Assembly: GCA_014729915.1 (NCBI GenBank)
Contig: WJJD01000058.1
Location: 18,293-82,292, forward strand
Origin: Candidatus Woesearchaeota archaeon
GTDB taxonomy: Archaea; Nanobdellota; Nanobdellia; Woesearchaeales; GW2011-AR15
Length of the DNA: 64,000 nucleotides
Reading direction: 5' to 3'
The notes below the pieces were generated by a model that was not told the origin of the DNA, made no database searches, and saw only the letters and a list, made by a program, of their open reading frames with translations. Positions 1 to 64,000 of the stretch are shown here, piece by piece (positions within the stretch are counted from its first letter, which is position 1; the number at the start of each line of letters is the position of its first letter). The position numbers and the translations under genes are program-made.

Positions 1-1
1 C

Positions 2-3000
2 ATAGGGGATACTGCAGGAATAGTTGGTAATTCCACAAACTTTGACGGTTCAGGGGAATGGATTGAGGATTCAGATGCTGAAAATTATTTGAACTCTACA
101 TCCAATATTTCATTTAGTGTATGGATAAATTCCGACTCAATAGCCAATGACCGCCCTATTTTCATAACTCAGGAATCAGGGTTTAATGATTCAAGTGACT
201 CTTGGTCTTTAATCAGATTTGATCAGTACGGATGGTCAGGCAGTGGGGAAGAAGTCATTAAAATAGCTTTAAGATCAAGCTCAGGAACTACAGCTGCTGA
301 AACAACTTCTAATGCAACCGGTACGGTCTGGATGCATCTTTCACTTGTCTGGAATTCAGGAGAAGCACCTGTCTTGTACAGGAATGGTTCTGTTATGCCT
401 TGGAGTGCTGCCCCCGGTCCTTTAGCAGGAAATTTTGAGGCTGATACTTTGGCAATCGGCAGAGGAAATAAAGATGAGTGGTGGGACGGTTTGATAGATG
501 AATTCAGGATCTCAAATGTTTCAAGAAGTGCAGCCTGGCTCAATGCATCCTATCTTAATCAGTTTGACCCGTCCGGTTTTTACAATGTTAAAACAAGTGA
601 GGATCCTGAAACACCGGAAATTTCAGATACCAAATGCTATGAGTCGGATTCAGATTGGATAGACTGCGATACAATAGGATTTGAAAACCAAATAGAAAAA
701 ATAAGAACAACCTGCGACTCTGTCCAGGGCGGAGAAGTAAAAAATGTTACATTTGTCTTTAAAAACATTGAAGATAATAAAATATATTTTAATGTTACAA
801 CCGCAGATAACAGCACAGGATACTGGGAATACAATATTTCTGATATTACAATATATGATTCAGGAAGGTTCAATCTTAAAACTATATGCAGGCAGAATCC
901 CGAATCAGAAGAAGAGATAAACTGGACAATACCTTTTGGAACCTTATCCTCTGAATTAATAAGCCCGGATAAAAATATCAATGTTACAAAGTACAGGTTT
1001 TTTAATTTCACATCAAAAATAACATGCACCGGAGGGGAATGCGGATATATCAACGCAAGCCTTGATCCCATTGACTGGTGGAACCAGTCATGGTCAAAAA
1101 GAAAAGAGATCAATATCACAGGAATTTCATCATCAGGTTTAGAAGAATTTCCGGTTTACTTAAACATCACAGATGAAACTGAGATGCAGCCCGATTATGA
1201 AGACCTGAGGTTTTTCAATGGATCCTGCTCTGTAAATTCCGGGGGGCTGAATTATGAAATTGAAGATTATGATGCAGATCATGCTGATGTATGGGTAAAA
1301 GTATCTAATTTAACATCAGGAATAAATACATTGTGCATGTACTATGGTAACTTTGGTGCAGCTTCCGGAGAAAATATCTCAGGAGTATGGGACAACGGAT
1401 TTATCATGGTGCACCATTTCCAGGAAACTATCAATGATGATGTCGAGGGCCACATTGATTCTTCTCCATATTCAAATGACGGAACACCAAAGAATCTTCA
1501 GGATGCCGGAGACGGGACAACTGATACAGAAGGAAAGATTGATGGTGCTGATAAATTCGGAAATGATGATGATTATATCAATGTAGATGATCATGCAAGC
1601 CTTGAGCCAAATTATATTACAATCTCAGCATGGGTCTTTCCTGAATCCATATCATCTGAATCCTGTACTGAAGGCCAGCATAACCGTGGAGATATGATAT
1701 TGGATAAATCAGGAGGTTCAGACGATTCTATAGAATTCGGACTGTGTGATGATGACGGCATATATTTCTACATTGACACAGGATCTGATTATACAGCATC
1801 AAACCAGACATATGGATTTTCAACAGATGCGTGGTATTATGTTTCTGCAGTCTATGACGGATCAGACATGTTTGTCTATGTGAATGATGAGCTGATAAGG
1901 ACAAAACCAGCTTCAGGAAACATAATTACAAATGCAAATGATGTTCATTTAGGAGGAAGAACTGACCAGAGCAAGTATTTTGACGGTTGGATAGATGATA
2001 TGCAGGTATCAGGTGTCGGAAGAACACAGGACTGGATTAACCAGAGCTATCAGCTAATGCAAAACCAGGAAGCATTTGTAAATTTCGGAACCGGTGAAAA
2101 AATAACAAAAGATCTTGTCTCAATGACACCGAGAGACACACCGTTTTACACAACAACAAATAACTCCATGAATTATGAATCAAATCCATGCCTTGCAAAC
2201 ATGACTTCAGGAAATGCCTGCAATACGACCTGGCAGGTAAATGCAACCGGAGATTCAGATTCGGTCTGGGAGTTTTTTACTTTATATGAATCAACAAATT
2301 ATTCAGAAAATGTAACTGAAAATAAAACCTCAAAAATAAACATCACAATATTAAACAATGCTGCACCTTTAGTTAAATCAATATCTATCCTGCCGGCAGA
2401 CCCAAGGTTTTCTGATAATTTAACATGCATATATAATATTACTGATACGGGTTATTTTGATGATCTTTCAGCAAATATCTCCTGGTATAAGAATGAAGCA
2501 TTAGAATATTCAGAAATCATTTCAGTTGAAAATGCTGTCCGGGCTTCCCGGGAATTATACTCAGGAAATACTTCAGCTGGTGAAGTGTGGTACTGTGCAG
2601 TAACTCCAAAAGATTTTGAACTCACAGGAACCCGGGAAAATTCAACAAAAAAGACAATACTTGCATCTTCTCCCCCGTCAATAAGTAAAATACAATGCAG
2701 GGAAACAGAGACATGGAAATCATGTGATGAGATAAGTTTTAATAATAATCTTACTGCAGTAAGGGTGAATTGTACAGATACTGATAATAATGTTGCAAAT
2801 GCAAGTTTTAATCTTTCTAATATTGATGATTCAAAAATACTTGTAAACGGAACATCGGCTGATAATTCAACTGGTTATTTTATGCTTGACAATGCTGATA
2901 TTATAATTTCAGATTCAGGAGCATTTAATATTACTGTTGTATGCTATGATGAATCCGGAGTCTCAAATTCAAATTACACTCAATGGGAAATTCCCTTCGG

Positions 3001-6000
3001 AGTCTTTTCAGCTGAATTGGTAAGTCCGGTCAAAAATATCAATGTCACAAGACATAGGTTTTTTAATTTCACATCAAAAATAACATGTATTGGAGGAGAA
3101 TGCGGAAATGTCAATGCAACACTTGATCCTTCCGACTGGTGGAATTCATCCTGGACATACAGAAAAGAAATTAACATAACAGGAATTTCAGGGACGCAGC
3201 TTCAGGAATATCCTGTTTTTCTAAACCTATCCTATGACTCAGAGATGCTTTCAAACTACAGTGATCTTAGATTTATAAACGGATCATGCGGATCCTCATC
3301 AGATCTTTTAAATTATGAAATTGAAAACTACACTAATTCAAATGCATTGGTCTGGATTAAGCTTCCATCCTTAGATTACGGAAAAAACCAGATATGCATG
3401 TACTTTTCAAATCCTGATGCAGCGTCAGGAGAAAATATCTCTGGTGTGTGGGACAATGAATTTATCCTGATTCATCATTTCCGGGAAGTTGTTGATGACG
3501 ATGTCGAGGGCCATATTGATTCTTCTCCATACACAAATGACGGGACACCAAAAAACATGCAGGATGCCGGAGACGGGACAACTGGTACAGAAGGAAAGAT
3601 TGATGGTGCTGATAAATTCGGAAATGATGATGATTATATCAATGTAGATGATCATGCAAGCCTTGAGCCAAACCACATAACAATTTCAGCATGGATATAT
3701 CCTGAATCAATATCACCTGAAGCATGTGCGGAATCAAATCACAATTACGGGGATATGATATTAGATAAGTCAGGAGCTTCAGATGATTCTATTGAGTTCG
3801 GGTTGTGCGATGATGACGGAATATATTTTTACATAGACACAGGATCTGATTATACCGCATCAAACCAAAGCTATGGATTTTCAGCAAATACATGGTATTA
3901 TGTTTCTGCTGTCTATGACGGATCAGATATTTTTGTCTATGTCAACGATGAATTGATAAGGACAAAACCTGCTTCGGGAAACATAATTACAAATGCAAAT
4001 GATATACATTTAGGAGGTCGTCCTGATCAGAGCAAGTATTTTGACGGCTGGATAGATGAGATGCAGGTATCAGGTACAGGAAGAAGCTTCGGATGGATAA
4101 ACCAGAGCTACCAGCTTGTAGTTAATCAGGATAGTTTACTTAGCTTTTCAGACAGGGAAAAGCAGCCGAAAGGAGTAATTTCTATGATTTCTGGAGACAC
4201 CCCCTTTTACACAACAACAAATAACTCTATTAACTATGAATCAAATCCCTGCCTGGAAAATATGTCCTCAGGTGAATCATGCAATACTACATGGAATGTC
4301 AACACAACAGGAGATACAGGAGAGGTCTGGGCATTTTTTGCAATATATACTTCAACAGATTATCCGTCTAATATTACTGATACAGAGACAACCCGGATAA
4401 ATCTGACAATAATTGATAATTCTGCTCCGGGAGTTGTTTCAGTAAGTTTATCCCCGGCAGCTCCTTTGGACAACCAGGATTTAAACTGCACAATTAATAT
4501 AACTGATCCAGGGTATTTTGATAAATTGAGTGCAAACATAACATGGTATAAAAACAATGTTTCAAATTATTCAACAATAATTTCAGTCGAAAACGGTGTA
4601 AAAAAAACATCTGCTCTGTATTCGGAAAACACTTCTGAAGATGACACCTGGTACTGTGGAGTGATCCCTTATGATCAGGATCTTTACGGCACACAATCAA
4701 ATTCAAGCATCGCAACAATAATCTCCTCAATAGGGTCACTGAATTCAACATTGATTCTTCCTGTGCCGAATCAGACAACTGAAAAAAATATATATACAAC
4801 ATTTACAATAAATTCCTTAGTCGCATGTGAAGGAACCACTGGCCAGACCTGCGGTGATGTGAATGCAACTGCCCGCTATTCAGGAGGAGATTGGTGGAAC
4901 TCTTCATTTTCATACAGGTGCAACATAACAATCATAGAAGATGACGGATATGCAAGAATTAATGAGCCTGTTGTAATAAATGGTTCTGGTTTAAGCAGCC
5001 AGTGTCCGGACATATTAAGTGCCAAAGAGAATTCATTAAGATTGATAGATGACAGCTCATCCATTGTAAAACTGCAGGTTGACGACTGGCACAACATAAC
5101 AACAATCAGAGATCCTGATGATACTCTTGATTCAGATGATGAAATAATCTTTTTAATAAATCTGAGTGCAGGACAAAGCAGACAATATTACCTTTATTAT
5201 GATGATACAGTTAATGTGTCTGGGATTTATTCCAATGATACAGAACTGCAGACAACAGCAACTACAAGGACAATAATTGCAAAAGACTGGAACGGGACAT
5301 ATGACCGGGATGACGGCGGAAGCTCGGCAAGGAGCGGATTTTCCGATTTCTGGATTTATGATACTGAATATGGTCATAATAGTTATGCAATGATAATGCC
5401 AAGAATAGGTTCGTTAGATGGTGTTGATGAAATATTTACAGATGAAAACCATGGTCCTGTCAGGTATTATTTAAGAGTAAAACAGCCTGCATCAGATTCA
5501 GAAACAGATTATTTCTTTTACAAAGACAGGATTTATGTTCATTCAAGCTATGCAGACCAGGCATTTGTCAATTATATGAATGATGCAGCAGGAACAGTAG
5601 GAGACTCGTCAGCTGCAAGCGACTACGGCTACAGCAGTGATTATACAATACATTGCTATTCATCAGACTGTTCAGTTACTTTGTCAAATGAAGCAGGAGG
5701 ATATGATGACCTCCAATTAGATGCAGCAGATGACGAACATTCTATGTGGGTTACATTCAACCAATCCAAAAGAGCAGACCACAACAATATAATCAATAAT
5801 CCGGTTACAAAAGAATTTTCAGTTCAGGAAAATTATTCGGGAATGTCTCCGATAAGCACAAATTCCGGAGCTACACCCTTTTTTTCATTATCTTCTCAGC
5901 CCAGGTTATGCGGGAATATGTATAAGGGAGATACCTGTCATATAAACTGGACAATCAATGCAACTGGTGAAATTGGCTCATCCTGGAACATAGATGTGAT

Positions 6001-9000
6001 CTTTGAATCTTCATCAGCATCAGTGGAATCATCAGAAACAGAAGATGTACAGATTGACCTGATAAACAATACTCCACCAGTGATATCAGATTCAGCAAGT
6101 TCTCCTTCGATATTCGGCTACGGATACAGTACAAACATCACAGCTGAAATTACAGATGAAGAGAATCTTACAGATAATGTCTGGATAATAATAGATATGC
6201 CTGACCAGGCATCAATAACCCAGAATATGCAGAATAATACACTAACAAATTATTCATATTATTTTTCAGACACATGGAGGTATGGTTCATACAATTACAC
6301 AATCTATGCAAACGATACACACGGAGCAGAATCATCCTCTTCAGGGCAATTTCTGGTAAGTGTGACAGGAGAGATGGATGTCTCTACAAAAAATAATTCC
6401 TATGGTCCTGATGAGGTTGTGAAATTAGAAGGAGAGGGTGTTAGAGATGACTGGTGGAACACATCTTTTTCCTACAGAAAGCAGCTTACAATAACAAATA
6501 ATGATGCTTCAACTCTCCCTGAAAATTATATGATCAATCTATCTATAAATACTTCAAAACTGATCTTAGAAAACAAACTTCAGATAGATTGTGATGATTT
6601 GAGAATAGTCTGGAAGAACAGTTCTGACTCAAGTTATCATGAAGTTGATAGAATAAATGAAACACCTTGCAATACCTCGCAAACAAAGATTACCTTTTCA
6701 ACAAAATCAACAATATCTGCGGCATCAGATGACAGGAATTACTGGATTTACTACGGCAATTCAACAATTTCAGAAGGTCCTCAAAACAAGTCAATAATCT
6801 ATCCTTTGTGGGATGATTTTAATAAACCTGATGGAGATACACCCGGCTGGACAGTTGTAACAGGAACATGGCAGATTTCAGGCAATGAGCTTCAGGGAAC
6901 TAATCCTTCAGGAAGCAATAATGCCGGAGCAGTATCAGGAGATACTTCCTGGACAGATTATAACTTTACAGTCAAGATGAATTCATCAGCAGGAAGTACA
7001 AGAGCACCGGGTCCGATAGTCAGATACCAGGACAGCAATAATTACTGGTGGATGGAATGTTATGGAGGAGATATAATATTCAGACCGAAAATAGGGGGGG
7101 CTGATCAAGACTGGATAGATTCATTTAGTGTTTTTGCCGGTTTTCCTGTCCAGGGAACAGAATATGAATTGAGTATGGTAGTTTCAGATCAGCACATTGA
7201 CATGTGGGTTGACGGAACAAAGTATGTTGATTATGATGTAGGTTCTTCTTATCAGATCTCAGCAGGTTCTGTTGGTTTTACTCAACATTCAGGAACAGGA
7301 GAAACAGTCACGTTTGATGATGCACTTGTCCGGAAATACACCTCTTCAAAACCTTCTTATCAATTAGATGATGAGCAGTCTCTGGTAGCGCTAAAATCAT
7401 ATGTCAGAAATAAGAATACAAATTCATATGATTTTAAGGCATATTTACTGATGAGAATACAAAGATACTCAGGAGGATCATGGATAAATGTAGATACGCC
7501 GGTTGTAAATGATATTATCCCTCCGGTAAACCAGAGGACATTTTCCACAGGAAATGTTCTTTATTTGAACACAACCTGGGTGGACAAAGGTTCATGGGAT
7601 ACTGAAACAAACCAAAACGGGACATACCGTGTGTTGGCAAGGTTGACTGATCCCACCGGATCTATTATCCTTAAAAAAGATGCAGATGAGAATTTTGAGG
7701 CAACCTCAGAATTTACAATTGGCTCTCCGGATTTGAGAATAACTGATCTTACTCATGAAAATCTTTATGATCATGCAATTAATGAATATGAAGTCACTGA
7801 TACTATCGACTGGATAAATGTCTCGATAATCAACCTGAACAAGACCGCAATTAATGCAACTATCTCTTTAAGTCTTAAAGATTTCAATGATGATATAACA
7901 GATTGGGGTCCAAACACGATAAAGAGCTGCGGGGATTTAACTTATAATGAACAATGCACAAAAAAGTTTGACAACTCTTCTTCAGGTTACCAGATTCCCG
8001 AAACCGCATCTTCAGGGACATATAATTTTTCCTGGTCAATCTCTCTGGATTCAGAAGTCGGAAATTCCTATATCAATGAATCTTTAAAAGTAAAGATCCA
8101 TAATCTGCAGAATAATTTTTCTGCAGAATTATCTCCATCAAGCATTTACAAGAACCAGTCCTCTTTATACAATCTTAGCATATATACTCCCTGGTCAGAA
8201 AACTTGACAGAAGTCTATGTAAAGATCAATTGCCCTGCTCTTTCAGGTATGGTATGCAAATGTCAGGGAGGTCCTGATAATTATTGTTATTTCAGTTCAA
8301 TATTAGATGAAACTTTCAGGGATATGAGTTTCAATATAACAACTAATGCATCAACACCTATAGGACAATACAATATAAATGTGACAATCAACTATACAAA
8401 TCCCGGAAATGAGATAAGGGAGTGGACAGACCAGCAAAATAAGGAATTAAAAATATCACAACCGGGAATTTTAGATACTTTTATAACAAACACAGATTCA
8501 TCAGTAAACAGAAATACCCTATTTGAGTTGACAGGATACACAAATAATACAGATAATTCTGAGGGAGATGATGTAAATCTGACATGGACTCTGCCTGCAT
8601 CATGGACTAATTATTCAGGAGGATTTACAGGATACAATTCTAGTCTGGGAACTCTTGACAGATTTTGGTATAATCTGACTGCAAACATAACATTGAATGC
8701 AGAACAGGGAATAAAAATAATTTATCTTACATCAAACTCTTCAAACAAGCCGGGAAGCACAGATTCATACTCTGTAACAGTTTATCTTAAGCCTAAACTT
8801 GTGAACCTGGTTTCAGATGACTATGATCCTGGCCAGGGCGACTCAATTCAGCTGCAGGCAACATTAGAGTATGACAACGGAACAGTAATGCAGGGTCAAA
8901 CAGTCTCTTTTTATGATACAACACAGAACTACTCAATAGGTTCAGATTCAACAGATTCATCAGGAATAGCAGCTGTTAATTATAATATTGCTGATGATGC

Positions 9001-12000
9001 AGCAGTAAAAACCCACACAATAAATATATCTTATTCTGGTGATGCAGGCAATTATATCAGAAAAAATTCATCATTATTAAACATTACAGTGCATCAGATA
9101 ACAAATATCTCAGAAGTCTCAGCCTCTCCGCAGAAAACAGGTTACGGTATGCAGATAAACCTCTCAGCAAAAATAATAGACGGCGACGGCATAACATCTG
9201 CAAAAGTGAATATAACATATCCGAACAGCTCTGTTGTTTCGTATAATCTTTCATCTTTCGGTACCTCATATTCAAAAATATTTAACAAAACCTGGAATCC
9301 AGGCAAACATTATTATAAAATACAGACATCTGACTCGACCGGAGAAAATTCACAAAGTGCACTATATAATTTTACTATCAGCACCAACGCATCATTGAGA
9401 GTTGAGACAAAAAAATACAATTATTCACAAAAAGAGCATGTAAATCTAAGTTTGACACCGGAGTTCTGGTGGAGTACAGATTATTCACACAGAAAACAGA
9501 TAAATGTGACAAACAATGATGCACAGGTTCTTAAAAAAGGATATACCATGAATATCAGTCTTGACACCGCATCATTAATATCAGCGGATAAGATGGAGGC
9601 TGATTGTGCAGATCTGAGAATAACCTGGTATAATTCAACAGGAGCTGTGGAAATGGAACTGGACAGGATTATTGACAGTTCCTGCAATAGAGCAGACACA
9701 GAATTAACTTTTATGATACAGGAGAATATTTCAGCATCATTTTCTGATACCAATTATTATTTATACTACGGGAATTCAGGTACAGATAACCCTCCTGAAA
9801 ATAAAACCAGGGTTTACATATTCTATGATGAATTCAATTACACTGCAGGCACTCTTCCCGGATGGACCGTAGTTTCAGGAACCTGGCAGACACATCAGCA
9901 GAAATTAAGAGGGCAGAGCCCCTCAGGACAGAATAATATGGGAGCAAAAAACGGTGATTCCACATGGACAGACTACAGGATGGAAACTAGGATGAATTCT
10001 GCAGGAGGAAGTACAAGAGCACCCGGACCAATAATCCGGGCCCAGGATAATGATAATTACTGGTGGTTCGAGCAGTACAACGGACAGATTGTATTCAGGC
10101 CCAAAATAGGAGGAGCAGACCAGGGATGGGAAGCTTCATTTAGTGTCTTCGGAGGTTATCCTGTCCAGGGAACATGGTACAATCTTACATTAGAGGTCAT
10201 AGATCAGCATGTTGATATTTTTGTAGATGGAACTCAATATGTTGATTATGATATTCCTGTCGCTGACCAGGTTACAAACGGAGAGATAGGGTTTACACAG
10301 CATACAGGAACAAATGAAGATGTCCGGTTTGATGATGTCAAAGTTACATTGCTGATGTCAGCAGGTCCTTCTGCAGATATCCGTGGAGAAGAATCATTGT
10401 CATCTGTTGTATTAAACAATGGCTCAGCTGATTTTAAAGCATATTTATTCATGAAGATCCAGTATAATAACTCCGGAGTATGGGAAAACAAACAGACTGT
10501 TGTAGATGATTTATCAACCTCAACAATAAGAAGAATTAATTCATCAGATTACCTTGGCTTGACATCCATCTGGCAGGACAATGGAGCATGGTATACAGAT
10601 CTGGAGGAGAACGGCATCTACAGGGTTTATTCAGAAATTAGAGATATTAGCGGAAACGTGCTTGCAGATGATTCAGGAAATTATCTTAATGATTCTGAGA
10701 TATTTGAGATACTTCCTCCTTCAATCAACATTGATCTTGATTCAATTACAATATATGATGTGACAGATGCAGCAGATACTCATACTGACACAATAACATT
10801 AGTTGATTCAGGCTTGAACAAGACATTTGAACTTTTTACAAATAAATCCTACAGAGTGGAAATAAAGGTTGATGTATTACAGGACAGTGCGGATTATATA
10901 ATAAATGAGTCAAATATCACTCATAATAATCTGAATGGAGACTGGAATATTACTGCCGGTGACATCTGGTATGCGGATTTTGAAAAGACATACTCAGGCG
11001 GAACTTTTTCCCGGCAGAATGTGTCCTGGAATTCTTCATCAGGAGGAAGCGTATCTGAATTTAATAGTGTCACATTCTATTATGTAGTTAATACAACTAC
11101 TGATACTTCAGGAAATTATCCTGTTTTATTCAGGATAAAAAACCCGAACTACCAGGAGCAGGACAGCTCAGTATATTATGTGATTGAATCAGAAGAGAGT
11201 CCTCCCGGTCTTTACAATGACGAATATAATCTTGTCCCCTCAATAGTTTTCAGGAATGAAACTCTGAAGATAAGTGCAAGGTGGAATGAAGAAATAAGGC
11301 AGGCAAGAGCAGAATATAATTCAACCTCAGCAGATCTTGGAAATTACACAATTGCTCTTCCGGAACCAAATCCGTACAATTGGACAAACCACTCTATTAC
11401 GACAAACATATCATGGATTTTAGGTGTTCATTCAGCAAGGATATATGCACAGGATTTAAATTATAACTGGAATAAAACTTTAGATTATAAGACTTTTGAG
11501 GTCCGGGGATATTCTTCAGTATCAAGTATCACTCTTGATCCGCAGATTATTGATATAGATGAAAATACATCAATCCTTTGCAGGGTCATTTCAGATAATC
11601 TTTCAGGAATAGAAAATTATAATGTATCGTTTTATAACGGTTCAGGCCTTATTGGAACTAATCTGACTAACCAGACAGGATGGGCAGTCTTCACTTATCA
11701 GGACAAGACAGCAGGAACAGAAACCTTTTCCTGCAATATTTCTGATGATCCTGAAAAATATTACAATGTATCAACAGACAGCAGGAAATCTGATCTGACA
11801 ACACATGAATTTGAATATCCCTGGTATGATAATGTTAACCAGAGCTCTCCTATAGTTCACAAGACCGGTTTAATTAATTTGTGGGCAATGTGGTATGATA
11901 ACCTTGAACTAGATAAGGCATGGCTTTCAACAAATGAGACAGGCAGCTACCAGAATAATACTCTTGCGGATTCGATTTTTTTTGCAGGAAATGAATCCCG

Positions 12001-15000
12001 GTCAAATTTCACTGCGGAAATTCCTGAAGATGCAAATCCGGGAGCTGTGGGATGGAGAATTTATGCTAATGACACTTCTGATAATGTGAACCAGACTTCT
12101 GTTTACGGGTTTGAAATCTGGGGCTATGCAAAGGTATCTTCAATAACTCTTGATCCGGAAAGCATGTTTGTCGGAAACACAACGAACATAACATGCAGGG
12201 TGATTGATGCAAATTCCACAAGTTCCATAGAAAACTATAATGTTAGTTTTTACAATTCTACAGGACATATCGGCTCAGCATTGACAGATGCATCAGGATA
12301 TGCTAAAATAAATTATACAGACAGCTCATCAGGCCTTGAGACAATTATCTGCAATATAACTGACTGGGACATTGGTTATTATAACATCTCTTTACAAAAT
12401 TCTCAACAAGAAGAGCTAAACACCCTTCCGGAAGGATACGACATTTATCCTCCGGGAATAATTGAATATGATCTGACTAAGGATTCAATAACAAGAGGAA
12501 AAAATATAACAATATATGCTCAATGGACTGAAGAAATCAACAGATCAAAAGTAAAATACAACAGTACTTCTTCGGAAATATTTACATATAACTTAACCCC
12601 GCCGTTTCCTGAAAACCGGACAAATTATACAATCACAACAAACAACACATGGTATGCCGGCCGGCATTCTGCAAAGCTTACTGCGTATGATCAGAACAAC
12701 AACAGGAACAATACATTAAGCTACCTGGATTTCAATGTTACAGGATGGAGCAAAGTCTACTGGCATTTGCCAACAGAAATAGTTGCAGGAGACACAATTT
12801 CCCTTGTCTGTAATGTGAGTGACAAGCACCTTGATACACCTATAAGTAACTATCTTGTTTATTTTTACAATGAAACATTTGATTATCTGGGATACAATTA
12901 CACAAATGAGTCAGGTCTTGCAGCACTAAATGTCAGTATTGGAGGAAAGACAGGTTCAGAAACATATTATTGTGAGATATCAGATTCATTAGATATATTC
13001 TACAAAGTGAATTCATCATTCAATGATGATCTGGCTTCGCAATTATTGACATTTAACCAGCAGAGTCCTCAAATCTCTCTTCACTACCCGCAAAATAACT
13101 ATAACTCAACTACAGACTTTATCAATTTCAACTTTACTGCAACTGATGATCTTGATGAAATTATGGAGTGTGATCTGATAGTTGACTCTGTTACAGAAAA
13201 ATCTGGTTTTAATGCAACAAACAATACAATAACAAATGTAAATGCAACTTTGACAGACGGATACCACAACTGGAACATTTCATGTTCGGATGACAATGGT
13301 CTAGAAGACACCAGTTCAACAAGGACATTAAAAATAGATACCACAGGGCCGGAAATCGAAATCAAATCTCCTGATAATAATTACTGGCATACAGAAAATA
13401 TTACGATATTATTTAATGCAACAGATCTCACTTTAGTCAATAATTGTTCTTTAATAATAAACAATGAGATAAACCGGACAAAAAATAGTTCAGTATTGAA
13501 TAATCCTAATAATTTTACACTAAACAACAACAATCAGGGAATCTATGATTATAAGATAAATTGCTCAGACATATATGGGTTTACAGATGCAAGTTCCCGA
13601 AAAACATTCTATATAGATACAACAAAACCTTCTATTGAACTCTTCAGCCCGGTAAAAAATTCAACACAATATTCTGTTGTAATAACATTCGGGTTAAGGT
13701 CAACAGATAATCTTGCAGACCTGATGATGTGTGATATAACTTCAGATGGTGTTGAAATAGTTCAGGACATCAAGGTCTACAACAATACATTCACGACATC
13801 TGAATATGATTACGGGTATGAGGGAGTCGGAAAGCATTACTGGAATGTTACCTGTACTGACAATGCCTCAAACATCAATACAAGCTGGACCTGGGATTTT
13901 AATATTTCAGTCATACCTAACATAAGTCTTGATTCTCCTGCAAATGACACATGGAGCAAGCATAATCTTACATTCACATACACACCCAAAGATGTCAATG
14001 GATTTGAGAACTGTTCTATATATATTGATGATATTTTAAATGATACTGATGAATCAATTGTCAATTATTACGAGAACAGCTTTTATATTGAAAACGTTTC
14101 TGAAGGAAAACACAACTGGACTGTAAAATGCTTTAATAATAATTTGGTCCTTCTTGCCGCAAACCAGACAAATACATTTACTATTGACAGGACAGATCCC
14201 TCAATCAGACTGCTTGCGCCTGAACCGGGATCCTTAAAAAACATAAGTTCAGTCGAATTTAATTTTACTGTGCTTGATAACCTGGATTCATTGCTGGTGT
14301 GCAACCTTACAATAAACTCTTCTGTTGAATCCGTTGATTTCAATGTATCTAACAATTCCATAACAAACCAGACAGTTATTGACTTAAAAGACGGAGTATT
14401 TGACTGGAACATCACATGTATTGACAATGCAGGAAACACAAATACAAGCCTGACCGGAAACTTTAATATTTCTGTTGACCCCAATGTCACATTAAATCAG
14501 CCTGAAAACAATTTCATTACAAAATTAAGAAATATCTCTTTTAATTATACACCTGAGGATTTGACAGGTATTGAGAACTGCAGCATATATATCAATGAAG
14601 AACTCAATGATACAGAAGATAATATCAAAAACAACCGGATAAACCGGTTTAATATAACGGATTTTAAACAGGGAAAATACAACTGGACTGTAAAATGCTA
14701 TGATTCATCCCGGTACCGCAACTCCTATAAGGCTCCCTTAAGATACTTTTCAATAAATGACTCAATACCTCCTGAAATTGAGAACACGCAGTGCTATAAA
14801 ACAGGGTCAGGCTGGGTGGACTGTGATTCTCTTGCATTCAATGAGGTGATTGAGAGTGTTCACACCAAATGCTATTCAAATGTTTCCGGAATTGTTGATA
14901 ATGTGACTTTCTCATTAAAAAACATTGATGACAACAAAGTTTACTACAACCAGACATTAACATCAAAAGCCGGTGAATACTGGGAATACAACCATACAGA

Positions 15001-18000
15001 CATCCGGATCCTTGACTCAGGAGAATTTAATCTTCACATAATCTGCAGGGAAAATCCAGTTACAGAAGAAGACACCAACTGGACAATCTCTTTTGGAACA
15101 TTGTCATCAGAACTGATAAGCCCAACAATAGATATCAATGTCTCAAGAAACAGGTTTTTTAATTTTACATCAAAAATAACCTGTTCAGGAGGTGAATGCG
15201 GATATGTAAAAGCAGGTCTTGATCCTGTGAACTGGTGGAACACTTCCTGGGAAAGAAGAAAACAGATAAACATTACAAATATCGGATCATCTGTACTTTC
15301 AGATTTCCCTGCATACCTTAATATATCAAAAGAATCTGGCATGAGAAATGATTTTTATGATCTTCGATTCTTCAACGGATCATGCGGTTTTGAGACAGAA
15401 GAATTAGCATACGAGATAGAATTCAATGGATCTCTTCAGGCTGATATCTGGTTGAAAATCCCCTCTTTAAATCCGGGGAAAAATACTCTCTGCATGTATT
15501 ACTCAAATTCACAAGCGCAAAATGCAGAAAACATTTCAGGGGTATGGGATGATGATTATGTGATGGTCCTTCACTTGGATGAGACAACAGGTGTACATTA
15601 TGACTCCACATCATATAATTACAATGGTTCTGGTTCAGTGAACAGCCAGGATGCAGAAGGCTATATTGACGGTGCAGATGAATTTGACGGAACAAGCAGC
15701 TATATCACAGCAGGAGATATTGATGAATTTTCTGACCAGATAACTCTAGAAGCATGGATAAAACCGGACGGAACACAATCCAGCTGGGCAAAAATAATAT
15801 CAAAAAGAAATTCGGCAAATAATCATTATGTATATACTTTGCAATATGACAGCGCACAGCATCTGACATTCCAGCTCAATGATGCTGCTTTAGCTGCCAC
15901 AACAACATCTACATATTCGTCTCAGTCCTGGGTATATGCAGCAGGATCATATAATGGAGCAGATATGGATCTTTATGTTGACGGAGTCTCGGCAGCATCT
16001 GATTCCGGAGCAACAGTGGTGCCTGCTTCAGATTATCCTACATCCTTAGGAGCCAGGTACAGATCAGGAGCAGACCAGTATTTCGGAGGAACAATAGATG
16101 AGGCAAGAATATCAAAAAAAGGAAGAAGCCGGATATGGATAAACCAGACCTATCAGATGATGGCAAATCCTCAAAATATTGTAGAATACAGTTCTGGAGA
16201 AATAAACAAGGGCCTGATATCAACTAATGAAGGAGATACTCCGTTTTATACAATTGATGACAATCCAATGAACTCAACCTATCTTGCATGCCTGGCAAAC
16301 ATGACAGCTGGTGAGTCCTGCAACACAACATGGAGTGTTAATGCAACCGGTACTGCAGATTCAGTCTGGGAATTTTTTGCAACATATGAATCAATGAACT
16401 ATTCAGATAATGTGTCTGAAAATATAACAACAACTGTAAATATTAATATAATTGACAACCAGGCACCGGTTGTTGAATCGATCTCATTATCTGCACAAAA
16501 TCCCGGAGAGACAAGGGATCTCAACTGCACATTTATCGTGACTGATTCAAGCTCATTTGATATTTTGACTGCAAATGTCTCCTGGTATAAGGACGATGAA
16601 TTGTCATATTCAAAAATCATTGATGTCTCAAACGGAGTTTTAAAAAATCATATTCTTGATTCAGCAAACACAACAGCAGGAGAGGTCTGGCACTGCGGAG
16701 TAACTCCATATGATCAGTATTTATATGGAAATTCCCAAAACTCATCAAAAATTACAATACAGCTGTCAGAGCCCCCGGTTATCAGCGGGATCCAGTGCAA
16801 AGAGAACGGAGAATCATGGGCAGGCTGTTCAGAGATACAGTTCAATGACAATTTGACTCATATAAGAGCAGATTGTTTTGATCCTGACGGAGAGGTAATA
16901 AATGTAACATTTACTTTGAAAAATCTTGATGATAACTACACATATTTTTCAGGAACAACACAAGATAATTCCTCTGGTTATTTTGTATTTAATAACACGG
17001 ATATCAGGATAACGGACTCCGGTGATTTCAGGCTGACTGCAGTTTGCAGAGATGATTTTGATGTCAATGACACAGAGCAGACAGAATGGCTTGTGCCCTG
17101 GGGAACATTATCATCAACTTTACTTGATCCGACTGGTAATATCAATGTGACAAAAAACAAATTTTTTAATTTTTCATCCCGGATAAGTTGTTCAGGAGGT
17201 GAGTGCGGACATGTCAATGTCAGTCTGGACCCTGTAAAAACCTGGTGGAACTCTTCCTGGGAGTATCGGAAAGAGATTAATATCACAAGTCTTGGCTCTC
17301 TTGAGAAATTTCCGGCATATCTGAATATCTCAAAAGAATCAGAGATGAGGGATGATTACTATGACTTAAGATTTTTTAACGGCTCGTGCGGTGCAGACAC
17401 AGAAGAATTAGCATATGAGATAGAATTCAATGGAACTTTTAATGCTGATGCTTGGGTAAAGATACCTGCTTTATCAGCAGGAACAAACACAATCTGCATG
17501 TATTACGGAAATTCAGATGCAGAGAATGGTGAGGATATTGCCGGAGTATGGGATGATGATTATGTGATGGTCCTTCACCTTGATGAATCAGCAGGCATGC
17601 ATTATGACTCTTCTTCATATGGCTATAACGGTACACCTGATTCAATTTCTGATCAGGATGCAGCAGGTTATATTGACGGTGCAGATGAATTTGACGGAAC
17701 AAGCAGCTATATCACAGCAGGAGATATTGATGAGTTTTCTGATAAGATAACATTAGAAGCTTGGATAAAACCGGACGGATCCCAGGAAGATTATGCAAAA
17801 ATCATAACAAAAAGATCAGACAGCAACCACTATTTATATACTCTTCAGTACGATGATTCCCAGCACCTGATTTTCCAGGTCAACGATAATACAATAGGAG
17901 TTGAATCAGCAGCTACGTATTCAGCATCCTCATGGAGCCATGTTCTGGGTACTTATGATGGGTCTGACATGAATCTTTATATAGACGGAGTGCCTGAAAC

Positions 18001-21000
18001 ACCAGCTTCAGGATCAACTACAATTCCCGGTTCATCATATCCCGCAGGAATAGGAGCAAGATATCTCTCTTCTGCCAGCCATTTTTTCGGAGGAATCATA
18101 GATGAGGCAAGAATATCAAAAAAAGCACGATCACAGGTATGGGCAAACCAGACCTACCGGATGATGGCAGACCAGGATTCTTTTGTGACGGAGGGCAGAT
18201 CTGAAAAAGGAAAATCCCTTGTCTCAACAATACATGGTGACACCCCGTTTTATACCACTGATGCAAATCCTGTTTTTCCTGAAGATGAAAACTGCCTTGA
18301 AAATATGATTAGTGGTGTTTCCTGCAATATCTCCTGGGAGATAAATGCAACAGGAAATTACTGGACAACCTGGGAATTTTTTGTTGAATCCATGGCTATG
18401 AATTATTCAGACAATATATCAACATCAATAAGCAGCAAAATTAACATAACAATAACACCAAATCAGGCTCCGTCTCTGTCCTCAGTGAGCATTTCTCCTG
18501 AGTATCCTGTGCATACAGACAACCTTACATGCAGATTTACAATAACTGATCCGAATTATTTTGATTCCTTATCTGCAAACATAACCTGGTACAATAATAG
18601 TATTCCGGCTTACTCACAGACAGTTGATGCTTTAAACGGGATTGTTGCAAATGCAACTCTCAATTCAATAAACACTACTGCAGGAGAAAAATGGCACTGC
18701 GGGGTAATACCCTATGACGGGAATCTCTACGGAGATGAATTAAATTCATCAAACATCACAATACTTTCAGAAAGGCCTCCTGAAATAAACAAAATCGAGT
18801 GCTACAGGAATAACACGGACTGGATTGACTGCAGTGCATTGGAATTCAATGATGTCTTTTCAGGAGTCCGTGCAAATTGTACAAGTGATCAGAACTCAAT
18901 ATCCAATGTCACTTTTAATTTTACAAACATCCCTGATTCACAAAAATATTTTGAGAATAAAACAGCAACAAATACTGGAGATTGGTGGTATTTTTATAAA
19001 AATATAACAATGAACAATTCAGGTGAATACAATATCTATTCAGTATGCAGGGACAACTCAACAAACACAACAGATGTCGATGAGCTTACAAACTGGACTA
19101 TACCGTGGGGAACACTCTCAGCTAGCTTAATAGAACCGGATGCTGATACAAACAAGCAGGTTGATTCGTTTTTCAACTTTACTTCGGAGATAACATGTCT
19201 GAATGGTGAGTGCGGAAATGTTGAAGCACAGCTTGATCCTTCTGTAAGCTGGTGGAATTATTCCTGGGATAAGAGAAAAGAGATTAATATAACTTCAGTT
19301 GCCTCAGCTGAACTTGCAAACTTTCCGGTTTATCTTAATATAACAAAAGAATCAGATATGCAGAATGATTATGAAGATTTAAGGTTCTTCAACAGTACAT
19401 GCAATGATCATCAGTCAACAGAGCTGAATTTTGAGATAGAGAAATATGATTCATCTAACGCAGATATCTGGTTAAGCCTTCCGATATTAAAACCTGGAAC
19501 AAACACAATATGCATGTATTATGATAATGCTGCTGCTTTGTCAGGAGAAAATATCTCCGGAGTATGGGATGATGATTATGTTCTTGTGCTGCATTTAGAT
19601 GAATCCTCAGGAACCCATTATGATTCAACCAGCTATGGATACAATGGAAGTCCGTCGGTCCTTGATCAGAATGCAGCAGGTTATATTGATGGTGCAGATG
19701 AATTTGACGGGACAAGCAGCTATATAACAGCAGGAGATATTGATGAATTTTCTGATGAAATAACATTAGAAGCATGGATAAAACCGGACGGATCACAGGA
19801 TGACTGGTCAAAAATCATAACAAAAAGAAATTCAGGAGATTCAGATTATGTATATACACTGCAGTATGACAATGCCCAGCAGTTGATGTTTCAGTTAAAT
19901 GATGCAGCGATATCTTCAACTACAACAACAACTTATTCTTCTTCAGTATGGTCATATATAGCCGGCTCATACAATGGTTCAGACATGGATCTTTATGTTG
20001 ACGGGATTTCCAGGGGATCAGATTCAGGATCAACTACAATTCCCGGTTCAACGTACCTGACAGGAATCGGAGCAAGGTATATTTCATCAGCAAGCCATTT
20101 TTTCGGAGGCACAATTGATGAGGTCAGGATATCTAAGATAGGAAGGACAATGGACTGGATCAATCAGACTTATCAGCAGGTTGCTGATTACGAAAATATA
20201 ATAACAGTCGGAGACCAGGAAACCAGGCAGAAAGGTACGGTTTCAACAATTGAAGGAGACACTCCATTCTATACAACAGATGAGAATCCTCTGAACTATT
20301 CTCATAAATCTTGTCTTGAGAATCTTATTGCAGGAAGAGTCTGTAATGTTACCTGGAAGGTAAATGCAACAGGGCCCGTAGGCTCAGTTCATGAGTTTTT
20401 TGTGATATACAACATGACAACCAACCGGCCTTATGTATCAGATACAGAAACAACCCATATCTACATAACGATAAGTGATTCAGCAGACATCCCTCCTGCA
20501 GTCTCCTTATTAAGGCCTGAGAATAATCACCTTACAAATCATCCTGATGTAGTATTTAACTGTTCAGCATCTGACAATACCGGACTTTTTAATATAACAT
20601 TATACAGCAATTTCGGAGGTTCTTTTGAAGAGAATGGTACAAACAGCATAACAGGTACAGAAAATTCAACTACATTCTCAAGAACACTTAATCAGGGGAC
20701 ATATATATGGAACTGCCTTGGTTTTGATATTGACGGGAATTCTGACTGGGGAAATTCAAATTATACATTTACAATAGATACAACTTCCCCTTCAATTTCT
20801 TTGTCAGGACCTGGTGATGGAGATTCTTTTAACAATAACAATATTGAGTTCAATTTTACAGTTATGGATAACCTTGACACAACTATGGTCTGCAACATAA
20901 CAGTAAACAACACAGTTGAGGATGAGAATTTTAATGCCGGCAACAATTCATTAATAACAAGGACAATCACAGAATTCGGATCAGGAACCCACTTCTGGAA

Positions 21001-24000
21001 TATAACCTGTGTTGATGATGCAGGAAATATTAATACAAGCGATACAAGAAATTTCACGATATCAGATCTTCCTCCAGAAGTCTTTTTATTGACTGAAGAT
21101 GATGTTTACCAGAGTTCAGATTCAATCTCTCTTGCATATAACGCAACTGACAACAATAATGTCACAGAATCAATGCTTTACATAAACGGGATTTTGAATG
21201 ATACAACTGATGATCCAATAGATAATATTGAACAGACATTTAATTTAACTAATTTAGCAGAGGGAATCTATAACTGGACAGTAAATGTCTCAGACATAAA
21301 TAATCTTACAGATATGGCATCAGAAAGATGGTTTACAGTTGATTACACAAAACCTTCAATAAACCTTACAGGACCAGAAAACGGTTCTTTGCTTAACATG
21401 AGCACAGTTTCTTTTAATTATACAGTCTTTGACAATCTTGATTCAGGATTGATCTGCAATATCACGATAAACAATACAGTAAGGGATTTAAATTACGCTG
21501 CTGCAAATAATACTCAGATCTTTAGAGATATAACATTGATTGACGGGGTCCATTACTGGAACGTAACCTGTGCGGATAATGCAGGAAACACAAATACAAG
21601 CATAACAGGAACTGTCCGGATAAGCTCTTCTCCGACAGTTGTTCTTGATTCTCCGGAACAAAATTACTCACAGAATACTCAAGACATGACCTTTTATTAC
21701 ACACCGACAGACAACACTAATTTTACAAGCTGTGATCTTTTAATAAATGATAAAGTCAACAAGACAAATTCAAGCATAACAAATGGTGCACAGAACCAAT
21801 TTTTTGTGCTAGGATTTTCTGAAGGAACATACAACTGGACTGTAAACTGTACAGATACAATAGGTCTTTTTTCTGCTGCATCTCCTAAAAGAGATTTTAC
21901 TATTGATTTGAAAAAACCATCTATAATACTCCACCATCCGCTTTTGAACAAGACATTTTATTCAAGAGATGTGATGTTTAATTATACTGTGGTTGATGAT
22001 TTTTCCGACACACTTAGCTGCAACCTTACAATAGACAGAGAAGTGAATCTTACAGGTATATCATCAATAAACAATACACCTGTCAACAGGACAATAACAA
22101 TTACAGACGATGGTCTCCATTGGTGGAACATAACATGTATTGATGATGCAGGAAACTCAAATACAAGCATTACAAGAAACTTCACAACCTTAAATCCTCC
22201 TGAAATAACTCTTGTTTCTCCTGAAGATAATACAATCCTTACAAACGGCACAGATATTGAATTTGAATACAGCCTGTCAGATTTGGATGGTATAGATAAC
22301 TCAAGCATTTTTATCAACGGAAAAAGAAACAAGACTGATTACAGTCCGAGCACGGAAATAAATAATTATTTTTATCTTAATTTTTCAGAACAGGGAATCT
22401 ATACATGGAATATCGAAGCATTTGATTTAGAGGGACTTGGAGCCAATGCAACACCAAGAACACTCACAATCGATTATTCTCCTCCTGTTGTTACCATAAA
22501 CTCTCCTAAGGAAGGGGATAATCTGTCATGGAACAATGCAACATTTAATTTTACAGTCACTGACAATCTTGATTCACAGCTTTTTTGCAACATAACAATA
22601 AATGATACAACAGAATATGAAAATATAACTGTCTCAAACAACAGCGATGTAATAAGATACAGGATTGTCAGGGATGGAAATTATAATTGGTCAGTAACAT
22701 GCATTGATCATGCAAACAACACAAACGAGTATAAATTGATAAATTTCTCAGTGTCTGCTCCCCCGGATATCACATTAAACTACCCTGTAGATAACTACAG
22801 GACTGGACAGGTAAATCTCACATTCAATTATACACCCGGAGATGCAATCGGATTAGAGAATTGTACATTAATTATCAACGGAGAAGATAATAAGACAGAT
22901 GAAGAAATAGACAAGAACATATACAACTATTTTGATGTGGATGAGTTTCCCGAGGGAGAATACAACTGGACAGTAAGGTGCTATGATAAGACTCCTGAAT
23001 TCAATGAATATACTGCTGCAGCTGAAAACTTTACAATTGATCTTACAGGACCTTCTATAAATATTCACAGTCCTTTAGAGAGTGATTCTATCAACACAAA
23101 CGATGTTTTCTTTAACTGGACACCAATTGATAATTACGGAATAGATTTAATATGCAATCTGACACTAGACGGAGAAGTGAATATTTCAGGAATTACAACT
23201 CAAAGCAGTTCTTTGACAAACAGGACAATTTATGATCTTGATTTCGGAGCACATAACTGGAGTGTGGCCTGCAGGGATGACCTTAATAATAAAAACACAA
23301 CAGAAACTTACAATTTTACAATAAACAATGCTGATCTTACATTAAATTCTTCACATATAACCTTTAATAATTCTGCACCTGAAGAAAATGAGAATATCAC
23401 AATCTATGCAAAAATATTTAATACAGGAGGATCAGATGCAGAAAACTTTACGGTCCAGTTCTTCCGGGGAAACTACACCTTAGGAAATCAGATAAACGAA
23501 AACAGGACATTAAGTCTTCTGATTGGTGAAAATAAGACTGTCAATACTACCTGGTCTGCAGGTGTACCAAATCCATATTATATTTTTGTTGTTGTTGATC
23601 CGCCCATAGCTTCAGAAGGAATCATTGCAGAGCTCAATGAATCCAACAATGTTGCTTTTAATACAGTTTATGTCGGAAGCTATAACACACTTTACGGAAA
23701 TATTTCAGGAGTTCTTAATATAAAGCAGAACCTTACAAACAGGACAGTATTTGAATGGTCGTTATTAAATTTTACAGGAAGCAACATATATGCGGTTGAT
23801 TATGACAGCAATATTGACTGGACAGATCTTCATGCTGTAAGCAGAAATACAACTCTGGATTATATTCAGGATGATTTTTTTGAGATAGATACCGCTCTTC
23901 AGATGGAAAACAACACAGACTCTTTAAACCAAAGCTACACTGCAAATTCACAGCCCAAATTAACCAGAAACTTTACAGTCTATTCCTCTTCGATTTCATA

Positions 24001-24238
24001 TGTTCCGGTCATAAATTCAACAAACAACTCAAATTTTATGACAGGAATTTTGTGGGACAAATCTGACGGAAACAATGAATTCAATGCAACCCAGGATCTT
24101 GTATTCATAACAGAAGTAAAGGAAAATTACTCCGGATATTTCGGATACTATGATTTTGAGTTTAAGGTTCCAAGCAACCTGAAATTATACAAACAGCCTG
24201 ATACAACAAAGGTAGCATTATATACAGAACTAAAATGA
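2..24238 (+). CDS. Giant secreted multidomain surface/adhesin-like protein. It is 5'-partial: the frame is open from nt 2, so the product is longer than 8,049 aa. Modules: DUF2341-like, LamG/ConA-like lectin domains, Big/Ig-like repeats, CARDB, and a conserved C-terminal tail.
   Basis: The ORF track gives 89..24238. Frame 2 has no stop back to nt 2 and reads IGDTAGIVGNSTNFDGSGEW, which resembles the internal LamG repeats, so the gene is truncated by the window. There are 8 copies of the 'DWWN[QST]SW.[YK]RK.INIT ... DLRF' motif at about nt 1075, 3134, 4891, 6448, 9464, 15230, 17241 and 19248. LamG-like segments have the form 'GYIDGADEFDGTSSYITAGDIDEFSD ... LEAWIKPDG ... GGTIDEARISK ... WINQTYQ'. 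A CARDB-like segment at about 23330-23690 reads 'NITIYAKIFNTGGSDAENFTVQFF ... IFVVVDP ... ELNESNNV'. N-x-S/T sequons are extremely frequent. Confidence 0.85.
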   Translation: MGDTAGIVGNSTNFDGSGEWIEDSDAENYLNSTSNISFSVWINSDSIANDRPIFITQESGFNDSSDSWSLIRFDQYGWSGSGEEVIKIALRSSSGTTAAETTSNATGTVWMHLSLVWNSGEAPVLYRNGSVMPWSAAPGPLAGNFEADTLAIGRGNKDEWWDGLIDEFRISNVSRSAAWLNASYLNQFDPSGFYNVKTSEDPETPEISDTKCYESDSDWIDCDTIGFENQIEKIRTTCDSVQGGEVKNVTFVFKNIEDNKIYFNVTTADNSTGYWEYNISDITIYDSGRFNLKTICRQNPESEEEINWTIPFGTLSSELISPDKNINVTKYRFFNFTSKITCTGGECGYINASLDPIDWWNQSWSKRKEINITGISSSGLEEFPVYLNITDETEMQPDYEDLRFFNGSCSVNSGGLNYEIEDYDADHADVWVKVSNLTSGINTLCMYYGNFGAASGENISGVWDNGFIMVHHFQETINDDVEGHIDSSPYSNDGTPKNLQDAGDGTTDTEGKIDGADKFGNDDDYINVDDHASLEPNYITISAWVFPESISSESCTEGQHNRGDMILDKSGGSDDSIEFGLCDDDGIYFYIDTGSDYTASNQTYGFSTDAWYYVSAVYDGSDMFVYVNDELIRTKPASGNIITNANDVHLGGRTDQSKYFDGWIDDMQVSGVGRTQDWINQSYQLMQNQEAFVNFGTGEKITKDLVSMTPRDTPFYTTTNNSMNYESNPCLANMTSGNACNTTWQVNATGDSDSVWEFFTLYESTNYSENVTENKTSKINITILNNAAPLVKSISILPADPRFSDNLTCIYNITDTGYFDDLSANISWYKNEALEYSEIISVENAVRASRELYSGNTSAGEVWYCAVTPKDFELTGTRENSTKKTILASSPPSISKIQCRETETWKSCDEISFNNNLTAVRVNCTDTDNNVANASFNLSNIDDSKILVNGTSADNSTGYFMLDNADIIISDSGAFNITVVCYDESGVSNSNYTQWEIPFGVFSAELVSPVKNINVTRHRFFNFTSKITCIGGECGNVNATLDPSDWWNSSWTYRKEINITGISGTQLQEYPVFLNLSYDSEMLSNYSDLRFINGSCGSSSDLLNYEIENYTNSNALVWIKLPSLDYGKNQICMYFSNPDAASGENISGVWDNEFILIHHFREVVDDDVEGHIDSSPYTNDGTPKNMQDAGDGTTGTEGKIDGADKFGNDDDYINVDDHASLEPNHITISAWIYPESISPEACAESNHNYGDMILDKSGASDDSIEFGLCDDDGIYFYIDTGSDYTASNQSYGFSANTWYYVSAVYDGSDIFVYVNDELIRTKPASGNIITNANDIHLGGRPDQSKYFDGWIDEMQVSGTGRSFGWINQSYQLVVNQDSLLSFSDREKQPKGVISMISGDTPFYTTTNNSINYESNPCLENMSSGESCNTTWNVNTTGDTGEVWAFFAIYTSTDYPSNITDTETTRINLTIIDNSAPGVVSVSLSPAAPLDNQDLNCTINITDPGYFDKLSANITWYKNNVSNYSTIISVENGVKKTSALYSENTSEDDTWYCGVIPYDQDLYGTQSNSSIATIISSIGSLNSTLILPVPNQTTEKNIYTTFTINSLVACEGTTGQTCGDVNATARYSGGDWWNSSFSYRCNITIIEDDGYARINEPVVINGSGLSSQCPDILSAKENSLRLIDDSSSIVKLQVDDWHNITTIRDPDDTLDSDDEIIFLINLSAGQSRQYYLYYDDTVNVSGIYSNDTELQTTATTRTIIAKDWNGTYDRDDGGSSARSGFSDFWIYDTEYGHNSYAMIMPRIGSLDGVDEIFTDENHGPVRYYLRVKQPASDSETDYFFYKDRIYVHSSYADQAFVNYMNDAAGTVGDSSAASDYGYSSDYTIHCYSSDCSVTLSNEAGGYDDLQLDAADDEHSMWVTFNQSKRADHNNIINNPVTKEFSVQENYSGMSPISTNSGATPFFSLSSQPRLCGNMYKGDTCHINWTINATGEIGSSWNIDVIFESSSASVESSETEDVQIDLINNTPPVISDSASSPSIFGYGYSTNITAEITDEENLTDNVWIIIDMPDQASITQNMQNNTLTNYSYYFSDTWRYGSYNYTIYANDTHGAESSSSGQFLVSVTGEMDVSTKNNSYGPDEVVKLEGEGVRDDWWNTSFSYRKQLTITNNDASTLPENYMINLSINTSKLILENKLQIDCDDLRIVWKNSSDSSYHEVDRINETPCNTSQTKITFSTKSTISAASDDRNYWIYYGNSTISEGPQNKSIIYPLWDDFNKPDGDTPGWTVVTGTWQISGNELQGTNPSGSNNAGAVSGDTSWTDYNFTVKMNSSAGSTRAPGPIVRYQDSNNYWWMECYGGDIIFRPKIGGADQDWIDSFSVFAGFPVQGTEYELSMVVSDQHIDMWVDGTKYVDYDVGSSYQISAGSVGFTQHSGTGETVTFDDALVRKYTSSKPSYQLDDEQSLVALKSYVRNKNTNSYDFKAYLLMRIQRYSGGSWINVDTPVVNDIIPPVNQRTFSTGNVLYLNTTWVDKGSWDTETNQNGTYRVLARLTDPTGSIILKKDADENFEATSEFTIGSPDLRITDLTHENLYDHAINEYEVTDTIDWINVSIINLNKTAINATISLSLKDFNDDITDWGPNTIKSCGDLTYNEQCTKKFDNSSSGYQIPETASSGTYNFSWSISLDSEVGNSYINESLKVKIHNLQNNFSAELSPSSIYKNQSSLYNLSIYTPWSENLTEVYVKINCPALSGMVCKCQGGPDNYCYFSSILDETFRDMSFNITTNASTPIGQYNINVTINYTNPGNEIREWTDQQNKELKISQPGILDTFITNTDSSVNRNTLFELTGYTNNTDNSEGDDVNLTWTLPASWTNYSGGFTGYNSSLGTLDRFWYNLTANITLNAEQGIKIIYLTSNSSNKPGSTDSYSVTVYLKPKLVNLVSDDYDPGQGDSIQLQATLEYDNGTVMQGQTVSFYDTTQNYSIGSDSTDSSGIAAVNYNIADDAAVKTHTINISYSGDAGNYIRKNSSLLNITVHQITNISEVSASPQKTGYGMQINLSAKIIDGDGITSAKVNITYPNSSVVSYNLSSFGTSYSKIFNKTWNPGKHYYKIQTSDSTGENSQSALYNFTISTNASLRVETKKYNYSQKEHVNLSLTPEFWWSTDYSHRKQINVTNNDAQVLKKGYTMNISLDTASLISADKMEADCADLRITWYNSTGAVEMELDRIIDSSCNRADTELTFMIQENISASFSDTNYYLYYGNSGTDNPPENKTRVYIFYDEFNYTAGTLPGWTVVSGTWQTHQQKLRGQSPSGQNNMGAKNGDSTWTDYRMETRMNSAGGSTRAPGPIIRAQDNDNYWWFEQYNGQIVFRPKIGGADQGWEASFSVFGGYPVQGTWYNLTLEVIDQHVDIFVDGTQYVDYDIPVADQVTNGEIGFTQHTGTNEDVRFDDVKVTLLMSAGPSADIRGEESLSSVVLNNGSADFKAYLFMKIQYNNSGVWENKQTVVDDLSTSTIRRINSSDYLGLTSIWQDNGAWYTDLEENGIYRVYSEIRDISGNVLADDSGNYLNDSEIFEILPPSINIDLDSITIYDVTDAADTHTDTITLVDSGLNKTFELFTNKSYRVEIKVDVLQDSADYIINESNITHNNLNGDWNITAGDIWYADFEKTYSGGTFSRQNVSWNSSSGGSVSEFNSVTFYYVVNTTTDTSGNYPVLFRIKNPNYQEQDSSVYYVIESEESPPGLYNDEYNLVPSIVFRNETLKISARWNEEIRQARAEYNSTSADLGNYTIALPEPNPYNWTNHSITTNISWILGVHSARIYAQDLNYNWNKTLDYKTFEVRGYSSVSSITLDPQIIDIDENTSILCRVISDNLSGIENYNVSFYNGSGLIGTNLTNQTGWAVFTYQDKTAGTETFSCNISDDPEKYYNVSTDSRKSDLTTHEFEYPWYDNVNQSSPIVHKTGLINLWAMWYDNLELDKAWLSTNETGSYQNNTLADSIFFAGNESRSNFTAEIPEDANPGAVGWRIYANDTSDNVNQTSVYGFEIWGYAKVSSITLDPESMFVGNTTNITCRVIDANSTSSIENYNVSFYNSTGHIGSALTDASGYAKINYTDSSSGLETIICNITDWDIGYYNISLQNSQQEELNTLPEGYDIYPPGIIEYDLTKDSITRGKNITIYAQWTEEINRSKVKYNSTSSEIFTYNLTPPFPENRTNYTITTNNTWYAGRHSAKLTAYDQNNNRNNTLSYLDFNVTGWSKVYWHLPTEIVAGDTISLVCNVSDKHLDTPISNYLVYFYNETFDYLGYNYTNESGLAALNVSIGGKTGSETYYCEISDSLDIFYKVNSSFNDDLASQLLTFNQQSPQISLHYPQNNYNSTTDFINFNFTATDDLDEIMECDLIVDSVTEKSGFNATNNTITNVNATLTDGYHNWNISCSDDNGLEDTSSTRTLKIDTTGPEIEIKSPDNNYWHTENITILFNATDLTLVNNCSLIINNEINRTKNSSVLNNPNNFTLNNNNQGIYDYKINCSDIYGFTDASSRKTFYIDTTKPSIELFSPVKNSTQYSVVITFGLRSTDNLADLMMCDITSDGVEIVQDIKVYNNTFTTSEYDYGYEGVGKHYWNVTCTDNASNINTSWTWDFNISVIPNISLDSPANDTWSKHNLTFTYTPKDVNGFENCSIYIDDILNDTDESIVNYYENSFYIENVSEGKHNWTVKCFNNNLVLLAANQTNTFTIDRTDPSIRLLAPEPGSLKNISSVEFNFTVLDNLDSLLVCNLTINSSVESVDFNVSNNSITNQTVIDLKDGVFDWNITCIDNAGNTNTSLTGNFNISVDPNVTLNQPENNFITKLRNISFNYTPEDLTGIENCSIYINEELNDTEDNIKNNRINRFNITDFKQGKYNWTVKCYDSSRYRNSYKAPLRYFSINDSIPPEIENTQCYKTGSGWVDCDSLAFNEVIESVHTKCYSNVSGIVDNVTFSLKNIDDNKVYYNQTLTSKAGEYWEYNHTDIRILDSGEFNLHIICRENPVTEEDTNWTISFGTLSSELISPTIDINVSRNRFFNFTSKITCSGGECGYVKAGLDPVNWWNTSWERRKQINITNIGSSVLSDFPAYLNISKESGMRNDFYDLRFFNGSCGFETEELAYEIEFNGSLQADIWLKIPSLNPGKNTLCMYYSNSQAQNAENISGVWDDDYVMVLHLDETTGVHYDSTSYNYNGSGSVNSQDAEGYIDGADEFDGTSSYITAGDIDEFSDQITLEAWIKPDGTQSSWAKIISKRNSANNHYVYTLQYDSAQHLTFQLNDAALAATTTSTYSSQSWVYAAGSYNGADMDLYVDGVSAASDSGATVVPASDYPTSLGARYRSGADQYFGGTIDEARISKKGRSRIWINQTYQMMANPQNIVEYSSGEINKGLISTNEGDTPFYTIDDNPMNSTYLACLANMTAGESCNTTWSVNATGTADSVWEFFATYESMNYSDNVSENITTTVNINIIDNQAPVVESISLSAQNPGETRDLNCTFIVTDSSSFDILTANVSWYKDDELSYSKIIDVSNGVLKNHILDSANTTAGEVWHCGVTPYDQYLYGNSQNSSKITIQLSEPPVISGIQCKENGESWAGCSEIQFNDNLTHIRADCFDPDGEVINVTFTLKNLDDNYTYFSGTTQDNSSGYFVFNNTDIRITDSGDFRLTAVCRDDFDVNDTEQTEWLVPWGTLSSTLLDPTGNINVTKNKFFNFSSRISCSGGECGHVNVSLDPVKTWWNSSWEYRKEINITSLGSLEKFPAYLNISKESEMRDDYYDLRFFNGSCGADTEELAYEIEFNGTFNADAWVKIPALSAGTNTICMYYGNSDAENGEDIAGVWDDDYVMVLHLDESAGMHYDSSSYGYNGTPDSISDQDAAGYIDGADEFDGTSSYITAGDIDEFSDKITLEAWIKPDGSQEDYAKIITKRSDSNHYLYTLQYDDSQHLIFQVNDNTIGVESAATYSASSWSHVLGTYDGSDMNLYIDGVPETPASGSTTIPGSSYPAGIGARYLSSASHFFGGIIDEARISKKARSQVWANQTYRMMADQDSFVTEGRSEKGKSLVSTIHGDTPFYTTDANPVFPEDENCLENMISGVSCNISWEINATGNYWTTWEFFVESMAMNYSDNISTSISSKINITITPNQAPSLSSVSISPEYPVHTDNLTCRFTITDPNYFDSLSANITWYNNSIPAYSQTVDALNGIVANATLNSINTTAGEKWHCGVIPYDGNLYGDELNSSNITILSERPPEINKIECYRNNTDWIDCSALEFNDVFSGVRANCTSDQNSISNVTFNFTNIPDSQKYFENKTATNTGDWWYFYKNITMNNSGEYNIYSVCRDNSTNTTDVDELTNWTIPWGTLSASLIEPDADTNKQVDSFFNFTSEITCLNGECGNVEAQLDPSVSWWNYSWDKRKEINITSVASAELANFPVYLNITKESDMQNDYEDLRFFNSTCNDHQSTELNFEIEKYDSSNADIWLSLPILKPGTNTICMYYDNAAALSGENISGVWDDDYVLVLHLDESSGTHYDSTSYGYNGSPSVLDQNAAGYIDGADEFDGTSSYITAGDIDEFSDEITLEAWIKPDGSQDDWSKIITKRNSGDSDYVYTLQYDNAQQLMFQLNDAAISSTTTTTYSSSVWSYIAGSYNGSDMDLYVDGISRGSDSGSTTIPGSTYLTGIGARYISSASHFFGGTIDEVRISKIGRTMDWINQTYQQVADYENIITVGDQETRQKGTVSTIEGDTPFYTTDENPLNYSHKSCLENLIAGRVCNVTWKVNATGPVGSVHEFFVIYNMTTNRPYVSDTETTHIYITISDSADIPPAVSLLRPENNHLTNHPDVVFNCSASDNTGLFNITLYSNFGGSFEENGTNSITGTENSTTFSRTLNQGTYIWNCLGFDIDGNSDWGNSNYTFTIDTTSPSISLSGPGDGDSFNNNNIEFNFTVMDNLDTTMVCNITVNNTVEDENFNAGNNSLITRTITEFGSGTHFWNITCVDDAGNINTSDTRNFTISDLPPEVFLLTEDDVYQSSDSISLAYNATDNNNVTESMLYINGILNDTTDDPIDNIEQTFNLTNLAEGIYNWTVNVSDINNLTDMASERWFTVDYTKPSINLTGPENGSLLNMSTVSFNYTVFDNLDSGLICNITINNTVRDLNYAAANNTQIFRDITLIDGVHYWNVTCADNAGNTNTSITGTVRISSSPTVVLDSPEQNYSQNTQDMTFYYTPTDNTNFTSCDLLINDKVNKTNSSITNGAQNQFFVLGFSEGTYNWTVNCTDTIGLFSAASPKRDFTIDLKKPSIILHHPLLNKTFYSRDVMFNYTVVDDFSDTLSCNLTIDREVNLTGISSINNTPVNRTITITDDGLHWWNITCIDDAGNSNTSITRNFTTLNPPEITLVSPEDNTILTNGTDIEFEYSLSDLDGIDNSSIFINGKRNKTDYSPSTEINNYFYLNFSEQGIYTWNIEAFDLEGLGANATPRTLTIDYSPPVVTINSPKEGDNLSWNNATFNFTVTDNLDSQLFCNITINDTTEYENITVSNNSDVIRYRIVRDGNYNWSVTCIDHANNTNEYKLINFSVSAPPDITLNYPVDNYRTGQVNLTFNYTPGDAIGLENCTLIINGEDNKTDEEIDKNIYNYFDVDEFPEGEYNWTVRCYDKTPEFNEYTAAAENFTIDLTGPSINIHSPLESDSINTNDVFFNWTPIDNYGIDLICNLTLDGEVNISGITTQSSSLTNRTIYDLDFGAHNWSVACRDDLNNKNTTETYNFTINNADLTLNSSHITFNNSAPEENENITIYAKIFNTGGSDAENFTVQFFRGNYTLGNQINENRTLSLLIGENKTVNTTWSAGVPNPYYIFVVVDPPIASEGIIAELNESNNVAFNTVYVGSYNTLYGNISGVLNIKQNLTNRTVFEWSLLNFTGSNIYAVDYDSNIDWTDLHAVSRNTTLDYIQDDFFEIDTALQMENNTDSLNQSYTANSQPKLTRNFTVYSSSISYVPVINSTNNSNFMTGILWDKSDGNNEFNATQDLVFITEVKENYSGYFGYYDFEFKVPSNLKLYKQPDTTKVALYTELK
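650..4700 (+). repeat. Two tandem ~2-kb intragenic modules (Ig-like x2, DUF2341-like, LamG, Ig-like x2) that are about 90% identical at nucleotide level in their cores
   Basis: Compare nt ~1380-1700 with ~3430-3750: 'gtcgagggccacattgattcttctccatat...' versus 'gtcgagggccatattgattcttctccatac...'. Protein motifs repeat in the same order: KCYESDSDWIDCD/QCRETETWKSCDE, FGTLSSELISP/FGVFSAELVSP, WWNQSW/WWNSSW. Confidence 0.65.
13050..23330 (+). repeat. About 30 tandem ~90-100-aa Ig-like beta-sandwich repeats of two alternating types, within the giant gene
   Basis: Alternating units: type A ends '...DG.H.WN[IV]TC.DNAGN.NTS....F.IS', and type B reads '...P..N.....N.T..Y.P.D..G.ENCS.YI......T........F....F.EG.YNWTVKCYD' followed by 'T.D.T.PSI'. 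Confidence 0.55.
14770..20500 (+). repeat. Three tandem ~2-kb intragenic modules of the same architecture (copies 3-5), with LamG cores of about 95% nucleotide identity
   Basis: The segment 'ggctatattgacggtgcagatgaatttgacggaacaagcagctatatcacagcaggagatattgatga' recurs at about 15661, 17668 and 19681. The protein motif GYIDGADEFDGTSSYITAGDIDEFSD occurs three times. Confidence 0.65.
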
Positions 24239-24348
24239 TTTCATACAAAAAATGTGCAGAAGATAATTTTCTGAATTTTTCAGGAAGTCTAAACTTATCT
24301 TCTGCACCATTCCATCAGGGAAAAATTCAGAAAACAAGCATTTTTTGT

Positions 24349-26493
24349 ATGAAAAAGAAATACAGAAAATTCATCAGGCTCATCTTTTTTTTATTTTTAT
24401 TTTCAGTAATTATCAGATCAGCTCTATCAGACTGCACAGCAAACAACACTCCGCAGCTTAATCTTCCTGAAAACTTTAATCTTTATGAGGGAAAGCGCTT
24501 CTACTATGAAATAGATGTCAATTATTCATTTGGACACGACCTTTTATTTTCGTATAATCCGGTCAAATCTTCTTTTGAAAATTTTGAAATAAAAAACACA
24601 ACAGGGATAATTGATTTTATACCCCAAAAAAATGATGCAGGCCTTCAGAGAATAATAATTTTTGTGATAAATGAAAAAGAATGTTATGACACACAGCTCC
24701 TAAAATTTAAGATATTTGACAGCCCCGGGATAATATACCATTATCCTGAAGAAGAATATGTCATAATAAAGGAAGGAGAAAAAGAACGATTCTATGTGAA
24801 TGCCTCAACAGAAATCCTTGAAGATAACAAGTATTATTACAGGTGGCTCCTTAACCAGAACATCAGATCAATTGAAAATGAATTCATATATTCACCTGGT
24901 TTTTCTGATTCAGGAACATACAATTTAACTGTCATAGTTACAGATAAAAATCGACTGGAAACGAGTCACACCTGGAAAATAAGAGTAGAAAATGTTAACA
25001 GGAATCCGGTACATCTGAGAGATACCGGAGATATCTATGTTTCAGCAAATAGTAATTTTGAACTTTTTAATCTGAATGATTATTTTACTGATTATGACAA
25101 TGATACACTTGGCTTTGATTACTGGTTTATCAAAAACAGGACGAAAACAAAGGAATCTGAAAATTTTGATGTGAACATATCTGATTCAGGAGATGTTTCT
25201 GTAAAATCACTTACAAACAGCACAATTACAGAAAAATTAGAATTCAGGGCCGGTGACTCGTCAGGAGAATATGCATCAGGAACCACTTTTAACATAAGTT
25301 CAGTCAGCAAACAGAGTGCTGAAGATTTTTTCAGTACCGGGAACTGCACACCAGATATCAATTGCGGGGACTGGTCAGAATGCTTTTCAACTGGATTAAG
25401 AATAAGAAAATGCATTGATAATAACAACTGCACAAAACAGGACAAGGAACTCATTGAAACAGAGAAATGCGATTATTCCGCGGATTGCTTTGACGGTATC
25501 AGAAACCAGAAAGAAGAAGGGATTGACTGTGGAGGCCCGTGTCTTCCCTGTCCAAGCTGTTCAGACGGCCTGAAAAACCAGAATGAAGAAAAAACTGACT
25601 GCGGAGGTCCATGTGAAACTTGTCCTGACTGCTTTGATTTTATTAAAAACCAGGATGAGACAGATGTTGACTGCGGAGGCTCATGCAGGCCATGCAGGAC
25701 AGGAGAAGCATGCATAAAAGACAATGACTGCATAAGCCTGAACTGCAAAGAAAAAAAATGCATGAATGCTATCTGCAGTGACAGTATAAAAAACCAGGGA
25801 GAAGAGGATATTGACTGCGGAGGTCCATGTCCGGCCTGTGCAAACTGCACTGACAGCATAAAAAACCAGGAAGAAGAAGGGATTGACTGCGGTGGTCCCT
25901 GTGAGTCGTGTGCAACATGCAGTGACAACATTAAAAATCAGGGTGAGTTTTTAGAGGACTGCGGAGGTCCATGTAAAAACTGCTTTGCAGTATTTTTTGA
26001 AAAGGGATTTGAGAAGATTCCCCTGCCTGTTATCTTTGTATTTACGATAATAATAATAGTTGTCATACTCGGAAAGTTCTATGTCGAAAATGATGTTGAT
26101 CTATTGTTGACTTTGAGCAGATTTACTAAATTTATCATAAAAATCCCTGATCAAAAACTAGAAAAGGCAACAGATGAGACCATAGAAAAATTAAGAACCC
26201 TAAAACAGGAATTTCATGGATATAAGACGGATGAGGAGCTTGCAGAAAAATATAATGAGATAATCAACAATTATTTTCAGGATATTCTGGATATTGAAGA
26301 TGTCTTTACAATAGGAGTTCTTGAAAAGACTCTTAAAAAAAAGATAAAAAATATTTTTGCAAGAAGACTGCTTTTCCTGGTATATGAAAACTCATCAGTA
26401 TCATTAGAAGGAAACTTTTTTTTCAAATTAGAACTGGAGCACAATATCCAGGAAATACAGAATCTTCTAAGAAAGATAAAGCAGGCCTTATAA
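24349..26493 (+). CDS. Single-pass membrane protein with a signal peptide, an extracellular domain containing about 8 tandem Cys-rich ~24-aa repeats, one TM helix and a coiled-coil cytoplasmic tail. The ORF track starts it at 24235; I prefer the internal ATG at 24349.
   Basis: 'MKKKYRKFIRLIFFLFLFSVIIRSALS' is a classic n/h/c signal peptide beginning at the in-frame Met at 24349. The 24235 start overlaps the giant gene's stop. Repeats: 'CFDGIRNQKEEGIDCGGPCLPC', 'CSDGLKNQNEEKTDCGGPCETC', 'CFDFIKNQDETDVDCGGSCRPC' and similar. The TM helix is 'IPLPVIFVFTIIIIVVILG'. Confidence 0.7.
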   Translation: MKKKYRKFIRLIFFLFLFSVIIRSALSDCTANNTPQLNLPENFNLYEGKRFYYEIDVNYSFGHDLLFSYNPVKSSFENFEIKNTTGIIDFIPQKNDAGLQRIIIFVINEKECYDTQLLKFKIFDSPGIIYHYPEEEYVIIKEGEKERFYVNASTEILEDNKYYYRWLLNQNIRSIENEFIYSPGFSDSGTYNLTVIVTDKNRLETSHTWKIRVENVNRNPVHLRDTGDIYVSANSNFELFNLNDYFTDYDNDTLGFDYWFIKNRTKTKESENFDVNISDSGDVSVKSLTNSTITEKLEFRAGDSSGEYASGTTFNISSVSKQSAEDFFSTGNCTPDINCGDWSECFSTGLRIRKCIDNNNCTKQDKELIETEKCDYSADCFDGIRNQKEEGIDCGGPCLPCPSCSDGLKNQNEEKTDCGGPCETCPDCFDFIKNQDETDVDCGGSCRPCRTGEACIKDNDCISLNCKEKKCMNAICSDSIKNQGEEDIDCGGPCPACANCTDSIKNQEEEGIDCGGPCESCATCSDNIKNQGEFLEDCGGPCKNCFAVFFEKGFEKIPLPVIFVFTIIIIVVILGKFYVENDVDLLLTLSRFTKFIIKIPDQKLEKATDETIEKLRTLKQEFHGYKTDEELAEKYNEIINNYFQDILDIEDVFTIGVLEKTLKKKIKNIFARRLLFLVYENSSVSLEGNFFFKLELEHNIQEIQNLLRKIKQAL
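25480..25990 (+). repeat. Tandem Cys-rich repeat array, consensus about C-x-D-x-I-K-N-Q-x-E-E-x-I-D-C-G-G-P-C-x-x-C
   Basis: About 8 successive copies are read directly from the translation. The antisense ORF 25473..25931 carries the periodic 'GPPQSI' mirror image of this repeat. Confidence 0.7.
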
Positions 26494-26497
26494 TAAA

Positions 26498-29400
26498 ATG
26501 GATATGAAAATATTAAAAAACATAGTTTGTGTCATTCTTATTATTTTATCAGCCGGCACTGTAATTTCTCAGATATCTTCGGATAGTGATATTATACAGC
26601 TGGAAAAACAAAAATTCAACCGTTTAGAAAAAATACAGATTACCGTAAAAAACCATTCAGAAAAAAGATTAGTGATTTTATCAGAAAACAATTTTTATTC
26701 AATAACAGATCTTAAAAAAACAAATACTTTTCTTCCAACAAACCCAGGAGATTATCAGATAAGGCTCCTGGATAAAAATCAGGAAATACTCTTTCAGAAA
26801 AAGTTTCAGGTATCAGGCAGAAAATCCGCTCATGAATCTTTCGGAACAATAAAAATCATAAATAAGGATAACAAAGAGATATTTTCTGACTATAGGTTTA
26901 TATCAAAAAACAAAATAATTTCCGAAAATGAATTAATTTCTCCCGGGAATTATGATATTGAGATAGAACCTGAGAATATTGATATTAAAAAAATTAAATT
27001 TAATAAATTTAATTTTACAGGCCGGTTTTATATAAAGCTTGACAAAATCAACATTAAAAAGATCAGCAATAAAAAAATTGTTAAAGCATTTGCGATTGAT
27101 TCAAACAACCTGAAATTTGAAGAAACAGAGATTACTGCACAAGCAAAGGGAACAGAACTCTGGAAATGCAGTGATTTTGATTTTTCAGGAGAGCTATGCA
27201 GCAGCAAATGGAAGAAAATAAAAAATATAATTCCGGGAAATGAATATTTTATAACTGTATATGACAAAACAGCAGGATTTGCTGAAACAGGTGTTGCAAC
27301 AGTTAACACTGAAAAACCAATTTATCATCCTGATGAGATTGTTAACATATATATGGTTGTACTTGATAATTCTGGATTCCTGGTGACAAATGCTCATTTG
27401 AATCTTGAGATTACCTCTCCAAAAAATCAAAAGTATAATCTGAAAACACCCGGGGATATTAAAGAGATTAAAAAAGGAATATATCGGGCTGAATTTTCTC
27501 AAATTTCTGTTCCGGGAAATTATATAATGAAAGTTATTGCAAAAGCAGAAAATACTGACAGCGATCTTATAAGTTATTTTACTGTAAGGGATTCTTATGA
27601 GTTTGATATCCTGAGAAATAATCCTTTGACAATTGATCCCTGGAAAGGTCCCTTTTTTTCATCAATTAGCATAAGAACATATGTTGATGCATCTTATTTT
27701 TCTTTCACAGAAATACTGCCCTCATCATTTACAATACATGATTCCGGAACCGGACTTGTCACAAATCATCCAGACCATAAAGAAATCACATGGACTGGCC
27801 TTGAAAATGATTCAGAAGTCTATTATACTGCAAATTCTCCTCTTAAGACACCTGAACTCTATGAGATAGGGCCTTCAAGAATCAATTACGATGATAAGAT
27901 ATTTACTGAAGCAAGACCATGGTATCTTGCTGTTGATCCTGTATTAAATATCAATGCATCCGGCTGCAGTAAACATTCAAATGCAAGCTCTTCAAATACA
28001 TTTGATGATGCCTGTTCTGATCCATATAATCTGAGCCTTGAAGATGGGAATTACCAGATTGCGGATGCACAGCAGGATGATTACTGCGGTATTGAGGCAG
28101 TCTATAATCAGGATCTTGAGGATTGTGCAAAAATCAACAGGGTCGATGTCTGCATAGACTGGTGGTTTACAGGGACAGTCCTGGAATGCCTTGGAGTGAA
28201 TTTTACAGGAACCGGGACATCAGGAACATGGTATACAAGCCAGCTGAGCAGCTGTCCTGAAGCTAACGGGGATATGATATGCTCTGATGAGACATCTTAT
28301 TTTGACTGGAACTGCAATTCATTTACAGGTGATAATGCAGCAATAAGAGCCCAGTTGAGAAGCCAGACAGACTCTTCCCACTGCATCTATGATGCAGTTT
28401 ATTTTAATATCAATTATTCTGCATATCCGAATATAACCGGCAATATAACAAACAACGGGCCTGTAATACAAAGACACAATATCACTTTTACCGGAAATTG
28501 CACTGATCTTGATCCCGGTGATAATTTCCGGCTCATCGTATGCAACTCTTCAACTTCTGAATGCAATGCAACAACAGCAGGAAATGATCTTATATGTAAA
28601 GGAGAATTTACAGATTCAAATTCCCCCAATTGCACGTACACTGCAGGATATGATGATATTGGTTTACATACAGGCGATATAGGTACCTGCTGTGATGCTG
28701 AGGGAAACTGCAATCCTGTTCTTCATGATGTTGAGGACTGGCAAATCTTATCAGGAACCCCGGATCTTACAACAGAAACACAATTTATTCATTTTTCAGA
28801 TGAATCTCCGTCTGAATCAGAAAACATAACAATAAATTCAACAATAAAAAATATCGGAAACGGGACAGTCTATAACATAACAATACAATTCTGGGATGAG
28901 CATCCTGACAGCAACGGGCTAAAAATTAACGGAAACAGGACAATAGATAAGATAATGGATAAAAAAAATAAGACAATAAATATAACATATAAATTCACAA
29001 GCCCGGGCCCTCATGAAATCTATGTATTAATTGATCCTGGAGAAGATATACATGAATCAAACGAAACAAATAATGAGATATATAAAGTTATCAATGTACC
29101 TTCCTGGCATATTTATTTTGGAAATTTATCCTCGCTGATTGTGCTCGGAGATGCAGAAAATAAGACAAAGATAACCTGGAATTCTGAAAATCCTTCGATA
29201 ATCTATATTGTTGAATCCGGAACTGATATAAACTGGGATAACCTGCAGGCACTTACAAGAAACACAACTGATGAATATGAGTTCAATGATTTTGAAGAAT
29301 TTGATGATATGCTAAACATGACATATTTTTCAGATTCTGTAAATAATACATTTACAATAAATTTCCAGCCCAAAAAAACAGTTTCTTTTGAAATTTATGA

Positions 29401-29650
29401 CAGGACAATAAATAATGTACCGATAATCAATTCAACAAATTCGTCAACCTTTGTTACAGGAGTTTTGTGGGATACAAATGACGGAAACACCCATTACAAC
29501 GGGACACAGGACATTGTATTTTTCACAAATTCAACAGAAAAAAAACAGGGAAAATACGGGACATATGATTATGAATTATCTGTACCCGCTCTTCTCAGAG
29601 AATACAAGCTAGGTTCTGATAAATTGACAATGTATGTTGAAATAAAGTAA
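26498..29650 (+). CDS. Secreted 1,050-aa surface protein with a signal peptide, a Cys-rich central region, a CARDB domain, and the same ~180-aa C-terminal tail as the giant protein
   Basis: N-terminus 'MDMKILKNIVCVILIILSAGTVISQ'. CARDB-like 'ENITINSTIKNIGNGTVYNITIQFWDEHP ... HEIYVLIDPGEDIHESNETNNE'. The tail '...VPIINSTNSSTFVTGVLWDTNDGNTHYNGTQDIVFFTN ... GTYDYELSVPALLREYKLGSDKLTMYVEIK' aligns with the giant's '...VPVINSTNNSNFMTGILWDKSDGNNEFNATQDLVFITE ... YDFEFKVPSNLKLYKQPDTTKVALYTELK'. Confidence 0.8.
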   Translation: MDMKILKNIVCVILIILSAGTVISQISSDSDIIQLEKQKFNRLEKIQITVKNHSEKRLVILSENNFYSITDLKKTNTFLPTNPGDYQIRLLDKNQEILFQKKFQVSGRKSAHESFGTIKIINKDNKEIFSDYRFISKNKIISENELISPGNYDIEIEPENIDIKKIKFNKFNFTGRFYIKLDKINIKKISNKKIVKAFAIDSNNLKFEETEITAQAKGTELWKCSDFDFSGELCSSKWKKIKNIIPGNEYFITVYDKTAGFAETGVATVNTEKPIYHPDEIVNIYMVVLDNSGFLVTNAHLNLEITSPKNQKYNLKTPGDIKEIKKGIYRAEFSQISVPGNYIMKVIAKAENTDSDLISYFTVRDSYEFDILRNNPLTIDPWKGPFFSSISIRTYVDASYFSFTEILPSSFTIHDSGTGLVTNHPDHKEITWTGLENDSEVYYTANSPLKTPELYEIGPSRINYDDKIFTEARPWYLAVDPVLNINASGCSKHSNASSSNTFDDACSDPYNLSLEDGNYQIADAQQDDYCGIEAVYNQDLEDCAKINRVDVCIDWWFTGTVLECLGVNFTGTGTSGTWYTSQLSSCPEANGDMICSDETSYFDWNCNSFTGDNAAIRAQLRSQTDSSHCIYDAVYFNINYSAYPNITGNITNNGPVIQRHNITFTGNCTDLDPGDNFRLIVCNSSTSECNATTAGNDLICKGEFTDSNSPNCTYTAGYDDIGLHTGDIGTCCDAEGNCNPVLHDVEDWQILSGTPDLTTETQFIHFSDESPSESENITINSTIKNIGNGTVYNITIQFWDEHPDSNGLKINGNRTIDKIMDKKNKTINITYKFTSPGPHEIYVLIDPGEDIHESNETNNEIYKVINVPSWHIYFGNLSSLIVLGDAENKTKITWNSENPSIIYIVESGTDINWDNLQALTRNTTDEYEFNDFEEFDDMLNMTYFSDSVNNTFTINFQPKKTVSFEIYDRTINNVPIINSTNSSTFVTGVLWDTNDGNTHYNGTQDIVFFTNSTEKKQGKYGTYDYELSVPALLREYKLGSDKLTMYVEIK

Positions 29651-29716
29651 GTTATCAAATTTTTCTTAAGCAAGATTTGATTATGAGATAATGTATATCA
29701 GACAAGAACACATATG

Positions 29717-29736
29717 AATTTCTGCTTGCAGAAATT
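29717..29736. terminator. Perfect 9-bp inverted repeat AATTTCTGC-TT-GCAGAAATT between convergent genes, followed by an AT/T-rich stretch. It is a candidate bidirectional terminator hairpin.
   Basis: Read directly at 29717..29736. It lies between the 3' ends of 26498..29650 (+) and 29743..30303 (-). Confidence 0.3.
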
Positions 29737-29742
29737 TATAAT

Positions 29743-30303
29743 TTACCATTTGATTCCGAAGTTCATGACTGGAAGATTTGAAAGATAAGGATTCACATTT
29801 TTTGCTTTTTTTAAGTTTTTAAAAAATCCGTTTGAATCATTCACTCCTACAAAAAATATCTCATCCATCTTTGTTTCAAGAATCAGCATATTCTCATAAA
29901 GCGCGCTTGCGATAAAAAGATTTCCGGAAAGTTCATTTTTGATCCTTTTCCATCTCATATAGCTCTTTGGGCTCCATGAGTTAAGCATGTTGATCCTTTT
30001 CAGCTGGTGCCAGCCAAACGCAAGATATTCTTCTCCTGTTTCAGGATTCCATTTCAGAACAATTCCGTTTTCAGTAAAATAGAGCCATTTCTCATATTCA
30101 TAATAAAGATTCAGTCCGATAAAAAGAAAAATAATTCCATTGATAACATAAAAGAGAGCAATAAACAATTTCACTTCTTCAAAACTTTTAAAAGCCAGAG
30201 GGATAAGCGGGGTTAGCATAAGAAGAAACAAGGTAGAGATTATAACAAAAAGATTAAACAAAGACATCTGCTTATCTTTCCACAGGATACTGTTGTCACC
30301 CAT
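29743..30303 (-). CDS. Hypothetical membrane protein with two N-terminal TM helices
   Basis: 186-aa ORF. Hydrophobic segments are 'LFNLFVIISTLFLLMLTPLIPLAF' and 'LFIALFYVINGIIFLFIGL'. Confidence 0.5.
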   Translation of the reverse strand: MGDNSILWKDKQMSLFNLFVIISTLFLLMLTPLIPLAFKSFEEVKLFIALFYVINGIIFLFIGLNLYYEYEKWLYFTENGIVLKWNPETGEEYLAFGWHQLKRINMLNSWSPKSYMRWKRIKNELSGNLFIASALYENMLILETKMDEIFFVGVNDSNGFFKNLKKAKNVNPYLSNLPVMNFGIKW

Positions 30304-30491
30304 TGTTGTTAGAAATTTAGAATATTGGGGTTTATAAAATTTTCTTTCATGGATGATGCAGTGTGTTATCTCGTAATTATTTCGCCTTGTTTATCATATC
30401 TTAAATACGTAGAATTTGTTTAATTCTATAATTAAAGAATTTTTCTATAAAAAAATATATATACATGCTCTTATAATTATATTATATTGGG

Positions 30492-31433
30492 GTGAAAATG
30501 GGATTTTTAAAAAATATCTGTCTGGACTTGAGTTTCCTTGATATCAGAAGACTCTTGAAAAAAAATAAAGAGTCTGAGGAAAAAACTGAAAATCAACAAA
30601 TAAAAGAACAGGTTTCTCAATCTGATGAACCAAGACAGCCTCCCCGACTACCAAGATCTCTATTTGACAGAAAATCAAATCAGGTTGCACCTCCTGAGAA
30701 AGCACCCTCTACTCTTCCCGAGATATCTTATGATTTTTTCAAGAAACAAGGAAAAAAGAAAAACAAACAATCTCTTAAATCAAAACCAATCCAAAAACAA
30801 ATAACAGAGGAAAAACCATTTGAAAAAATCCCTGTATCAGAGAATACATTTTTCAATAATCTTGTTTCAGATCTTAAAAAAGATTCTCTGGAATACAGGG
30901 ATACAAAAAATGTTATTGTTGATGATCTGTTTTCTTCAATGAAGGAATTTTGGCAAAACAAAAAATATGATAGAGGCAATAAACAAAAATTAAATTTTAT
31001 CAAAAAAGAAGTAGTTGACAGGATGCAGGAGCTTCATGAGCTTGAGGTCGAGTGGCAGAAATCCAAGATCACTCATGAAACTCTGGGAGATAACCTACAT
31101 AAAAAAGAATTGGAAATTGAATCAAAAATAAGAGAACTTAAAAAGATCTTTCAAAAACACCATGCTCATATGGAGGTTAAACAGGAACTTTTTTTTAATG
31201 TAAAAAACGGCATGACAATAAAATCACTTTCAGAACTTAACGACAAGCTCCCTGAAATACCTGATGAAGTATTTTTTTTTCATGTTAATGAAAACAAAAA
31301 TGATTTCTCTACATGGATAAATGATGTTTTTGGTCTCAAAAACCTGGCAAAAGACCTTTCTGGAGCAAAATCAAGAAATGAATTTTCAGAAATTCTTGAA
31401 AAACATGTTTCAGATGAGGATTTTTCCATTTAA
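30492..31433 (+). CDS. Soluble, charged coiled-coil protein ending in the conserved ~70-aa 'HVNE-KNDFS-W' C-terminal domain
   Basis: The C-terminus 'FFNVKNGMTIKSLSELNDKLPEIPDEVFFFHVNENKNDFSTWINDVFGLKNLAKDL' aligns with the C-termini of the products of 45052..47544 and 51965..54850. No TM helix is present. A TATA-like 'ctataaaaaaatatatatac' lies at about 30445-30464. Confidence 0.7.
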   Translation: MKMGFLKNICLDLSFLDIRRLLKKNKESEEKTENQQIKEQVSQSDEPRQPPRLPRSLFDRKSNQVAPPEKAPSTLPEISYDFFKKQGKKKNKQSLKSKPIQKQITEEKPFEKIPVSENTFFNNLVSDLKKDSLEYRDTKNVIVDDLFSSMKEFWQNKKYDRGNKQKLNFIKKEVVDRMQELHELEVEWQKSKITHETLGDNLHKKELEIESKIRELKKIFQKHHAHMEVKQELFFNVKNGMTIKSLSELNDKLPEIPDEVFFFHVNENKNDFSTWINDVFGLKNLAKDLSGAKSRNEFSEILEKHVSDEDFSI

Positions 31434-31585
31434 TAAAAACAATCAATTGATTTTTAAAAATATTTTAAATAATCAAATTTATTTTATTTTTGTTAAATAA
31501 ACTCATTTTGAATTAATTTTCGATTTTTAAAACCAAATAATTCTTATGAAATTTGTGATAAAAGAAAAAATTTAAATATAACTTG

Positions 31586-31672
31586 GTATACAATAATGTA
31601 TACTAAAATAAAAAAAGCAATATCTAGTATACAGAAATAATAAATAGATATTTTTGTATATTAAAATACACT
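31586..31672. promoter_or_regulatory. Cluster of GTATAC-centred inverted repeats in the leader of the 31710-35997 gene string. It is a candidate operator/promoter region.
   Basis: Three sites: GTATACA-ATAA-TGTATAC at 31586..31603, TAGTATACAG at 31625-31634, and TGTAT-ATTAAA-ATACA at 31656-31671. Confidence 0.25.
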
Positions 31673-31709
31673 TTAGCAAGCAGAAAAACATTAAGCAAGC
31701 AAGAGAACA

Positions 31710-31910
31710 ATGGTAACCTTAACAGAGTTTAAAAAGGAGTGGGTAAAACTTGTTTTTAATGAGACCCCGACTAAAGTAGTTGTTAAGCAGGGATACCTCT
31801 ATGATGATGGAGAATTCTATAAAGTGATCGGAGACAGATCAGAAACGCTTGTGCGCAAAGATAAAGTGATCAGTATAACTAAAAAATCTTTTAAAGGTGA
31901 TACAAAATGA
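31710..31910 (+). CDS. Small hypothetical protein (66 aa), translationally coupled to the next gene through an ATGA overlap
   Basis: ORF 'MVTLTEFKKEWVKLVFNETPTKVVVKQGYLYDDGEFYKV...'. Its stop overlaps the start codon of 31907. Confidence 0.4.
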   Translation: MVTLTEFKKEWVKLVFNETPTKVVVKQGYLYDDGEFYKVIGDRSETLVRKDKVISITKKSFKGDTK

Positions 31911-32734
31911 TAAAAAAAGATAGATCAGGAATTAGAAAAATTTTAGCTGTATTTTCAGCATTCATCATACTATCAATATTTGCTTATGCAGCATCAGATG
32001 ATGAGCCAATGCCACTAGAATCTCTCAATGCAACTGAAAACGAAAGGATAAATGTATCTCAGATACCACTTAAATCACATGATGCAGAAGCTGGTAATTT
32101 AACAAAATTGGTCCTATTCGGTAGATCTCAGACAAAGCACTGGCAGGGTTATTACGGAGACATCACAGGTACAATAACATTGGATGATGCTCAGAACTGG
32201 ACATTATATGACTGGGACAATCCTGAGCCCAAAGGAGAGATATATGCAGTAGCAAACACTTCAGGTACAACACCCTCCTGGAGTACAGTCGAATGCTTTA
32301 ATTATACTCAGGAAACAGCAGGAGCAGCATGGGCAAACGGAAACACTACACTTGACAGGTGGGAGACATATTACAACATGACGTGGAATGACGTTGACGG
32401 GATCAATGAGACATTCAATGTGACAACTCATCTTGGATTTTCAGTCGGCTCATATACAATAGATGCTGATTCTTGCCCTGCAACATATACGTATGTAAGT
32501 GATGCATATCAGCAGGACAAATTCAGTGAAATATTGCTCCAGACTGATGAAGCCCAGCTGGTCTTTGCAACAATCATTGAAAACGATGATGAAGCAAATA
32601 ATACAGACCCTACAGGTTTTGATGATGTAGCGCATGACTTCCAGATGCTTGTAGCTGAAGACGGAACGAGTCTTAGTGCAGGTGAGATCAATGAGGATCC
32701 CACAACTTATTATTTTTACATAGATATAGAGTAA
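31907..32734 (+). CDS. Secreted ~250-aa protein, paralog family P1, with a signal peptide and a C-terminus of ...TYYFYIDIE
   Basis: Signal peptide 'MIKKDRSGIRKILAVFSAFIILSIFAYA'. The shared core 'HWQGYYGDITGTITLDDAQNWTLYDWDNPEPKGEIYAV ... STVECFNYT' aligns with the products of 32802 and 36006c. It has many N-x-S/T sequons. Confidence 0.75.
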   Translation: MIKKDRSGIRKILAVFSAFIILSIFAYAASDDEPMPLESLNATENERINVSQIPLKSHDAEAGNLTKLVLFGRSQTKHWQGYYGDITGTITLDDAQNWTLYDWDNPEPKGEIYAVANTSGTTPSWSTVECFNYTQETAGAAWANGNTTLDRWETYYNMTWNDVDGINETFNVTTHLGFSVGSYTIDADSCPATYTYVSDAYQQDKFSEILLQTDEAQLVFATIIENDDEANNTDPTGFDDVAHDFQMLVAEDGTSLSAGEINEDPTTYYFYIDIE

Positions 32735-32801
32735 AAGAAAAAGATTTTTTCTTTTTTTCTATGTAAAAAAGACAGTAAAGCTATAACAGAGATCAACCAA
32801 A

Positions 32802-33560
32802 ATGGAAAAAAAAATAAAACATCGGGATTTTCAGGCAATTCTTCTTGTTTTATTTTTATTGATAATTTATTTTTCAATTGTTATTGCAGCTGAACCTGAA
32901 GGAGGCACAATTGATTTTAAATCAAATTCAACAAAAAATATTACTCCTCCAAGTTCAAGAAATGACACAAAGGGAACAATTACAACTATTGTTATGACAG
33001 CCACACAACAAAACACAAAATGGAAAGCATATGTCGGAAATGTGACAGGAACTCTTGTCTTGAGAGATGCGGCAGATTACAGTATTTATGAATGGACATC
33101 AATCGGAGATCCGACAGGAGAAGTATATATAACAAGGAATGATTCAATAGAATGGTCAAATATCAAGTGTGCAAATTCAACAATTATTGACAGTGAGCAG
33201 GTCTTTTTAAATCATTCACCTACATCCCGGGATAATATCAACAATACTTTTTCAAATCAGGCCCATGATTCATTCTGGGTTGGTGACGTTACCGAAATTC
33301 AAAACAGCACCTGTTGGGGTACAGCAACCTGGATAAATGATTCTTCCCAGACAATTAATGAAGATTCACTGTTCCAGGAGATATTATTGTATGACAATAC
33401 AAATCTTATATATACAACCATAATAGAACAGAATCTCCAGGGATACAGAAATGATTCCGCAACAACTTATGATTTCCAGGCAATACTTCCTGATAATGCA
33501 TTACCCGGAAGCACCGGACAGGTAACATATTATTTTTATGTTGAGATCGAGTCAGGATAA
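32802..33560 (+). CDS. Secreted ~250-aa protein, paralog family P1, ending ...TYYFYVEIESG
   Basis: Signal peptide 'MEKKIKHRDFQAILLVLFLLIIYFSIVIAAEP'. Core 'KWKAYVGNVTGTLVLRDAADYSIYEWTSIGDPTGEVYITRNDSIEWSNIKCANSTII ... NLIYTTIIEQN'. Confidence 0.75.
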   Translation: MEKKIKHRDFQAILLVLFLLIIYFSIVIAAEPEGGTIDFKSNSTKNITPPSSRNDTKGTITTIVMTATQQNTKWKAYVGNVTGTLVLRDAADYSIYEWTSIGDPTGEVYITRNDSIEWSNIKCANSTIIDSEQVFLNHSPTSRDNINNTFSNQAHDSFWVGDVTEIQNSTCWGTATWINDSSQTINEDSLFQEILLYDNTNLIYTTIIEQNLQGYRNDSATTYDFQAILPDNALPGSTGQVTYYFYVEIESG

Positions 33561-33561
33561 A

Positions 33562-34506
33562 ATGAAAAAAAATAAATTCAATAAAAAAACTTTAATGCTT
33601 ACGATAGGTCTGCTTATCTGCTTTATCTTTTTATTCTCCTGGCTTTCCTTATTAAAGATTCCAAAAGCAACAAGTTATCTAGGGGCTGATATAAACCAGA
33701 CACTAAATACAACTGTAAATATTACAAATGCACAGCCAGAAGTAAGAACCGTTGCAATGGATTCTCCTATTGATCTTGAGGCATACGGAAACAGAACAGT
33801 GTACTGCAATACAACTGTTTTTGACTGGGATAATGACACCCTTACTGTAAATGCCAGCTTTTACATTGAGGGCCTTACAGATCCATTTTCCTCTGTAGAC
33901 AATAACAATAAGTATGATAATGTAACCTGCACCAGAACAAGTCCGCAGGACAGGGAAATGAATTATACCTGTACAGTTGACATGACTTATTACACTGACA
34001 ACTCTTCGCAATGGAGATGCAATGTAACAGCAAAGGATGATGATAATGCAACTCACACCAATGTTTCGGATTATGCAGTAATAAATCCCCTGACAGCAAT
34101 CTATGTTCCCGGAGTCCTTGATTTCGGGGAGCTTGCAGTAAACGATATATCTGATGATAAATTGGCAAATATAACAAATGCAGGGAATAGGAATATCAGC
34201 ATTTATGTTGAGGGATGGGGTGCAGAAAAAGGAGACGGGCTTGCTATGAACTGTTCTTATGGTTCAATTGATTCAAGCTATGAAAGATATAATCATACAC
34301 AGTCCGGATTGAGCTGGGAAACTGAATTAAAGGAAGTTACAAATGAATCTGTAAGGATTGATGGTTTTACAGTATTTCACAGGTTTGATGATTCTTCTTC
34401 CTCTGGGTCAACAAATTCAACCTACTGGAAATTAAAGATTCCGGCTTTTGCAGGTGGTATTTGCAATGGAAAAATATTATTCACTGCAGAGGATGACGGA
34501 ACCTGA
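33562..34506 (+). CDS. Secreted/anchored ~315-aa protein, paralog family P2, with a 'LLKIP' motif after the N-terminal hydrophobic segment and a C-terminus of ...GGICNGKILFTAEDDGT. I start it at 33562 rather than the track's 33538.
   Basis: The ATG at 33562 immediately follows the upstream stop at 33558-33560 and yields 'MKKNKFNKKTLMLTIGLLICFIFLFSWLSLLKIP'. The protein aligns over its full length with the product of 54872..55780 and with the C-terminal ~300 aa of the product of 56694..60077: 'NQTLNTTVNITNA.PEV', 'PLTAIY[VI]P', 'NITNAGN', 'YWKL[KE]IP'. Confidence 0.7.
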   Translation: MKKNKFNKKTLMLTIGLLICFIFLFSWLSLLKIPKATSYLGADINQTLNTTVNITNAQPEVRTVAMDSPIDLEAYGNRTVYCNTTVFDWDNDTLTVNASFYIEGLTDPFSSVDNNNKYDNVTCTRTSPQDREMNYTCTVDMTYYTDNSSQWRCNVTAKDDDNATHTNVSDYAVINPLTAIYVPGVLDFGELAVNDISDDKLANITNAGNRNISIYVEGWGAEKGDGLAMNCSYGSIDSSYERYNHTQSGLSWETELKEVTNESVRIDGFTVFHRFDDSSSSGSTNSTYWKLKIPAFAGGICNGKILFTAEDDGT

Positions 34507-34515
34507 TTTTTTGAA

Positions 34516-35997
34516 ATGAGAAAATTAATTCATAATTCTGTTTATTTTATTTTTATAATAATTTCGATTTTTATCCCTGTTCTGGATCTTTTTAATATCC
34601 TTCCTGGAGATATAAGTCTCTTATCTAAAATATTGAATTGGATTCTTATAGGAATATTGGTATATCATTTAAGTTTTATAAAAGTTCTTTTTGGAAAAAA
34701 ACAGTATAAAAAAATAAAAGATTTAAAAATAAAATATTATATTCTGGACATAGCAGTCCTCCTGAGTTTCTATATGTTTAATATTTCTGATATAATTTCT
34801 TTTGTCTTAAACCATAAAAAAGAGTTTTTCTATTTTTCCAGGTTTGCCGGAATTATCTCAGGAAATTATATTTTTATTGAGATGTTTTTTTTTAATATTG
34901 CTGCAATTTTCCTGATTTGTGTTTCACTGGTTCTTGGTTTTAGGGTGAAATTCGGAAAGGATTCATTGATGTCTCTTCTTCATGAGGATATTTTGCCAGG
35001 GGGATTTGATAAGAGATTGTTTAGAAGCCTTTCAGTTCTTTTTGTATTGTCAGGAATCTATATAACCTATTTCAGCCTTGTTTTAGAATGGTTCTCTCTT
35101 GTTCTTGATCTTCCTTTTACTCTTGCCGGAATTTTTTTAATAATTTATACATTCAAGAACAAGCATAAGATAAAAGAAAACCAGATAGTTGAAAAATTGA
35201 CTTTTTTTTCAGAATTTTTTGAAGAAAACCTATTGGTTTTTTTTCATAAAAAAGAAAAAATAATGTTTACTTTTTCAGGTCTTTTAGTTCTTCATCTTTT
35301 CACAGATATATTTAATTTTTTACTGCCCTTTCTTACAGGAACCAGGTATAACCTATATTCCGCAATTCTCCAGAAAAACTTCTGGGTAGGAGATTTTATT
35401 ATTAAAGATTTGTCCCTTACAAATATTTTATCTATATTCTGGATTTATTTTCTAATTCTTTTTTTTTTTATCTGTCTTCTGCTTTTCCCAATATATCTTT
35501 GGTACATCTCACTGAATAAAGAAAAACTGAAAATTTCAAGATGGGCTGTTTCACTTTTCTTTTCTTCATTAGTAGTTATCTTAATAAAATCAAACATATA
35601 TTTTGATAGTCTTGGAACAAAGCTCGGACTGACAGGTGTTTATTTTTATTTTTCAAACAAGGCATCATTTCTTCTGGGACACAATTATCTCTCAATACTC
35701 ACATTAACAATCTTTGTTATGATATTTACAATGATAAGGTATCATACTTTAAAAAAAATTATTGAAATTATTGTAATCATAGCAATATTAATAGTTTTTA
35801 GTGAATATACATTGAAATTTTTCAAAAGCATCTTATTTTTTTATTTTGAATCAATTAACACATTAATTAACAATAATATGTTTTTCATACTTGTTTTCAT
35901 AATAATATTTTTTTTATGCTCAGTCATCTTTTATCTTGGTTCATATTTTGTTTTTATAAGCCAGACCATATCAACAATTAAGAGATCATATTTTTAG
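34516..35997 (+). CDS. Polytopic integral membrane protein with about 12 TM helices and unknown function, embedded in the secreted-protein operon
   Basis: 493 aa with more than 10 hydrophobic 18-25-aa segments. No catalytic motif was recognised. Its start lies 10 nt after the preceding gene. Confidence 0.65.
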   Translation: MRKLIHNSVYFIFIIISIFIPVLDLFNILPGDISLLSKILNWILIGILVYHLSFIKVLFGKKQYKKIKDLKIKYYILDIAVLLSFYMFNISDIISFVLNHKKEFFYFSRFAGIISGNYIFIEMFFFNIAAIFLICVSLVLGFRVKFGKDSLMSLLHEDILPGGFDKRLFRSLSVLFVLSGIYITYFSLVLEWFSLVLDLPFTLAGIFLIIYTFKNKHKIKENQIVEKLTFFSEFFEENLLVFFHKKEKIMFTFSGLLVLHLFTDIFNFLLPFLTGTRYNLYSAILQKNFWVGDFIIKDLSLTNILSIFWIYFLILFFFICLLLFPIYLWYISLNKEKLKISRWAVSLFFSSLVVILIKSNIYFDSLGTKLGLTGVYFYFSNKASFLLGHNYLSILTLTIFVMIFTMIRYHTLKKIIEIIVIIAILIVFSEYTLKFFKSILFFYFESINTLINNNMFFILVFIIIFFLCSVIFYLGSYFVFISQTISTIKRSYF

Positions 35998-36005
35998 AAA
36001 AATAA

Positions 36006-36731
36006 TCACGCAAGCTCAATCCAGAAAAAATAAGGAGTAGACTGCTCTCCGGGAAGATCCTTTTCAGGTACAATCATCTGGAAATCATAGTTTTTGAAAT
36101 TAAAACCCTGCTCTTCATCATGCAGAAGAGTTGTATATATAAGGTTAGTTTTATCAGTCAAAAGCACTTCCTGGAACAATGCATCTTCTGTTACTGTCTG
36201 CTGAGTATTGTTGACCCAGGTAGCAGTAGATCTGCATGTGCTGTTTTCAATATAAGTTGTGCCAACATAAAATTCCTTGTGTATTTCATATTCAAACGTG
36301 TTGTTTATGCTGTCTTCATTAGAGAAAGTATGATTCATTGCAGTCTCCTCACCAGAGATTATTGTGTGATTTGCACATTCTATGCTGTTCCAGTCCACAG
36401 AATCATTTCTTGAAGCATAGACCTCTCCTGTGACAGTTGTCAATGACCAGTCATAGATAGTATAGTTATCTGCATCATCAAGAGTGAATTTTCCTGAAAT
36501 ATTACCTACATATGCTTTCCATCTGGGATTTTGGGTCTCGCCATAAAGTATGAGGGTTGTAAACGTCCCGCCCGAAGTATTTACAAATGATGCAGGTTCA
36601 GAGTCTTTAGTCTCTGAATTGCTGTACGGAATCATGGCACCTGTAGGCTCAATTGCATAAGAGATTCTGAATAAGATTGCAAAAAAGACCAGGATAAATC
36701 CTAATATCCGGATTAATCTCTTATTTTTCAT
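36006..36731 (-). CDS. Secreted ~240-aa protein, paralog family P1, ending ...PYFFWIELA
   Basis: Signal peptide 'MKNKRLIRILGFILVFFAILFRISYA'. Core 'RWKAYVGNISGKFTLDDADNYTIYDWSLTTVTGEVYASRNDSVDWNSIECANHTII ... NLIYTTLLHDE'. Confidence 0.75.
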   Translation of the reverse strand: MKNKRLIRILGFILVFFAILFRISYAIEPTGAMIPYSNSETKDSEPASFVNTSGGTFTTLILYGETQNPRWKAYVGNISGKFTLDDADNYTIYDWSLTTVTGEVYASRNDSVDWNSIECANHTIISGEETAMNHTFSNEDSINNTFEYEIHKEFYVGTTYIENSTCRSTATWVNNTQQTVTEDALFQEVLLTDKTNLIYTTLLHDEEQGFNFKNYDFQMIVPEKDLPGEQSTPYFFWIELA

Positions 36732-37242
36732 TTTTGTTCAGAGCTCTTTTGTATGTTGTCCAGATTGTCTGGTAATGTTTGCAGAGAAGATCTGCGATTT
36801 TATTGTAGGAGAGGGTCTTTTTTTCTTTAAGAAACAGAACAATATTTTCCAGCACACTGTAATTTCTTCTCTTAAAAATATCCAGGGGTATAGATATTTC
36901 AGAATCTTTAATTACAAGTTTTTTCAGGAATTTTTTTTTAGAATTAGAATAAGTGCTCCATATTGTCCTGTCATCCCTGTTAAGTTCCTGTGCTATCTCA
37001 TGGTAGCTCATATCTTTGTTCTCTTTTAGAAATTTTACTATTATCTCAAGAGAACTGAGGTTAGGGGTCTTAAAAACAGAGATTGGTACAGAAAGGGATT
37101 CTTTTTTTATGATCCCGAGAACCTCGTCTGTAGAGAGCTGATACTTATCTTTAAAATAAGCATCCACAACTTCTAATGCTTCTACAATCTTGTCATTTTT
37201 CAGTTTTTCTTTCAGAAAAACCCCTCTCCCTTGATGCATCAA
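36721..37242 (-). CDS. Putative transcriptional regulator with two tandem helix-turn-helix units
   Basis: Internal duplication 'SSLEIIVKFLKENKDMSYHEIAQELNRDDRTIWSTYSNSKKKF' and 'SVLENIVLFLKEKKTLSYNKIADLLCKHYQTIWTTYKRALNK', which resembles a sigma-70 region-4/LuxR-type HTH. It overlaps the downstream P1 gene by 11 nt. Confidence 0.45.
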   Translation of the reverse strand: MMHQGRGVFLKEKLKNDKIVEALEVVDAYFKDKYQLSTDEVLGIIKKESLSVPISVFKTPNLSSLEIIVKFLKENKDMSYHEIAQELNRDDRTIWSTYSNSKKKFLKKLVIKDSEISIPLDIFKRRNYSVLENIVLFLKEKKTLSYNKIADLLCKHYQTIWTTYKRALNKNEK

Positions 37243-37410
37243 TACTTAATAAGTAAGAACAAGTATATAAATTTTATTATATAATAAGTATAATTTACTT
37301 AAAAATTAATAATAAATACTTATTATGTAAGAAAAAAATATGTTTTTTTTAGTAGATAGTATGGGAGCTGATAAAATGAAAATGCCATTAGTTACTTAGT
37401 CTATACTGTA

Positions 37411-37517
37411 CACTCTTCTTCTACACCGCACATGCTCCGCACACCACACCAGCCATACTTCCTGACCACACCCCCGGCCACAACGTTACATACTCTGACT
37501 GACTCCAAACACACGAG
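37411..37517. other. Strongly strand-asymmetric CA-rich, G-depleted tract of ~107 nt in the divergent intergenic region
   Basis: 'cactcttcttctacaccgcacatgctccgcacaccacaccagccatacttcctgaccacacccccggccacaacg...' is about 42% C and about 11% G in a ~33% GC genome. The complementary strand carries G-runs (GGCCGGGGGTGTGG ... GGTGTGGTGTGCGG). Confidence 0.4.
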
Positions 37518-37553
37518 CAGAATAGAAAATTTTTTTCAAAAATTTTCTATACA

Positions 37554-37568
37554 AAAAGTATATATTTG
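37554..37568 (+). promoter_or_regulatory. TATA-box-like element about 25-35 nt upstream of the 37591 start codon, consistent with an archaeal leaderless promoter
   Basis: 'AAAGTATATATTTGA' at 37554..37568, with the ATG at 37591. Confidence 0.3.
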
Positions 37569-37590
37569 AGATGTTTCTCAATTGTAATAG

Positions 37591-39276
37591 ATGAAAAAAA
37601 AAGGTATTGAATCTGTGGAGCAGTGGATGTGGATTATTGCGGGCCTTGCAATAGCAACCCTAATTATTATTGGAGGGTACAGCATTATTTCTCAGTTAGT
37701 TGCAGACAAACAACTTAAAGAAACAATGGATACTTTCAATAATTTAAAAAACAGGATACAGGATCTGTGTTATAGAAATAAAAAATCACAGGAAATTCAC
37801 TACATGAAGATCAGCGACATTGTAAAAGAGATCTCTGTAAGAAACAGCACAACCATGAGGACAGGCAACGGAACAATGCTTTGTATTGAAATTGAAGACA
37901 AGAACCGGGAATGCCAGCAATTAAAAAACTGCGTATATGATCTTGTTCCTATAAGATTCCAAAAACAGCAAAACATATTTTCAACAATCCAGAAAGCGCT
38001 TGGCAGCTCAAGATCTGCAAAAATTGCTGTATTGATAACAAAAGGGACATTTGATAAGGTTTTTGTTACCTGGACAGAAGTGTTTTCAGAAGACCAGATC
38101 GGATCCGAAGTGAACAAAGAGATTTTCTCTAAAACAAAGCAATATGTAATTTCATATGAATACCACAAATTAATCAATGATATAAAAGAGATAATACAGG
38201 AAGTTTCAGAAATTAAGACAAGTTCAGTGAATAAAAACCTCGATTTTCCTACAGAAGTTGAAAAAATGTATTTTTTTAACCTTTCTGAAGAACTTAAAGA
38301 GCTTGACTATAAGGAAAATCTTAATCTTCATGAAAAAATAAAATCATATGATGAATCCAATTTATTTTTTATACAGGAAAGGGGAGCACTTAAATCCTAC
38401 CGGATTGAAGGATTGGATCTGCAGGAGCCGAATTATCTGTGCGTCAAAAATATCGACGGGAGGATGAGGCTTAATTTTGAGAGCACGGGAAATGGAGTAA
38501 ATATATTAACCCGGGATTCAGACTCAGACTGCACTTATCCTGTGATTGCAAGAGAAGTTGCAACTTATCTTGAAAAAGAGTCCTCAGAAGAATTTGAACA
38601 GGAGATGGAGTCATTAAAAGAATCAATAGAAAATGATTTTCCCGAAGTTTCAATTGATTATGAGCTGGATTATGATCCTGTTGAAGATAAGACCAAAGCA
38701 AGTATCAAATTCTCATCCTCACTGGATGCTGAGAATTTCAGATTAATTCATTTTATCCCGAAGTGTATGCTTCAGCTGGCTGATGAATTGTCTTTTAGTT
38801 ATGAAGGAAAGCAGCCGGAGGAGATAGAGATATTGAGGGAGGATCCATTGATAATGTGGCACTTTAATGAAATTGATCTTGAAAAAACTTCTATAAATTA
38901 TGAAAAGAGCGGCAAGGTGGATGAATTCTGCGAGGAACTTCTCACTAATTTTTTAGTATCTGTTAGGAGAAGGGATGGCTTTTTCGGAAAGCATAAAAAA
39001 CCAGGCATTTACAAATTCGATGATTCAGATTTTGATGAGGAAAAAAATTATGAAGATTTATATCCTGATGATTTGGACAATGATGGATTTCCGGATGAAT
39101 GGGAGGATATGTATGGGTATAACAAAAGGAATAAGAATGATCCCGGAGAATCTTCTGATCATGATAGTGACGGCGCAGATTCAAGAGCAGAATACAATCA
39201 TAACATGGATCCGAAAAATCCCGATACTGACGGAGATGGTATACTGGATGGAGCAGAGATTCAGGAAGAAGAATAG
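37591..39276 (+). CDS. Type IV pilin-like (class III signal peptide) protein of 561 aa with C-terminal thrombospondin type-3-like Ca-binding repeats
   Basis: N-terminus 'MKKKGIESVEQWMWIIAGLAIATLIIIGGY': basic residues, then Gly, then Glu at +5, then a 20-aa hydrophobic stretch. C-terminal D-x-D-x-D-G motifs: 'DDLDNDGFPDEWED ... DHDSDGADSRAEYNHNMDPKNPDTDGDGILDGAEIQ'. Confidence 0.5.
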   Translation: MKKKGIESVEQWMWIIAGLAIATLIIIGGYSIISQLVADKQLKETMDTFNNLKNRIQDLCYRNKKSQEIHYMKISDIVKEISVRNSTTMRTGNGTMLCIEIEDKNRECQQLKNCVYDLVPIRFQKQQNIFSTIQKALGSSRSAKIAVLITKGTFDKVFVTWTEVFSEDQIGSEVNKEIFSKTKQYVISYEYHKLINDIKEIIQEVSEIKTSSVNKNLDFPTEVEKMYFFNLSEELKELDYKENLNLHEKIKSYDESNLFFIQERGALKSYRIEGLDLQEPNYLCVKNIDGRMRLNFESTGNGVNILTRDSDSDCTYPVIAREVATYLEKESSEEFEQEMESLKESIENDFPEVSIDYELDYDPVEDKTKASIKFSSSLDAENFRLIHFIPKCMLQLADELSFSYEGKQPEEIEILREDPLIMWHFNEIDLEKTSINYEKSGKVDEFCEELLTNFLVSVRRRDGFFGKHKKPGIYKFDDSDFDEEKNYEDLYPDDLDNDGFPDEWEDMYGYNKRNKNDPGESSDHDSDGADSRAEYNHNMDPKNPDTDGDGILDGAEIQEEE

Positions 39277-39336
39277 GAATGCAGGCAAAAAAATTATAAA
39301 GGAGAATACCATTAATCTTAAAAAAAGGGGAAATAA

Positions 39337-39840
39337 ATGATATATGACAGGAATCAGTTTGTTTTTAATATTGTCCTTTCTCTATTGCTGATTATCATGA
39401 TACTTGTATGCGGATTTTTTGGATACAAATTCATACAAATCAAAAACCAGATGGAAGATATCAATACCAATCTTGAAGAGATTGAAAAAAACCAGCATTA
39501 TACAAATTATATACAGGCAAGTCATCAGGACATAAGATTTCAGTTGTCTCCTGAAGGATTTTTTATATATGGAGCTGATGATTACGGGACTTTGCAGGGA
39601 CCATCAATGCAGCCGTCCATCTTTGACAGCCATACTCTCATCCAGGTAAAATATACTGATCAGAATCTCTCAGAAGGCCAGATTGTAAGATACTATGACT
39701 CTGAAAGGACTCCTGTAATCCACAGGATAAGGGGAGTATACAATAACACAGTGAAAGTCCAGGGAGACAACCTGGACCAGGATGAGATTATTGAAAAGAA
39801 CCAGATAACTCATCTCATTCTCGGAGTACTTTTTACATAA
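39337..39840 (+). CDS. Signal peptidase I, S26 family, archaeal/eukaryal Sec11-type (Ser/His)
   Basis: N-terminal TM anchor 'FVFNIVLSLLLIIMILVCGFFGY'. Box B is 'GPSMQP' (Ser nucleophile). Box C-like is 'GQIVRY'. Box D is 'VIHRI' (His general base). Box E is 'GDNLDQDE'. Confidence 0.7.
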   Translation: MIYDRNQFVFNIVLSLLLIIMILVCGFFGYKFIQIKNQMEDINTNLEEIEKNQHYTNYIQASHQDIRFQLSPEGFFIYGADDYGTLQGPSMQPSIFDSHTLIQVKYTDQNLSEGQIVRYYDSERTPVIHRIRGVYNNTVKVQGDNLDQDEIIEKNQITHLILGVLFT

Positions 39841-39841
39841 A

Positions 39842-40135
39842 ATGGATCTTAATGAGCTTGATGTCTGGTATGAAAACCATAAAAAGCGGTTAGAAGAAGA
39901 ATACAGAAAAAAACTAAGGAACCATAAAAATAAAAAAAAAGCAAAACAGGAATTTTCTGAAAAAATTAAAAAACTTCATAAGAAATACATTAAAAAAAGC
40001 GAGAAGATAATAAAGGCCAGCCAGAGAAAAAAGGGATTAAAAAGAAAGTTTCTTAAAAAGACAAAAGGGATAAGGCAAAAAATTAACAGTATCAAAGAAA
40101 GGTGTGTGAAGGAACCTGAACAGGAGACAGAATAA
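39842..40135 (+). CDS. Highly basic Lys-rich coiled-coil hypothetical protein (97 aa)
   Basis: '...KKRLEEEYRKKLRNHKNKKKAKQEFSEKIKKLHKKYIKKSEKIIKASQRKKGLKRKF...'. Its start lies 2 nt after the signal peptidase stop. Confidence 0.4.
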   Translation: MDLNELDVWYENHKKRLEEEYRKKLRNHKNKKKAKQEFSEKIKKLHKKYIKKSEKIIKASQRKKGLKRKFLKKTKGIRQKINSIKERCVKEPEQETE

Positions 40136-40172
40136 TAAATTTTTTAAACAACTAAATAAATATTCAATTTTA

Positions 40173-40487
40173 ATGAGAAACGCCTCATATAAAAAAAAGA
40201 TAAAGAAAAAAATATACCTTCAGAATATTCTTATTCTGATTTGTGTTGTCCTTCTGGGATACTTGGTTTATGCTAAGTTCAGGCCTGAGATTGTAAAAGT
40301 TCCTGTAAAAGATGACTGCGGGCCTATAGGAAACACGATTTCACACCTGATTTCTGACAATGAAGACTGTGTGAATGCCTGCTCTTCTGCATGCAAATCA
40401 TTTGGCCACGTATATTATAAGAGCAAATTTATCTATAATAATGAAGTAAGATGCAACAATTGCACTTGTCAATGTAAAAAAATTTAA
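40173..40487 (+). CDS. Small membrane-anchored Cys-rich protein (104 aa)
   Basis: TM 'IYLQNILILICVVLLGYLVYA', then a region of 10 cysteines '...DCGPIGN ... EDCVNACSSACKSFGH ... RCNNCTCQCKKI'. Confidence 0.4.
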   Translation: MRNASYKKKIKKKIYLQNILILICVVLLGYLVYAKFRPEIVKVPVKDDCGPIGNTISHLISDNEDCVNACSSACKSFGHVYYKSKFIYNNEVRCNNCTCQCKKI

Positions 40488-40501
40488 ATAAGTCTGAATA
40501 A

Positions 40502-42307
40502 TTGAGAAATAATAAAGTGAGGGGAAACTGTTTGAATTTAAAAAAATTAATAATAATTCTATTTATTTTTATTGCAATACCTTTTGTTTCAGGACTTGAA
40601 CCGGAGCAGATAATTTCAAACTCAGCTGACTGGCAGGATGTATATTCCACAATGCTTTATTCTGAATTGACAGGAAAATCATCCTATTTTTTAGTAAGTT
40701 CCAGGCATTCAACACTATTGATAGGTCAGTTGTCAAAATCACAAAAAAATACCTGGGTGATTAGTTCTGAAAAAAATCCTTATGTAGTAAGCTATAAACC
40801 TGTACTTGAATCAAAGGGATTTGCTGTTGAGGAATTTGAGTACTCAAATGTCAATCTTGAGATGGCCCGGAAGATAGAAAATATAACGAACTTCATAGTT
40901 CTGGATGATTCATACGGATATAATGCAATATCAGTAGCTCCTTATGCTGTTCTTACTGATTCTTATGTCTTGTTTGCCGACAGAAAAAATATCAACCTCA
41001 TCTCAAATTTCTTAAACACCCGGCAGGTAGAGAGTCTGCTTATTTACGGCCAGGTGGACAGGGAAGTTAAGGAAAGGTTGAGTGTTTTTTCTCCGGAGAC
41101 AATTAACAACGGAGACAGGTTTTTAGACAACCAGGCAATAGTTGATAAATACCAGGAAAAACACATTGAAGTCTATGGGGAGCCAAAAACCCAGGTCATC
41201 TTGACAAACGGGGAATTCATTGAGCAGGAAATTTTATCAGGAGTGGAGCCGGTTGTCTTTATCGGAAGAGCAAATGTGCCGGATCAGGTCCGTGAATATA
41301 TAAAAAACAGCGATATTGAGATAGGAATACTGATTGGAAATGAGCTTATCGGCTCAGCAACATTTATCAGAAGGCAGCTCGGAATAAGTGTTTTTGTAAA
41401 ATTTGCACAGAGTGCAAGAACACCTTCAGGCCCTATTTCTGCAGTTGAGGATCTTGACAGGTTTTATCTTCCAAGATACATTCTAAGCCTTGATTTATAC
41501 AGGGTGAGATACAACAAGATGAATAACCAGGTTTATGTTACATACCAGAATAATGTTGCCTTATCATCATACCTAAAGGGTACCATTACATTAAGATATG
41601 AAGGAGAAACTCAGACTGTTGGGGATAGTGAACCTGTTTTTATTGACAAGAACGAATATAAGACAATTGTGTATGACATTGATCCTGTAAGCGCAGAACA
41701 GATCCGGGCAGAAGTCTTTACTATTTATGGCGAAAGCAGGAAATCATTAGAGTATACATTAAGAGAGACAGTTGATGTTGAGACAGTAAATATCCTTGAT
41801 AATTCTGAAATAGAGATTGTAAATGTAAGGTATGACAGGAGAAAAGGAGAGTTTCTCATTGATATAAAAAACACAGGAAATGTTGATGTGTTTGTTGATC
41901 TGGAGTTAGTTGATATTCTGATAAATGATGAACTCAGGACATTTGGTCCTGAAGAAGTTTCTTTCATAGAAAAAGGAGAGGTTGAGACAATCATGGTGGA
42001 AGTTGAGATGGCTGAAGAGGATTTTGAGAACAACCCCAAAGTAAGGCTTACAGCTTATTACGGAGAAAGGGAAAGAAACCTTGTAAATGTGATTTCAGGC
42101 GAATATGATTATTCATTTACTGGTTTTGGTTATCTTACTGGCCGGCTCATAAAGGATATCGGCGGATCAGCAGTCACATTCGGTCCGATAATCATAATTC
42201 TTCTTCTTTTGATATTGATTATAGGCATGAAAAAGAAATGTCCCGACTGCAATGAAATCAACTCATTAAGAAGCAAAAAATGCAAAAGATGCGGCAGAGA
42301 GATCTGA
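40502..42307 (+). CDS. Secreted 601-aa protein with a signal peptide, a C-terminal TM helix and a short cytoplasmic 4-Cys zinc ribbon
   Basis: '...LIIILFIFIAIPFVSG' signal peptide. Three internal ~100-aa repeats. C-terminus 'GPIIIILLLLILIIGMKKKCPDCNEINSLRSKKCKRCGREI'. Confidence 0.6.
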   Translation: MRNNKVRGNCLNLKKLIIILFIFIAIPFVSGLEPEQIISNSADWQDVYSTMLYSELTGKSSYFLVSSRHSTLLIGQLSKSQKNTWVISSEKNPYVVSYKPVLESKGFAVEEFEYSNVNLEMARKIENITNFIVLDDSYGYNAISVAPYAVLTDSYVLFADRKNINLISNFLNTRQVESLLIYGQVDREVKERLSVFSPETINNGDRFLDNQAIVDKYQEKHIEVYGEPKTQVILTNGEFIEQEILSGVEPVVFIGRANVPDQVREYIKNSDIEIGILIGNELIGSATFIRRQLGISVFVKFAQSARTPSGPISAVEDLDRFYLPRYILSLDLYRVRYNKMNNQVYVTYQNNVALSSYLKGTITLRYEGETQTVGDSEPVFIDKNEYKTIVYDIDPVSAEQIRAEVFTIYGESRKSLEYTLRETVDVETVNILDNSEIEIVNVRYDRRKGEFLIDIKNTGNVDVFVDLELVDILINDELRTFGPEEVSFIEKGEVETIMVEVEMAEEDFENNPKVRLTAYYGERERNLVNVISGEYDYSFTGFGYLTGRLIKDIGGSAVTFGPIIIILLLLILIIGMKKKCPDCNEINSLRSKKCKRCGREI

Positions 42308-42375
42308 ATAAATAAGGTATAAACAACCTTTCATATTTAAGGAAGCAGATACAAAGATTGGTTTTATTTTACCTC

Positions 42376-43012
42376 AAAATTTGCTTAAGCAAATTTTGAT
42401 AAGGGTTTAAAGCCCCGAGCTTTAGGTCGTTTTGTTCTTTGAAAAAATTTAAATTGCGGCTTCGCCGCAGTATGTACTGCGGACGAAGTTGCGCAATTAC
42501 TAAAGACCATTAAACTAGTGTTAACTTTCTTCCGCGGAGGCGAAAATTGATAAATACATAGTTGAGTCGGTTAAGCCACAAAGTTGGAACAAATTTTTGG
42601 CATTTGGAATGGTGTCCAAAATATAAATATAAAATGATGAGGAAGTATGGAAATAAAAATCTTGTAAAAGCAGCAATAAGAAAATTTGCCAAAAAACATG
42701 AGATTAAAATAAACTATATTGCTGTTTTACCAGAACATGTTCATCTATTGTGTACATTGCCAAGAGGAAAGACAGATTCTTGGGCATTTCATAAACTTAA
42801 AGGAGGTTCAGCTTACCTAATTTTCAAGAATAAAGAAAAATTTCGTCTGCGATATCCGCAAGGGCATTTTCGGTCCCCCGGGGGTGTGTGCAGTTACAGG
42901 TGGAAACAATGATCTAACTGATATAATTGTTTATATTAAAAAGTCAAGAAAAACGTCATGGTGTTTTGTAAAATTAAACACTCCACGTAAAGCCCTGCCA
43001 TTTATGGCAGGG
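42376..43012 (+). mobile_element. Degenerate IS200/IS605-family element: a 22-bp perfect palindrome, an imperfect subterminal hairpin, a tnpA-like ORF, and a perfect 8-bp-stem hairpin at the right side
   Basis: AAAATTTGCTTAAGCAAATTTT at 42376..42397. The imperfect IR 'TTGCGGCTTCGCCGCAGTATGTACTGCGGACGAAGTTGCGCAA' at about 42454-42496. The hairpin CCCTGCCA-TTTA-TGGCAGGG at 42993..43012. No tnpB is present. Confidence 0.4.
42562..42912 (+). CDS. tnpA: IS200/IS605-family TnpA-like HUH (Y1) transposase, probably C-terminally truncated or inactive
   Basis: 'WHLEWCPKYKYK' matches the 'H.V..PKYRRK' strand. 'LPEHVHLLCTLP' is the HUH motif (compare 'MPDHVHLLVSIP'). 'KLKGGSAYLI ... GHFRSPGG' matches 'LKG.SSR.L ... 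GHLWSPSYF'. The ORF ends soon after, before the usual C-terminal Tyr helix. Confidence 0.5.
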   Translation: MSRLSHKVGTNFWHLEWCPKYKYKMMRKYGNKNLVKAAIRKFAKKHEIKINYIAVLPEHVHLLCTLPRGKTDSWAFHKLKGGSAYLIFKNKEKFRLRYPQGHFRSPGGVCSYRWKQ

Positions 43013-43465
43013 AGTAAGTCACTAAGTGGACTGATGAATACTATTATTTTTTTAGCATAAAAGAGTTTCCGAAGATAAATCTTGCCAATCCTGAGGCGAG
43101 GCTGTACATAATTAAGGCTTCAAAATACCGGCTCAATTGCTGTCCTGACGGATACCGGCTTGATCAGGTGATTTGTCCAAACCCTAATTTCTGGAAAGAA
43201 ATTAACTCAGAGATAAAAAAGGATTTTACGGAAGCAGCACTTATCGGGGAAGCCCGGATGAAAGGAATAAAAATTTGTGAACTTAAAACAATCAATCATA
43301 ATAATACAAAGCCGTTATTCAAAATTTGATAACAGGTTTTTTCTTCCCTCTTTTTAAGACGATCATGATATGGACCGTATCTTATTTTTATGTAATGGAA
43401 AAAAAAGTTAAAAATCAGGGATATGTCCCCGGGATTTCGAATATGAAACAAAGAAAAAAATTTTT

Positions 43466-43960
43466 TCAGCAGTCTTCAATCTGAGTGATATCTGCTGAAT
43501 ATGCCCTATCTATACAGTTATAAGTTGTACCATCTGCTGATCTTATCATCGGAATTATCTGGACCTGCCTTACTCCATTAAGGCCTGCGGTACTGTAAGT
43601 GAAGTTGAAGATGTCACTCTGTCCTGAAGTCAAAGCATATCCTGTACTTGAGTTTGTGTAAATATCATCATTTCCGATGACCTGGAAAAACATATCTACA
43701 ATATTTCTTGATCCTCTGTTAATCAATGTTGTTTTTATAGTATTTGTGTCCTTGCACACATCATAAACATCATTGATAACCATAGGTTTTAATACAACTT
43801 CTGTTCCGCATTCGAGTTTTACAGTCTCTCCTCCGATTTTGTCTACGCTCTCTTCTGTCATCCCCCGAAGGAATACTGAGATGAAAGCACCTACTGAAAC
43901 AACAACTAATACAAGAATAATTGCTCCTAAAAAAGTTGAGACACCTCTTTTATCATTCAT
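43466..43960 (-). CDS. Archaeal type IV pilin-like protein with a class III signal peptide
   Basis: 'MNDKRGVSTFLGAIILVLVVVSVGAFISVF': a short basic n-region, a K-R-G cleavage motif, then a 20+-residue hydrophobic segment typical of archaeal pilins/archaellins. Total length 164 aa. Confidence 0.6.
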   Translation of the reverse strand: MNDKRGVSTFLGAIILVLVVVSVGAFISVFLRGMTEESVDKIGGETVKLECGTEVVLKPMVINDVYDVCKDTNTIKTTLINRGSRNIVDMFFQVIGNDDIYTNSSTGYALTSGQSDIFNFTYSTAGLNGVRQVQIIPMIRSADGTTYNCIDRAYSADITQIEDC

Positions 43961-44092
43961 GTTATCACCTTATAATCTAAAATATTTCATTTTAAGTATT
44001 TAAATATTTCTGATTTATTTTTCAAAAATGAAATATATATTTCTAAAATAAATAATATTTTTTAAAAAAGAAAATATTTATATAAGAAGACT

Positions 44093-44362
44093 TTGTTAAT
44101 ATACTGCATGGAAAATTTTTTTAAGGGATTGATTGATAAAAAAACATTAAGGATTCTAAATCTGCTTTTTGAACACGGAGATGACCTTTGGCACATAAAA
44201 AAGATTTCAATAGAGTCAGAAGTGCCCTTATCAACCACCTTTAGAATAATAAAAAAATTTTTGAGATTAAATATTGTTGAAAAAAGTCTTGTCGGGAAAT
44301 TAAAAATATATAAGCTGGCAAAAAACAAAAAAACAGACTATTTAAAAAGAGTTTTAAAATGA
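44093..44362 (+). CDS. Small winged-helix DNA-binding transcriptional regulator of the ArsR/TrmB type
   Basis: 'KKTLRILNLLFEHGDDLWHIKKISIESEVPLSTTFRIIKKFLRLNIVEK' has the helix/turn/recognition-helix/wing pattern. An alternative start is at Met6 (44108). Confidence 0.45.
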   Translation: MLIYCMENFFKGLIDKKTLRILNLLFEHGDDLWHIKKISIESEVPLSTTFRIIKKFLRLNIVEKSLVGKLKIYKLAKNKKTDYLKRVLK

Positions 44363-45048
44363 AAAAAATAATCTTAGTCTTTTCAGTAATTACTTTTTTA
44401 TTATTATTTATCTTTTCTTCCCTTTTGTTTTTTGATGAATTGAAACTAATTAATAACAGGATAACCGGCGCAGCTGAGCTGGATACTGCTGTAATCATAA
44501 TAAATGTGAGTTCTGCTGTATGCTCCTCTAATTTTTCACAAGGTTATAATCTTGTATCAATACCCTGTGTTCCAAAACCTGCACCAGTTTCAGAAGTTTT
44601 AGAATCAGTTGAAGAAAACATTGTATCTATCCATCATTATGTGCCTTCCTCCGCAGATCCCTGGAAAACATATAATCCGGAGCTTCCTTCCTGGGCAGTG
44701 CAGGATTTAACTGAAATTGACAGGAAAAAATCATACTGGCTCAACCTGGATTCAAACGTGACATTTCAGTTGAATTCAAGCACAGCTTCTCCAAATTATA
44801 TTTATACAAAACAGGGGTGGAACATGATAGGCTATCCCACATTGACCCCTGTAGAAATTGGTGAGGCATTGGTTTCAATCAATCAGAGCTATGATATCCT
44901 ATATTCATACAACACTTTAAACAATTCCTGGGAGGAATATACCTGGAACAGCAGCAAATCTTCAGAACAAAATATTATCAATATGACTCCATATACAGGA
45001 TATTGGATCAAAATGCTTAGAAATGAGACACTGCTCATAGACTGGTAA
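44359..45048 (+). CDS. Hypothetical secreted/anchored protein (229 aa)
   Basis: N-terminal hydrophobic segment 'KIILVFSVITFLLLFIFSSLLFF'. ATGA overlap with the upstream gene. Confidence 0.5.
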   Translation: MKKIILVFSVITFLLLFIFSSLLFFDELKLINNRITGAAELDTAVIIINVSSAVCSSNFSQGYNLVSIPCVPKPAPVSEVLESVEENIVSIHHYVPSSADPWKTYNPELPSWAVQDLTEIDRKKSYWLNLDSNVTFQLNSSTASPNYIYTKQGWNMIGYPTLTPVEIGEALVSINQSYDILYSYNTLNNSWEEYTWNSSKSSEQNIINMTPYTGYWIKMLRNETLLIDW

Positions 45049-45051
45049 AAA

Positions 45052-47544
45052 ATGAAAAAATACATCTTAATATTAATTGCAATCATATTTTTGCAGATGA
45101 ATGTTTCAGCACAAATTCCGGCATACAGGGACCTTCCATTTCTTTCAACAGAATTTTACGGTACTGCAACAGTTTATGATCTTAACAGTACAGCCTTTGA
45201 AGCCGGCACAAGAATAGATGCCTATGCATATGAAACATTATGCGGTACATTTTATATAGAAAATGAAGGCTATTACGGATCATTGACCTGCAGAGCAGAC
45301 GATAATAACACTAATGAGACAGAGGGTGCACTACAGGGCCAGAATATAATATTCAGGATAGATAATCAGACAACTCTTAGCTCAGGAGATACAGTCTGGT
45401 ACCAGGGGGAATTCCAGAGGGTTGATCTTGCATTGGCTCCCGGTTGCCCGAACGGGTGGTGTGAAATAGGAGAGAGCTGCGTTAATTGTCCGGAGGACTG
45501 CGGGGTATGCCCCCCTCCGGGAGCAGGCCAAGGAGGAGAAGGAGGAGACGGGGAAGGAGGTGATTCAGGAGATTCAGATAACAGTGATGAAGAGGATGGA
45601 GGTGCCGGCGAGGATGAAGGAGATTCTGCAGCAGGTGCCGGTTCAGGTGATATCAGTTTCAGAGAAGGAAGAGATACAATGCAGAATCTTTCCATGGAAT
45701 TATGCAAAGAAGACTGGTTCTGCACTGCCTGGATTCCTGACCCCTGCCCTATTTCAGGAGAGCAGACAAGAAACTGCACAGATATCAACAATTGCAATAC
45801 AACTTTTACAAAACCAGAAGAAAAACAGAACTGCACATATGAAGGGACATGTTTTGATTATATATTAAACCAGGATGAGACAGATATTGACTGCGGGGGA
45901 AAAATTTGTGAGGGATGTGAGAATGATAAAAGATGCAAAAAAGACAGAGACTGCGTTTCGGGATTCTGCAATCCTTTTGAAGAGGTCTGCAGAACCCCTG
46001 TCTGTGATGACGGTATAAAAAACCAGGGGGAGCAGGAAATTGACTGCGGGGGTCCCTGTCCACCATGTCATCCTGAAGAGATGCCGATTCTTGAACAACC
46101 CGGAAGAATCATCCGATTTGTCGTGGCAGGATGCGGACCGTTCCCCTGGGGCATATTGATGATATCTTCAGTTGGCATATTATTATGTTATGTTCTTGGT
46201 AAAGTCTATATAAAAAGATATCAAAATAAAAGGAAATTTACCAGGCTGGATAGACTTGATAAGCTGAATAAAAAATACAGGATGGAGCGTTATCTAAACT
46301 TGTTTATTATAAATGGGATACTTGTTATGTTGTCTATTTGTTTATACTTATATTATTTCTGCGAGATCGTGGTATGGATATTTATCATGGTGATGCTTAT
46401 AATTCCTTTAATTACAGGCTTTACAATAAAGCTGCTTGTCTATGATGAAAAACGAAAACAGGAAAGATTCAGGAGACTGATAATATCGCATGAAGAAGAG
46501 TTAAGTAAAATTATCAGGTTAAAGAATACCCAGATAAATGAAATTGAAAAAGATATAATAAACAGATTAGAAAAAATAATTTTTTCAGGTTCGTTAAAAC
46601 CTGCGATGAGAGATCATCTGTCAAGGCTCCTCAAACTTATCAAAACCCACAATAAGATGGATATTTCAGATCCTGATCTTGAAAAAAATATGATAGACAA
46701 AATTGATGAGATAAAAGACAAAAATAACTCCAAAAACAAAATACTCTCACAGGCAATGGATTCTCTTAATCTGTTGAAAAAAATTTTTAATGATAAGGCC
46801 GGTCAGGAAAAGGAATTGGGAAAAGACGAGAAAATTGAAAAAAACATTGAAGAGGGAAGCCAAAATAAAGAAAATAAAGAAATGGATAATCTAAAAAAAA
46901 ACAAAACACATAATTCGGACTATTTTGATGATATTGACGAAAAAGCAGATAAACAGATACTAAAACTCGAAAAAAAACAGATGGAAAAGCAGCTAGAGCG
47001 GGAAGTGGAAAAAAGGCATACAAAAGAACTTCAAACAAAGAAAAAATATGATTATTCAAAAAAAGCAGAAAATCCATTTAAGATAATAAACACACGAATA
47101 GCAAATACAATAAATGAGCTGATAACAGACATAAAAAACATGAACGAATCAGATTATTATTTTCACAATAATGAGCTCAGGAATGACTTTTCAGAATGGA
47201 TAAGCGGAGAATTCGGGTATGGTGCACTGGCTGAAAAAATTAATCATATCAAGGCAAGACAGGATCTTCTTAAAATTCTGGAATCTTCTGGAAAGTATGT
47301 AAAAGACAAAAAAACTGGCAAAAAACTATTCAGGCTCAATAGCGGTAAAACAATAGAGACTATAGATGAATTAAAAAATGAGTTAGGGAAAATGGATGAT
47401 CAGGAATTTTATTTGTATGTGAATGAATTAAGAAATGAATTTTATTATTGGATTAAAAATAAATTGGAAAAAGATAAACTTGCTGAAAAACTAAGATATG
47501 TGAAAACAAAGAAGGAAATGATTGAAATCTTAAAAACATACTAA
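45052..47544 (+). CDS. Membrane protein with a signal peptide, a Gly/Asp/Glu-rich acidic low-complexity region, Cys-rich 'IDCGGPC' repeats, TM helices, and a Lys/Glu coiled-coil cytoplasmic tail carrying two copies of the 'HVNE-KNDFS-W'-type domain
   Basis: Signal peptide 'MKKYILILIAIIFLQMNVSA'. Acidic region 'PPPGAGQGGEGGDGEGGDSGDSDNSDEEDGGAGEDEGDSAAGAGSGD'. Cys-rich 'CFDYILNQDETDIDCGGKICEGC ... CDDGIKNQGEQEIDCGGPCPPC' and 'C.DW.C ... NNC' resembling the 24349 protein. TM segments at 'GILMISSVGILLCYVLG' and 'GILVMLSICLYLYYFCEIVVWIFIMVMLIIPLITGF'. Tail copies 'YYFHNNELRNDFSEWISGEFGYGALAEKINHIKARQDLLKIL' and 'FYLYVNELRNEFYYWIKNKLEKDKLAEKLRYVKTKKEMIEIL'. Confidence 0.75.
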   Translation: MKKYILILIAIIFLQMNVSAQIPAYRDLPFLSTEFYGTATVYDLNSTAFEAGTRIDAYAYETLCGTFYIENEGYYGSLTCRADDNNTNETEGALQGQNIIFRIDNQTTLSSGDTVWYQGEFQRVDLALAPGCPNGWCEIGESCVNCPEDCGVCPPPGAGQGGEGGDGEGGDSGDSDNSDEEDGGAGEDEGDSAAGAGSGDISFREGRDTMQNLSMELCKEDWFCTAWIPDPCPISGEQTRNCTDINNCNTTFTKPEEKQNCTYEGTCFDYILNQDETDIDCGGKICEGCENDKRCKKDRDCVSGFCNPFEEVCRTPVCDDGIKNQGEQEIDCGGPCPPCHPEEMPILEQPGRIIRFVVAGCGPFPWGILMISSVGILLCYVLGKVYIKRYQNKRKFTRLDRLDKLNKKYRMERYLNLFIINGILVMLSICLYLYYFCEIVVWIFIMVMLIIPLITGFTIKLLVYDEKRKQERFRRLIISHEEELSKIIRLKNTQINEIEKDIINRLEKIIFSGSLKPAMRDHLSRLLKLIKTHNKMDISDPDLEKNMIDKIDEIKDKNNSKNKILSQAMDSLNLLKKIFNDKAGQEKELGKDEKIEKNIEEGSQNKENKEMDNLKKNKTHNSDYFDDIDEKADKQILKLEKKQMEKQLEREVEKRHTKELQTKKKYDYSKKAENPFKIINTRIANTINELITDIKNMNESDYYFHNNELRNDFSEWISGEFGYGALAEKINHIKARQDLLKILESSGKYVKDKKTGKKLFRLNSGKTIETIDELKNELGKMDDQEFYLYVNELRNEFYYWIKNKLEKDKLAEKLRYVKTKKEMIEILKTY

Positions 47545-47828
47545 AATCTAATAAAACTGAATGCAGCCTTCTGACCCAGGTATAAGATAACAAGGGTTGT
47601 CACAATACCATTTTCAATACTTAATGTAATTGATAAAGCATAAAGACCGCATAATATATCTAAAATGCTTGCAGGATCTTTTGAGAGTATTGTAAACACA
47701 ACACCCTTAAATAAAAGATAAGATCCTATTAAAAAAAAATATATTTCCCTGATTAAAAAAAAATTAGAGAAAACAAGAACAAGAGCACAGAGCGCATCAA
47801 GAATTCCAAGCATCTTTATAAGGATCAT
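47541..47828 (-). CDS. Small hypothetical membrane protein with 3 predicted TM helices
   Basis: 95 aa, almost entirely hydrophobic segments. Confidence 0.4.
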   Translation of the reverse strand: MILIKMLGILDALCALVLVFSNFFLIREIYFFLIGSYLLFKGVVFTILSKDPASILDILCGLYALSITLSIENGIVTTLVILYLGQKAAFSFIRF

Positions 47829-47868
47829 ACCAAAAAGAAAAAATATAAGATATTAAAAAACTTCTTTT

Positions 47869-48102
47869 TTACATATGTTCAACAGCTTCTTTGATAAAGG
47901 GAATGACTGCCTCAGCTTCTTCTTTTGTCATCCTGCCGAGTTTCGCATATCTGAATTCATCCTCATTAACAATATTCTGTCTGCTTATCTGTAATTTTGG
48001 CGTCCCCTCATTGTATGAGAAAACACTGACGATGATTTTTGTATCTGCAAATTCTTTTTCATCTGAAAATAACTCTTTATCTAAACTTTTGTCAAATGCC
48101 AT
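47869..48102 (-). CDS. Small acidic protein, possibly a PC4-like ssDNA-binding fold
   Basis: 'TKIIVSVFSYNEGTPKLQISRQNIVNEDEFRYAKLGRMTKEEAEAVIPFIKEAVE' follows the PC4 pattern (strand, K-rich loop, strand, 'GisLt.eqw..L...lp.I.eA' helix). This is a weak call. Confidence 0.3.
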   Translation of the reverse strand: MAFDKSLDKELFSDEKEFADTKIIVSVFSYNEGTPKLQISRQNIVNEDEFRYAKLGRMTKEEAEAVIPFIKEAVEHM

Positions 48103-48234
48103 AAAATTTCACCTCGAAATATTAATTTTTTAAAAAAAAGAGGTTTTTTAAAAACTTTGGGTAATGGATTAATCAAAAATCCATAAGTCAGGTATTTCCT
48201 ATTAACGGGAACAAAGGATTGCCTTTTTCAAACA

Positions 48235-48250
48235 ATATAAATATATATAT
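48235..48250 (+). promoter_or_regulatory. TATA-box-like element about 20-35 nt upstream of the 48270 start codon
   Basis: 'ATATAAATATATATAT' at 48235..48250. Confidence 0.3.
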
Positions 48251-48269
48251 CCTCTATATTACTTGAAAT

Positions 48270-49253
48270 ATGAAACTCGCATTTGCGACCGGTCCTTATG
48301 CCCAGTCAGAGGATTCTTTATACATCTTTCTAAAAGAAGCTTTAAGCCGAAACCACAAGGTTTATCTCTTTATTTTGGATGATATTTATACAAAAGACAA
48401 TCATATTTTTGCTGACCTGATGCTGCTTTCGAAAAAAAGATTCGGCATAGACAATAATCAAAGATATAAATTTGATAAAAAAGTTCCCATGCAGCTGGGG
48501 TCAATGAACGCAGTTTTTTTAAAAAGAGATCCGCCTGTTCCTGCAGATAAACTTGAAATGATAAAAGATCTCGGCAAAAAAGTTTTTGTTGTAAATGATC
48601 CCGCAGGCATAATAAAATATAAAAGCAAGTCTTCTCTTGAAAGATTTTCAGAATTCATGCCTGAGACCTTCTTTTCAAAAGATGTCTCATTTCTTAAACA
48701 AAAAATCAATGAATTAAAAGATTGTGTACTAAAACAGGACTTCAGCTATGGTGGTCTTGGTATCCATCGTATATATGAGAAGAACAATCAATATTTTCAT
48801 AATCATCTGAAGATAAAAAATCAAAAAATACAGCTGACTCCTTTTCTTAAAAAACTGACATTAGACGGGACAAAAAAATTGACACTTGTCCGTTTCCTCA
48901 AAAATATAGACCAGGGAGATAAACGGATAATAATTCTTGACGGAAAAATTCTTGGTGCTATACTAAGAAAACCCTCAAAGGACTCATGGATATGTAATAT
49001 CACTTCAGGAGGGGTTGCGGGAAAAACAACAATTACAGAGGATGAACAAGAAATGATTAAAAAAATATCTCCTGTCCTTACGCAGGACGGAATACATATT
49101 GCAGGATTTGACACTCTGGTGGATGACAGCGGTAAAAGAGTATTATCAGAAATAAACACAACCAATGTTGGAGCGTTTCATATCCTGAACAAAACTTATA
49201 ATTTAAAACTAGAAAAGAAAATTATTGATTGGTTAGAACACGAATCTTTTTAA
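48270..49253 (+). CDS. Glutathione synthetase-like ATP-grasp ligase (GshB/RimK family)
   Basis: Alignable to E. coli GshB: 'FLKRDPPVPADKLEMIKDL' versus 'LMRKDPPFDTEF'. 'DGDKRIIILDGKILGAILRKPSKDSWICNITSGGVAGKTTITEDEQEMIKKISPVLTQDGIHIAGFDTLVDDSGKRVLSEINTTNVGAF' versus '[82 protein letters not shown]'. Confidence 0.7.
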   Translation: MKLAFATGPYAQSEDSLYIFLKEALSRNHKVYLFILDDIYTKDNHIFADLMLLSKKRFGIDNNQRYKFDKKVPMQLGSMNAVFLKRDPPVPADKLEMIKDLGKKVFVVNDPAGIIKYKSKSSLERFSEFMPETFFSKDVSFLKQKINELKDCVLKQDFSYGGLGIHRIYEKNNQYFHNHLKIKNQKIQLTPFLKKLTLDGTKKLTLVRFLKNIDQGDKRIIILDGKILGAILRKPSKDSWICNITSGGVAGKTTITEDEQEMIKKISPVLTQDGIHIAGFDTLVDDSGKRVLSEINTTNVGAFHILNKTYNLKLEKKIIDWLEHESF

Positions 49254-49461
49254 ATCTTATATTTTTCATTCTTTAACCCTCATTAAATAGAATACATTAA
49301 AATGAAGAGAAAAAAGAATGAAAAGTCAGTTCTGCTGCCTCGGATGGATTGTCTAAAAAATAATAATGAGAATATTATATATTCCTCCATAGATATATTT
49401 ATATATCAGTATAGTTTTTTATATACTAATATAAAGTAATGTAAATCAAAAGGTAAAGAAA

Positions 49462-50211
49462 ATGTGCAGAATGGTTATCGGGATCGGAAATATAGACACA
49501 AAAAAATTAATTGATGATTTCAGGTATATTGCTCAGGGAAAAAATGAGCTGCATGAAAAAAATCCATATTACGGAAAACTAATGCATGATCATGGCTGGG
49601 GTCTTGCCTACCTGAACAAAAAAAATAAATGGGTCATATATAAGTCAGTCAACCCGATATATGAGGATAAAAACCTAAAGGAATTTACAGATATCGACAC
49701 ACAGGCCTTGATAATACATGCAAGAAAAGCGACTGCGGGAAACAAGACTATACCTAATACTCAGCCTCTGTTTTTCAAAAATCAGGATCAGGAATTTTTA
49801 TTCGCCCATAACGGAACAATCAACGATCAGTTTGATATTAAAACTAAATATCTTGAATATGGAGATTCAGACACAGTAATGTGGTTCAATAAGATTCTTC
49901 TGGATGTCAACAAGGAAAATGAAGTCAGGATTGAAAAACATTTGTATTCATTAAAAAACTTCACTTCAGCAAATTTCTTTTTTGTAACTCCTGAAAAAAT
50001 CTTTGTAGGGCAGTATTACAGAAAGGATCCAAAATATCATACAATGAAATTATTTAAGGAAAATTACGGATTAATAATATCTTCAGAAATACTTCCACAT
50101 CTTAAAAGTAAAAACTGGAGTGAGATTCCCAACAGGAGCATTTTTGAGATTGATTATAAAAAAAAAAGGGCAATGGTTAAAAAACGGATTTCTCAGACAT
50201 CTTCCGTGTGA
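49462..50211 (+). CDS. Class II (Ntn-type) glutamine amidotransferase-like protein, YafJ/EgtC-like
   Basis: It starts 'MCR...', with Cys2 as the Ntn nucleophile as in YafJ/EgtC. 'HDHGWGLAY' matches the 'DGWGIA' core. The length of about 250 aa is typical. Confidence 0.6.
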   Translation: MCRMVIGIGNIDTKKLIDDFRYIAQGKNELHEKNPYYGKLMHDHGWGLAYLNKKNKWVIYKSVNPIYEDKNLKEFTDIDTQALIIHARKATAGNKTIPNTQPLFFKNQDQEFLFAHNGTINDQFDIKTKYLEYGDSDTVMWFNKILLDVNKENEVRIEKHLYSLKNFTSANFFFVTPEKIFVGQYYRKDPKYHTMKLFKENYGLIISSEILPHLKSKNWSEIPNRSIFEIDYKKKRAMVKKRISQTSSV

Positions 50212-51520
50212 TCAAGAGATTCTTGAATAGTTTATCAGAAAGTTTTATAGATAATTCCTCAGCTGTTTCCTGTGTAATTCTTTTATAATTAGTATATCCC
50301 TGTTTTTTCTTGACATAATCAAGAATCTCATCAGAGGTTGTTTTTCTTTTTTCAAGTATCTCCTTAAATTCCTGTAAAATTAATTTGTTATTATCAATTA
50401 CGTTCTTATCAAGAAAATCAACAAGGGATCCGCAATACTCTCTTATCTTCATGCTGTCAAGACCTTTAACTGCGGATTTTTTCTGGAGAACATTCCTGAG
50501 ATAATCTGCCTGGGGAACATAGAGCTTATCTGATTCTAATTTGAATGGATTTTTATTCCCGATTTTATCAGGAATTATCTTTATTTTGTTTTTATTAATA
50601 TATCTTATGAAATTTTTCAATATCCCGCACAACCCTGCAACCTTTTTAACGGAATTCATATCACATCCCCTGCTTTCGATTGTGCCGTGAGCAGTAACTT
50701 TTACAGGTTTCCATGAAGAATCAAGGATTGAAGTTCCGTATTTTGTGAATTTATTAAAAGAAACATCATGCTCATTTAACAATTTTTTCCATTCCGTACT
50801 TCTTTTCCGGATAGAATTTTTAAGTTCATTAAATTCCAGAGAATACTTATTTAATGTCCCGAAATCAGGTTGCCTTGCATAAAGCGAGTTCTCATATTCG
50901 AAAAACTCCTCTCCCCTGTATGCAATTATCCTGGAATCCTTGCCGAGATAGTTCCCCTGATAATACGGGGATGACTGCATAAAAGTTGTTATTGCTGGAT
51001 CAAGTGCAATAAAAAGATTATTTACATTAAGGACTTTATGCTTATCCCTCTCTTTTATATCAGGGTAGAAGAATTTTATATTCCTGTTAAATGTTCTTCT
51101 TGGAAGCGAATAATGATAGTGAAAACCGATGCATCTTCCGGCTGTCTTCCAGTTCTCTTTTCCAAGAATTTTTTCTTTTGCATAGTACCTGGGTTCTTCC
51201 CTCATTTCAGGGGAATTTTTTCCGGGATATGAGCCGTAGTAAAACAGGCTTAAGTCCTGTTTATCAATATCATATATCAGATTTTCAAAATCATCAAAAA
51301 AATTGCTGAATACGTGTCTTGAGGAAAGATGCGGGAATGTTGCAATCTCTAACATATTTTTTCCGCATTCTTTCTTTAATTCAGTGTTTGTCAGATTTTT
51401 TTTAAATTCTTCAAGAACTGAATCTGCTTTATTAACAATCCTGCCTTCATTATCAATAAGAAAGAATTCAAGTTCGATCCCGAATGTCCTATGGCTCGGT
51501 GGATAACTGATAGGAGTCAT
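50177..51520 (-). CDS. GCS2/YbdK-family carboxylate-amine ligase (glutamate-cysteine ligase-like amidoligase)
   Basis: N-terminal 'RTFGIELEFFLIDNEGRIV' matches YbdK/GCS2 'FTLGIEEELQLVD'. 447 aa. Convergent with, and overlapping, the 3' end of the amidotransferase gene. Confidence 0.65.
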   Translation of the reverse strand: MTPISYPPSHRTFGIELEFFLIDNEGRIVNKADSVLEEFKKNLTNTELKKECGKNMLEIATFPHLSSRHVFSNFFDDFENLIYDIDKQDLSLFYYGSYPGKNSPEMREEPRYYAKEKILGKENWKTAGRCIGFHYHYSLPRRTFNRNIKFFYPDIKERDKHKVLNVNNLFIALDPAITTFMQSSPYYQGNYLGKDSRIIAYRGEEFFEYENSLYARQPDFGTLNKYSLEFNELKNSIRKRSTEWKKLLNEHDVSFNKFTKYGTSILDSSWKPVKVTAHGTIESRGCDMNSVKKVAGLCGILKNFIRYINKNKIKIIPDKIGNKNPFKLESDKLYVPQADYLRNVLQKKSAVKGLDSMKIREYCGSLVDFLDKNVIDNNKLILQEFKEILEKRKTTSDEILDYVKKKQGYTNYKRITQETAEELSIKLSDKLFKNLLITRKMSEKSVF

Positions 51521-51803
51521 GTATCTCTGAAACTTCAGGATTGTTATAAATGTTTGCTCATATTGTGCAAACCCGGTGAATCTCTGATTCTAACGTGTCT
51601 TTGACCATTCACATACTCACCTCTTTCCCTTTTTTATTAAATTATTAAAATATCTTCCCGACAAATATCATAAAAATAATAAATATAAATTTATTTATAA
51701 AATATTAAAAATATAGTAAAGTATAAATATAAGATATATTATAAATATAACATAGTAGCCATTTTTGTATATTATTTATAATTTTTGATTAACGGAAAAA
51801 TAA

Positions 51804-51968
51804 ATGAGCAAGGTAAAACGGGTAAACATCGAGTTAAAAGAAGACACCCATATGAAGGCAAAGGTAATTGCTGTTCTAAAGGATATAACCCTCAATGAAT
51901 TTTTTGAATCAGCTATTGAGAAATATATAGATGAAAACAAGGGTGTCTTAGAAAAGATAAAAGAATGA
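51804..51968 (+). CDS. Small (54 aa) ribbon-helix-helix/CopG-like protein, translationally coupled (ATGA) to the downstream surface protein gene. It is not in the ORF track because it is under 60 aa.
   Basis: 'MSKVKRVNIELKEDTHMKAKVIAVLKDITLNEFFESAIEKYIDENKGVLEKIKE' has a strand-helix-helix pattern. Its stop at 51966-51968 overlaps the ATG at 51965. Confidence 0.4.
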   Translation: MSKVKRVNIELKEDTHMKAKVIAVLKDITLNEFFESAIEKYIDENKGVLEKIKE

Positions 51969-54850
51969 GGAAAAATTTTTTTTTAACCGGAATTGTAATG
52001 TTTTTTCTTATTCCTGTTGCTCACTCTCTCGGATCAATTTCAACCTCAGACCTGACTCCTCGAAATGTTGATCTATGCGGAGAAAATTCCCAATATGTGA
52101 CAATCTCAGCACAGGAAATCTTAAACCTAGAAAATGAGACATTGACATCAGTAAAAGCATCTCTTTACCTGAATGAAGATGCAGGATTGAGTTATGTAAC
52201 TCCGCAGACAGTTGAACTCGGAGATATTTATGCAGACAATTACAGTTCAGTTTCTCCTTCATGGGTTTTGCAGTGTCTCTCACCAAACCAGGGAATATAC
52301 ACTGCATTCATCAACTATACATCAGCAAACAGCTATTTTGCAAGCTCAATTGATCAGGCAAACACAGTGATAACAGTATACGCACAGGATGATATAAACG
52401 GAAACATAACAATAATAGAAAAAGACTCTGAACCTAAACAACCAAGCACGGATATAATCTCAGATAATACACCAACGGTTGTTGCCAGTACAGACAGGGA
52501 TTCAATATGCAGGGGAGCAGTTGATGCTGATAAATCATATGATATCATGGATTTTGTTTTCTATGGTACAGAAAGAGATCATAATTACACTTTTACAAAT
52601 ATTATCTCAGAAGGAAAACATACAATCTATGTAAAATGCAAAGATCTTTTTGGAAAAGTGATGGAAAATTCCATGGAAATATCCTTCCAAGTTGATTCGT
52701 CAGATCCTGAAATTATTATTGAGAGCCCGTTGACAATCTCAAAAGATTATATTAATTTTCATATAACAGTAAGTGAAGAATCAGAATGCAGGTATTCCTT
52801 TTCAGAAGAATCATTTAATAGTAAGATAGGGTTTGATAACCGGGAAAAAATCTCATTTTCAAGTTTGTTAGAGGATCTTAAAAAAGGGGAAAACCCTATC
52901 TATGTTGAGTGCAGGGACATTGTCGGAAATACTGGTAAAAAAAATATAATTGTCTCGGTAGAAAGACCTCCTAGCTGTGAAATAATATTAAGTGATGAAT
53001 CTCCTGTAAAACAGGGAATATTGGAAGTAAAGCTGATTCCCTCAAAAAAATTAAGAGAAATACCTGACTTAAGCTATAGTTATACAGACACTGAAAAATT
53101 CACAAGAGAAATCTCTCTGACAGAGCACTCAGGATATTATAAGGGATTTTTGATAATAGACAACTACGAGACACCGAAAATCGGGGTTTTTGAGTTTTCA
53201 GGATATGATCTCTCGGGAAATAAAGGAACAGAAATAACAAACGGAGCAGATTTTATTGTTGACACTATAAAACCCGGAGGGATTGAAAGCATAAATTCAG
53301 GTACAGATCCTGAAAATAATATTGTATTGAAATGGTTTTATGAAGGAGAAGGAACCCAGAATTTCAATATTTACAGGTCAACAACTCCCGGAGTTACTTA
53401 TATTGATTATTATGATAAGGCAAATATCCAGGAATATACTGATGAGAATCTTAAGTCAGGCACAGAATATTATTACAGGGTTTGTGCAGTTGACAAAGCA
53501 GGAAACATAGGAGAATTATCCAAAGAAGTTTCAGCAGTAGCCCAAACAGGTTTGTCAGATGAAAAAATTCATCAGGAAGATCCGCCAAGACTATCTACAT
53601 TACAGGAATTTAATAAAACACTTAGAGAAATAGAAAGCCTGAAGATAGATATTGACTGGGCAGAGGCAAATCTTGCAGAACAAAAATCACAGGAACCTGC
53701 AGTAACAGATCTTGGCTTATATAAGAATGTAATGGGTTCACAGGAAAAAATAAAACAACTGAAAAATAAATTTGAAAAAACAAATCCATTATCAAATTCA
53801 GATCAAGAACTAAAAGAACTGATTGCAAATACAGAAAAACAGCTTGAAAACCTAAGAAAACAGACACCAGCAAAACTTGAGATAATTAAAAAAACAGAAT
53901 ATATGCAGCCTGTAGCAAAATCAGATATTGATCAGGCAGTAAGGGAAGTTACAAAGGGTCTTAATTTTACAGAAAAACAACTCAAAGAGTATAGAGAAAA
54001 AAATTATGATATACGGGAGAAGATCAGGATCTCTTCACTTGTAAAGACATTATCCATAGAATATCTTGATGAATCCGGGGATTACAGAGTATGGGTTAAT
54101 AAAAATGTCCATTATGAAGATCCTGAACCAGTTTCGGACATAAAACTAGTTGAGATAATTCCAAAGACACTCGCAGGAAACCTCGGTACAGTAAATGTCA
54201 GGACAGCTGATCATGTAATAATAAATGAGGATCCGGTCATTGCCTGGAATATTGATGAGCTGAGCTATGAGAAATTCAATATAAAATATATTGTAATAAC
54301 TCAGGACACATCTGAATCAGCAAAAAACACAAAGACAATCGGCCTATTAAAATTTGATGACATGTTAATGCAATCACCCAGTTTAATCACAGGTTTTTCA
54401 ACTACACTCACAAGGATATCACCATTCAACATCATCCAGACAATAGGAGTCTTTATAGGAATAATGCTTGTAATCAGCCTGTTTATGTATTATCTTGCAG
54501 CAATCAAAGAGATAGATATAGGAGGCAGATACCTGGACAGGATAAAAAATTTCAGAAAAGAACAAAGACAGCAAATAAAACCTGTCTCAATGAGAAATTA
54601 TTCTTTATTGACATCACCTGAACAATATTTCTATCTTGCAAACGGAGATGTCATAAGAAGCTTAGGAGAGTTTTTTAATATGCTTGAAGAGATGGGTGAT
54701 TCAATATTTTATACTCATGTAAATGAACACAAAAATGATTTTTCAAATTGGCTAAGATCAGTATTTAGATTAGATGATGTAGCAGAAAAGATTCAATACA
54801 GCAAATCAAAAAAAGAGATGATAAAGATCTTAGAACAGTACAAAAGATAA
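51965..54850 (+). CDS. Type I membrane surface protein of 961 aa: a signal peptide, Ig-like domains and a fibronectin type III domain, an extracellular coiled-coil, one TM helix, and the cytoplasmic 'HVNE-KNDFS-W' C-terminal domain
   Basis: Signal peptide 'MRKNFFLTGIVMFFLIPVAHS'. FN3 'NIVLKWFYEGEGTQNFNIYRSTTPGVTYIDYYD ... SGTEYYYRVCAVDKAGNIGELS'. TM 'IIQTIGVFIGIMLVISLFMYYLAAI'. C-terminus 'YFYLANGDVIRSLGEFFNMLEEMGDSIFYTHVNEHKNDFSNWLRSVFRLDDVAEKIQYSKSKKEMIKILEQYKR'. Confidence 0.8.
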   Translation: MRKNFFLTGIVMFFLIPVAHSLGSISTSDLTPRNVDLCGENSQYVTISAQEILNLENETLTSVKASLYLNEDAGLSYVTPQTVELGDIYADNYSSVSPSWVLQCLSPNQGIYTAFINYTSANSYFASSIDQANTVITVYAQDDINGNITIIEKDSEPKQPSTDIISDNTPTVVASTDRDSICRGAVDADKSYDIMDFVFYGTERDHNYTFTNIISEGKHTIYVKCKDLFGKVMENSMEISFQVDSSDPEIIIESPLTISKDYINFHITVSEESECRYSFSEESFNSKIGFDNREKISFSSLLEDLKKGENPIYVECRDIVGNTGKKNIIVSVERPPSCEIILSDESPVKQGILEVKLIPSKKLREIPDLSYSYTDTEKFTREISLTEHSGYYKGFLIIDNYETPKIGVFEFSGYDLSGNKGTEITNGADFIVDTIKPGGIESINSGTDPENNIVLKWFYEGEGTQNFNIYRSTTPGVTYIDYYDKANIQEYTDENLKSGTEYYYRVCAVDKAGNIGELSKEVSAVAQTGLSDEKIHQEDPPRLSTLQEFNKTLREIESLKIDIDWAEANLAEQKSQEPAVTDLGLYKNVMGSQEKIKQLKNKFEKTNPLSNSDQELKELIANTEKQLENLRKQTPAKLEIIKKTEYMQPVAKSDIDQAVREVTKGLNFTEKQLKEYREKNYDIREKIRISSLVKTLSIEYLDESGDYRVWVNKNVHYEDPEPVSDIKLVEIIPKTLAGNLGTVNVRTADHVIINEDPVIAWNIDELSYEKFNIKYIVITQDTSESAKNTKTIGLLKFDDMLMQSPSLITGFSTTLTRISPFNIIQTIGVFIGIMLVISLFMYYLAAIKEIDIGGRYLDRIKNFRKEQRQQIKPVSMRNYSLLTSPEQYFYLANGDVIRSLGEFFNMLEEMGDSIFYTHVNEHKNDFSNWLRSVFRLDDVAEKIQYSKSKKEMIKILEQYKR

Positions 54851-54871
54851 AATGATAAAGGAGGGGTATAG

Positions 54872-55780
54872 ATGAAAAAAGAAAAAATAGGAACATATAG
54901 GGGGTTGGTTTTTTTATTTTGTTTATTTGTTATGTGGATATATTTGCTGAAAATTCCGGTAATTTCAGCGCAGGCAGATGGAAACCAGACATTGAACACA
55001 ACAGTGAATATAACAAATGCAGCACCTGAAGTAAAAGACATAAGATGTCCCGCAGCAGTTGATCTTGAGGCATATGGAAATAAGACAGTCCAGTGCAATG
55101 TGACAGTATTTGATTACGACAACAACACAAACATAGTCAATGCTACATTTTATTTTAATACTGTAGCAGCAGAAGATCCGGACAATAAGCTCAACCACTA
55201 TACAAACAGTTCATGTGTGAATGAATCACCTCAGGATAACGAGATGAACTTTTCATGCACGTTTGATCTGATTTATTTTGCAAATAACGGTTCCTGGTAT
55301 TCAAATGCAACCGCTTATGATGACCAGGATGCTTCAGGAAATAACATCTCTGATTCCATTAACGTAAACCCATTGACAGCCATTTACATACCGACTGATA
55401 CAGTTCTTGATTTCGGAGAGCTCGAGACAGGACAGACTTCGGGAGATAAAGAAGCAAACATCACAAACGCAGGAAACATCCAGATCAACATAAGTGTTCA
55501 GGGATGGGCAAATACTAAGGGAGATGATCTTGCGATGGATTGTGAATATGGAACTATTGACAGGACATATGAAAAATATGCAGTTACGTCAGGAGAATTA
55601 TTTTCAGCAATGACGGAGCTTCCATTAAATGACGAGATGATTGCAGGCTTGTTTATTGAAAGGCAGACAGCAGACGGATCATTAAAAACAAATACAACTT
55701 ATTGGAAACTGGAGATTCCGCCGAGTGCCGGCGGGATATGCGAGGGAAAACTGTTGTTTACAGCAAGTGCAAAAGAATAG
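54872..55780 (+). CDS. Secreted/anchored ~300-aa protein, paralog family P2, ending ...GGICEGKLLFTASAKE
   Basis: '...WIYLLKIPVISAQADGNQTLNTTVNITNAAPEV ... PLTAIYIPTDTVLDFGELE ... NITNAGNIQINISVQGW ... DDLAMDCEYGTID ... TYWKLEIPPSAGGICEGKLLFTA' is collinear with the product of 33562..34506. Confidence 0.7.
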   Translation: MKKEKIGTYRGLVFLFCLFVMWIYLLKIPVISAQADGNQTLNTTVNITNAAPEVKDIRCPAAVDLEAYGNKTVQCNVTVFDYDNNTNIVNATFYFNTVAAEDPDNKLNHYTNSSCVNESPQDNEMNFSCTFDLIYFANNGSWYSNATAYDDQDASGNNISDSINVNPLTAIYIPTDTVLDFGELETGQTSGDKEANITNAGNIQINISVQGWANTKGDDLAMDCEYGTIDRTYEKYAVTSGELFSAMTELPLNDEMIAGLFIERQTADGSLKTNTTYWKLEIPPSAGGICEGKLLFTASAKE

Positions 55781-55866
55781 GAATAATATTGTGAAATAAC
55801 TGGATAAGGTTCATACTTTATCCTCCCTCCTTTATTTTTTTTATCTTATTCTGTAGTAAAATATAC

Positions 55867-56061
55867 TCAGGCAACTTCAATATATATCTTTTTGCTGCTT
55901 CCCAATTTCCTGTTCTGTTCTGTGTTGCAGCCGCCGTCATAATTAGGATAGAGCTCAGCATCAAAATAACAGATATTGAAATGGAACAGATAAGTGCCTG
56001 ATCGTGCCTCTTCGGGTATAGAAAATGTTATCGGAAAAATTTTTCTGTTTTTTTCAAACAT
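55867..56061 (-). CDS. 64-aa ORF whose C-terminus (...RKLGSSKKIYIEVA) matches the conserved C-terminal tail end of the giant and 1,050-aa proteins. It is in frame with the upstream ORF 56101..56562 across a single TAA.
   Basis: 'SGTYLFHFNICY ... RKLGSSKKIYIEVA' versus 'YGTYDYELSVPA ... YKLGSDKLTMYVEIK'. The reverse-complement reads ...EYNIK-TAA-IKNWAEPNDLTFQ-MFEK... in one frame. Confidence 0.4.
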   Translation of the reverse strand: MFEKNRKIFPITFSIPEEARSGTYLFHFNICYFDAELYPNYDGGCNTEQNRKLGSSKKIYIEVA

Positions 56062-56100
56062 CTGGAAAGTCAGGTCATTGGGTTCAGCCCAGTTCTTAAT

Positions 56101-56562
56101 TTACTTAATATTATACTCGGTCCTTCCTGAATCCAATTTAACAGATCCGAAATTAAGAGCAACATGAAATGATTTTGCCTTTCCGATTATATTATCAAAA
56201 CCAGCTGCAATAGTCTTTGAATCTCCTTTGCTAATTCTAATGATGCTGTCTGATACACCGACAACAAAATCTCTGTCAAGATATTCATTTAAAACATCAA
56301 TTTTCTTTTCATTAATTTCAATATTATCATTTTTAAGAACCTTTTCCGGTTCATTGATTTCATCCGCTTCTTTATTTTCAACAGCATCCATAAAATTATT
56401 ACCCTGTTCAATGATTACATCATTATTTTCCATTGAAATTGCGAGAAGAAGTACAAGAATCATTAGAAAAGTTCCAAAGAAACCAAGGACAGCTGTAAAC
56501 AATGTTTCATCATATTTTTCATTTATCCTGGATTTTTTCTTTTTTTCTTTTTTTTTTGCCAT
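56101..56562 (-). CDS. Membrane-anchored hypothetical protein (153 aa) with an N-terminal Lys-rich region and one TM helix. It may be the N-terminal part of a gene interrupted by an in-frame TAA (see 55867..56061).
   Basis: 'MAKKKEKKKKSRINEKYDETLFTAVLGFFGTFLMILVLLLAISM...'. Same frame as the downstream ORF. Confidence 0.5.
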   Translation of the reverse strand: MAKKKEKKKKSRINEKYDETLFTAVLGFFGTFLMILVLLLAISMENNDVIIEQGNNFMDAVENKEADEINEPEKVLKNDNIEINEKKIDVLNEYLDRDFVVGVSDSIIRISKGDSKTIAAGFDNIIGKAKSFHVALNFGSVKLDSGRTEYNIK

Positions 56563-56693
56563 GCGACCACCAATAAGTATTATAAAATCAAAGATTAAAA
56601 ATTTTTTGAAAATCTAACAAAAAGGTTTAAATAGAAAAAATCTTTTATCAATCTTCGGGGGAATAAAAAATTCATATTATAAAAAGAGGTATT

Positions 56694-59600
56694 TTGCTGA
56701 ACAAAAGCTCTGTTCTTAAGAGATCGAAATTTTCACTTATTCTCCTTGTTTTAATAGTATTAATGTTATTTTCGGGATCAGTAAAATCAACCTCAGTCAA
56801 CACAAATATTAAAGAAAATAATCAGTTTAACATAAACGCTATCTCTACAGGGAAAACTTATTTTTTATTTGAAAAAGAAAATTATATTTTAAAAATATGG
56901 GCAAACGGAACAAGGAGATGGTATCCCGGAAAAGATCCTGGATCATATATTGAGTTCGGTACTCCTGAAACTAGGTTTGAGAATGGAGAATGGAGAAAAA
57001 TATCCCTAAAACATCCTGTTAAAAAACCCGGATCCATTGAGTGGAATCTTACAGATTATAAGATACGGTATGACATTTTAAGAAATAAAATAAAATTTAA
57101 CATTCGAATAAAAAATAATAATACAGGAAATATTTTGAGATGGAAAATCAATTCCCGAAATCTTTTAATCATAGAAAATGATAATTTTTGGAACCTTTTC
57201 AGCAAATCAGACAGCAGAAACGCCGGGAAAATAACTCATCCTTTTATCTGGAGGGATAAATCAGGCGAACTTGAAAATTATCGGTATCTTAAACTGAAAA
57301 AAATAGGGAATCATGCATATATGAATTTTGATTTGCAGGGATTACAATACCCTGTTGATATTGATCCTACTTTTGAGACCCAGCCTGCCCCTTCAGACGG
57401 GAAAGATACCTATCTTTCAAGTGATAATGCAGATACAAATTACGGCTCAAATGAATTTGATTATGCAATAGGCAGAGAAGGAGCAACCAATGTGATGCGT
57501 GCATTGATAGAATTTAATTTATCCAATATTTCGTCCGGTTATACATGCAGTAATGCAACTTTATCTTTGTATTGCAATTATCTTGATGCAAATGCATATA
57601 ATTCACTGGTTGGAGTTTATGAATTAAGGAGCGGGAGATCTACCTGGGTTGAGGGAGAGGCAACATGGAATGATTATGCAAGCGGATCATCCTGGACAAC
57701 AGGTGGTGCTGATTCGACAACAGAGGACCGGCTTGCTGCGAGTATAGCAACATTCAATGCTCCCGCCTCAAGCGGTAACTGGATAAATATTTCCTTAAAT
57801 ACCACAGAGGTTGAGGACTGGTTCGGAGACTCAAATGAGAATTACGGATTAATCATTATTATGGATGATGAAACAACAGGCTGGACAAAAGTTACATTCA
57901 GGTCATCTGATTATACCTCAGATACCTCCCTGCGCCCGAAACTGGTTGTTGATTATTCAGAATCCACGGGTAATTCCGTCCCTGTAATTAACCAGGTACA
58001 ATGTGAAATCAATTCCAGTTCAAATTGGCATGCATGTAGTGATGCTTCTGTCTGGGATTCTGAAATACTGCAGGTCAGAGTCAACTGCACAGATACAGAC
58101 AGCCAAATATTAAATGTAACCTACAACCTTTCAAACGTTGCTGATTCAGATACGAAATTCAGTTCTCTTAACGCGACCTCTTCTTCAGGAGACTGGTGGT
58201 ATTTTGATAATTCTGATTACCTTGTACAGGATTCGGGATTATTTAATCTTGATATTGTGTGCAATGACGGCACAGGTTCAGCACAGGAAACTATTGAGTG
58301 GATAACCCCCTGGGGAATCCTGAATACTTCATGGAGAGAACCGGTGGACAGTACAAATGTTTCAAAAAACAGGTTTACAACATTTAGCTCTCTTACAGAA
58401 TGTTTTCTGGGAGAATGCGGTGACGTGAATATCACTCTTGATCCTATTGTCGAAAAGCAGCCGGATGCTGCTGAAGGAAAGGATACGCAGTTGTCAGGCA
58501 GCAATGCTGATACAAATTATGGTTCAGCTGAATTTAGTTATTCAATCGGAGTGAATGGTGCTTCAGATATTTTAAGGGCACTCATAGAATTCAATCTTTC
58601 TGAAATACCTTCTGGATCTACATGTAATCAGGCAACACTTTCCTTATACAGCAATTATCTTGATGCAAATGCATATAATGATCCCGGCAAAATTTATGAA
58701 TTAAGAAGCGGGAGATCTGCCTGGGTTGAGGGAGAGGCAACATGGAATGATTATGCAAGCGGATCATCCTGGACAACAGGTGGTGCTGATTCGGTAACAG
58801 AGGACCGGCTTGTTGCGAGTATAGCAACATTCAATGCTCCCGCCTCAAGCGGTAACTGGGTAAATATTTCCTTAAATACCACAGATGTTGAGGACTGGTT
58901 CGGGGACTCAAATGAGAATTACGGATTAATCATTATTATGGATGATGAAACAACAGGCTGGACAAAGGTCTCTTTCAGGCCTTCAGATTATGCCGCAGAT
59001 GTTTCTTTAAGACCAAAAATTACTATTAATTATACTGAAGCAGCAGATTCAGGGATACAGGATAAAGGGTTTGCAATCAATACTACTCCGGGAGCTGTGC
59101 CTTTCTGGACATCTTCCTCAAATCCTCAACAATGTGTTAATTTAAAACCAGGTGATGCATGCCAGAAAAGCTGGGATGTGAATGCCACGGGAAAGATTGG
59201 AGATACATATAGGTTTTATGTGATCTCTGATCCGACAACATATTCAGCAAATATTGATACAAATGAGTCAGACAGGATAAACATAACAATTGAGTCAGAG
59301 CCTGAGCAAAATTCTGTACCTTGGGTATCAAGTTTGGATATTGAAAATCCTGTAAACCTTTTGGCAGCATCAAACAAGACAGTATACTGTCAGGGAACAA
59401 TCAATGATGCTGACGGGCATTCAGATATCACAGGAGTTAATGCTACTTTATTTAATTCTGGCCCGGGATTAACAGAATCAAGTCCTGACAACAGGAGTTC
59501 TCATTATACAAATACTTCATGCAGCCTGTTTAATCAGGCAGGCAACTCTCTTGATTTTAATTGTACTTTTGATCTTTCTTATTTTGCAGTAAACGGAACA

Positions 59601-60077
59601 TGGCAATGCAATGTCACTGTAATTGATTCAGAAAATGCAAAAAATTCTTCAAAACAGGCTGCAACTATAAACGAGCTTCTGGCAATCTCGATTGATCCAG
59701 ATGTTGTTGATTACGGCGATATGAATATTAATGAGGAATCAGATGATTTTTATGTAAATTTTACAAATTACGGGAATGTGATTCTTGATCTAGAGATGTT
59801 CGGATATGCAGACGCAGAAGAAGATAATCTTTCTATGGATTGTGATACTGGCTCAATTTCAAATTATTATCAGAGATATGCATTAACAGAGCTTAATCTG
59901 TGGCAGGACATGTCTGCTTTATACGGAAAAACAAATCCTGTAAATCTTGATTTTAATCTTTCAGCCGGAAACCAGGAGCAGGAATCTGTTGATTCACTCT
60001 ATTGGAAATTAAAGATTCCCTATAATACAAAAGGCACCTGCAGCGGAAAGATAGTATTCACAGCAGTGAGCGGGTGA
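56694..60077 (+). CDS. Secreted 1,127-aa mosaic surface protein: a signal peptide; two tandem ~360-aa domains possibly related to the DNRLRE/CBM96 type ('W.E..ATWN'); Ig-like modules shared with the giant protein; and a C-terminal P2-family module ending ...GKIVFTAVSG
   Basis: Signal peptide 'MLNKSSVLKRSKFSLILLVLIVLMLFSGSVKS'. The duplicated block 'GKDT.LS..NADTNYGS.EF.Y.IG..GA...MRALIEFNLS ... ATLSLY.NYLDANAYN ... YELRSGRS.WVEGEATWNDYASGSSWTTGGADS.TEDRL.ASIATFNAPASSGNW.NISLNTT.VEDWFGDSNENYGLIIIMDDETTGWTKV.FR.SDY' occurs twice. 'CEINSSSNWHACSD ... WITPWGILNTSW ... ECFLGECGDVNITLDP' resembles giant-protein modules. The C-terminal 300 aa are collinear with the P2 proteins. Confidence 0.8.
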   Translation: MLNKSSVLKRSKFSLILLVLIVLMLFSGSVKSTSVNTNIKENNQFNINAISTGKTYFLFEKENYILKIWANGTRRWYPGKDPGSYIEFGTPETRFENGEWRKISLKHPVKKPGSIEWNLTDYKIRYDILRNKIKFNIRIKNNNTGNILRWKINSRNLLIIENDNFWNLFSKSDSRNAGKITHPFIWRDKSGELENYRYLKLKKIGNHAYMNFDLQGLQYPVDIDPTFETQPAPSDGKDTYLSSDNADTNYGSNEFDYAIGREGATNVMRALIEFNLSNISSGYTCSNATLSLYCNYLDANAYNSLVGVYELRSGRSTWVEGEATWNDYASGSSWTTGGADSTTEDRLAASIATFNAPASSGNWINISLNTTEVEDWFGDSNENYGLIIIMDDETTGWTKVTFRSSDYTSDTSLRPKLVVDYSESTGNSVPVINQVQCEINSSSNWHACSDASVWDSEILQVRVNCTDTDSQILNVTYNLSNVADSDTKFSSLNATSSSGDWWYFDNSDYLVQDSGLFNLDIVCNDGTGSAQETIEWITPWGILNTSWREPVDSTNVSKNRFTTFSSLTECFLGECGDVNITLDPIVEKQPDAAEGKDTQLSGSNADTNYGSAEFSYSIGVNGASDILRALIEFNLSEIPSGSTCNQATLSLYSNYLDANAYNDPGKIYELRSGRSAWVEGEATWNDYASGSSWTTGGADSVTEDRLVASIATFNAPASSGNWVNISLNTTDVEDWFGDSNENYGLIIIMDDETTGWTKVSFRPSDYAADVSLRPKITINYTEAADSGIQDKGFAINTTPGAVPFWTSSSNPQQCVNLKPGDACQKSWDVNATGKIGDTYRFYVISDPTTYSANIDTNESDRINITIESEPEQNSVPWVSSLDIENPVNLLAASNKTVYCQGTINDADGHSDITGVNATLFNSGPGLTESSPDNRSSHYTNTSCSLFNQAGNSLDFNCTFDLSYFAVNGTWQCNVTVIDSENAKNSSKQAATINELLAISIDPDVVDYGDMNINEESDDFYVNFTNYGNVILDLEMFGYADAEEDNLSMDCDTGSISNYYQRYALTELNLWQDMSALYGKTNPVNLDFNLSAGNQEQESVDSLYWKLKIPYNTKGTCSGKIVFTAVSG
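57361..59040 (+). repeat. Tandem intragenic duplication (2 x ~1.08 kb) with a ~270-nt core that is about 97% identical at nucleotide level
   Basis: nt ~57615-57890 versus ~58692-58967 (offset 1077): 'ggagcgggagatctacctgggttgagggagaggcaacatggaatgattatgcaagcggatcatcctggacaacaggtggtgctgattcg...' is nearly identical in both copies. The flanks have diverged. Confidence 0.75.
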
Positions 60078-60201
60078 AAAATGATATTTGTGAAATTATG
60101 AACTTATGGATTCCATTATAGGAATCATTTATACAGAAATCTTATATATGTTTTTTTGTTAATGAGCTATATTGCCTTAGGGGCAAGGGAGGTAGTTAGA
60201 A

Positions 60202-60747
60202 ATGGCAAACACATATACTGATGAAGTAATAGGGCTGTTTGAGGACCCGGACAATGCAGAAGATGCTATAAATGAGCTTCGGGACAGGGGATATGCTCCT
60301 GAAGAGATCTCTGTTGTGGGTACAGAGACTGAGCTTGAGGAATATACAAAAGAAGGCTCTGGAGTAAGCGTATCAGAAGGCACAGGAATGGGTGCTGCTT
60401 CAGGAGCAGTGCTTGGCGGTATCGCGGGTCTTCTTGCAGGAGTAGGGGCTATAGCAGTTCCGCCGGCAGGGGCATTACTATTTGCAGGACCCCTGGCAGT
60501 GGCGCTCGGCCTTACAGGAGCAGCAGCAACAACAACATCCGGAGCAGCTTCAGGAGCGCTTGCAGGAGGAATTGTAGGAGGTCTTGTAAGTCTTGGATTT
60601 CCTGAAGAAAAAGCAAAATTTTATGAAGAGAAGATTGGAGAAGGCTCTGTCATGGTCTCTGTTCCGATATATCTGGAAGAAGAGCAGGTAGCAAGAGAAA
60701 TCCTTGAGGACAACGGAGCAGATGATGTATGGGAGTATACAGAATAA
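60202..60747 (+). CDS. General stress protein 17M (YflT)-like protein with a central Gly/Ala-rich membrane-associated segment
   Basis: N-terminal 'VIGLFEDPDNAEDAINELRDRGYAPEEISVVG' matches the GSP17M/YflT N-domain pattern. It is followed by 'GMGAASGAVLGGIAGLLAGVGAIAVPPAGALLFAGPLAVALGLTGAAA' (glycine-zipper-like). This gene is GC-richer than the surface-protein genes. Confidence 0.55.
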   Translation: MANTYTDEVIGLFEDPDNAEDAINELRDRGYAPEEISVVGTETELEEYTKEGSGVSVSEGTGMGAASGAVLGGIAGLLAGVGAIAVPPAGALLFAGPLAVALGLTGAAATTTSGAASGALAGGIVGGLVSLGFPEEKAKFYEEKIGEGSVMVSVPIYLEEEQVAREILEDNGADDVWEYTE

Positions 60748-60785
60748 GGATTGGATAACACTTACCCAATTGGTATTTAGCGGAG

Positions 60786-60971
60786 GTGAAAAAAATGTTG
60801 CTTAAATGGGCACTTGTATTCTTTGTTGTCGCAGTCATTGCTGCAGTCTTCGGATTCGGAGGGATAGCAGGCGCAGCCGCAAGCATAGCGCAATTACTGT
60901 TCGGAATTTTTGTTGTGTTATTTCTGGTTGCGTTAGTTGCCGGATTGATTGCAGGCGAAACACTGTTCTAA
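60786..60971 (+). CDS. UPF0391/DUF1328-family small membrane protein (YtjA-like)
   Basis: 'MLLKWALVFFVVAVIAAVFGFGGIAGAAASIAQLLFGIFVVLFLVALV' matches the canonical 'LRWAL.FL.IAL.AA.LGFGGIAG.AA.IAKILF.IFLVLF' pattern. Confidence 0.75.
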   Translation: MKKMLLKWALVFFVVAVIAAVFGFGGIAGAAASIAQLLFGIFVVLFLVALVAGLIAGETLF

Positions 60972-61026
60972 GACCCGGAATAATTTTTTTTTCTGTTTTT
61001 TTAAAATGATCAAGGAGGTGTTTATT

Positions 61027-61221
61027 ATGCCGTATGGCAATAAAAAAGAGCTTCCGGCCAGTGTAAAAGAGAACCTGCCGGAACATGCTCAGGAAATTTA
61101 CAAAGAGGCTTTCAACAGCGCCTGGGACCAATATGAGGATCCTGAGGAAAGGAGGGGAGATTCTTCAAGAGAAGAGGCTGCGCATAAGGTAGCATGGGGC
61201 GCAGTGAAGAATGAATATTAA
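61027..61221 (+). CDS. ChaB-family protein (cation transport regulator-like). I start it at 61027 rather than the track's 60949.
   Basis: 'MPYGNKKELPASVKENLPEHAQEIYKEAFNSAWDQYE ... EEAAHKVAWGAVKNEY' matches the ChaB pattern 'LP..v+..LP..AQ.Iy..AFN.A ... e.aAh.vAW.AVK'. The Shine-Dalgarno sequence AAGGAGGTG lies 7 nt upstream of the 61027 ATG. Confidence 0.6.
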   Translation: MPYGNKKELPASVKENLPEHAQEIYKEAFNSAWDQYEDPEERRGDSSREEAAHKVAWGAVKNEY

Positions 61222-61472
61222 AAAGAAGACGGGGAATGGGTAAAGAAGTAGGTTCAGTTTCAGGGTTTTTCTCTTGTCAGGAATCATTAATTTTTATATT
61301 TTTGTTTAGTATATGTAACGCGATAATTTATAGGATGAAATTCATGAGGAAAACCAATCACTATTCTCATTCTAACCAAGTTAATGAGTTACTGTAAAAA
61401 GTTTTTACCTTTTAATTATAACAAACCTTTATATAACATGAAGTTAATAAATTCTCTTGAAGAGGTGCAGTT

Positions 61473-63944
61473 ATGAAAAAACTTAAGCAAATTAATAAAA
61501 AATCACAATCAAGAGAAGATCATTTAAAAGAACTAAAAAGATCAAAGCCTTTCATTTTGTGGTTTGACCAGCTGGGAATTGAAGATGTTCCTGCTGTCGG
61601 CGGAAAAAACGCATCACTTGGAGAGATGTACAGAAATTTAACACCAAGAGGTGTCAGGATACCAAACGGTTTTGCAGTAACAGCATATGCTTATTTTTAC
61701 CTTATTGAAAAAGCAGGAATTAAGGAACAGATAAAGCAGATCCTTCATGATCTTGACACGGGCAATATGAAAAATCTTTCTGAAAGGGGTCATAAAGTTA
61801 GAAAATTAATAAGGGAGACACAGATCCCTCCTGAATTAAGAAATCAGATTATAACACAATACAATAATCTATGCAATGCTTACAATGCAGAGAATGTTGA
61901 TGTTGCTGTTCGAAGTTCAGCCACAGCTGAAGATCTTCCTGATGCAAGCTTTGCAGGCCAGCAGGAGACCTATCTTAATATAAGAGGCCATGAACAGCTT
62001 ATTGATGCCTGCAAAAAATGTTTTGCTTCCTTATTTACTAACCGTGCAATATCATACAGGGAAGACAAAGGATTTGACCATTTTTCAATCGGGCTGAGCA
62101 TCGGAGTCCAGAAGATGGTGAGAAGCGACAAGGGAAGCTCCGGGGTAATGTTTTCTATTGATACGGAATCAGGTTTCAGGAATGCCGCATTTATTACAGC
62201 AGCATACGGCCTTGGAGAAAATGTAGTCCAGGGAGCAGTCAACCCTGATGAATATTATGTTTTTAAGCCAACCTTAAAACAGGGATACAGCCCGATTCTA
62301 AGCAAAAAACTCGGAAGCAAAGAAAAAAAGATGATCTATTGCAGTGAAGGAAACAAAGTTACAAAAAATGTGCCTGTTGAAATAACACACAGGAAACAGT
62401 TTGCATTAAATGATGATGAGATACTGGAACTGGCAAGCTGGGCATCAATTATTGAGGATCATTACAGTTCAAAAGCAGGGCATTATAAGCCAATGGACAT
62501 GGAATGGGCAAAAGACGGTATAACAGGAGATCTTTTTATTGTCCAGGCAAGGCCTGAAACAGTACACTCACAGGATGATAAGACAGTGCTTAAGAAATAC
62601 CATATGAAAGAAAAGGGCGAAGTTCTTATTTCCGGAAATTCAGTGGGTGAAAAAATCGGCCAGGGAAAAGCCCATATAATAAAAGATGTTCATCAGATTG
62701 ATCAGTTCAAGAAAGGAGAAGTCCTGATTACAGAGATGACTGATCCTGACTGGGAGCCTATCATGAAGATAGCCTCAGCTATTGTTACAAACAGGGGAGG
62801 AAGGACATGCCATGCTGCAATCATCTCAAGGGAATTAGGGATACCCTGCATTGTCGGCACAATCAAAGGAACAGAAGAGATCCCAAATAAAGAAGATATA
62901 ACAGTTGACTGCTCTCAGGGAAGCAAAGGATATATCTACAATGGAAAGCTTGATTATGAAGTTGAAAAGCATGATTTAAAGAACCTTAAAAAGCCAAAGA
63001 CAAAAATCATGATGAACCTTGGAAATCCTGACCAGGCATTTGAGCTCAGCTTTTTGCCTGTTGAGGGAGTTGGTCTTGCAAGAGAAGAATTCATAATTAA
63101 TTCTTATATTAAGATTCATCCCCTGGCTTTATTGAAGTTTGACAATGTAAAGGATAAGAAAGCAAGGAAAAAAATAAATGAGCTCACCTATGCATACGAT
63201 AATAAGGCGGATTATTACATAGACAAGCTAGCACAGGGAGTTGCGACAATTGCAGCAGCATTTTATCCTAAAGATGTGATTGTAAGGCTTAGTGATTTTA
63301 AGAGCAATGAGTATGCAAACCTTATCGGAGGAAAAAGCTTTGAGCCGGATGAAGACAATCCCATGATAGGATGGAGAGGAGCATCAAGATATTATTCAGA
63401 AAAATACAGGGAAGCCTTTTCTTTGGAATGCAGAGCGTTGAAAAAAGTAAGGGATGAGATGGGGCTTACCAATGTGATCCTGATGGTTCCGTTCTGCAGG
63501 ACAATAAAAGAGGGGGAGAATGTATTGAGGATTATGGGAGAGAACGGACTAAAGAGAGGAGTAAACGGCCTTAAGGTATATGCGATGTGCGAGATCCCGT
63601 CTAATGTTATTCTTGCAGAAGAGTTCCTGGATATCTTTGACGGCTTTTCCATTGGGACAAATGACCTTACCCAGCTCACACTCGGTCTGGACAGGGATTC
63701 AGAGCTTGTCGCAAGTGTCTATGATGAAAGAAACGATGCGGTAAAGAATCTGGTCAAAAAAGTTATTGATGTCGCAAACAGCAAAGGCAAGTATATAGGA
63801 ATCTGCGGACAGGCACCTTCTGATTATCCGGAATTTGCCACATTTTTGGTTGAGTGCGGAATACATTCCATGTCATTGAATCCGGATACAGTGATTAAGA
63901 CCATAGTTCTTGTGAATGAAAAGGAAAAAGAAATAGGAAAGTAA
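61473..63944 (+). CDS. ppsA: Phosphoenolpyruvate synthase (pyruvate, water dikinase)
   Basis: 823 aa. N-terminal ATP-grasp region 'FILWFDQLGIEDVPAVGGKNASLGEMY'. Phosphohistidine domain 'TNRGGRTCHAAIISRELGIPCIVGT'. C-terminal PEP-utilizer domain 'GFSIGTNDLTQLTLGLDRDS'. The RBS GAGGTG is upstream. Confidence 0.92.
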   Translation: MKKLKQINKKSQSREDHLKELKRSKPFILWFDQLGIEDVPAVGGKNASLGEMYRNLTPRGVRIPNGFAVTAYAYFYLIEKAGIKEQIKQILHDLDTGNMKNLSERGHKVRKLIRETQIPPELRNQIITQYNNLCNAYNAENVDVAVRSSATAEDLPDASFAGQQETYLNIRGHEQLIDACKKCFASLFTNRAISYREDKGFDHFSIGLSIGVQKMVRSDKGSSGVMFSIDTESGFRNAAFITAAYGLGENVVQGAVNPDEYYVFKPTLKQGYSPILSKKLGSKEKKMIYCSEGNKVTKNVPVEITHRKQFALNDDEILELASWASIIEDHYSSKAGHYKPMDMEWAKDGITGDLFIVQARPETVHSQDDKTVLKKYHMKEKGEVLISGNSVGEKIGQGKAHIIKDVHQIDQFKKGEVLITEMTDPDWEPIMKIASAIVTNRGGRTCHAAIISRELGIPCIVGTIKGTEEIPNKEDITVDCSQGSKGYIYNGKLDYEVEKHDLKNLKKPKTKIMMNLGNPDQAFELSFLPVEGVGLAREEFIINSYIKIHPLALLKFDNVKDKKARKKINELTYAYDNKADYYIDKLAQGVATIAAAFYPKDVIVRLSDFKSNEYANLIGGKSFEPDEDNPMIGWRGASRYYSEKYREAFSLECRALKKVRDEMGLTNVILMVPFCRTIKEGENVLRIMGENGLKRGVNGLKVYAMCEIPSNVILAEEFLDIFDGFSIGTNDLTQLTLGLDRDSELVASVYDERNDAVKNLVKKVIDVANSKGKYIGICGQAPSDYPEFATFLVECGIHSMSLNPDTVIKTIVLVNEKEKEIGK

Positions 63945-63977
63945 ATTCAGACTAATTTACTCAGCTCCCTGGGGCGG

Positions 63978-64000
63978 TTAGGTATTTTATTTTATTTTTT
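63978..64000 (+). terminator. Oligo-T tract downstream of ppsA, a candidate archaeal intrinsic terminator
   Basis: 'ttaggtattttattttatttttt' begins about 30 nt after the ppsA stop. Confidence 0.25.

Follow-up and report, generated by a model that had tools for sequence, protein, structure and literature searches.

What kind of protein is encoded by the reading frame that fills the first 24 kb of the analysed DNA (the window, 64,000 nucleotides in all), and how would it be retained on a cell? Frame 2 of the forward strand contains no stop codon between base 2 and 24236–24238, where it terminates, and its translation gives 8,078 codons with one terminal stop. At this base composition, stops are expected at 7.1% of codons, and ln P(no stop) is about −595 over positions 2–24238. 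The sole other ORF of at least 150 aa within positions 1–24238 is antisense and comprises 160 aa. An earlier note, made from the letters alone, had described one uninterrupted ORF filling 24.2 kb and continuing upstream; this description holds, and since the frame is open to the first base of the window, the gene is 5'-truncated. The analysis confirms that one real, 5'-truncated gene occupies the first 24 kb of the window; its product, presumably a sugar-coated surface protein of a Woesearchaeota-type nano-archaeon, exceeds 8,000 residues. No tRNA or Rfam features were found in the window. The features of the giant gene are as follows (nucleotide positions in the window, strand in brackets).

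2..24238 (+): giant ORF, 5'-truncated; 8,078 codons plus stop; about 902 kDa before glycosylation; pI 4.2
8..601 (+): LamG head of class H1 (aa 3–200); Laminin_G_3 at 62.9 bits, internal HMM over its full length
599..4741 (+): supermodules 1 and 2 (aa 200–890 and 890–1580), each with Ig, DUF2341 (1034–1501; 3095–3562), LamG of class H2 (1523–2098; 3584–4159) and a two-domain X region (2099–2665; 4160–4729)
4844..6061 (+): divergent DUF2341 (aa 1615–1776), then a degenerate LamG-like head (aa 1777–2020)
6410..7411 (+): DUF2341 (aa 2137–2274), then copy 1 of a second jelly-roll module (aa 2275–2470)
9425..10411 (+): DUF2341 (aa 3142–3287), then copy 2 of the second jelly-roll module (aa 3288–3470); sub-threshold DUF1080/3keto-disac_hyd match
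10979..13051 (+): Big_3_5/Big_1-like Ig repeat tract (aa 3660–4350)
13055..14755 (+): six tandem ~94-aa Ig repeats of Big_13 type (aa 4352–4918)
14699..20521 (+): supermodules 3 to 5 (aa 4900–6840), with DUF2341 (15191–15646; 17198–17650; 19205–19666), LamG of class H5 (15650–16201; 17657–18205; 19670–20221), a two-domain X region after LamG in supermodules 3 and 4 (16202–16771; 18206–18769) and a partial X after the third LamG copy in supermodule 5 (20222–20491)
20483..23323 (+): ten tandem ~94-aa Ig repeats (aa 6828–7774), the conserved 'stalk', collinear with relatives
23330..23656 (+): CARDB (aa 7777–7885)
23648..24235 (+): tail domain (aa 7883–8078), ending ...VALYTELK at the last residue

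The visible protein contains eight units of a DUF2341 module followed by a ConA-like head, separated by Ig-like spacers, and the LamG at the window edge (aa 3–200) would be the head of a ninth unit with its DUF2341 upstream. Exactly eight DUF2341-type modules are recognised by an HMM derived from the protein's own copies (E = 4.9e-32 to 3.9e-74), the number given in the earlier note. Four of these pass the Pfam model (PF10102, gathering cut-off 23.4 bits) at 32.2–37.3 bits and two lie just under it at 21.3 bits; the divergent copy at aa 1615–1776 is recognised by the internal HMM (E = 3.6e-43), with no Pfam match at 4844..6061, and the degenerate head that follows it by self-BLAST to the LamG copies. 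Six Laminin_G_3 domains (PF13385, cut-off 27.6 bits) score 62.9–92.3 bits, all above the gathering score, which bears out the proposed LamG/ConA-like content, and a single CARDB domain (PF07705) reaches 45.8 bits against a cut-off of 22.7, again as had been read from the sequence. The second jelly-roll module was also correctly recognised as occurring twice (about 6830–7330 and 9850–10330): the two copies, at nt 6824–7411 and 9863–10411, are 57% identical. The family suggested for it, DUF1080 (3keto-disac_hyd, PF06439), is the one domain assignment that falls just short, at 25.7 bits against a cut-off of 26.8 (E = 1.3e-5, profile positions 10–186 of 187, with a long query), and one copy alone, the only one reported singly, gives 21.9 bits. 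This module showed no significant similarity to the LamG copies by hhalign, and neither the PDB sequence search nor the homologue search with it returned a match. An enzymatic role, as the DUF1080 name might imply, was considered and rejected, the match being sub-threshold and without catalytic evidence. A PDB sequence search with a DUF2341–LamG unit returned weak matches to pappalysin LamG domains only (E ≥ 0.012). The HMM for the ~94-aa Ig repeat detects 20 copies, of which 16 form two tandem tracts; once the other Ig-like domains (Big_3_5, Big_1 and those of the X region) are counted as well, the earlier estimate of about 30 Ig-like repeats is reasonable.

Each DUF2341 precedes a ConA-like head of one of five classes, namely three LamG types, one degenerate LamG-like and one DUF1080-like. 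Between groups the heads share 30–32% identity, as compared with 47–56% for the adjacent DUF2341 and 47–54% for the X domains. The greater divergence of the heads fits an arrangement in which heads are exchanged or diversified on a constant scaffold. If this design rule is right, a constant DUF2341 pedestal with exchangeable ConA-like heads would give DUF2341 a testable function.

N-x-S/T sequons number 419 in the giant protein, where 163 ± 11.5 are expected (z = 22), while the reversed motif occurs 176 times; the excess is thus directional, and NxT is commoner than NxS. The earlier note was right about a strong enrichment but not about sequons 'every few residues', as they are spaced about 19 residues apart on average; in the distal Ig tract, the final block of 500 residues has 40 sequons, one per about 12.5 residues. 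Most other signal-peptide proteins in the window have a similar excess, window proteins without a hydrophobic segment mostly have little or none, and family relatives have a median 2.65-fold excess. On the basis of this statistical excess, some 400 of the sequons are predicted to be glycosylated by an archaeal oligosaccharyltransferase.

By its terminal tail, its CARDB domain and the tandem ~94-aa Ig repeats before them, the protein belongs to an unnamed family of CARDB–tail giants. Relatives are labelled Woesearchaeota, Nanoarchaeota and Pacearchaeota, with a few Micrarchaeota, and these DPANN labels agree with the earlier note, which had pointed to episymbiotic archaea with small genomes. 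The common C-terminal part consists of ten Ig repeats, CARDB and the ~196-aa tail, all collinear; the last ~1,250 residues (up to 1,350) align with many relatives at 38–47% identity, and the tail at 34–56%. Sequon enrichment and the absence of TM helices are likewise common to the family, and some relatives carry DUF2341 and LamG (17 and 7 of 133, respectively); two of them, MBN1793027.1 (6,018 aa) and MBN2422330.1 (5,808 aa), are named 'DUF2341 domain-containing protein' in NCBI. The window protein differs in being longer, at least 8,078 aa compared with 7,158 aa for the longest of the 150 best-scoring representatives (MCF7865839.1), in its larger number of lectin units, and in a supermodule with at most 31–37% identity to the closest relative. 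Among 147 newly retrieved representatives that were scanned, the highest counts are five DUF2341 or five LamG, in two different proteins, compared with eight and six here.

Sixteen full-length relatives (4,504–7,158 aa) begin with a basic and then a hydrophobic stretch typical of Sec signals, and their internal hydrophobic segments are marginal only (means 1.6–1.7). The family's N-terminal module is conserved too; it was not found in the visible 8,078 residues, and a search of metagenome contigs for close relatives of aa 1–344 found none. In the window protein, no 19-residue segment reaches a Kyte–Doolittle mean of 1.6 over all 8,078 residues, and the C-terminus (...KVALYTELK) has neither a hydrophobic stretch nor an archaeosortase tripartite signal (motif, TM helix and basic tail, PGF-CTERM type), in agreement with the reading that no C-terminal TM helix or known sorting signal is present.

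The conserved C-terminal tail noted before is recovered both by HMM (E = 1.1e-81 at aa 7883–8078) and in the collinear relatives, and matches no Pfam or NCBIfam family. It lies at most four residues from the C-terminus in all 133 representatives and in all 76 genomic loci. A Foldseek search of PDB with the tail model, which is predicted with confidence, gave no fold neighbour among solved structures (E ≥ 0.7), and the modelled fold bears no resemblance to solved pilins, archaeal threads or S-layer proteins. Within the window the tail recurs in four other ORFs, a 1,050-aa paralogue and three small secreted proteins, located downstream of the giant gene.

24235..26493 (+): 752-aa protein with two hydrophobic segments; homologues directly follow the giant gene in loci L001–L005
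26498..29650 (+): 1,050-aa paralogue with signal peptide, the family N-terminal module (weak MG2 match), CARDB and tail
31907..33560 (+): small secreted proteins at 31907–32734 (275 aa) and 32802–33560 (252 aa), both made up of a signal peptide and the tail
36006..36731 (−): third small secreted protein with the tail (241 aa)

The true start of the 752-aa protein is probably Met39 (nt 24349). In the small tail-domain proteins a Sec signal is followed by a mature N-terminus with the conserved motif P.G..I. Small ORFs with the tail, 86 in all, occur in 36 of 76 related loci, often in tandem and within about 10 kb of the relatives' giant genes.

Attachment to other cells is the presumed way of life of DPANN archaea, and the prime candidates for making this contact are the few very large proteins on their surface. 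We favour, with some reservation, a reading of the visible sequence as the C-terminal part, at least 8,078 residues, of a giant, acidic, heavily N-glycosylated and multivalent lectin-type adhesin of a DPANN archaeon, with the stalk and tail proximal to the cell. Export by the Sec pathway, through a signal peptide and the conserved N-terminal module upstream of the window, can be expected because full-length relatives have both. The ten Ig repeats, CARDB and tail that are conserved at the C-terminal end would then form the cell-proximal stalk and docking end, and the variable lectin array is predicted to project outward and bind host-cell or substrate glycans with high avidity. As the protein lacks a TM helix, a lipobox and an archaeosortase signal, the tail would hold it on the envelope non-covalently, and it may pair with the small secreted proteins of the tail family, whose genes lie a short way downstream; of the possible modes of anchoring, we favour such docking by the tail. 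Attachment to a host or a substrate is what we infer from the domain content and from the literature, in which surface proteins with LamG and CARDB are proposed DPANN host-attachment factors (PMC10266531, PMC5498576).

The alternatives concern the integrity of the gene, the orientation of the protein and the company it keeps. An assembly artefact, with one ORF made by joining or collapsing several genes or repeat copies, is hardly credible. The gene is internally repetitive, and one exact 87-bp repeat is present (nt 1524 and 3585), lying within ~180 bp (nt 1450–1630) that match the second copy at 94% identity or more, but a mis-join there would add or remove just one in-frame supermodule. Over 1.7 kb, the repeat copies share at most 74% DNA identity, which makes repeat collapse unlikely; moreover, the C-terminal 1,250–1,350 residues are collinear with independent assemblies, and full-length relatives of 5,000–7,158 aa exist. 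A fusion of two genes was rejected, since no internal signal peptide, CARDB or tail marks a boundary. More weight, although it is still unlikely, can be given to the reverse orientation, in which an uncleaved N-terminal signal anchor sits in the membrane, the Ig stalk, CARDB and tail form the distal tip, the tail is a knob contacting the partner cell, and the small tail proteins are short knobs. The N-terminal hydrophobic segments of the relatives, 13–20 residues long, could be such uncleaved anchors, counter to the cell-proximal tail that we prefer, and the tail is always terminal, like fibre knobs. With 12 sequons in 196 residues it is also as dense in them as the rest of the protein, which hints at a glycosylated surface facing the solvent, not a buried one, and counts against docking. 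Conservation alone cannot say which end is proximal, as the N-terminal module is also conserved. Against the reversal, the hydrophobic stretch of many relatives, and of the small proteins, leads into cleavage-type small-residue motifs (AQA|S, VSA|E, with a conserved [DE]P.G[AP] just past the stretch), and adhesins usually carry their variable ligand-binding modules distally, the variable part here being the lectin array. The only similarity of the tail to a fibre knob is noise (Foldseek E ≥ 0.7, probability 0.03).

The small secreted proteins could instead polymerise into a fibre or lattice into which the giant is built by way of its homologous tail, much as FimH uses its pilin domain. Such a filament would account for a tail common to the giant and to the frequently tandem small ORFs near the relatives' giant genes, and for the Sec signals and conserved mature N-terminus of the small proteins, but it is improbable: there is no sign of polymerisation, the modelled tail is unlike the solved pilin, thread and S-layer folds, and no fibre-assembly machinery was identified in the window. 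Very doubtful, finally, is an adhesin associated with a type IV pilus, a role proposed for large DUF2341 proteins encoded at the pilus loci of Methanococcus. DUF2341 proteins do occur at such loci in archaea (PMC4858521), a screen of M. maripaludis for defects in transformation yielded transposon insertions in the DUF2341 gene of its epd pilus locus (PMC10133366), and an ORF at 43466–43960 (−) is pilin-like, at 19.4 bits against the 20-bit cut-off of arch_flag_Nterm. Nevertheless, the 40 kb downstream yielded neither a pilus ATPase nor a platform protein nor a prepilin peptidase, the signal peptides of the relatives are Sec-type and not class III, and most family members lack DUF2341.

The lectin-type adhesin that we prefer can be compared with several known systems. 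Giant adhesin-like proteins of DPANN archaea are already known, and the window protein is a very large addition to them: with a mass of at least 902 kDa even without glycans, it ranks as an extreme case, near the record of 9,409 aa reported for cultivated archaea and held by the nanohaloarchaeal SPEARE surface proteins (PMC10266531). These are likewise giant, acidic, Ig-rich and Sec-exported DPANN surface proteins thought to mediate host contact, but at their C-terminus they have a membrane-spanning region and, in the cytoplasm, a VirB4/TraG-like ATPase domain (PMC10266531), whereas the window protein has no TM segment and no ATPase domain and ends in CARDB and the tail. A SPEARE-type identity was therefore rejected, neither a TM helix nor matches to the ATPase families being present. 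The DUF2341 proteins of archaeal type IV pilus loci (arCOG03508; the Methanococcus epd locus) also carry this domain in a large extracellular protein with a proposed adhesive role; here, in contrast, no pilus locus lies downstream, the relatives are Sec-type, and the protein is far larger with many repeats. The bacterial RTX adhesins MpIBP, SiiE and LapA resemble it in the long Ig-like stalk, the cluster of ligand-binding modules and a retention module at one end. The results on the giant protein sharpen current views and overturn none, and they name parts that can be tested.

A broader proposal, which we put forward only tentatively, is that the tail is the signature of a DPANN-specific and so far undescribed system for surface attachment or assembly. 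Small secreted proteins consisting of this domain, encoded in a conserved gene cluster, would serve as docking sites for the giant adhesins or polymerise together with them. Such a system, if real, would be an archaeal counterpart of cohesin–dockerin pairing, SLH domains or pilin-domain incorporation, and it would explain how megadalton proteins are retained in Woesearchaeota-type cells without TM helices or sortase signals. For surface retention in this lineage, the tail and its small stand-alone paralogues provide a defined and widely distributed candidate. A CARDB–tail profile at E ≤ 1e-30 retrieves about 1,000 clusters (50% identity), including some multi-CARDB proteins without a tail. That the tail is a widespread domain family, carried by four more genes in the window, had been overlooked in the earlier note.

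The in-frame translation of window 2-24238(+) comprises 8,078 sense codons followed by a single terminal stop, and since the frame already runs open from the first base of the window, the gene is truncated 5′, as anticipated in the earlier note, which described one uninterrupted ORF continuing upstream. With the base composition of the region, stops make up 7.1% of random codons and ln P of such a stop-free ORF is about -595. Only one other ORF of at least 150 residues (160 aa, antisense) lies within the stretch, and GC content varies little over its length (0.35-0.40). The visible part of the giant protein has a mass of ~902 kDa and a pI of 4.2, with 1,089 acidic versus 440 basic residues, and contains no hydrophobic segment, the Kyte-Doolittle mean being below 1.6 in every 19-residue window.

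The best DNA self-match of the gene is 74% identical across 1.7 kb, matches among the Ig repeats are confined to stretches of at most 78 bp, and exact repeats are no longer than 87 bp (nt 1524 and 3585). Between supermodules 1 and 2 (window 1450-2000 versus 3510-4060), DNA identity is a mosaic of 40% to 96% that peaks in the LamG head, at the site of the 87-bp repeat, which suggests gene conversion between these adjacent copies. The low repeat identity, the shortness of the exact repeats, and the mosaic pattern make it unlikely that repeats were collapsed in the assembly; in the worst case, a wrong join at the 87-bp repeat would leave the gene one supermodule too long or too short, still in frame.

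The domain organization was analyzed by scanning the complete protein and 15 segments of it with Pfam, and by self-comparison. Laminin_G_3 was matched six times (62.9-92.3 bits, cut-off 27.6), DUF2341 four times over the cut-off (32.2-37.3 versus 23.4 bits) and twice slightly under it (21.3 bits), together with the Ig families Big_13, Big_7, Big_3_5, and Big_1, and a single CARDB. The LamG and CARDB assignments made by eye thus hold, as does the count of eight DUF2341-like copies, since exactly eight are recovered with an HMM trained on the copies within the protein. All of these open with the “DWWN...YRK” motif, ~40 residues ahead of the start of the Pfam model, and directly precede a jelly-roll head: LamG in five cases, a degenerate LamG-like domain in one, and a second jelly-roll type in two, matching the duplicated module noticed earlier.

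Features of the giant protein (visible part, forward strand)
aa 3-200: LamG at the window edge
aa 1777-2020: degenerate LamG-like head, recognized by self-BLAST only
aa 2275-2470: second jelly-roll head, copy one
aa 3288-3470: second jelly-roll head, copy two, 57% identical to copy one
aa 4352-4918: tandem tract of six Ig repeats
aa 6828-7774: tandem tract of ten Ig repeats
aa 7777-7885: CARDB, 45.8 bits (cut-off 22.7)
aa 7883-8078: tail domain (nt 23648-24235)

Because the first LamG adjoins the window edge, its DUF2341 partner should lie upstream. Five copies of a ~680-aa supermodule (Ig, DUF2341, LamG, and a region X of two small cysteine-containing β domains) and 20 copies of a ~94-aa Ig repeat, among them those of the two tandem tracts, were identified. 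Between the two supermodule groups, the heads are 30-32% identical, the adjoining DUF2341 modules 47-56%, and the X regions 47-54%; five head classes are carried on one kind of pedestal. The proposed DUF1080 identity of the second jelly-roll head is not secure: the match scores 25.7 bits (cut-off 26.8; 21.9 for one copy alone) with an alignment spanning nearly the whole profile, and PDB sequences, a homologue search, and hhalign against the LamG copies gave no support.

N-x-S/T sequons number 419 versus 163±11.5 in shuffled sequences (z=22), a result unchanged when shuffling is restricted to 50-residue blocks. The heavy sequon load noticed previously therefore stands, but not a sequon “every few residues”, the mean spacing being 19. 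The excess is directional, because the reversed motif occurs 176 times; NxT outnumbers NxS (253 versus 166) although Ser is more frequent than Thr, and sequons take up half of the Asn residues. Other signal-peptide proteins of the window mostly show a 2-4-fold excess, those without a hydrophobic segment mostly little or none, and the median among relatives of the giant is 2.65-fold.

The last ~196 residues form a domain that matched no Pfam or NCBIfam model. AF2 gave pLDDT 85.5 for CARDB plus tail, and pLDDT 81.7 with pTM 0.81 for the tail alone; both independent runs concur on ~12 strands and two short helices. The core is marked by an invariant NST sequon and a W-D motif, and the domain ends at most four residues from the C-terminus in 133 of 133 representatives, occupying the same position in all 76 related loci. 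Five ORFs in the window match the tail HMM: the giant, a 1,050-aa paralogue (26498-29650(+), E=1e-66), and three small ones (241-275 aa, E~1e-7) that consist of signal peptide and tail, aligned over the whole domain. In the related loci, 86 small tail-domain ORFs occur in 36 of the 76, within ~10 kb of a large tail-bearing gene. Their Sec signal is followed by a conserved [DE]P.G[AP] motif, with a conserved mature N-terminus P.G..I.

Genes adjoining the giant or carrying conserved C-terminal modules (window coordinates)
24235-26493 (+): 752-aa protein with two hydrophobic segments (aa 45-69, 590-621), directly after the giant gene
31907-32734 (+): small secreted tail-domain protein, sequon-rich
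32802-33560 (+): small secreted tail-domain protein, sequon-rich
36006-36731 (-): small secreted tail-domain protein, sequon-rich
33538-34506 (+): ~300-aa secreted protein with second C-terminal module
54872-55780 (+): ~300-aa secreted protein with second C-terminal module
56694-60077 (+): 1,127-aa Disaggr_repeat protein with second C-terminal module at its C-terminus

A homologue of the 752-aa protein directly follows the giant in the related loci L001-L005. Its ATG overlaps the stop codon of the giant, and because homologues align from residue 25-66 only, Met39 (nt 24349) may be the true start. The second C-terminal module, with W[KE]L[KE]IP...G.C.GK..FTA as the last part of the protein, matched no curated family and occurs in 27 of the 76 loci.

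With the last 312 residues as query, 12 database proteins were retrieved, the best (51% identity) labelled Candidatus Woesearchaeota. A scan of species-representative genomes gave 112 relatives, labelled Woesearchaeota, Nanoarchaeota, Pacearchaeota, and a few Micrarchaeota, all DPANN except for some “uncultured Methanosarcinales” bins. Records with the latter label carry the gene cluster at L001, L002, L006, L008, L012, and other loci; elsewhere it occurs under Woesearchaeota or Nanoarchaeota labels, L006 shares neighbouring proteins with the window at 60-65% identity, and the Methanosarcinales labels are probably wrong. An exhaustive search with a CARDB-plus-tail profile matched 5,493 representatives at E≤1e-3 and, at the stricter threshold of E≤1e-30, 1,054, the weaker and some strong matches including multi-CARDB proteins without the tail. 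In the best 150, which reach 7,158 aa, the match runs to the last residues, and 13 tail-bearing representatives among them exceed 5,000 aa. NCBI names are “DUF2341 domain-containing”, “FG-GAP-like repeat-containing”, “Ig-like domain-containing”, or “hypothetical”.

The C-terminal 1,250-1,350 residues (ten Ig repeats, CARDB, and tail) are collinear with relatives at 38-47% identity. The closest relatives of the supermodule reach 31-37% at most, over the DUF2341-LamG pair only; DUF2341 is found in 17 and LamG in 7 of 133 relatives. Full-length relatives begin with a Sec-type signal peptide and a common N-terminal module, present on the 1,050-aa paralogue and not on the visible part of the giant, and the stretch lacking at the 5′ end probably encodes a signal peptide, this module, and at least one DUF2341. 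One Woesearchaeota contig (JAFGGS010000016.1) has at least two giant family genes ~50 kb apart (L077, 302270-340326; L050, 370078-390674), one of which (6,018 aa) has as neighbours a set of chemotaxis genes and the gene of a DUF87 ATPase.

DPANN archaea are known for giant surface proteins rich in Ig and LamG domains (PMC10266531, PMC5498576), and relatives of the giant have already been deposited in public databases, with no description of their function. A SPEARE-type identity was rejected because, unlike those proteins, the giant has neither TM helix nor ATPase domain. On these grounds it is an unusually large, lectin-rich example of already recognized DPANN surface proteins; what appears to be new is the tail domain with its gene cluster.

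We think that the giant is a Sec-exported, N-glycosylated, multivalent lectin adhesin, which, from roughly 60 β-sandwich domains, might measure on the order of 0.2 µm when fully extended. The tail would dock the protein at its cell-proximal end, perhaps by pairing with the small tail-domain proteins, and the lectin heads would reach outward. This orientation is favoured by the family-wide pattern of a variable lectin array on a constant Ig stalk, CARDB, and tail, and by the lack of a TM helix, lipobox, or archaeosortase signal in the giant, in line with the earlier note, which saw no C-terminal TM helix or known sorting signal. A serious rival is the reverse arrangement, with an N-terminal signal anchor and the tail as a distal knob. 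Co-polymerization with the small tail-domain proteins is less likely, and so is an association with type IV pili, for which DUF2341 proteins offer precedent (PMC4858521, PMC10133366) but which neither the window locus nor the signal peptides of the relatives support.

The window was found to contain neither a pilus ATPase nor a platform gene, and no secretion ATPase, sortase-like enzyme, or glycosyltransferase families were recognized there. A pilin-like ORF (43466-43960(-), MNDKRGVSTFLGAIILVLVVV...) scores 19.4 bits with arch_flag_Nterm (cut-off 20), and 37591-39276(+) has a possible prepilin-like N-terminus (KKG|IESVEQ...). Two of the proteins at 30492-31433(+), 45052-47544(+), and 51965-54850(+) have DUF5752-like C-terminal regions, the third a similar C-terminus (...KKEMI.IL..Y) behind a TM helix; these C-termini suggest that several surface proteins of the locus have a cytoplasmic module in common. 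A DUF5752-like protein occurs in 19 of the 76 loci. Within the surface-protein cluster, a 493-aa membrane protein (34516-35997(+), ~11-13 hydrophobic segments) matched neither Pfam nor NCBIfam and lacks homologues in the 76 loci. An adjacent trio at 48270-51520, unusual in a small-genome archaeon, encodes a glutathione-synthetase-like ATP-grasp protein, a class-II glutamine amidotransferase, and a GCS2-type glutamate-cysteine ligase.

Follow-up and report, generated by a model that had tools for sequence, protein, structure and literature searches.

The h-Y-h-E-h ending of exported woesearchaeal proteins is the last strand of a domain shared by giant and small secreted proteins

The window, i.e. 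the whole stretch of 64,000 nucleotides analysed here, encodes two large proteins that end alike, three small secreted proteins (P1a, P1b and P1c) and a 64-aa ORF with a similar terminus. The first large protein is a giant whose ORF (plus strand, ending at 24238) is already open at window position 2 and must therefore exceed 8,078 aa, and the second is a product of 1,050 aa (26498..29650) with an identical public record (P0017). The features relevant to the argument are the following:

23330..23656, plus strand: CARDB domain in the giant (Pfam PF07705 at E 3e-10, spanning aa 198-306 when counted on the piece that begins at 22739)
23660..24235, plus strand: 192-aa tail domain (P1-fold) closing the giant, matched by the tail profile at E 4e-72 over its positions 2-189
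24218..24232, plus strand: terminal strand of the giant protein (...VALYTELK, motif LYTEL), with the stop codon at 24236..24238
28760..29080, plus strand: CARDB domain in the 1,050-aa protein (aa 755-861; Pfam PF07705 at E 3e-13)
29081..29647, plus strand: tail domain closing the 1,050-aa protein with ...TMYVEIK (tail profile E 2e-76)
29630..29644, plus strand: MYVEI motif of the 1,050-aa protein
31907..32734, plus strand: P1a (public record GF327_03645), with a signal peptide, an N-terminal extension of ~45 aa and the domain at about aa 77-275, ending YYFYIDIE (tail profile E 6e-5)
32802..33560, plus strand: P1b, a standalone secreted copy of the domain and member of the P1 family, 32% identical to P1a, ending YYFYVEIESG
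36006..36731, minus strand: P1c, secreted as a standalone copy of the domain and ending PYFFWIELA (tail profile E 7e-6, profile positions 7-170)
55867..56061, minus strand: 64-aa ORF ending KKIYIEVA, outside the P1/tail family, the distal piece of an interrupted frame

The E-values given for P1a and P1c are those of a shallow tail profile, and the Pfam matches concern the domain upstream of the tails, not the tails themselves. Alignment of the last 373 aa of the giant with aa 695-1050 of the 1,050-aa protein (38% identity, E 1e-60; 43% for the tails alone) bears out the original prediction that both proteins have collinear ends made of a CARDB domain and a common tail of ~190 aa, and all the strings quoted in support of it were found, namely VP[VI]INSTN.S.F.TG[IV]LWD, the stretch YD[FY]E..VP and, as endings, ALYTELK and TMYVEIK. 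The CARDB domain, likewise foreseen, exceeds the Pfam gathering cut-off of 22.7 bits in both cases (40.6 bits for the giant and 50.2 for the 1,050-aa protein); it is the only one in the giant, where it adjoins the tail on its upstream side, and in the 1,050-aa protein the tail follows it directly. The rest of the giant comprises six Laminin_G_3 domains, DUF2341 and Ig-like domains, giving its N-terminal part a predicted lectin- and Ig-like composition of the adhesin type.

P1 proteins consist of a Sec-type signal peptide, a fixed 43-aa extension and the domain, with little else, and form a family of at least 749 clusters at 90% identity. Comparison of the tail with P1 by hhalign gave a probability of 97.1% (E 6e-11), which with deep alignments rose to 98.8%, with E 1.3e-16 and an alignment of 160 columns that runs from one end to the other, against 0.1% in a control with reversed sequence; in addition, a deep tail profile matched 120/120 listed P1 homologues, the two branches being otherwise only ~22% identical. 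Both tails and P1a, P1b and P1c represent, at the level of sequence, a single homologous domain of ~185 aa that aligns over its full length. The tail is a copy of a lineage-specific extracellular domain, here termed P1-fold, with about 11 beta-strands and 3 short helices in the predicted structure. Its family signature comprises GN[IV][ST]G near the start, NST, W.D, YD[YF][EQ] and the terminal [FL]Y.E[IL]. The many conserved acidic and polar residues (DS, NSTN, WD.SD, YDYE) would suit a metal- or glycan-binding site as well as they would the docking role proposed below. The P1/tail family was defined in the present analysis and has no public model: Pfam and NCBIfam scans, run on the two tails, P1a, P1b and P1c, the P2 proteins and also the 64-aa ORF, assigned neither tails nor P1 to any known family, the tails having no match even at E up to 1 and the sole NCBIfam hint being an N-terminal, sub-threshold match in P1b (14 bits vs a cut-off of 47). 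No description of the domain was found in the literature on DPANN archaea and Woesearchaeota, where family analyses go no further than noting an extracellular location and unknown function for many of the lineage-specific families (PMC8204110). P2, a family of the same genome that ends YWKLKIP..G.C.GKI.FTA, was considered as a third branch of the domain and ruled out (hhalign probability ≤1.5%), scoring about 1% as an unrelated family.

The ending h-Y-h-E-h had been reported on six ORFs of the window and is indeed present on all six. Chance, or compositional convergence in the beta-rich proteins of an AT-rich genome in which an amphipathic terminal strand is common, might account for such a recurrence, and the 64-aa ORF together with the unrelated P2, ending ...GKI.FTA, do indicate that beta-strand-like ends are frequent among the exported proteins here. 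However, with a strict motif rate of 6.6e-4 per position in the proteins of the window, 0.13 of the 33 C-termini would be expected to carry the motif and 6 do (naive P about 4e-9, to be read with the caution that five of the six carriers are mutually homologous and hence not independent events). Furthermore, the motif is conserved over hundreds of clusters and is confined to one homologous family, so that as a general explanation chance has next to no probability; among the six proteins it is rejected for five. Only the 64-aa ORF is still best explained in this way, and the recurrence noted originally thus holds for the five P1/tail proteins and fails for this sixth one, which lies outside the family. 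The 64-aa ORF has no signal peptide of its own and matches neither the tail nor the P1 profile; it is in frame with a 153-aa ORF (56101..56562), from which a single TAA (56101..56103) separates it, and the joined frame has no homologue among 5.8 billion proteins except the 153-aa ORF itself. The probability of one such extra motif match among the remaining ORFs is about 0.1. The sixth case is therefore a weak one, an orphan fragment of a gene split by TAA.

Within the family the ending is conserved well beyond the source genome, being present in 163/164 tail-family representatives, with exactly one residue following it in 149 of them, and in 117/120 P1 homologues. The strand profile has Tyr in 93% and Glu in 94% of the tails, and in 81% and 94% of P1, respectively. 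Conservation of the ending was part of the original prediction and stands, as does the statement that it is no named sorting signal; the tail, likewise, corresponds to no known globular domain. Measured against the grounds for refutation that came with the original prediction, the finding holds. What gained no support is the suggestion of a short portable signal placed on different exported proteins, because the motif is bound to one domain of ~185 aa: 172 of the 174 ORFs ending in it, in 80 related loci, belong to the P1/tail family. With a deep alignment, AlphaFold models of the giant tail were concordant in all five cases (pLDDT 94.2, pTM 0.88) and placed the last strand, at residues 185-189, inside the fold with a pLDDT of about 94, closed in cis; in three relatives the domain is N-terminal and the strand, followed by 300-800 further residues, is internal. 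The h-Y-h-E-h ending is the final beta-strand of the P1/tail domain and not an independent signal. Its positions -4, -2 and 0 form a hydrophobic face packed into the core, and the near-invariant Tyr and Glu lie on the opposite face. Mean-field DCA revealed co-variation of L187, Y188 and T189 with Y108, Y177, L11/Y12, Y44 and I52; the co-varying strand positions are the variable, core-facing ones and their partners lie on several other strands, an analysis that on 236 sequences is under-powered and hence serves as supporting evidence only.

The placement of the strand in the monomer model depends on alignment depth, since with 18 sequences the pLDDT was 68.7 and residues 175-192 were left unplaced (pLDDT below 50). 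This observation bears on the idea that the Y-x-E strand is donated to the P1 or tail domain next to it, so that a fibre or sheet forms in which the giants are terminal or decorating subunits. No element is better conserved between the two divergent branches than the strand, and in >95% of the family members it lies at a free C-terminus; moreover, a monomer model yields the same contacts for insertion in cis and in trans, and the latter is thus compatible with it. Nevertheless, the deep-alignment model closes in cis and contains no low-confidence region, and in three relatives the strand is internal. Even with the P1 genes occurring as tandem paralogues, we consider polymerisation by strand swapping unlikely. 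The predicted fold has no solved relative and no significant match among known structures, so that no function can be transferred to it; chaperone-usher pilins, TasA, archaeal threads, bundling pili and cannulae showed no structural similarity.

The tail domain is carried by proteins of 180-6,414 aa that fall into at least 811 clusters at 50% identity, and a scan of species-representative genomes run with a 5-sequence core alignment gave 195 confirmed matches, nearly all of them labelled Woesearchaeota, Pacearchaeota or Nanoarchaeia. In large proteins it usually comes directly after a CARDB domain. It is the end of the protein in 150/164 representatives and lies ≤6 residues from the end in 97/97 further ORFs. 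Such a strictly C-terminal location on cargo of widely differing size and composition, together with a chain that in most members stops one residue past the motif, would be expected of a sorting domain recognised, and possibly cleaved, by a dedicated export or attachment machine, i.e. an archaeal analogue of the C-terminal domain of Bacteroidota's type IX secretion system (T9SS). The T9SS domain (Por_Secre_tail) is likewise beta-rich and has its fixed place at the very C-terminal end of secreted proteins that are otherwise unrelated and often very large, but it measures about 80-100 aa, is cleaved by PorU and needs an outer-membrane translocon, whereas the tail domain is about 185 aa long and is found as a protein on its own as well. 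An outer membrane is absent from archaea. The tails did not match Por_Secre_tail or any other sorting-signal model in Pfam or NCBIfam, no PorU, PorV or SprA genes were seen in the window, whose host lineage is archaeal, and no conserved machinery was found near the tails in 75 loci. The signals of archaeosortases (PGF-CTERM and relatives) are also archaeal, lineage-specific and C-terminal on surface glycoproteins; they differ in being tripartite, with a transmembrane helix between a short motif and a basic tail, and neither PGF-CTERM, PEF-CTERM nor others gave an NCBIfam match. In none of 164 family members do the last 200 aa contain a hydrophobic run of ≥16 residues, and the ends ...ALYTELK and ...TMYVEIK show neither a sortase LPXTG motif nor a hydrophobic segment. 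As judged from these sequences, the large tail-bearing proteins are without a membrane anchor.

In two loci a HerA/DUF87 ATPase carries a fused, weak P1-like domain, which could hint at a dedicated machine. Yet the specific membrane protein that the original prediction proposed to look for found no counterpart, none being universal near the tails: within 10 kb, the g601 homologue occurred in 5 of the 75 loci, and the 493-aa membrane protein and the S26-like peptidase in none. Only DUF5752-ending membrane proteins (21-27 loci), P1 (31) and P2 (19) recur at this distance. In addition, N-terminal Sec-type signal peptides are already present, and P1 proteins, with little beyond signal peptide and domain, would be cargo-less signals. 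Taken as a sorting domain, the tail would thus be very poorly accounted for, and we regard this explanation as improbable.

In 5/5 related loci the tail protein forms a conserved cluster with 2-6 P1 genes, P2 and other genes, and a P1 gene lies ≤10 kb from the tail gene in 31/75 loci (~40%), or in 14/31 full-length loci. The remaining tail loci, more than half, have no P1 gene inside this distance, which would suit a domain acting independently as an anchor that binds an envelope N-glycan, a lipid head group or Ca2+-bridged polymers, either of the cell itself or of its host, P1 then being the free or secreted binder. The invariant polar and acidic positions, clustered from D87 to E167 (D87, S88, N119, S120, T121, W132, D133, D136, D146, D165 and E167), could provide the site for such a ligand. 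On the other hand, no significant fold or sequence match to lectin or carbohydrate-binding families was obtained, and a ligand-binding anchor leaves unexplained both the multi-copy, tandem, tail-linked P1 genes and the membrane-anchored P1 domains, an example of which is encoded in locus L001. We therefore hold this reading to be rather doubtful.

The domain is thus used in two ways: as the body of small secreted P1 proteins encoded in tandem clusters and as the obligatory last domain of large to giant adhesin-like proteins. Since the same domain is both a small secreted protein and the invariable C-terminal end of the giants, a docking module fits better than a short export signal. Our preferred explanation, which is probably correct, is that the P1-fold domain docks adhesin-like proteins on a P1-containing surface assembly, the h-Y-h-E-h ending being its last strand. 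The tail would be the cell-proximal docking module of the large proteins, which may be held at the cell surface through association with P1-family partners, some of them membrane-anchored, in a P1-based assembly analogous to a tip adhesin bearing a subunit-like domain. The tail loci with no P1 gene inside 10 kb, more than half of the total, speak against this reading. We infer both the interaction between P1 and the tail and the assembly of P1 itself from homology, distribution, terminal position, gene linkage and predicted fold. FimH and PapG, the tip adhesins of chaperone-usher pili, resemble the giants in joining a receptor-binding, lectin-rich N-terminal part to a C-terminal domain homologous to neighbouring small secreted subunits. 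They also have in common with them that an N-terminal extension of the subunit is missing from the adhesin copy; here P1 has the fixed extension of ~43 aa and the tails do not. In contrast, there is no pilin fold similarity and neither chaperone nor usher is present, and pilins have a fold without one strand whereas the P1/tail domain is predicted to be complete in cis and its polymer is only proposed. A second parallel is offered by the CWB2 modules of Clostridioides difficile SlpA/Cwp and by SLH modules, in which one module likewise serves an abundant small or structural family and many large variable surface proteins. These modules hold proteins on the envelope, a role that for the P1/tail domain is only proposed, and no Pfam match to SLH or CWB2 was found.

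It is tempting to speculate further that P1 forms a hitherto undescribed, lineage-specific surface polymer or lattice of Woesearchaeota, Pacearchaeota and Nanoarchaeia into which giant lectin-rich adhesins are plugged by their homologous C-terminal domain, with the Y-x-E strand and the acidic cluster as an inter-subunit joint that could be Ca2+-dependent or strand-swapped. This extension is tentative, and we would not expect it to hold in full. If true, it would represent a new, chaperone-free archaeal principle of fibre or adhesin assembly, based on a fold without solved relative, and likely the apparatus by which these episymbionts attach to their hosts. Woesearchaeota and Pacearchaeota, uncultivated archaea with small genomes, are abundant and thought to live attached to hosts, and we know of no account of what retains their giant surface proteins at the cell or brings them to the host. 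The present analysis defines a very large unannotated domain family that would mark the cell-proximal end of the giants and is genetically linked to small secreted paralogues, thereby yielding a new profile for annotation, a structural target and a route to testing how DPANN adhesins are mounted; were the preferred co-assembly of P1 and tails true, it would add a new archaeal surface-assembly system. Finally, the start of P1c overlaps the end of an HTH gene (36721..37242), and such an overlap of HTH and P1 genes recurs in loci L004, L006 and L007.

The giant protein and the 1,050-aa protein share their C-terminal ends, as had been proposed from the sequence: the last 373 aa of the former align with aa 695-1050 of the latter at 38% identity (E 1e-60), with a Pfam CARDB domain (PF07705) immediately before a ~190-aa tail in each. 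The tails themselves are 43% identical, and neither Pfam nor NCBIfam has a model that matches them, even with E relaxed to 1. The window has a G+C content of ~35% and encodes proteins identical to Candidatus Woesearchaeota archaeon records GF327_03645, 03650, 03665 and 03775; the genes around the tails are the following.

2 to 24238 (+): giant ORF, already open at window position 2, so that the protein exceeds 8,078 aa
24235..26493 (+): 752-aa Cys-rich repeat membrane protein, outside the feature, between the two tail genes
26498..29650 (+): 1,050-aa tail-bearing protein, after the 752-aa protein

The N-terminal part of the giant protein holds six Laminin_G_3 (ConA-like lectin) domains, DUF2341 and Ig-like domains, a composition typical of adhesins. 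All the endings quoted in the original prediction were found at their ORFs. The background of the strict terminal motif in window proteins is 6.6e-4 per residue, therefore ~0.13 C-terminal occurrences are expected and six are observed; the finding is real, conserved and beyond chance. It is also correct that the ending is not PGF-CTERM, a sortase signal or any other named signal, being devoid of a transmembrane helix and of LPXTG and matched by no model.

The same ending is carried by three small secreted proteins (P1, ~32% mutual identity), here compared with P2, a separate secreted family usable as a control because it belongs to the same genome and is beta-rich too; its own ending reads YWKLKIP..G.C.GKI.FTA.

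31907..32734 (+): P1 protein
32802..33560 (+): P1 protein
36006..36731 (-): P1 protein (P1c)
33538..34506: P2, standalone ~300-aa secreted protein
54872..55780: P2, standalone ~300-aa secreted protein
59184..60074: P2, last ~290 aa of a 1,127-aa protein (56694..60077) with disaggregatase-related repeats

Homology between tail and P1 spans the whole tail length: hhalign gave 97.1% (E 6e-11, 162 columns) for 18 tail against three P1 sequences, and 98.8% (E 1.3e-16; tail 6-191 on P1 84-257) for 157 against 120, the reversed P1 alignment scoring 0.1%. The deep tail profile matches 120/120 P1 homologues and the deep P1 profile 99 of the 157 tails. P2 was rejected as a relative of either (1.5% or less). 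Tail and P1 being homologous end to end, their common ending therefore closes a ~185-aa domain that both share. Across 80 related-genome loci, the strict motif ends 174 ORFs of 100 aa or more, and 172 of these belong to the tail/P1 family. Tail and P1 are thus one family and the motif is its last strand, which replaces the idea of a short signal common to different exported proteins: the object found is a new domain family, with a function that we can only infer.

Five of the six proteins first grouped by their ending carry this one homologous domain; the sixth, a 64-aa ORF, falls outside the family.

55867..56562 (-): 64-aa ORF and, upstream of it, 153-aa ORF in one reading frame, separated by a single TAA (56101..56103)

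It was ruled out by the in-frame TAA split, the absence of a match to the tail and P1 profiles and a homologue search that found none. Public protein data hold the 153-aa part alone (GF327_03775), likewise without homologues. The split frame could reflect a sequencing error or decay into a pseudogene, or the gene could truly be split.

Tails occupy a strictly C-terminal position, and the secreted proteins that bear them are adhesin-like and lack an anchor. In 150/164 representatives the protein stops with the tail, with exactly one residue after the motif in 149 (the final residue K or R in 54%), and 97 further ORFs from a species scan have <=6 residues after the domain. No hydrophobic anchor occurs in the last 200 aa of any of the 164 tail proteins. 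A CARDB-type end motif precedes the tail in 110-117/132, another domain in about eight. Anchored profiles of the terminal strand (235 distinct endings of tails, 94 of P1) read V-x-[F/L]-Y-x-E-[L/I]-[K/R]-end in the tail branch (Tyr 93%, Glu 94%) and Y-Y-F-Y-V-E-[I/L]-x-end in the P1 branch (Tyr 81%, Glu 94%), where Q, A or N replaces the Glu in some members. Positions -4, -2 and 0 are hydrophobic, with Tyr and Glu on the opposite face. In a small-protein subfamily of ~320-340 aa (P0008-P0013, P0018, P0097; e.g. L001 10001..11014), made of a signal peptide, CARDB and tail, the usual Glu is Asp and the ending is F-F-[IL]-D-[IMLF]-D plus 3-4 residues including Cys (SCLS, SICS, SACS, SLC), a possible site of disulfide formation or modification.

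P1-type domains are terminal in 88/91 cases and N-terminal, followed by long extensions, in three; a free C-terminus is therefore usual, not obligatory. The three, in related-genome loci, are:

L001 11901..13511 (-): 537 aa; P1 domain at aa 52-238 (...YYFFSDCE), then Ig-like domains and a C-terminal transmembrane helix
L066 6103..9207 (+): 1,035 aa; weak P1-like N-terminal domain (E 6e-5), CarboxypepD_reg, C-terminal HerA/DUF87 ATPase
L078 2233..4611 (+): 793 aa; weak P1-like N-terminal domain (E 3e-6), CarboxypepD_reg, C-terminal HerA/DUF87 ATPase

The first lies next to P0009, a tail protein, and to a homologue of the product of 40502..42307 in the window; it might tether a P1-based assembly to the membrane. 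The ATPase-fused proteins, from one Pacearchaeota and one Woesearchaeota genome, also adjoin tail genes and could be a trans-membrane machine touching P1-fold proteins.

An AlphaFold model of the tail from 18 sequences (pLDDT 68.7) left residues 175-192 unplaced; with 89 sequences (pLDDT 94.2, pTM 0.88, all five models agreeing) it shows 11 strands and three short helices, the last strand at residues 185-189 (pLDDT ~94). In a co-variation analysis of low power (236 sequences), L187, Y188 and T189 were coupled with Y108, Y177, L11/Y12, Y44 and I52, residues distributed over several elements of the fold, which is what a strand facing the core should show. Foldseek found no significant relative of the model among 350,542 chains (best E 0.12, best TM-score 0.24) or in BFVD (best E 0.14), and the tail profile matched no PDB sequence. 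P1 proteins have a fixed 43-aa N-terminal extension that is absent in tails, the spacing from the mature N-terminal [ED]PxG to the W.AY.G domain start being 43 residues in 48/48 measurable cases; two Cys are kept in 116/120 homologues (P0165-P0284). N-x-S/T sequons number ~9.7 per P1 protein and ~8.6 per 190 aa in tails, predicting a likely heavy N-glycosylation of both.

This large family is specific to its lineage and carries no annotation. A search of 1.84 billion cluster representatives with a profile placed the tail in 811 clusters at 50% identity (672 with E below 1e-30), on proteins of 180 to 6,414 aa; P1 forms 749 clusters at 90% identity, all hypothetical, ~240-275 aa and without Pfam domains. 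Scanning one genome per GTDB species yielded 195 confirmed matches. Nearly all records among the 75 loci kept bear the label Woesearchaeota, Pacearchaeota, Nanoarchaeota or Nanoarchaeia, and a small number that of Aenigmatarchaeota or Undinarchaeota; some of the labels look like errors of naming or binning. No description of the domain was found in the literature. The nearest published account (PMC8204110) states that Woesearchaeota and Pacearchaeota have in common modules made of lineage-specific families, for the most part functionally uncharacterised, and that the predicted location of many such DPANN families is membrane-bound or extracellular.

P1 genes occur in several copies and in linkage with tail genes. 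The window cluster is repeated in five other loci (L001, L004-L007), with a large protein that ends in the tail, 2-6 P1 genes, P2, a ~600-aa homologue of 40502..42307 and homologues of 44359..45048, together with relatives of the following genes.

30492..31433, 45052..47544, 51965..54850: three membrane proteins with DUF5752-like endings, relatives in 21-27/75 tail loci
36721..37242 (-): HTH gene overlapping the start of P1c by ~10 nt

P1 lies <=10 kb from a tail in 31/75 loci (14/31 when only loci with complete flanks are counted) and P2 in 19/75. A specific membrane protein co-occurring with the tail, as initially envisaged, was sought and none is universal across the 75 loci; the literature searched made no mention of DUF5752. 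The HTH genes (~170-190 aa, Sigma70_r4_2 / HTH_23 matches) overlap P1 in the same way in L004, L006 and L007 (three genomes), which suggests co-translated regulator-P1 pairs. Sigma-70-like genes are reported to be prevalent in Woesearchaeota (PMC8204110). Separately, the ATG of the 752-aa protein gene overlaps the stop codon of the giant ORF; in its product, six Cys-rich repeats (G.DCGGPC..C) precede a transmembrane helix and a cytoplasmic tail, and relatives occur in 5/75 tail loci.

We infer that the tail/P1 domain is a docking module, by which the large proteins would be mounted on a surface assembly that contains P1. Tip adhesins have a subunit-like C-terminal domain, and a similar logic is proposed for the tail-bearing proteins; P2, standalone and C-terminal on a large protein, parallels the P1/tail arrangement. 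The rival explanations are that the domain polymerises by strand swapping, that it anchors by binding a glycan or metal, or that it serves secretion.

Other genes of the window deserve mention. A 164-aa protein (43466..43960, -) with N-terminus MNDKRGVSTFLGAIILVLVVV... is pilin-like by eye and has no Pfam match. The 167-aa product of 39337..39840 (+) weakly matches S26-type signal peptidases and has a 54% identical homologue in L004. Finally, glutathione-synthetase-like ATP-grasp, class-II glutamine amidotransferase and GCS2-type glutamate-cysteine ligase genes are grouped at 48270..51520 and make up a pathway for a thiol or a gamma-glutamyl peptide, here in a DPANN archaeon whose genome is reduced.

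Follow-up and report, generated by a model that had tools for sequence, protein, structure and literature searches.

The stretch of DNA under study (64 kb, hereafter the window) encodes on its forward strand two surface proteins, here called p1 and p2, both of which carry a short Cys-rich repeat, unit A, in an extracellular position next to the membrane. Protein p1 is a type I surface protein, in which a signal peptide is followed by an Ig-like ectodomain, a Cys-rich stalk, a transmembrane helix and a cytoplasmic tail of ~140 aa. In p2, the order is signal peptide, ectodomain, acidic Gly-rich linker, Cys-rich stalk, two to three transmembrane segments, coiled coil and DUF5752-like cytoplasmic region. 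The features are listed below; all the units A were located by regex.

24349..26493, + strand: p1, type I surface protein; the ORF (752 aa) extends 5' to 24235, and the likely start is M39 (MKKKYRKF...)
25345..25485, + strand: p1 upstream 6-Cys element, W/R-rich, C-x5-C-x2-W-x2-C-x3-G-x3-R-x-C-x-D-x3-C-x12-C
25486..25551, + strand: p1 unit A1, CFDGIRNQKEEGIDCGGPCLPC
25558..25623, + strand: p1 unit A2, CSDGLKNQNEEKTDCGGPCETC
25630..25695, + strand: p1 unit A3, CFDFIKNQDETDVDCGGSCRPC
25696..25773, + strand: p1 unit B, RTGEACIKDNDCISLNCKEKKCMNAI (C-x5-C-x4-C-x4-C), a small predicted beta-hairpin module with short beta bridges in the AF2 model
25774..25839, + strand: p1 unit A4, CSDSIKNQGEEDIDCGGPCPAC
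25846..25911, + strand: p1 unit A5, CTDSIKNQEEEGIDCGGPCESC
25918..25983, + strand: p1 unit A6, CSDNIKNQGEFLEDCGGPCKNC, with an atypical EFLE that corresponds to EIFK in the orthologue
26017..26073, + strand: p1 transmembrane helix, IPLPVIFVFTIIIIVVILG (Kyte-Doolittle 19-mer mean 3.01)
45052..47544, + strand: p2, surface protein
45703..45849, + strand: p2 upstream 6-Cys element, from the alignment with p1
45850..45918, + strand: p2 unit A1, CFDYILNQDETDIDCGGKICEGC, with a one-residue insertion between G17 and the third Cys
45919..46002, + strand: p2 unit B, ENDKRCKKDRDCVSGFCNPFEEVCRTPV, from the sequence and the p1/p2 alignment
46003..46068, + strand: p2 unit A2, CDDGIKNQGEQEIDCGGPCPPC
46132..46197, + strand: p2 first transmembrane segment 3' of the repeats (hydrophobicity)
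46930..47541, + strand: p2 DUF5752-like cytoplasmic region (Pfam PF19027, E 3.4e-8, 3 stretches), with a repeated F/YxHxNELRNxF..WI motif

A first-pass annotation had described the two products as paralogous membrane proteins. Their membrane location was borne out, in that each carries a signal peptide as well as a hydrophobic helix right after the repeats: the transmembrane helix begins 11-21 residues past the last unit A, and in p2 a second strong hydrophobic segment is present at 46357-46413 (hydrophobicity). Paralogy, on the other hand, holds for the Cys-rich stalk only (32% identity, E 6e-24, BLASTP), because the N-terminal ectodomains are unrelated and so are the cytoplasmic tails. As judged from these comparisons, p1 and p2 are modular relatives, not full-length paralogues. 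A look-up of the exact p1 sequence gave no database record. A full-length orthologue of p1 was found in a Woesearchaeota MAG (38% identity over 711 aa), and its A-A-A-B-A-A-A order is identical and gap-free despite the 38% overall identity.

Unit A has the consensus C-x-D-x3-N-x2-E-x3-D-C-G-G-x-C-x2-C, i.e. four Cys in 22-24 residues, and a 24-residue period. The tandem Cys-rich repeat with invariant acidic residues that had been proposed is a genuine small module, in which an amide is also invariant: residues C1, D3, N7, E10, D14, C15, G16, G17, C19 and C22 are kept in 8 of the 8 units of p1 and p2. The three peptides cited in the first-pass annotation were found exactly (units A1, A4 and A5 of p1). 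However, only six copies were counted by regex in the 24349..26493 product, for which about eight had been reported; to arrive at eight, one has to add unit B (25696-25773) and the upstream 6-Cys element (25345-25485). The two copies reported for the 45052..47544 product are indeed present, with unit B between them. A six-frame scan of the whole window revealed no further occurrence of the motif DCGG-x(1,2)-C-x2-C.

The DNA of the units has diverged (mean column identity 73%, Cys codons a mixture of TGC and TGT), so that their conservation acts on the protein. A recent tandem duplication of DNA was rejected as the cause of their similarity, because DNA column identity is only ~73% and each unit has its own orthologue in the Woesearchaeota protein. 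The conservation and the number of homologues ruled out an artefact of chance or low complexity.

The arrays of p1 and p2 are interrupted by unit B, a different 4-Cys unit (Cx5Cx4Cx4-6C) with an Asp directly before the second Cys, which was found between units A in 160 A-B-A fragments among the 120 homologues listed. The related Cys-rich element that had been noticed upstream of the repeats in both proteins was established by BLASTP and multiple alignment. When p1 was aligned with p2, P0003, P0104, P0105, P0219, L001 and L007, the invariant positions included W, R, D and seven Cys (the six of the element and the first Cys of the next unit A). The element contains the pattern W..C..W..C...G...R.C, and in our view it resembles the thrombospondin type 1 repeat (PF00090), a six-Cys module with a layered W-x2-W / R-x-R motif; the HMM of this repeat gave no Pfam match to the element at E<=10.

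The distribution of unit A is wide. Its profile matched 2491 database proteins at E<=1e-3, and 6788 clusters at 50% identity have matching representatives. A search of GTDB genomes with a single 76-aa fragment as the query gave at least 430 related loci, in DPANN archaea, Methanosarcinales MAGs, Bacteroidota, Myxococcota and CPR. Unit A was also found in bdelloid rotifers, where, as in archaea and bacteria, it is common. The number of copies per protein has a median of 8 and a maximum of 39, and in 24 of 258 homologues no more than 60 aa separate the last unit from a hydrophobic helix. Bacterial arrays consist of 5-19 units in substrates of the type IX secretion system (T9SS), where they are flanked by globular domains and stand directly C-terminal to reprolysin-like M12B, M43, Endonuclease_1 and CAP domains. 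Domain partners were searched for by a Pfam scan of long homologues in two batches (9 and 10 proteins); unit-carrying proteins also bear F5/8 type C, PAN, LamG, CBM and FG-GAP domains, and in P0148 the units stand alongside Pfam Disintegrin-type repeats. The record titles give anoxic sediments or groundwater as the origin of many carriers.

The repeat could not be assigned to a named family in the first-pass annotation, and the searches led to the same result. The repeat regions of p1 and p2 gave no Pfam or NCBIfam match at E<=10, and thus no significant match to an established Pfam family. No recurring family emerged when 130 homologous fragments were scanned against Pfam (Dumpy_DPY appeared in 2 of the 130, with a best E of only 0.021), the unit profile matched no PDB sequence, and a literature search by motif strings and by DPANN/Woesearchaeota cysteine-rich proteins returned no description of the repeat.

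The likeness to LDL-receptor class A (LDLa) and Lin-12/Notch (LNR) repeats that had been suggested extends to the general design, i.e. small disulphide-stabilized extracellular tandem modules with conserved acidic residues, but fails on the defining features, namely four Cys in 22-24 residues versus six Cys, three disulphides and 35-40 residues. The Ca2+ motifs of these repeats (D-x-S-D-E or D-G-G-D-C) are also different, and neither family gave a Pfam or structural match to unit A. LDLa (PF00057) was rejected because unit A has four Cys rather than six and does not reach the ~40-residue size, with no HMM match in p1 and p2 (E<=10) or in the 130 fragments. LNR (PF00066) was rejected because of the four Cys and of the motif D-C-G-G in place of D-G-G-D-C, again with no Pfam match in p1, p2 and the 130 fragments. 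The TNFR cysteine-rich domain (PF00020; ~40 residues, six Cys, A/B sub-modules) has a different pattern and gave no Pfam match, and the Myxococcus cysteine-rich repeat (TIGR02232 / PF13948 DUF4215) gave no Pfam or NCBIfam match at E<=10; its motif CGNG..E.GE.CDDGN...DGC was not found in 260 homologues. Unit A is best read as an uncurated family of small extracellular modules that is missing from Pfam, NCBIfam and the PDB. Thousands of surface or secreted proteins contain this short module, which has neither a curated family nor a solved structure, and with its definition much sequence now labelled 'hypothetical' would gain an annotation.

Across the homologues, there is no or next to no variation at D3, N7, E10 and D14. 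In 1015 distinct units, positions 3 and 7 are D3/N7 in 892, N3/D7 in 98, D/D in 12 and N/N in 2 (Fisher p ~1e-119, a value that overstates independence because the counts take in related units), and canonical and swapped units occur together in 37 proteins. This covariation, and the coexistence of the two types in the same proteins, point to a single common site with a requirement for three carboxylates and one amide. In Ca2+ site II of ADAM proteins, XCGN(X)3EXGEXCD, the ligands N, E, E and D are located at i, i+4, i+7 and i+10 after Cys (PMC4885070). The tetrad of unit A is located at i, i+4, i+7 and i+11 after Cys, and D-C-G comes next, as in the ADAM site. The swap covariation and the closeness of this spacing to that of ADAM site II (PMC4885070) lend indirect support to the Ca2+ binding mentioned as a possibility in the first-pass annotation. 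The tetrad is probably one buried structural cation site, the cation most likely being Ca2+.

[quoted passage not shown] In addition, it directly follows the M12B catalytic domain, like unit A in Bacteroidota proteins. Unit A differs in the last ligand (i+11 versus i+10), in having four Cys and in forming self-contained tandem repeats, in which Ca2+ is putative; there is no HMM score and no fold match. Since the unit HMM gave no score at all against ADAM and SVMP disintegrin domains, even with filters off, the parallel with the ADAM Ca2+ site is one of motif resemblance only. Likewise, the disintegrin domain (PF00200) was rejected, as no sequence or fold similarity to solved ADAM or SVMP D domains was found.

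It could be argued that the units are highly diverged members of the disintegrin Ds segment, of DUF4215 or of LNR/LDLa, and that HMMs missed them for their shortness. The pattern C-x-[DN]-G-x2-[NE]-x2-E-x2,3-D-C-G does resemble the ADAM CGN(X)3EXGEXCDCG, the position of the units right after reprolysin-like M12B in Bacteroidota is that of disintegrin domains in ADAMs, and units are combined with Pfam Disintegrin-type repeats in P0148; we nonetheless consider this quite improbable. A bolder proposal, which we regard as unlikely, is that unit A is an ancient module of new fold, with a Ca2+ site and two disulphides, present in all three domains of life and sharing ancestry with the ADAM CGN...E..E..DCG site. 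If this were true, the arrangement seen in Bacteroidota, with unit A behind a metzincin catalytic domain, would be the prokaryotic forerunner of the metalloproteinase-disintegrin architecture, and the same module would have been taken up by DPANN archaea to form the stalk of host-contact surface proteins. With the module defined, prokaryotic roots of the ADAM disintegrin Ca2+ site could be tested for.

As for the Cys residues, the four of unit A would pair as two disulphides, most likely C1-C3 and C2-C4. The variant units of P0223, where the second Cys is gone and the fourth has moved, with the first and third unchanged, fit this pairing. It should be noted that extracellular disulphide formation is not guaranteed, given that many host organisms live in anoxic settings. 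The AF2 model of an A-B-A fragment is confident (mean pLDDT 91.9, pTM 0.70) and nearly without regular secondary structure, as expected if the fold is held by disulphides and an ion; AF2 places no ions. Foldseek returned no PDB neighbour for this fold, but only local matches (22-28 residues, rmsd 0.3-0.8 A, E 0.2-9). The sole structural neighbours in these local matches are inhibitor cystine-knot peptides (knottins: spider and cone-snail toxins, baculovirus conotoxin-like proteins), and the matched residues are probably those of unit B together with the Cys on either side of it; knottins, which have a six-Cys knotted core, follow a consensus with a different Cys spacing and are free peptides, unlike the membrane-anchored arrays of p1 and p2.

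An alternative role for the Cys would be the binding of Zn2+ or of a Fe-S cluster, without disulphides, which would make the arrays extracellular metal-binding or redox modules of anaerobes. The four invariant Cys per unit are compatible with it, as are the spacing at the junctions (C-x3-C-x2-C-x2-C, the reverse of the ferredoxin C-x2-C-x2-C-x3-C) and the anoxic sediments or groundwater from which many carriers come. However, the junction pattern is broken by unit B and by linkers, and the terminal units of an array lack it, yet the four Cys are invariant throughout; aerobic Bacteroidota and rotifers also have the module in proteins that they secrete; and the AF2 model is confident, with disulphide knots as its local matches. 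It appears very improbable that the Cys are metal ligands.

Tandem two-disulphide modules that build extended extracellular structures have a precedent in DPY and CREMP (PMC12723725). The DPY module of Drosophila Dumpy (PDB 1OIG, Cx5Cx5Cx4C) and avian CREMP (Cx4Cx5Cx8C) have, like unit A, four Cys per 20-25 residues in long head-to-tail arrays of extracellular structural proteins, and their pairing (C1-C3/C2-C4) is the one proposed above for unit A. The spacing of unit B (Cx5Cx4Cx4-6C) is close to that of DPY; unit A, in contrast, has the spacing Cx13Cx3Cx2C and the D-N-E-D tetrad, which DPY and CREMP lack. Few tandem mini-modules are known, and this module would extend the set by a very compact rod element that may depend on Ca2+.

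We consider it reasonably probable that unit A is an extracellular mini-module with two disulphides and a probable Ca2+ site, whose arrays act as a stiff stalk or spacer. Each unit would fold as a self-contained module of 22-24 residues, and head-to-tail units would form a stiff, protease-resistant rod, which in p1 and p2 would include the DPY/CREMP-like beta-hairpin unit B and be capped by the thrombospondin-repeat-like element. The AF2 model of a tandem A-A-A fragment (54-sequence alignment) was poor (pLDDT 60) and was left out of the fold search; the geometry between units is therefore not fixed, and the rigidity of the rod is an assumption. The rod would be the membrane-proximal stalk of the two type I surface proteins in a Woesearchaeota-like archaeon, keeping the N-terminal, presumably adhesive, domains at a set distance from the membrane, with cytoplasmic tails that differ between p1 and p2. 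Secreted proteins of Bacteroidota, Myxococcota and rotifers may use the same module to space out their catalytic or binding domains.

The conserved acidic tetrad and the tandem multivalency would also fit ligand-binding modules similar to LDLa, and the array would then be a multivalent receptor or adhesin instead of a passive stalk, with an acidic Ca2+-loaded face that binds basic residues or glycans of the host cell or substrate. The presence of units in proteins with F5/8 type C, PAN, LamG, CBM and FG-GAP domains, which are of the adhesion/binding type, agrees with such a role, as does the probable nature of the organism, a DPANN episymbiont in need of host attachment. Nevertheless, the array adjoins the membrane beneath large N-terminal domains, a poor place for ligand access; surface positions other than the tetrad are short and their conservation does not suggest a common ligand; and the placement between unrelated enzymes in T9SS proteins is better explained by a generic spacer. 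Ligand binding is thus possible, but fairly unlikely. The module is no new biological principle. Its definition would give a handle on the architecture of host-contact surface proteins in episymbiotic archaea. The stalk layout extends beyond the window: in an 830-aa protein from a Methanosarcinales MAG, the same ectodomain, thrombospondin-repeat-like element, four units A, transmembrane helix and coiled coil were found.

The window, with a GC content of about 35%, encodes many large secreted and membrane proteins, among them the two surface proteins p1 (24349..26493, forward strand) and p2 (45052..47544, forward strand), each with a Cys-rich stalk. The p1 ORF opens at 24235, with the Met at 24349, where MKKKYRKF is followed by a hydrophobic signal segment, as the likely start. 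As judged from hydrophobicity, both proteins have a signal-like segment at the N-terminus and a strong helix beginning 11 residues (p1) or 21 residues (p2) past the last repeat unit, which agrees with their description as membrane proteins in the first-pass annotation; the repeats are therefore the membrane-proximal portion of the ectodomain. The peptides quoted in that annotation match p1 and p2 exactly. The following units were located, those of the main repeat (unit A, 22-24 residues, C-x-D-x3-N-x2-E-x3-D-C-G-G-x-C-x2-C) by pattern search:

25486-25551, 25558-25623, 25630-25695, 25774-25839, 25846-25911 and 25918-25983, forward strand: six copies of unit A in p1
25696-25773, forward strand: unit B of p1, a different four-Cys unit (C-x5-DC-x4-C-x4-C)
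45850-45918 and 46003-46068, forward strand: two copies of unit A in p2
45919-46002, forward strand: unit B of p2, placed between its two A units as B interrupts the p1 array

The order in p1 is A-A-A-B-A-A-A, so that the earlier figure of about eight consecutive copies was too high, there being six A copies and an intervening, distinct B; the two copies reported for p2 were recovered. The core motif DCGG-x(1,2)-C-x2-C had no further occurrence in the six reading frames of the 64-kb window. The Cys-rich element noticed upstream of the repeats is genuine and common to p1 (25345-25485) and p2 (45703-45849); this W/R element has six Cys in about 47 residues (C..W.C..W..C...G...R.C.D...C). In DNA sequence, the units of p1 and p2 show only about 73% identity per column and mixed Cys codons, and are therefore old repeats constrained at the protein level; a recent tandem duplication as their origin is ruled out on the same grounds.

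The two proteins had been called paralogous, which holds for the Cys-rich stalk, to which their similarity is confined (32% identity, E 6e-24), but not for the N-terminal domains and the cytoplasmic tails. The N-terminal domains are unlike, that of p1 giving a weak Ig-like Big_9 match in Pfam, and the p2 tail has a coiled coil and a DUF5752-like sequence (PF19027, E 3.4e-8), both absent from p1. The DUF5752-like C-terminal motif (F/Y-x-H-V-N-E-x-K-N-D-F-S-x-W...) recurs in three proteins of the window and may be an intracellular docking module common to several surface proteins of the locus:

46930..47541, forward strand: several copies in p2 (three stretches matched by Pfam, E 3.4e-8)
31170..31360: in a 313-aa protein (ORF 30492..31433; E 1.7e-5)
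54620..54800: in a 961-aa Ig-domain membrane protein (ORF 51965..54850; E 1.7e-3)

Searched with the Cys-rich region, a word-indexed database returned 2491 proteins at E<=1e-3, including those of Nanoarchaeota/Nanobdellota, Woesearchaeota, Altiarchaeota, Myxococcota, Bacteroidia and bdelloid rotifers (Adineta, Rotaria), in none of which a precomputed Pfam domain covers the repeat. Among 1.84 billion proteins, a three-unit profile matched the representatives of 6788 clusters (50% identity) at E<=1e-3 and of 2970 at E<=1e-10, with up to 39 copies per protein (median 8) by the strict unit pattern among the top matches. At least 430 loci in species-representative GTDB genomes encode the repeat; hosts among the loci listed are archaeal (Woesearchaeota, Nanoarchaeota, Altiarchaeota, Aenigmatarchaeota, Nanohaloarchaea, Methanosarcinales MAGs) and bacterial (Saprospiraceae, Chitinophagales, Flavobacteriales, Cytophagales, Myxococcota/Polyangiaceae, Gracilibacteria). 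The consensus of 317 distinct units is C-[ST]-D-G-[IV]-[QK]-N-[QG]-x-E-[TE]-[GD]-[IV]-D-C-G-G-[PS]-C-x-x-C, repeated every 24-25 residues, or every 48-51 where B is interleaved. Four rotifer proteins (P0057, P0074, P0108 and P0119 of Rotaria and Adineta), some with LamG, have alternating A-B repeats very like the bacterial ones, a similarity that suggests horizontal acquisition by the rotifers or contaminated assemblies.

A full-length p1 orthologue (38% identity over 711 residues) is encoded in a Woesearchaeota MAG, with a conserved cytoplasmic tail and the identical order of units in a gap-free array. Its presence makes a Woesearchaeota-like DPANN archaeon the most likely source of the window, and the length of the array is therefore under constraint. 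A Methanosarcinales-MAG protein is built alike, running from an ectodomain through the W/R element, four A units and a transmembrane helix to a cytoplasmic coiled coil. In 24 of 258 homologues, no more than 60 residues separate the last unit from a hydrophobic helix. In Bacteroidota, arrays of 5-19 units stand between globular domains of T9SS (type IX secretion system) proteins, directly after reprolysin-like M12B, M43 (pappalysin-type), Endonuclease_1 and CAP domains. Further partners of the module are CarboxypepD_reg, RCC1, tyrosinase with OmpA, and FG-GAP with Disintegrin-type repeats. Given such varied partners, and a signal-like hydrophobic start in about three quarters of the complete homologues (90/122), the module is a promiscuous extracellular spacer. 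The Myxococcota-type protein P0148 (869 aa) contains, in residues 480-869, FG-GAP repeats, six A units, one B and a MYXO-CTERM-like end; it also has several Pfam Disintegrin-type repeats (CR..x..CD.AE.C.G.S..CP.D, E 2e-13), so that two distinct modules coexist in one protein.

Unit A belongs to no curated family. Pfam and NCBIfam gave no match at E<=10 over the repeats of the whole p1 and p2, and the earlier statement that no named family could be assigned, which a significant Pfam match would have contradicted, therefore stands. When 130 diverse A-B-A fragments (B between two A) were scanned singly against Pfam at E<=10, no family recurred (at most 6/130 for any one); LDLa, Notch, TNFR, Disintegrin and DUF4215 were not matched, and Dumpy_DPY matched two (best E 0.021). 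The suggested likeness to LDLa or LNR modules, and the proposed comparison with TNFR, failed on the features that define those families, namely six Cys in 35-40 residues, Ca2+ motifs of their own and a match to the HMM.

Four polar residues, D3, N7, E10 and D14, are kept in all eight units of the window and nearly so family-wide. In 1015 distinct strict units, positions 3 and 7 are D/N in 892, N/D in 98, D/D in 12 and N/N in 2 (Fisher p ~1e-119, a value inflated by the relatedness of the units), and this pair ranks among the top two couplings once the average-product correction is applied. Swapped units occur in 42 of 219 proteins, alongside canonical ones in 37 of the 42. The rarity of D/D and near-absence of N/N indicate that the two positions belong to a single shared site needing one amide and one carboxylate. 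The tetrad consists of three carboxylates and an amide, placed at i, i+4, i+7 and i+11 after a Cys and followed by D-C-G. In ligand set and spacing it almost reproduces the structural Ca2+ site II of the ADAM/P-III SVMP (snake-venom metalloproteinase) disintegrin domain, in which Asn408, Glu412, Glu415, Asp418 and two carbonyls (consensus XCGN(X)3EXGEXCD) hold a buried, EDTA-resistant ion (PMC4885070). The site II disintegrin sequences were confirmed in PDB entries. As far as sequences tell, this is a likeness of motif and probable mechanism, homology not being demonstrable: the unit HMM returned no score against SVMP D domains with all filters off. That unit A is a divergent disintegrin, DUF4215, LNR or LDLa member is improbable in our view, and direct ligand binding in the LDLa manner, for which a conserved acidic site could also serve, we regard as somewhat less improbable but still unlikely.

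The first and last units of arrays keep the full C1-C4 set; a unit is thus complete in itself, and two disulfides are inferred for it. A C1-C3 and C2-C4 pairing would fit the variant units of P0223, in which C2 is lost, C4 has moved, and C1 and C3 are in place. Metal-thiolate chemistry, for which four Cys per unit could be invoked in place of disulfides, seems very improbable. The Cys spacing of unit B is nearly that of the Dumpy DPY module (Cx5Cx5Cx4C); DPY and avian CREMP are known two-disulfide modules (C1-C3, C2-C4) whose tandem arrays make up extended structures outside the cell (PMC12723725).

The structure prediction proposed for three repeats gave a poor model for a pure A-A-A fragment (pLDDT 60). 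The A3-B-A4 fragment of p1, modelled with an alignment of 130 natural A-B-A fragments, reached a mean pLDDT of 91.9 and a pTM of 0.70 (all five models >=84), with hardly any regular secondary structure apart from short beta bridges and a hairpin in B. Against a viral structure library it gave weak local matches only (E>=0.2; baculovirus conotoxin-like peptides, Pithovirus transmembrane proteins). PDB sequences yielded no meaningful match with the protein query and none with a 110-unit profile; unit A is without a solved structure or a detectable structural neighbour.

We therefore favour, with moderate confidence, a reading of unit A as a two-disulfide, probably Ca2+-stabilised mini-module. 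In this DPANN-like archaeon, the A arrays with one B unit and the W/R cap would form a stiff stalk by which two type I surface proteins hold their N-terminal domains off the membrane; elsewhere, the module would serve to space out the domains of secreted proteins. The design principle of a small, disulfide-rich, acidic, tandem extracellular module is already well known. This particular one, although it occurs thousands of times across the three domains of life, is uncurated and structurally unsolved. It will not surprise specialists and opens no long-standing question; its value lies in annotation and in the understanding of DPANN surface proteins, and a possible connection with the Ca2+ site of ADAM disintegrin domains is mildly intriguing.

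A second candidate Ca2+ module of the locus is found at 39130..39276, the C-terminus of ORF 37591..39276, whose acidic D-x-D-x-D-G repeats are similar to the thrombospondin type 3 Ca2+-binding repeats of bacteria (PF18884, E 1.7e-4, short of the curated cut-off). The next gene (39337..39840) is signal peptidase I-like, with weak S26/S24 matches below curated cut-offs. Immediately upstream of p1 lies a giant ORF of 8049 aa (89..24238, forward strand), which is rich in N-x-S/T sequons and repeats itself in blocks of about 1000 aa; it probably represents co-oriented machinery of the cell surface. No Pfam match was obtained for two sets of small secreted proteins or domains, each set made up of paralogues:

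31907..32734, 32802..33560 and 36006..36731 (the last on the reverse strand): set ending in ...YYFY(I/V)(D/E)IE
33538..34506, 54872..55780 and 59000..60077: set opening with LNTTVNITNA(Q/A)PEV, a domain that is also the C-terminus of a 1127-aa ORF (56694..60077)

Directly past p2, and so adjoining the Cys-rich surface proteins, 48270..51520 encodes a glutathione-synthetase-like ATP-grasp protein (PF02955, E 2.9e-25) and a protein resembling class-II amidotransferases (GATase_4); a third gene, on the minus strand, belongs to the GCS2 glutamate-cysteine ligase family. Genes of this kind for low-molecular-weight thiol synthesis are unusual in a DPANN-like genome. An IS200-like Y1 transposase gene (42562..42912, forward strand; PF01797, E 1.6e-12) lies between surface-protein genes.
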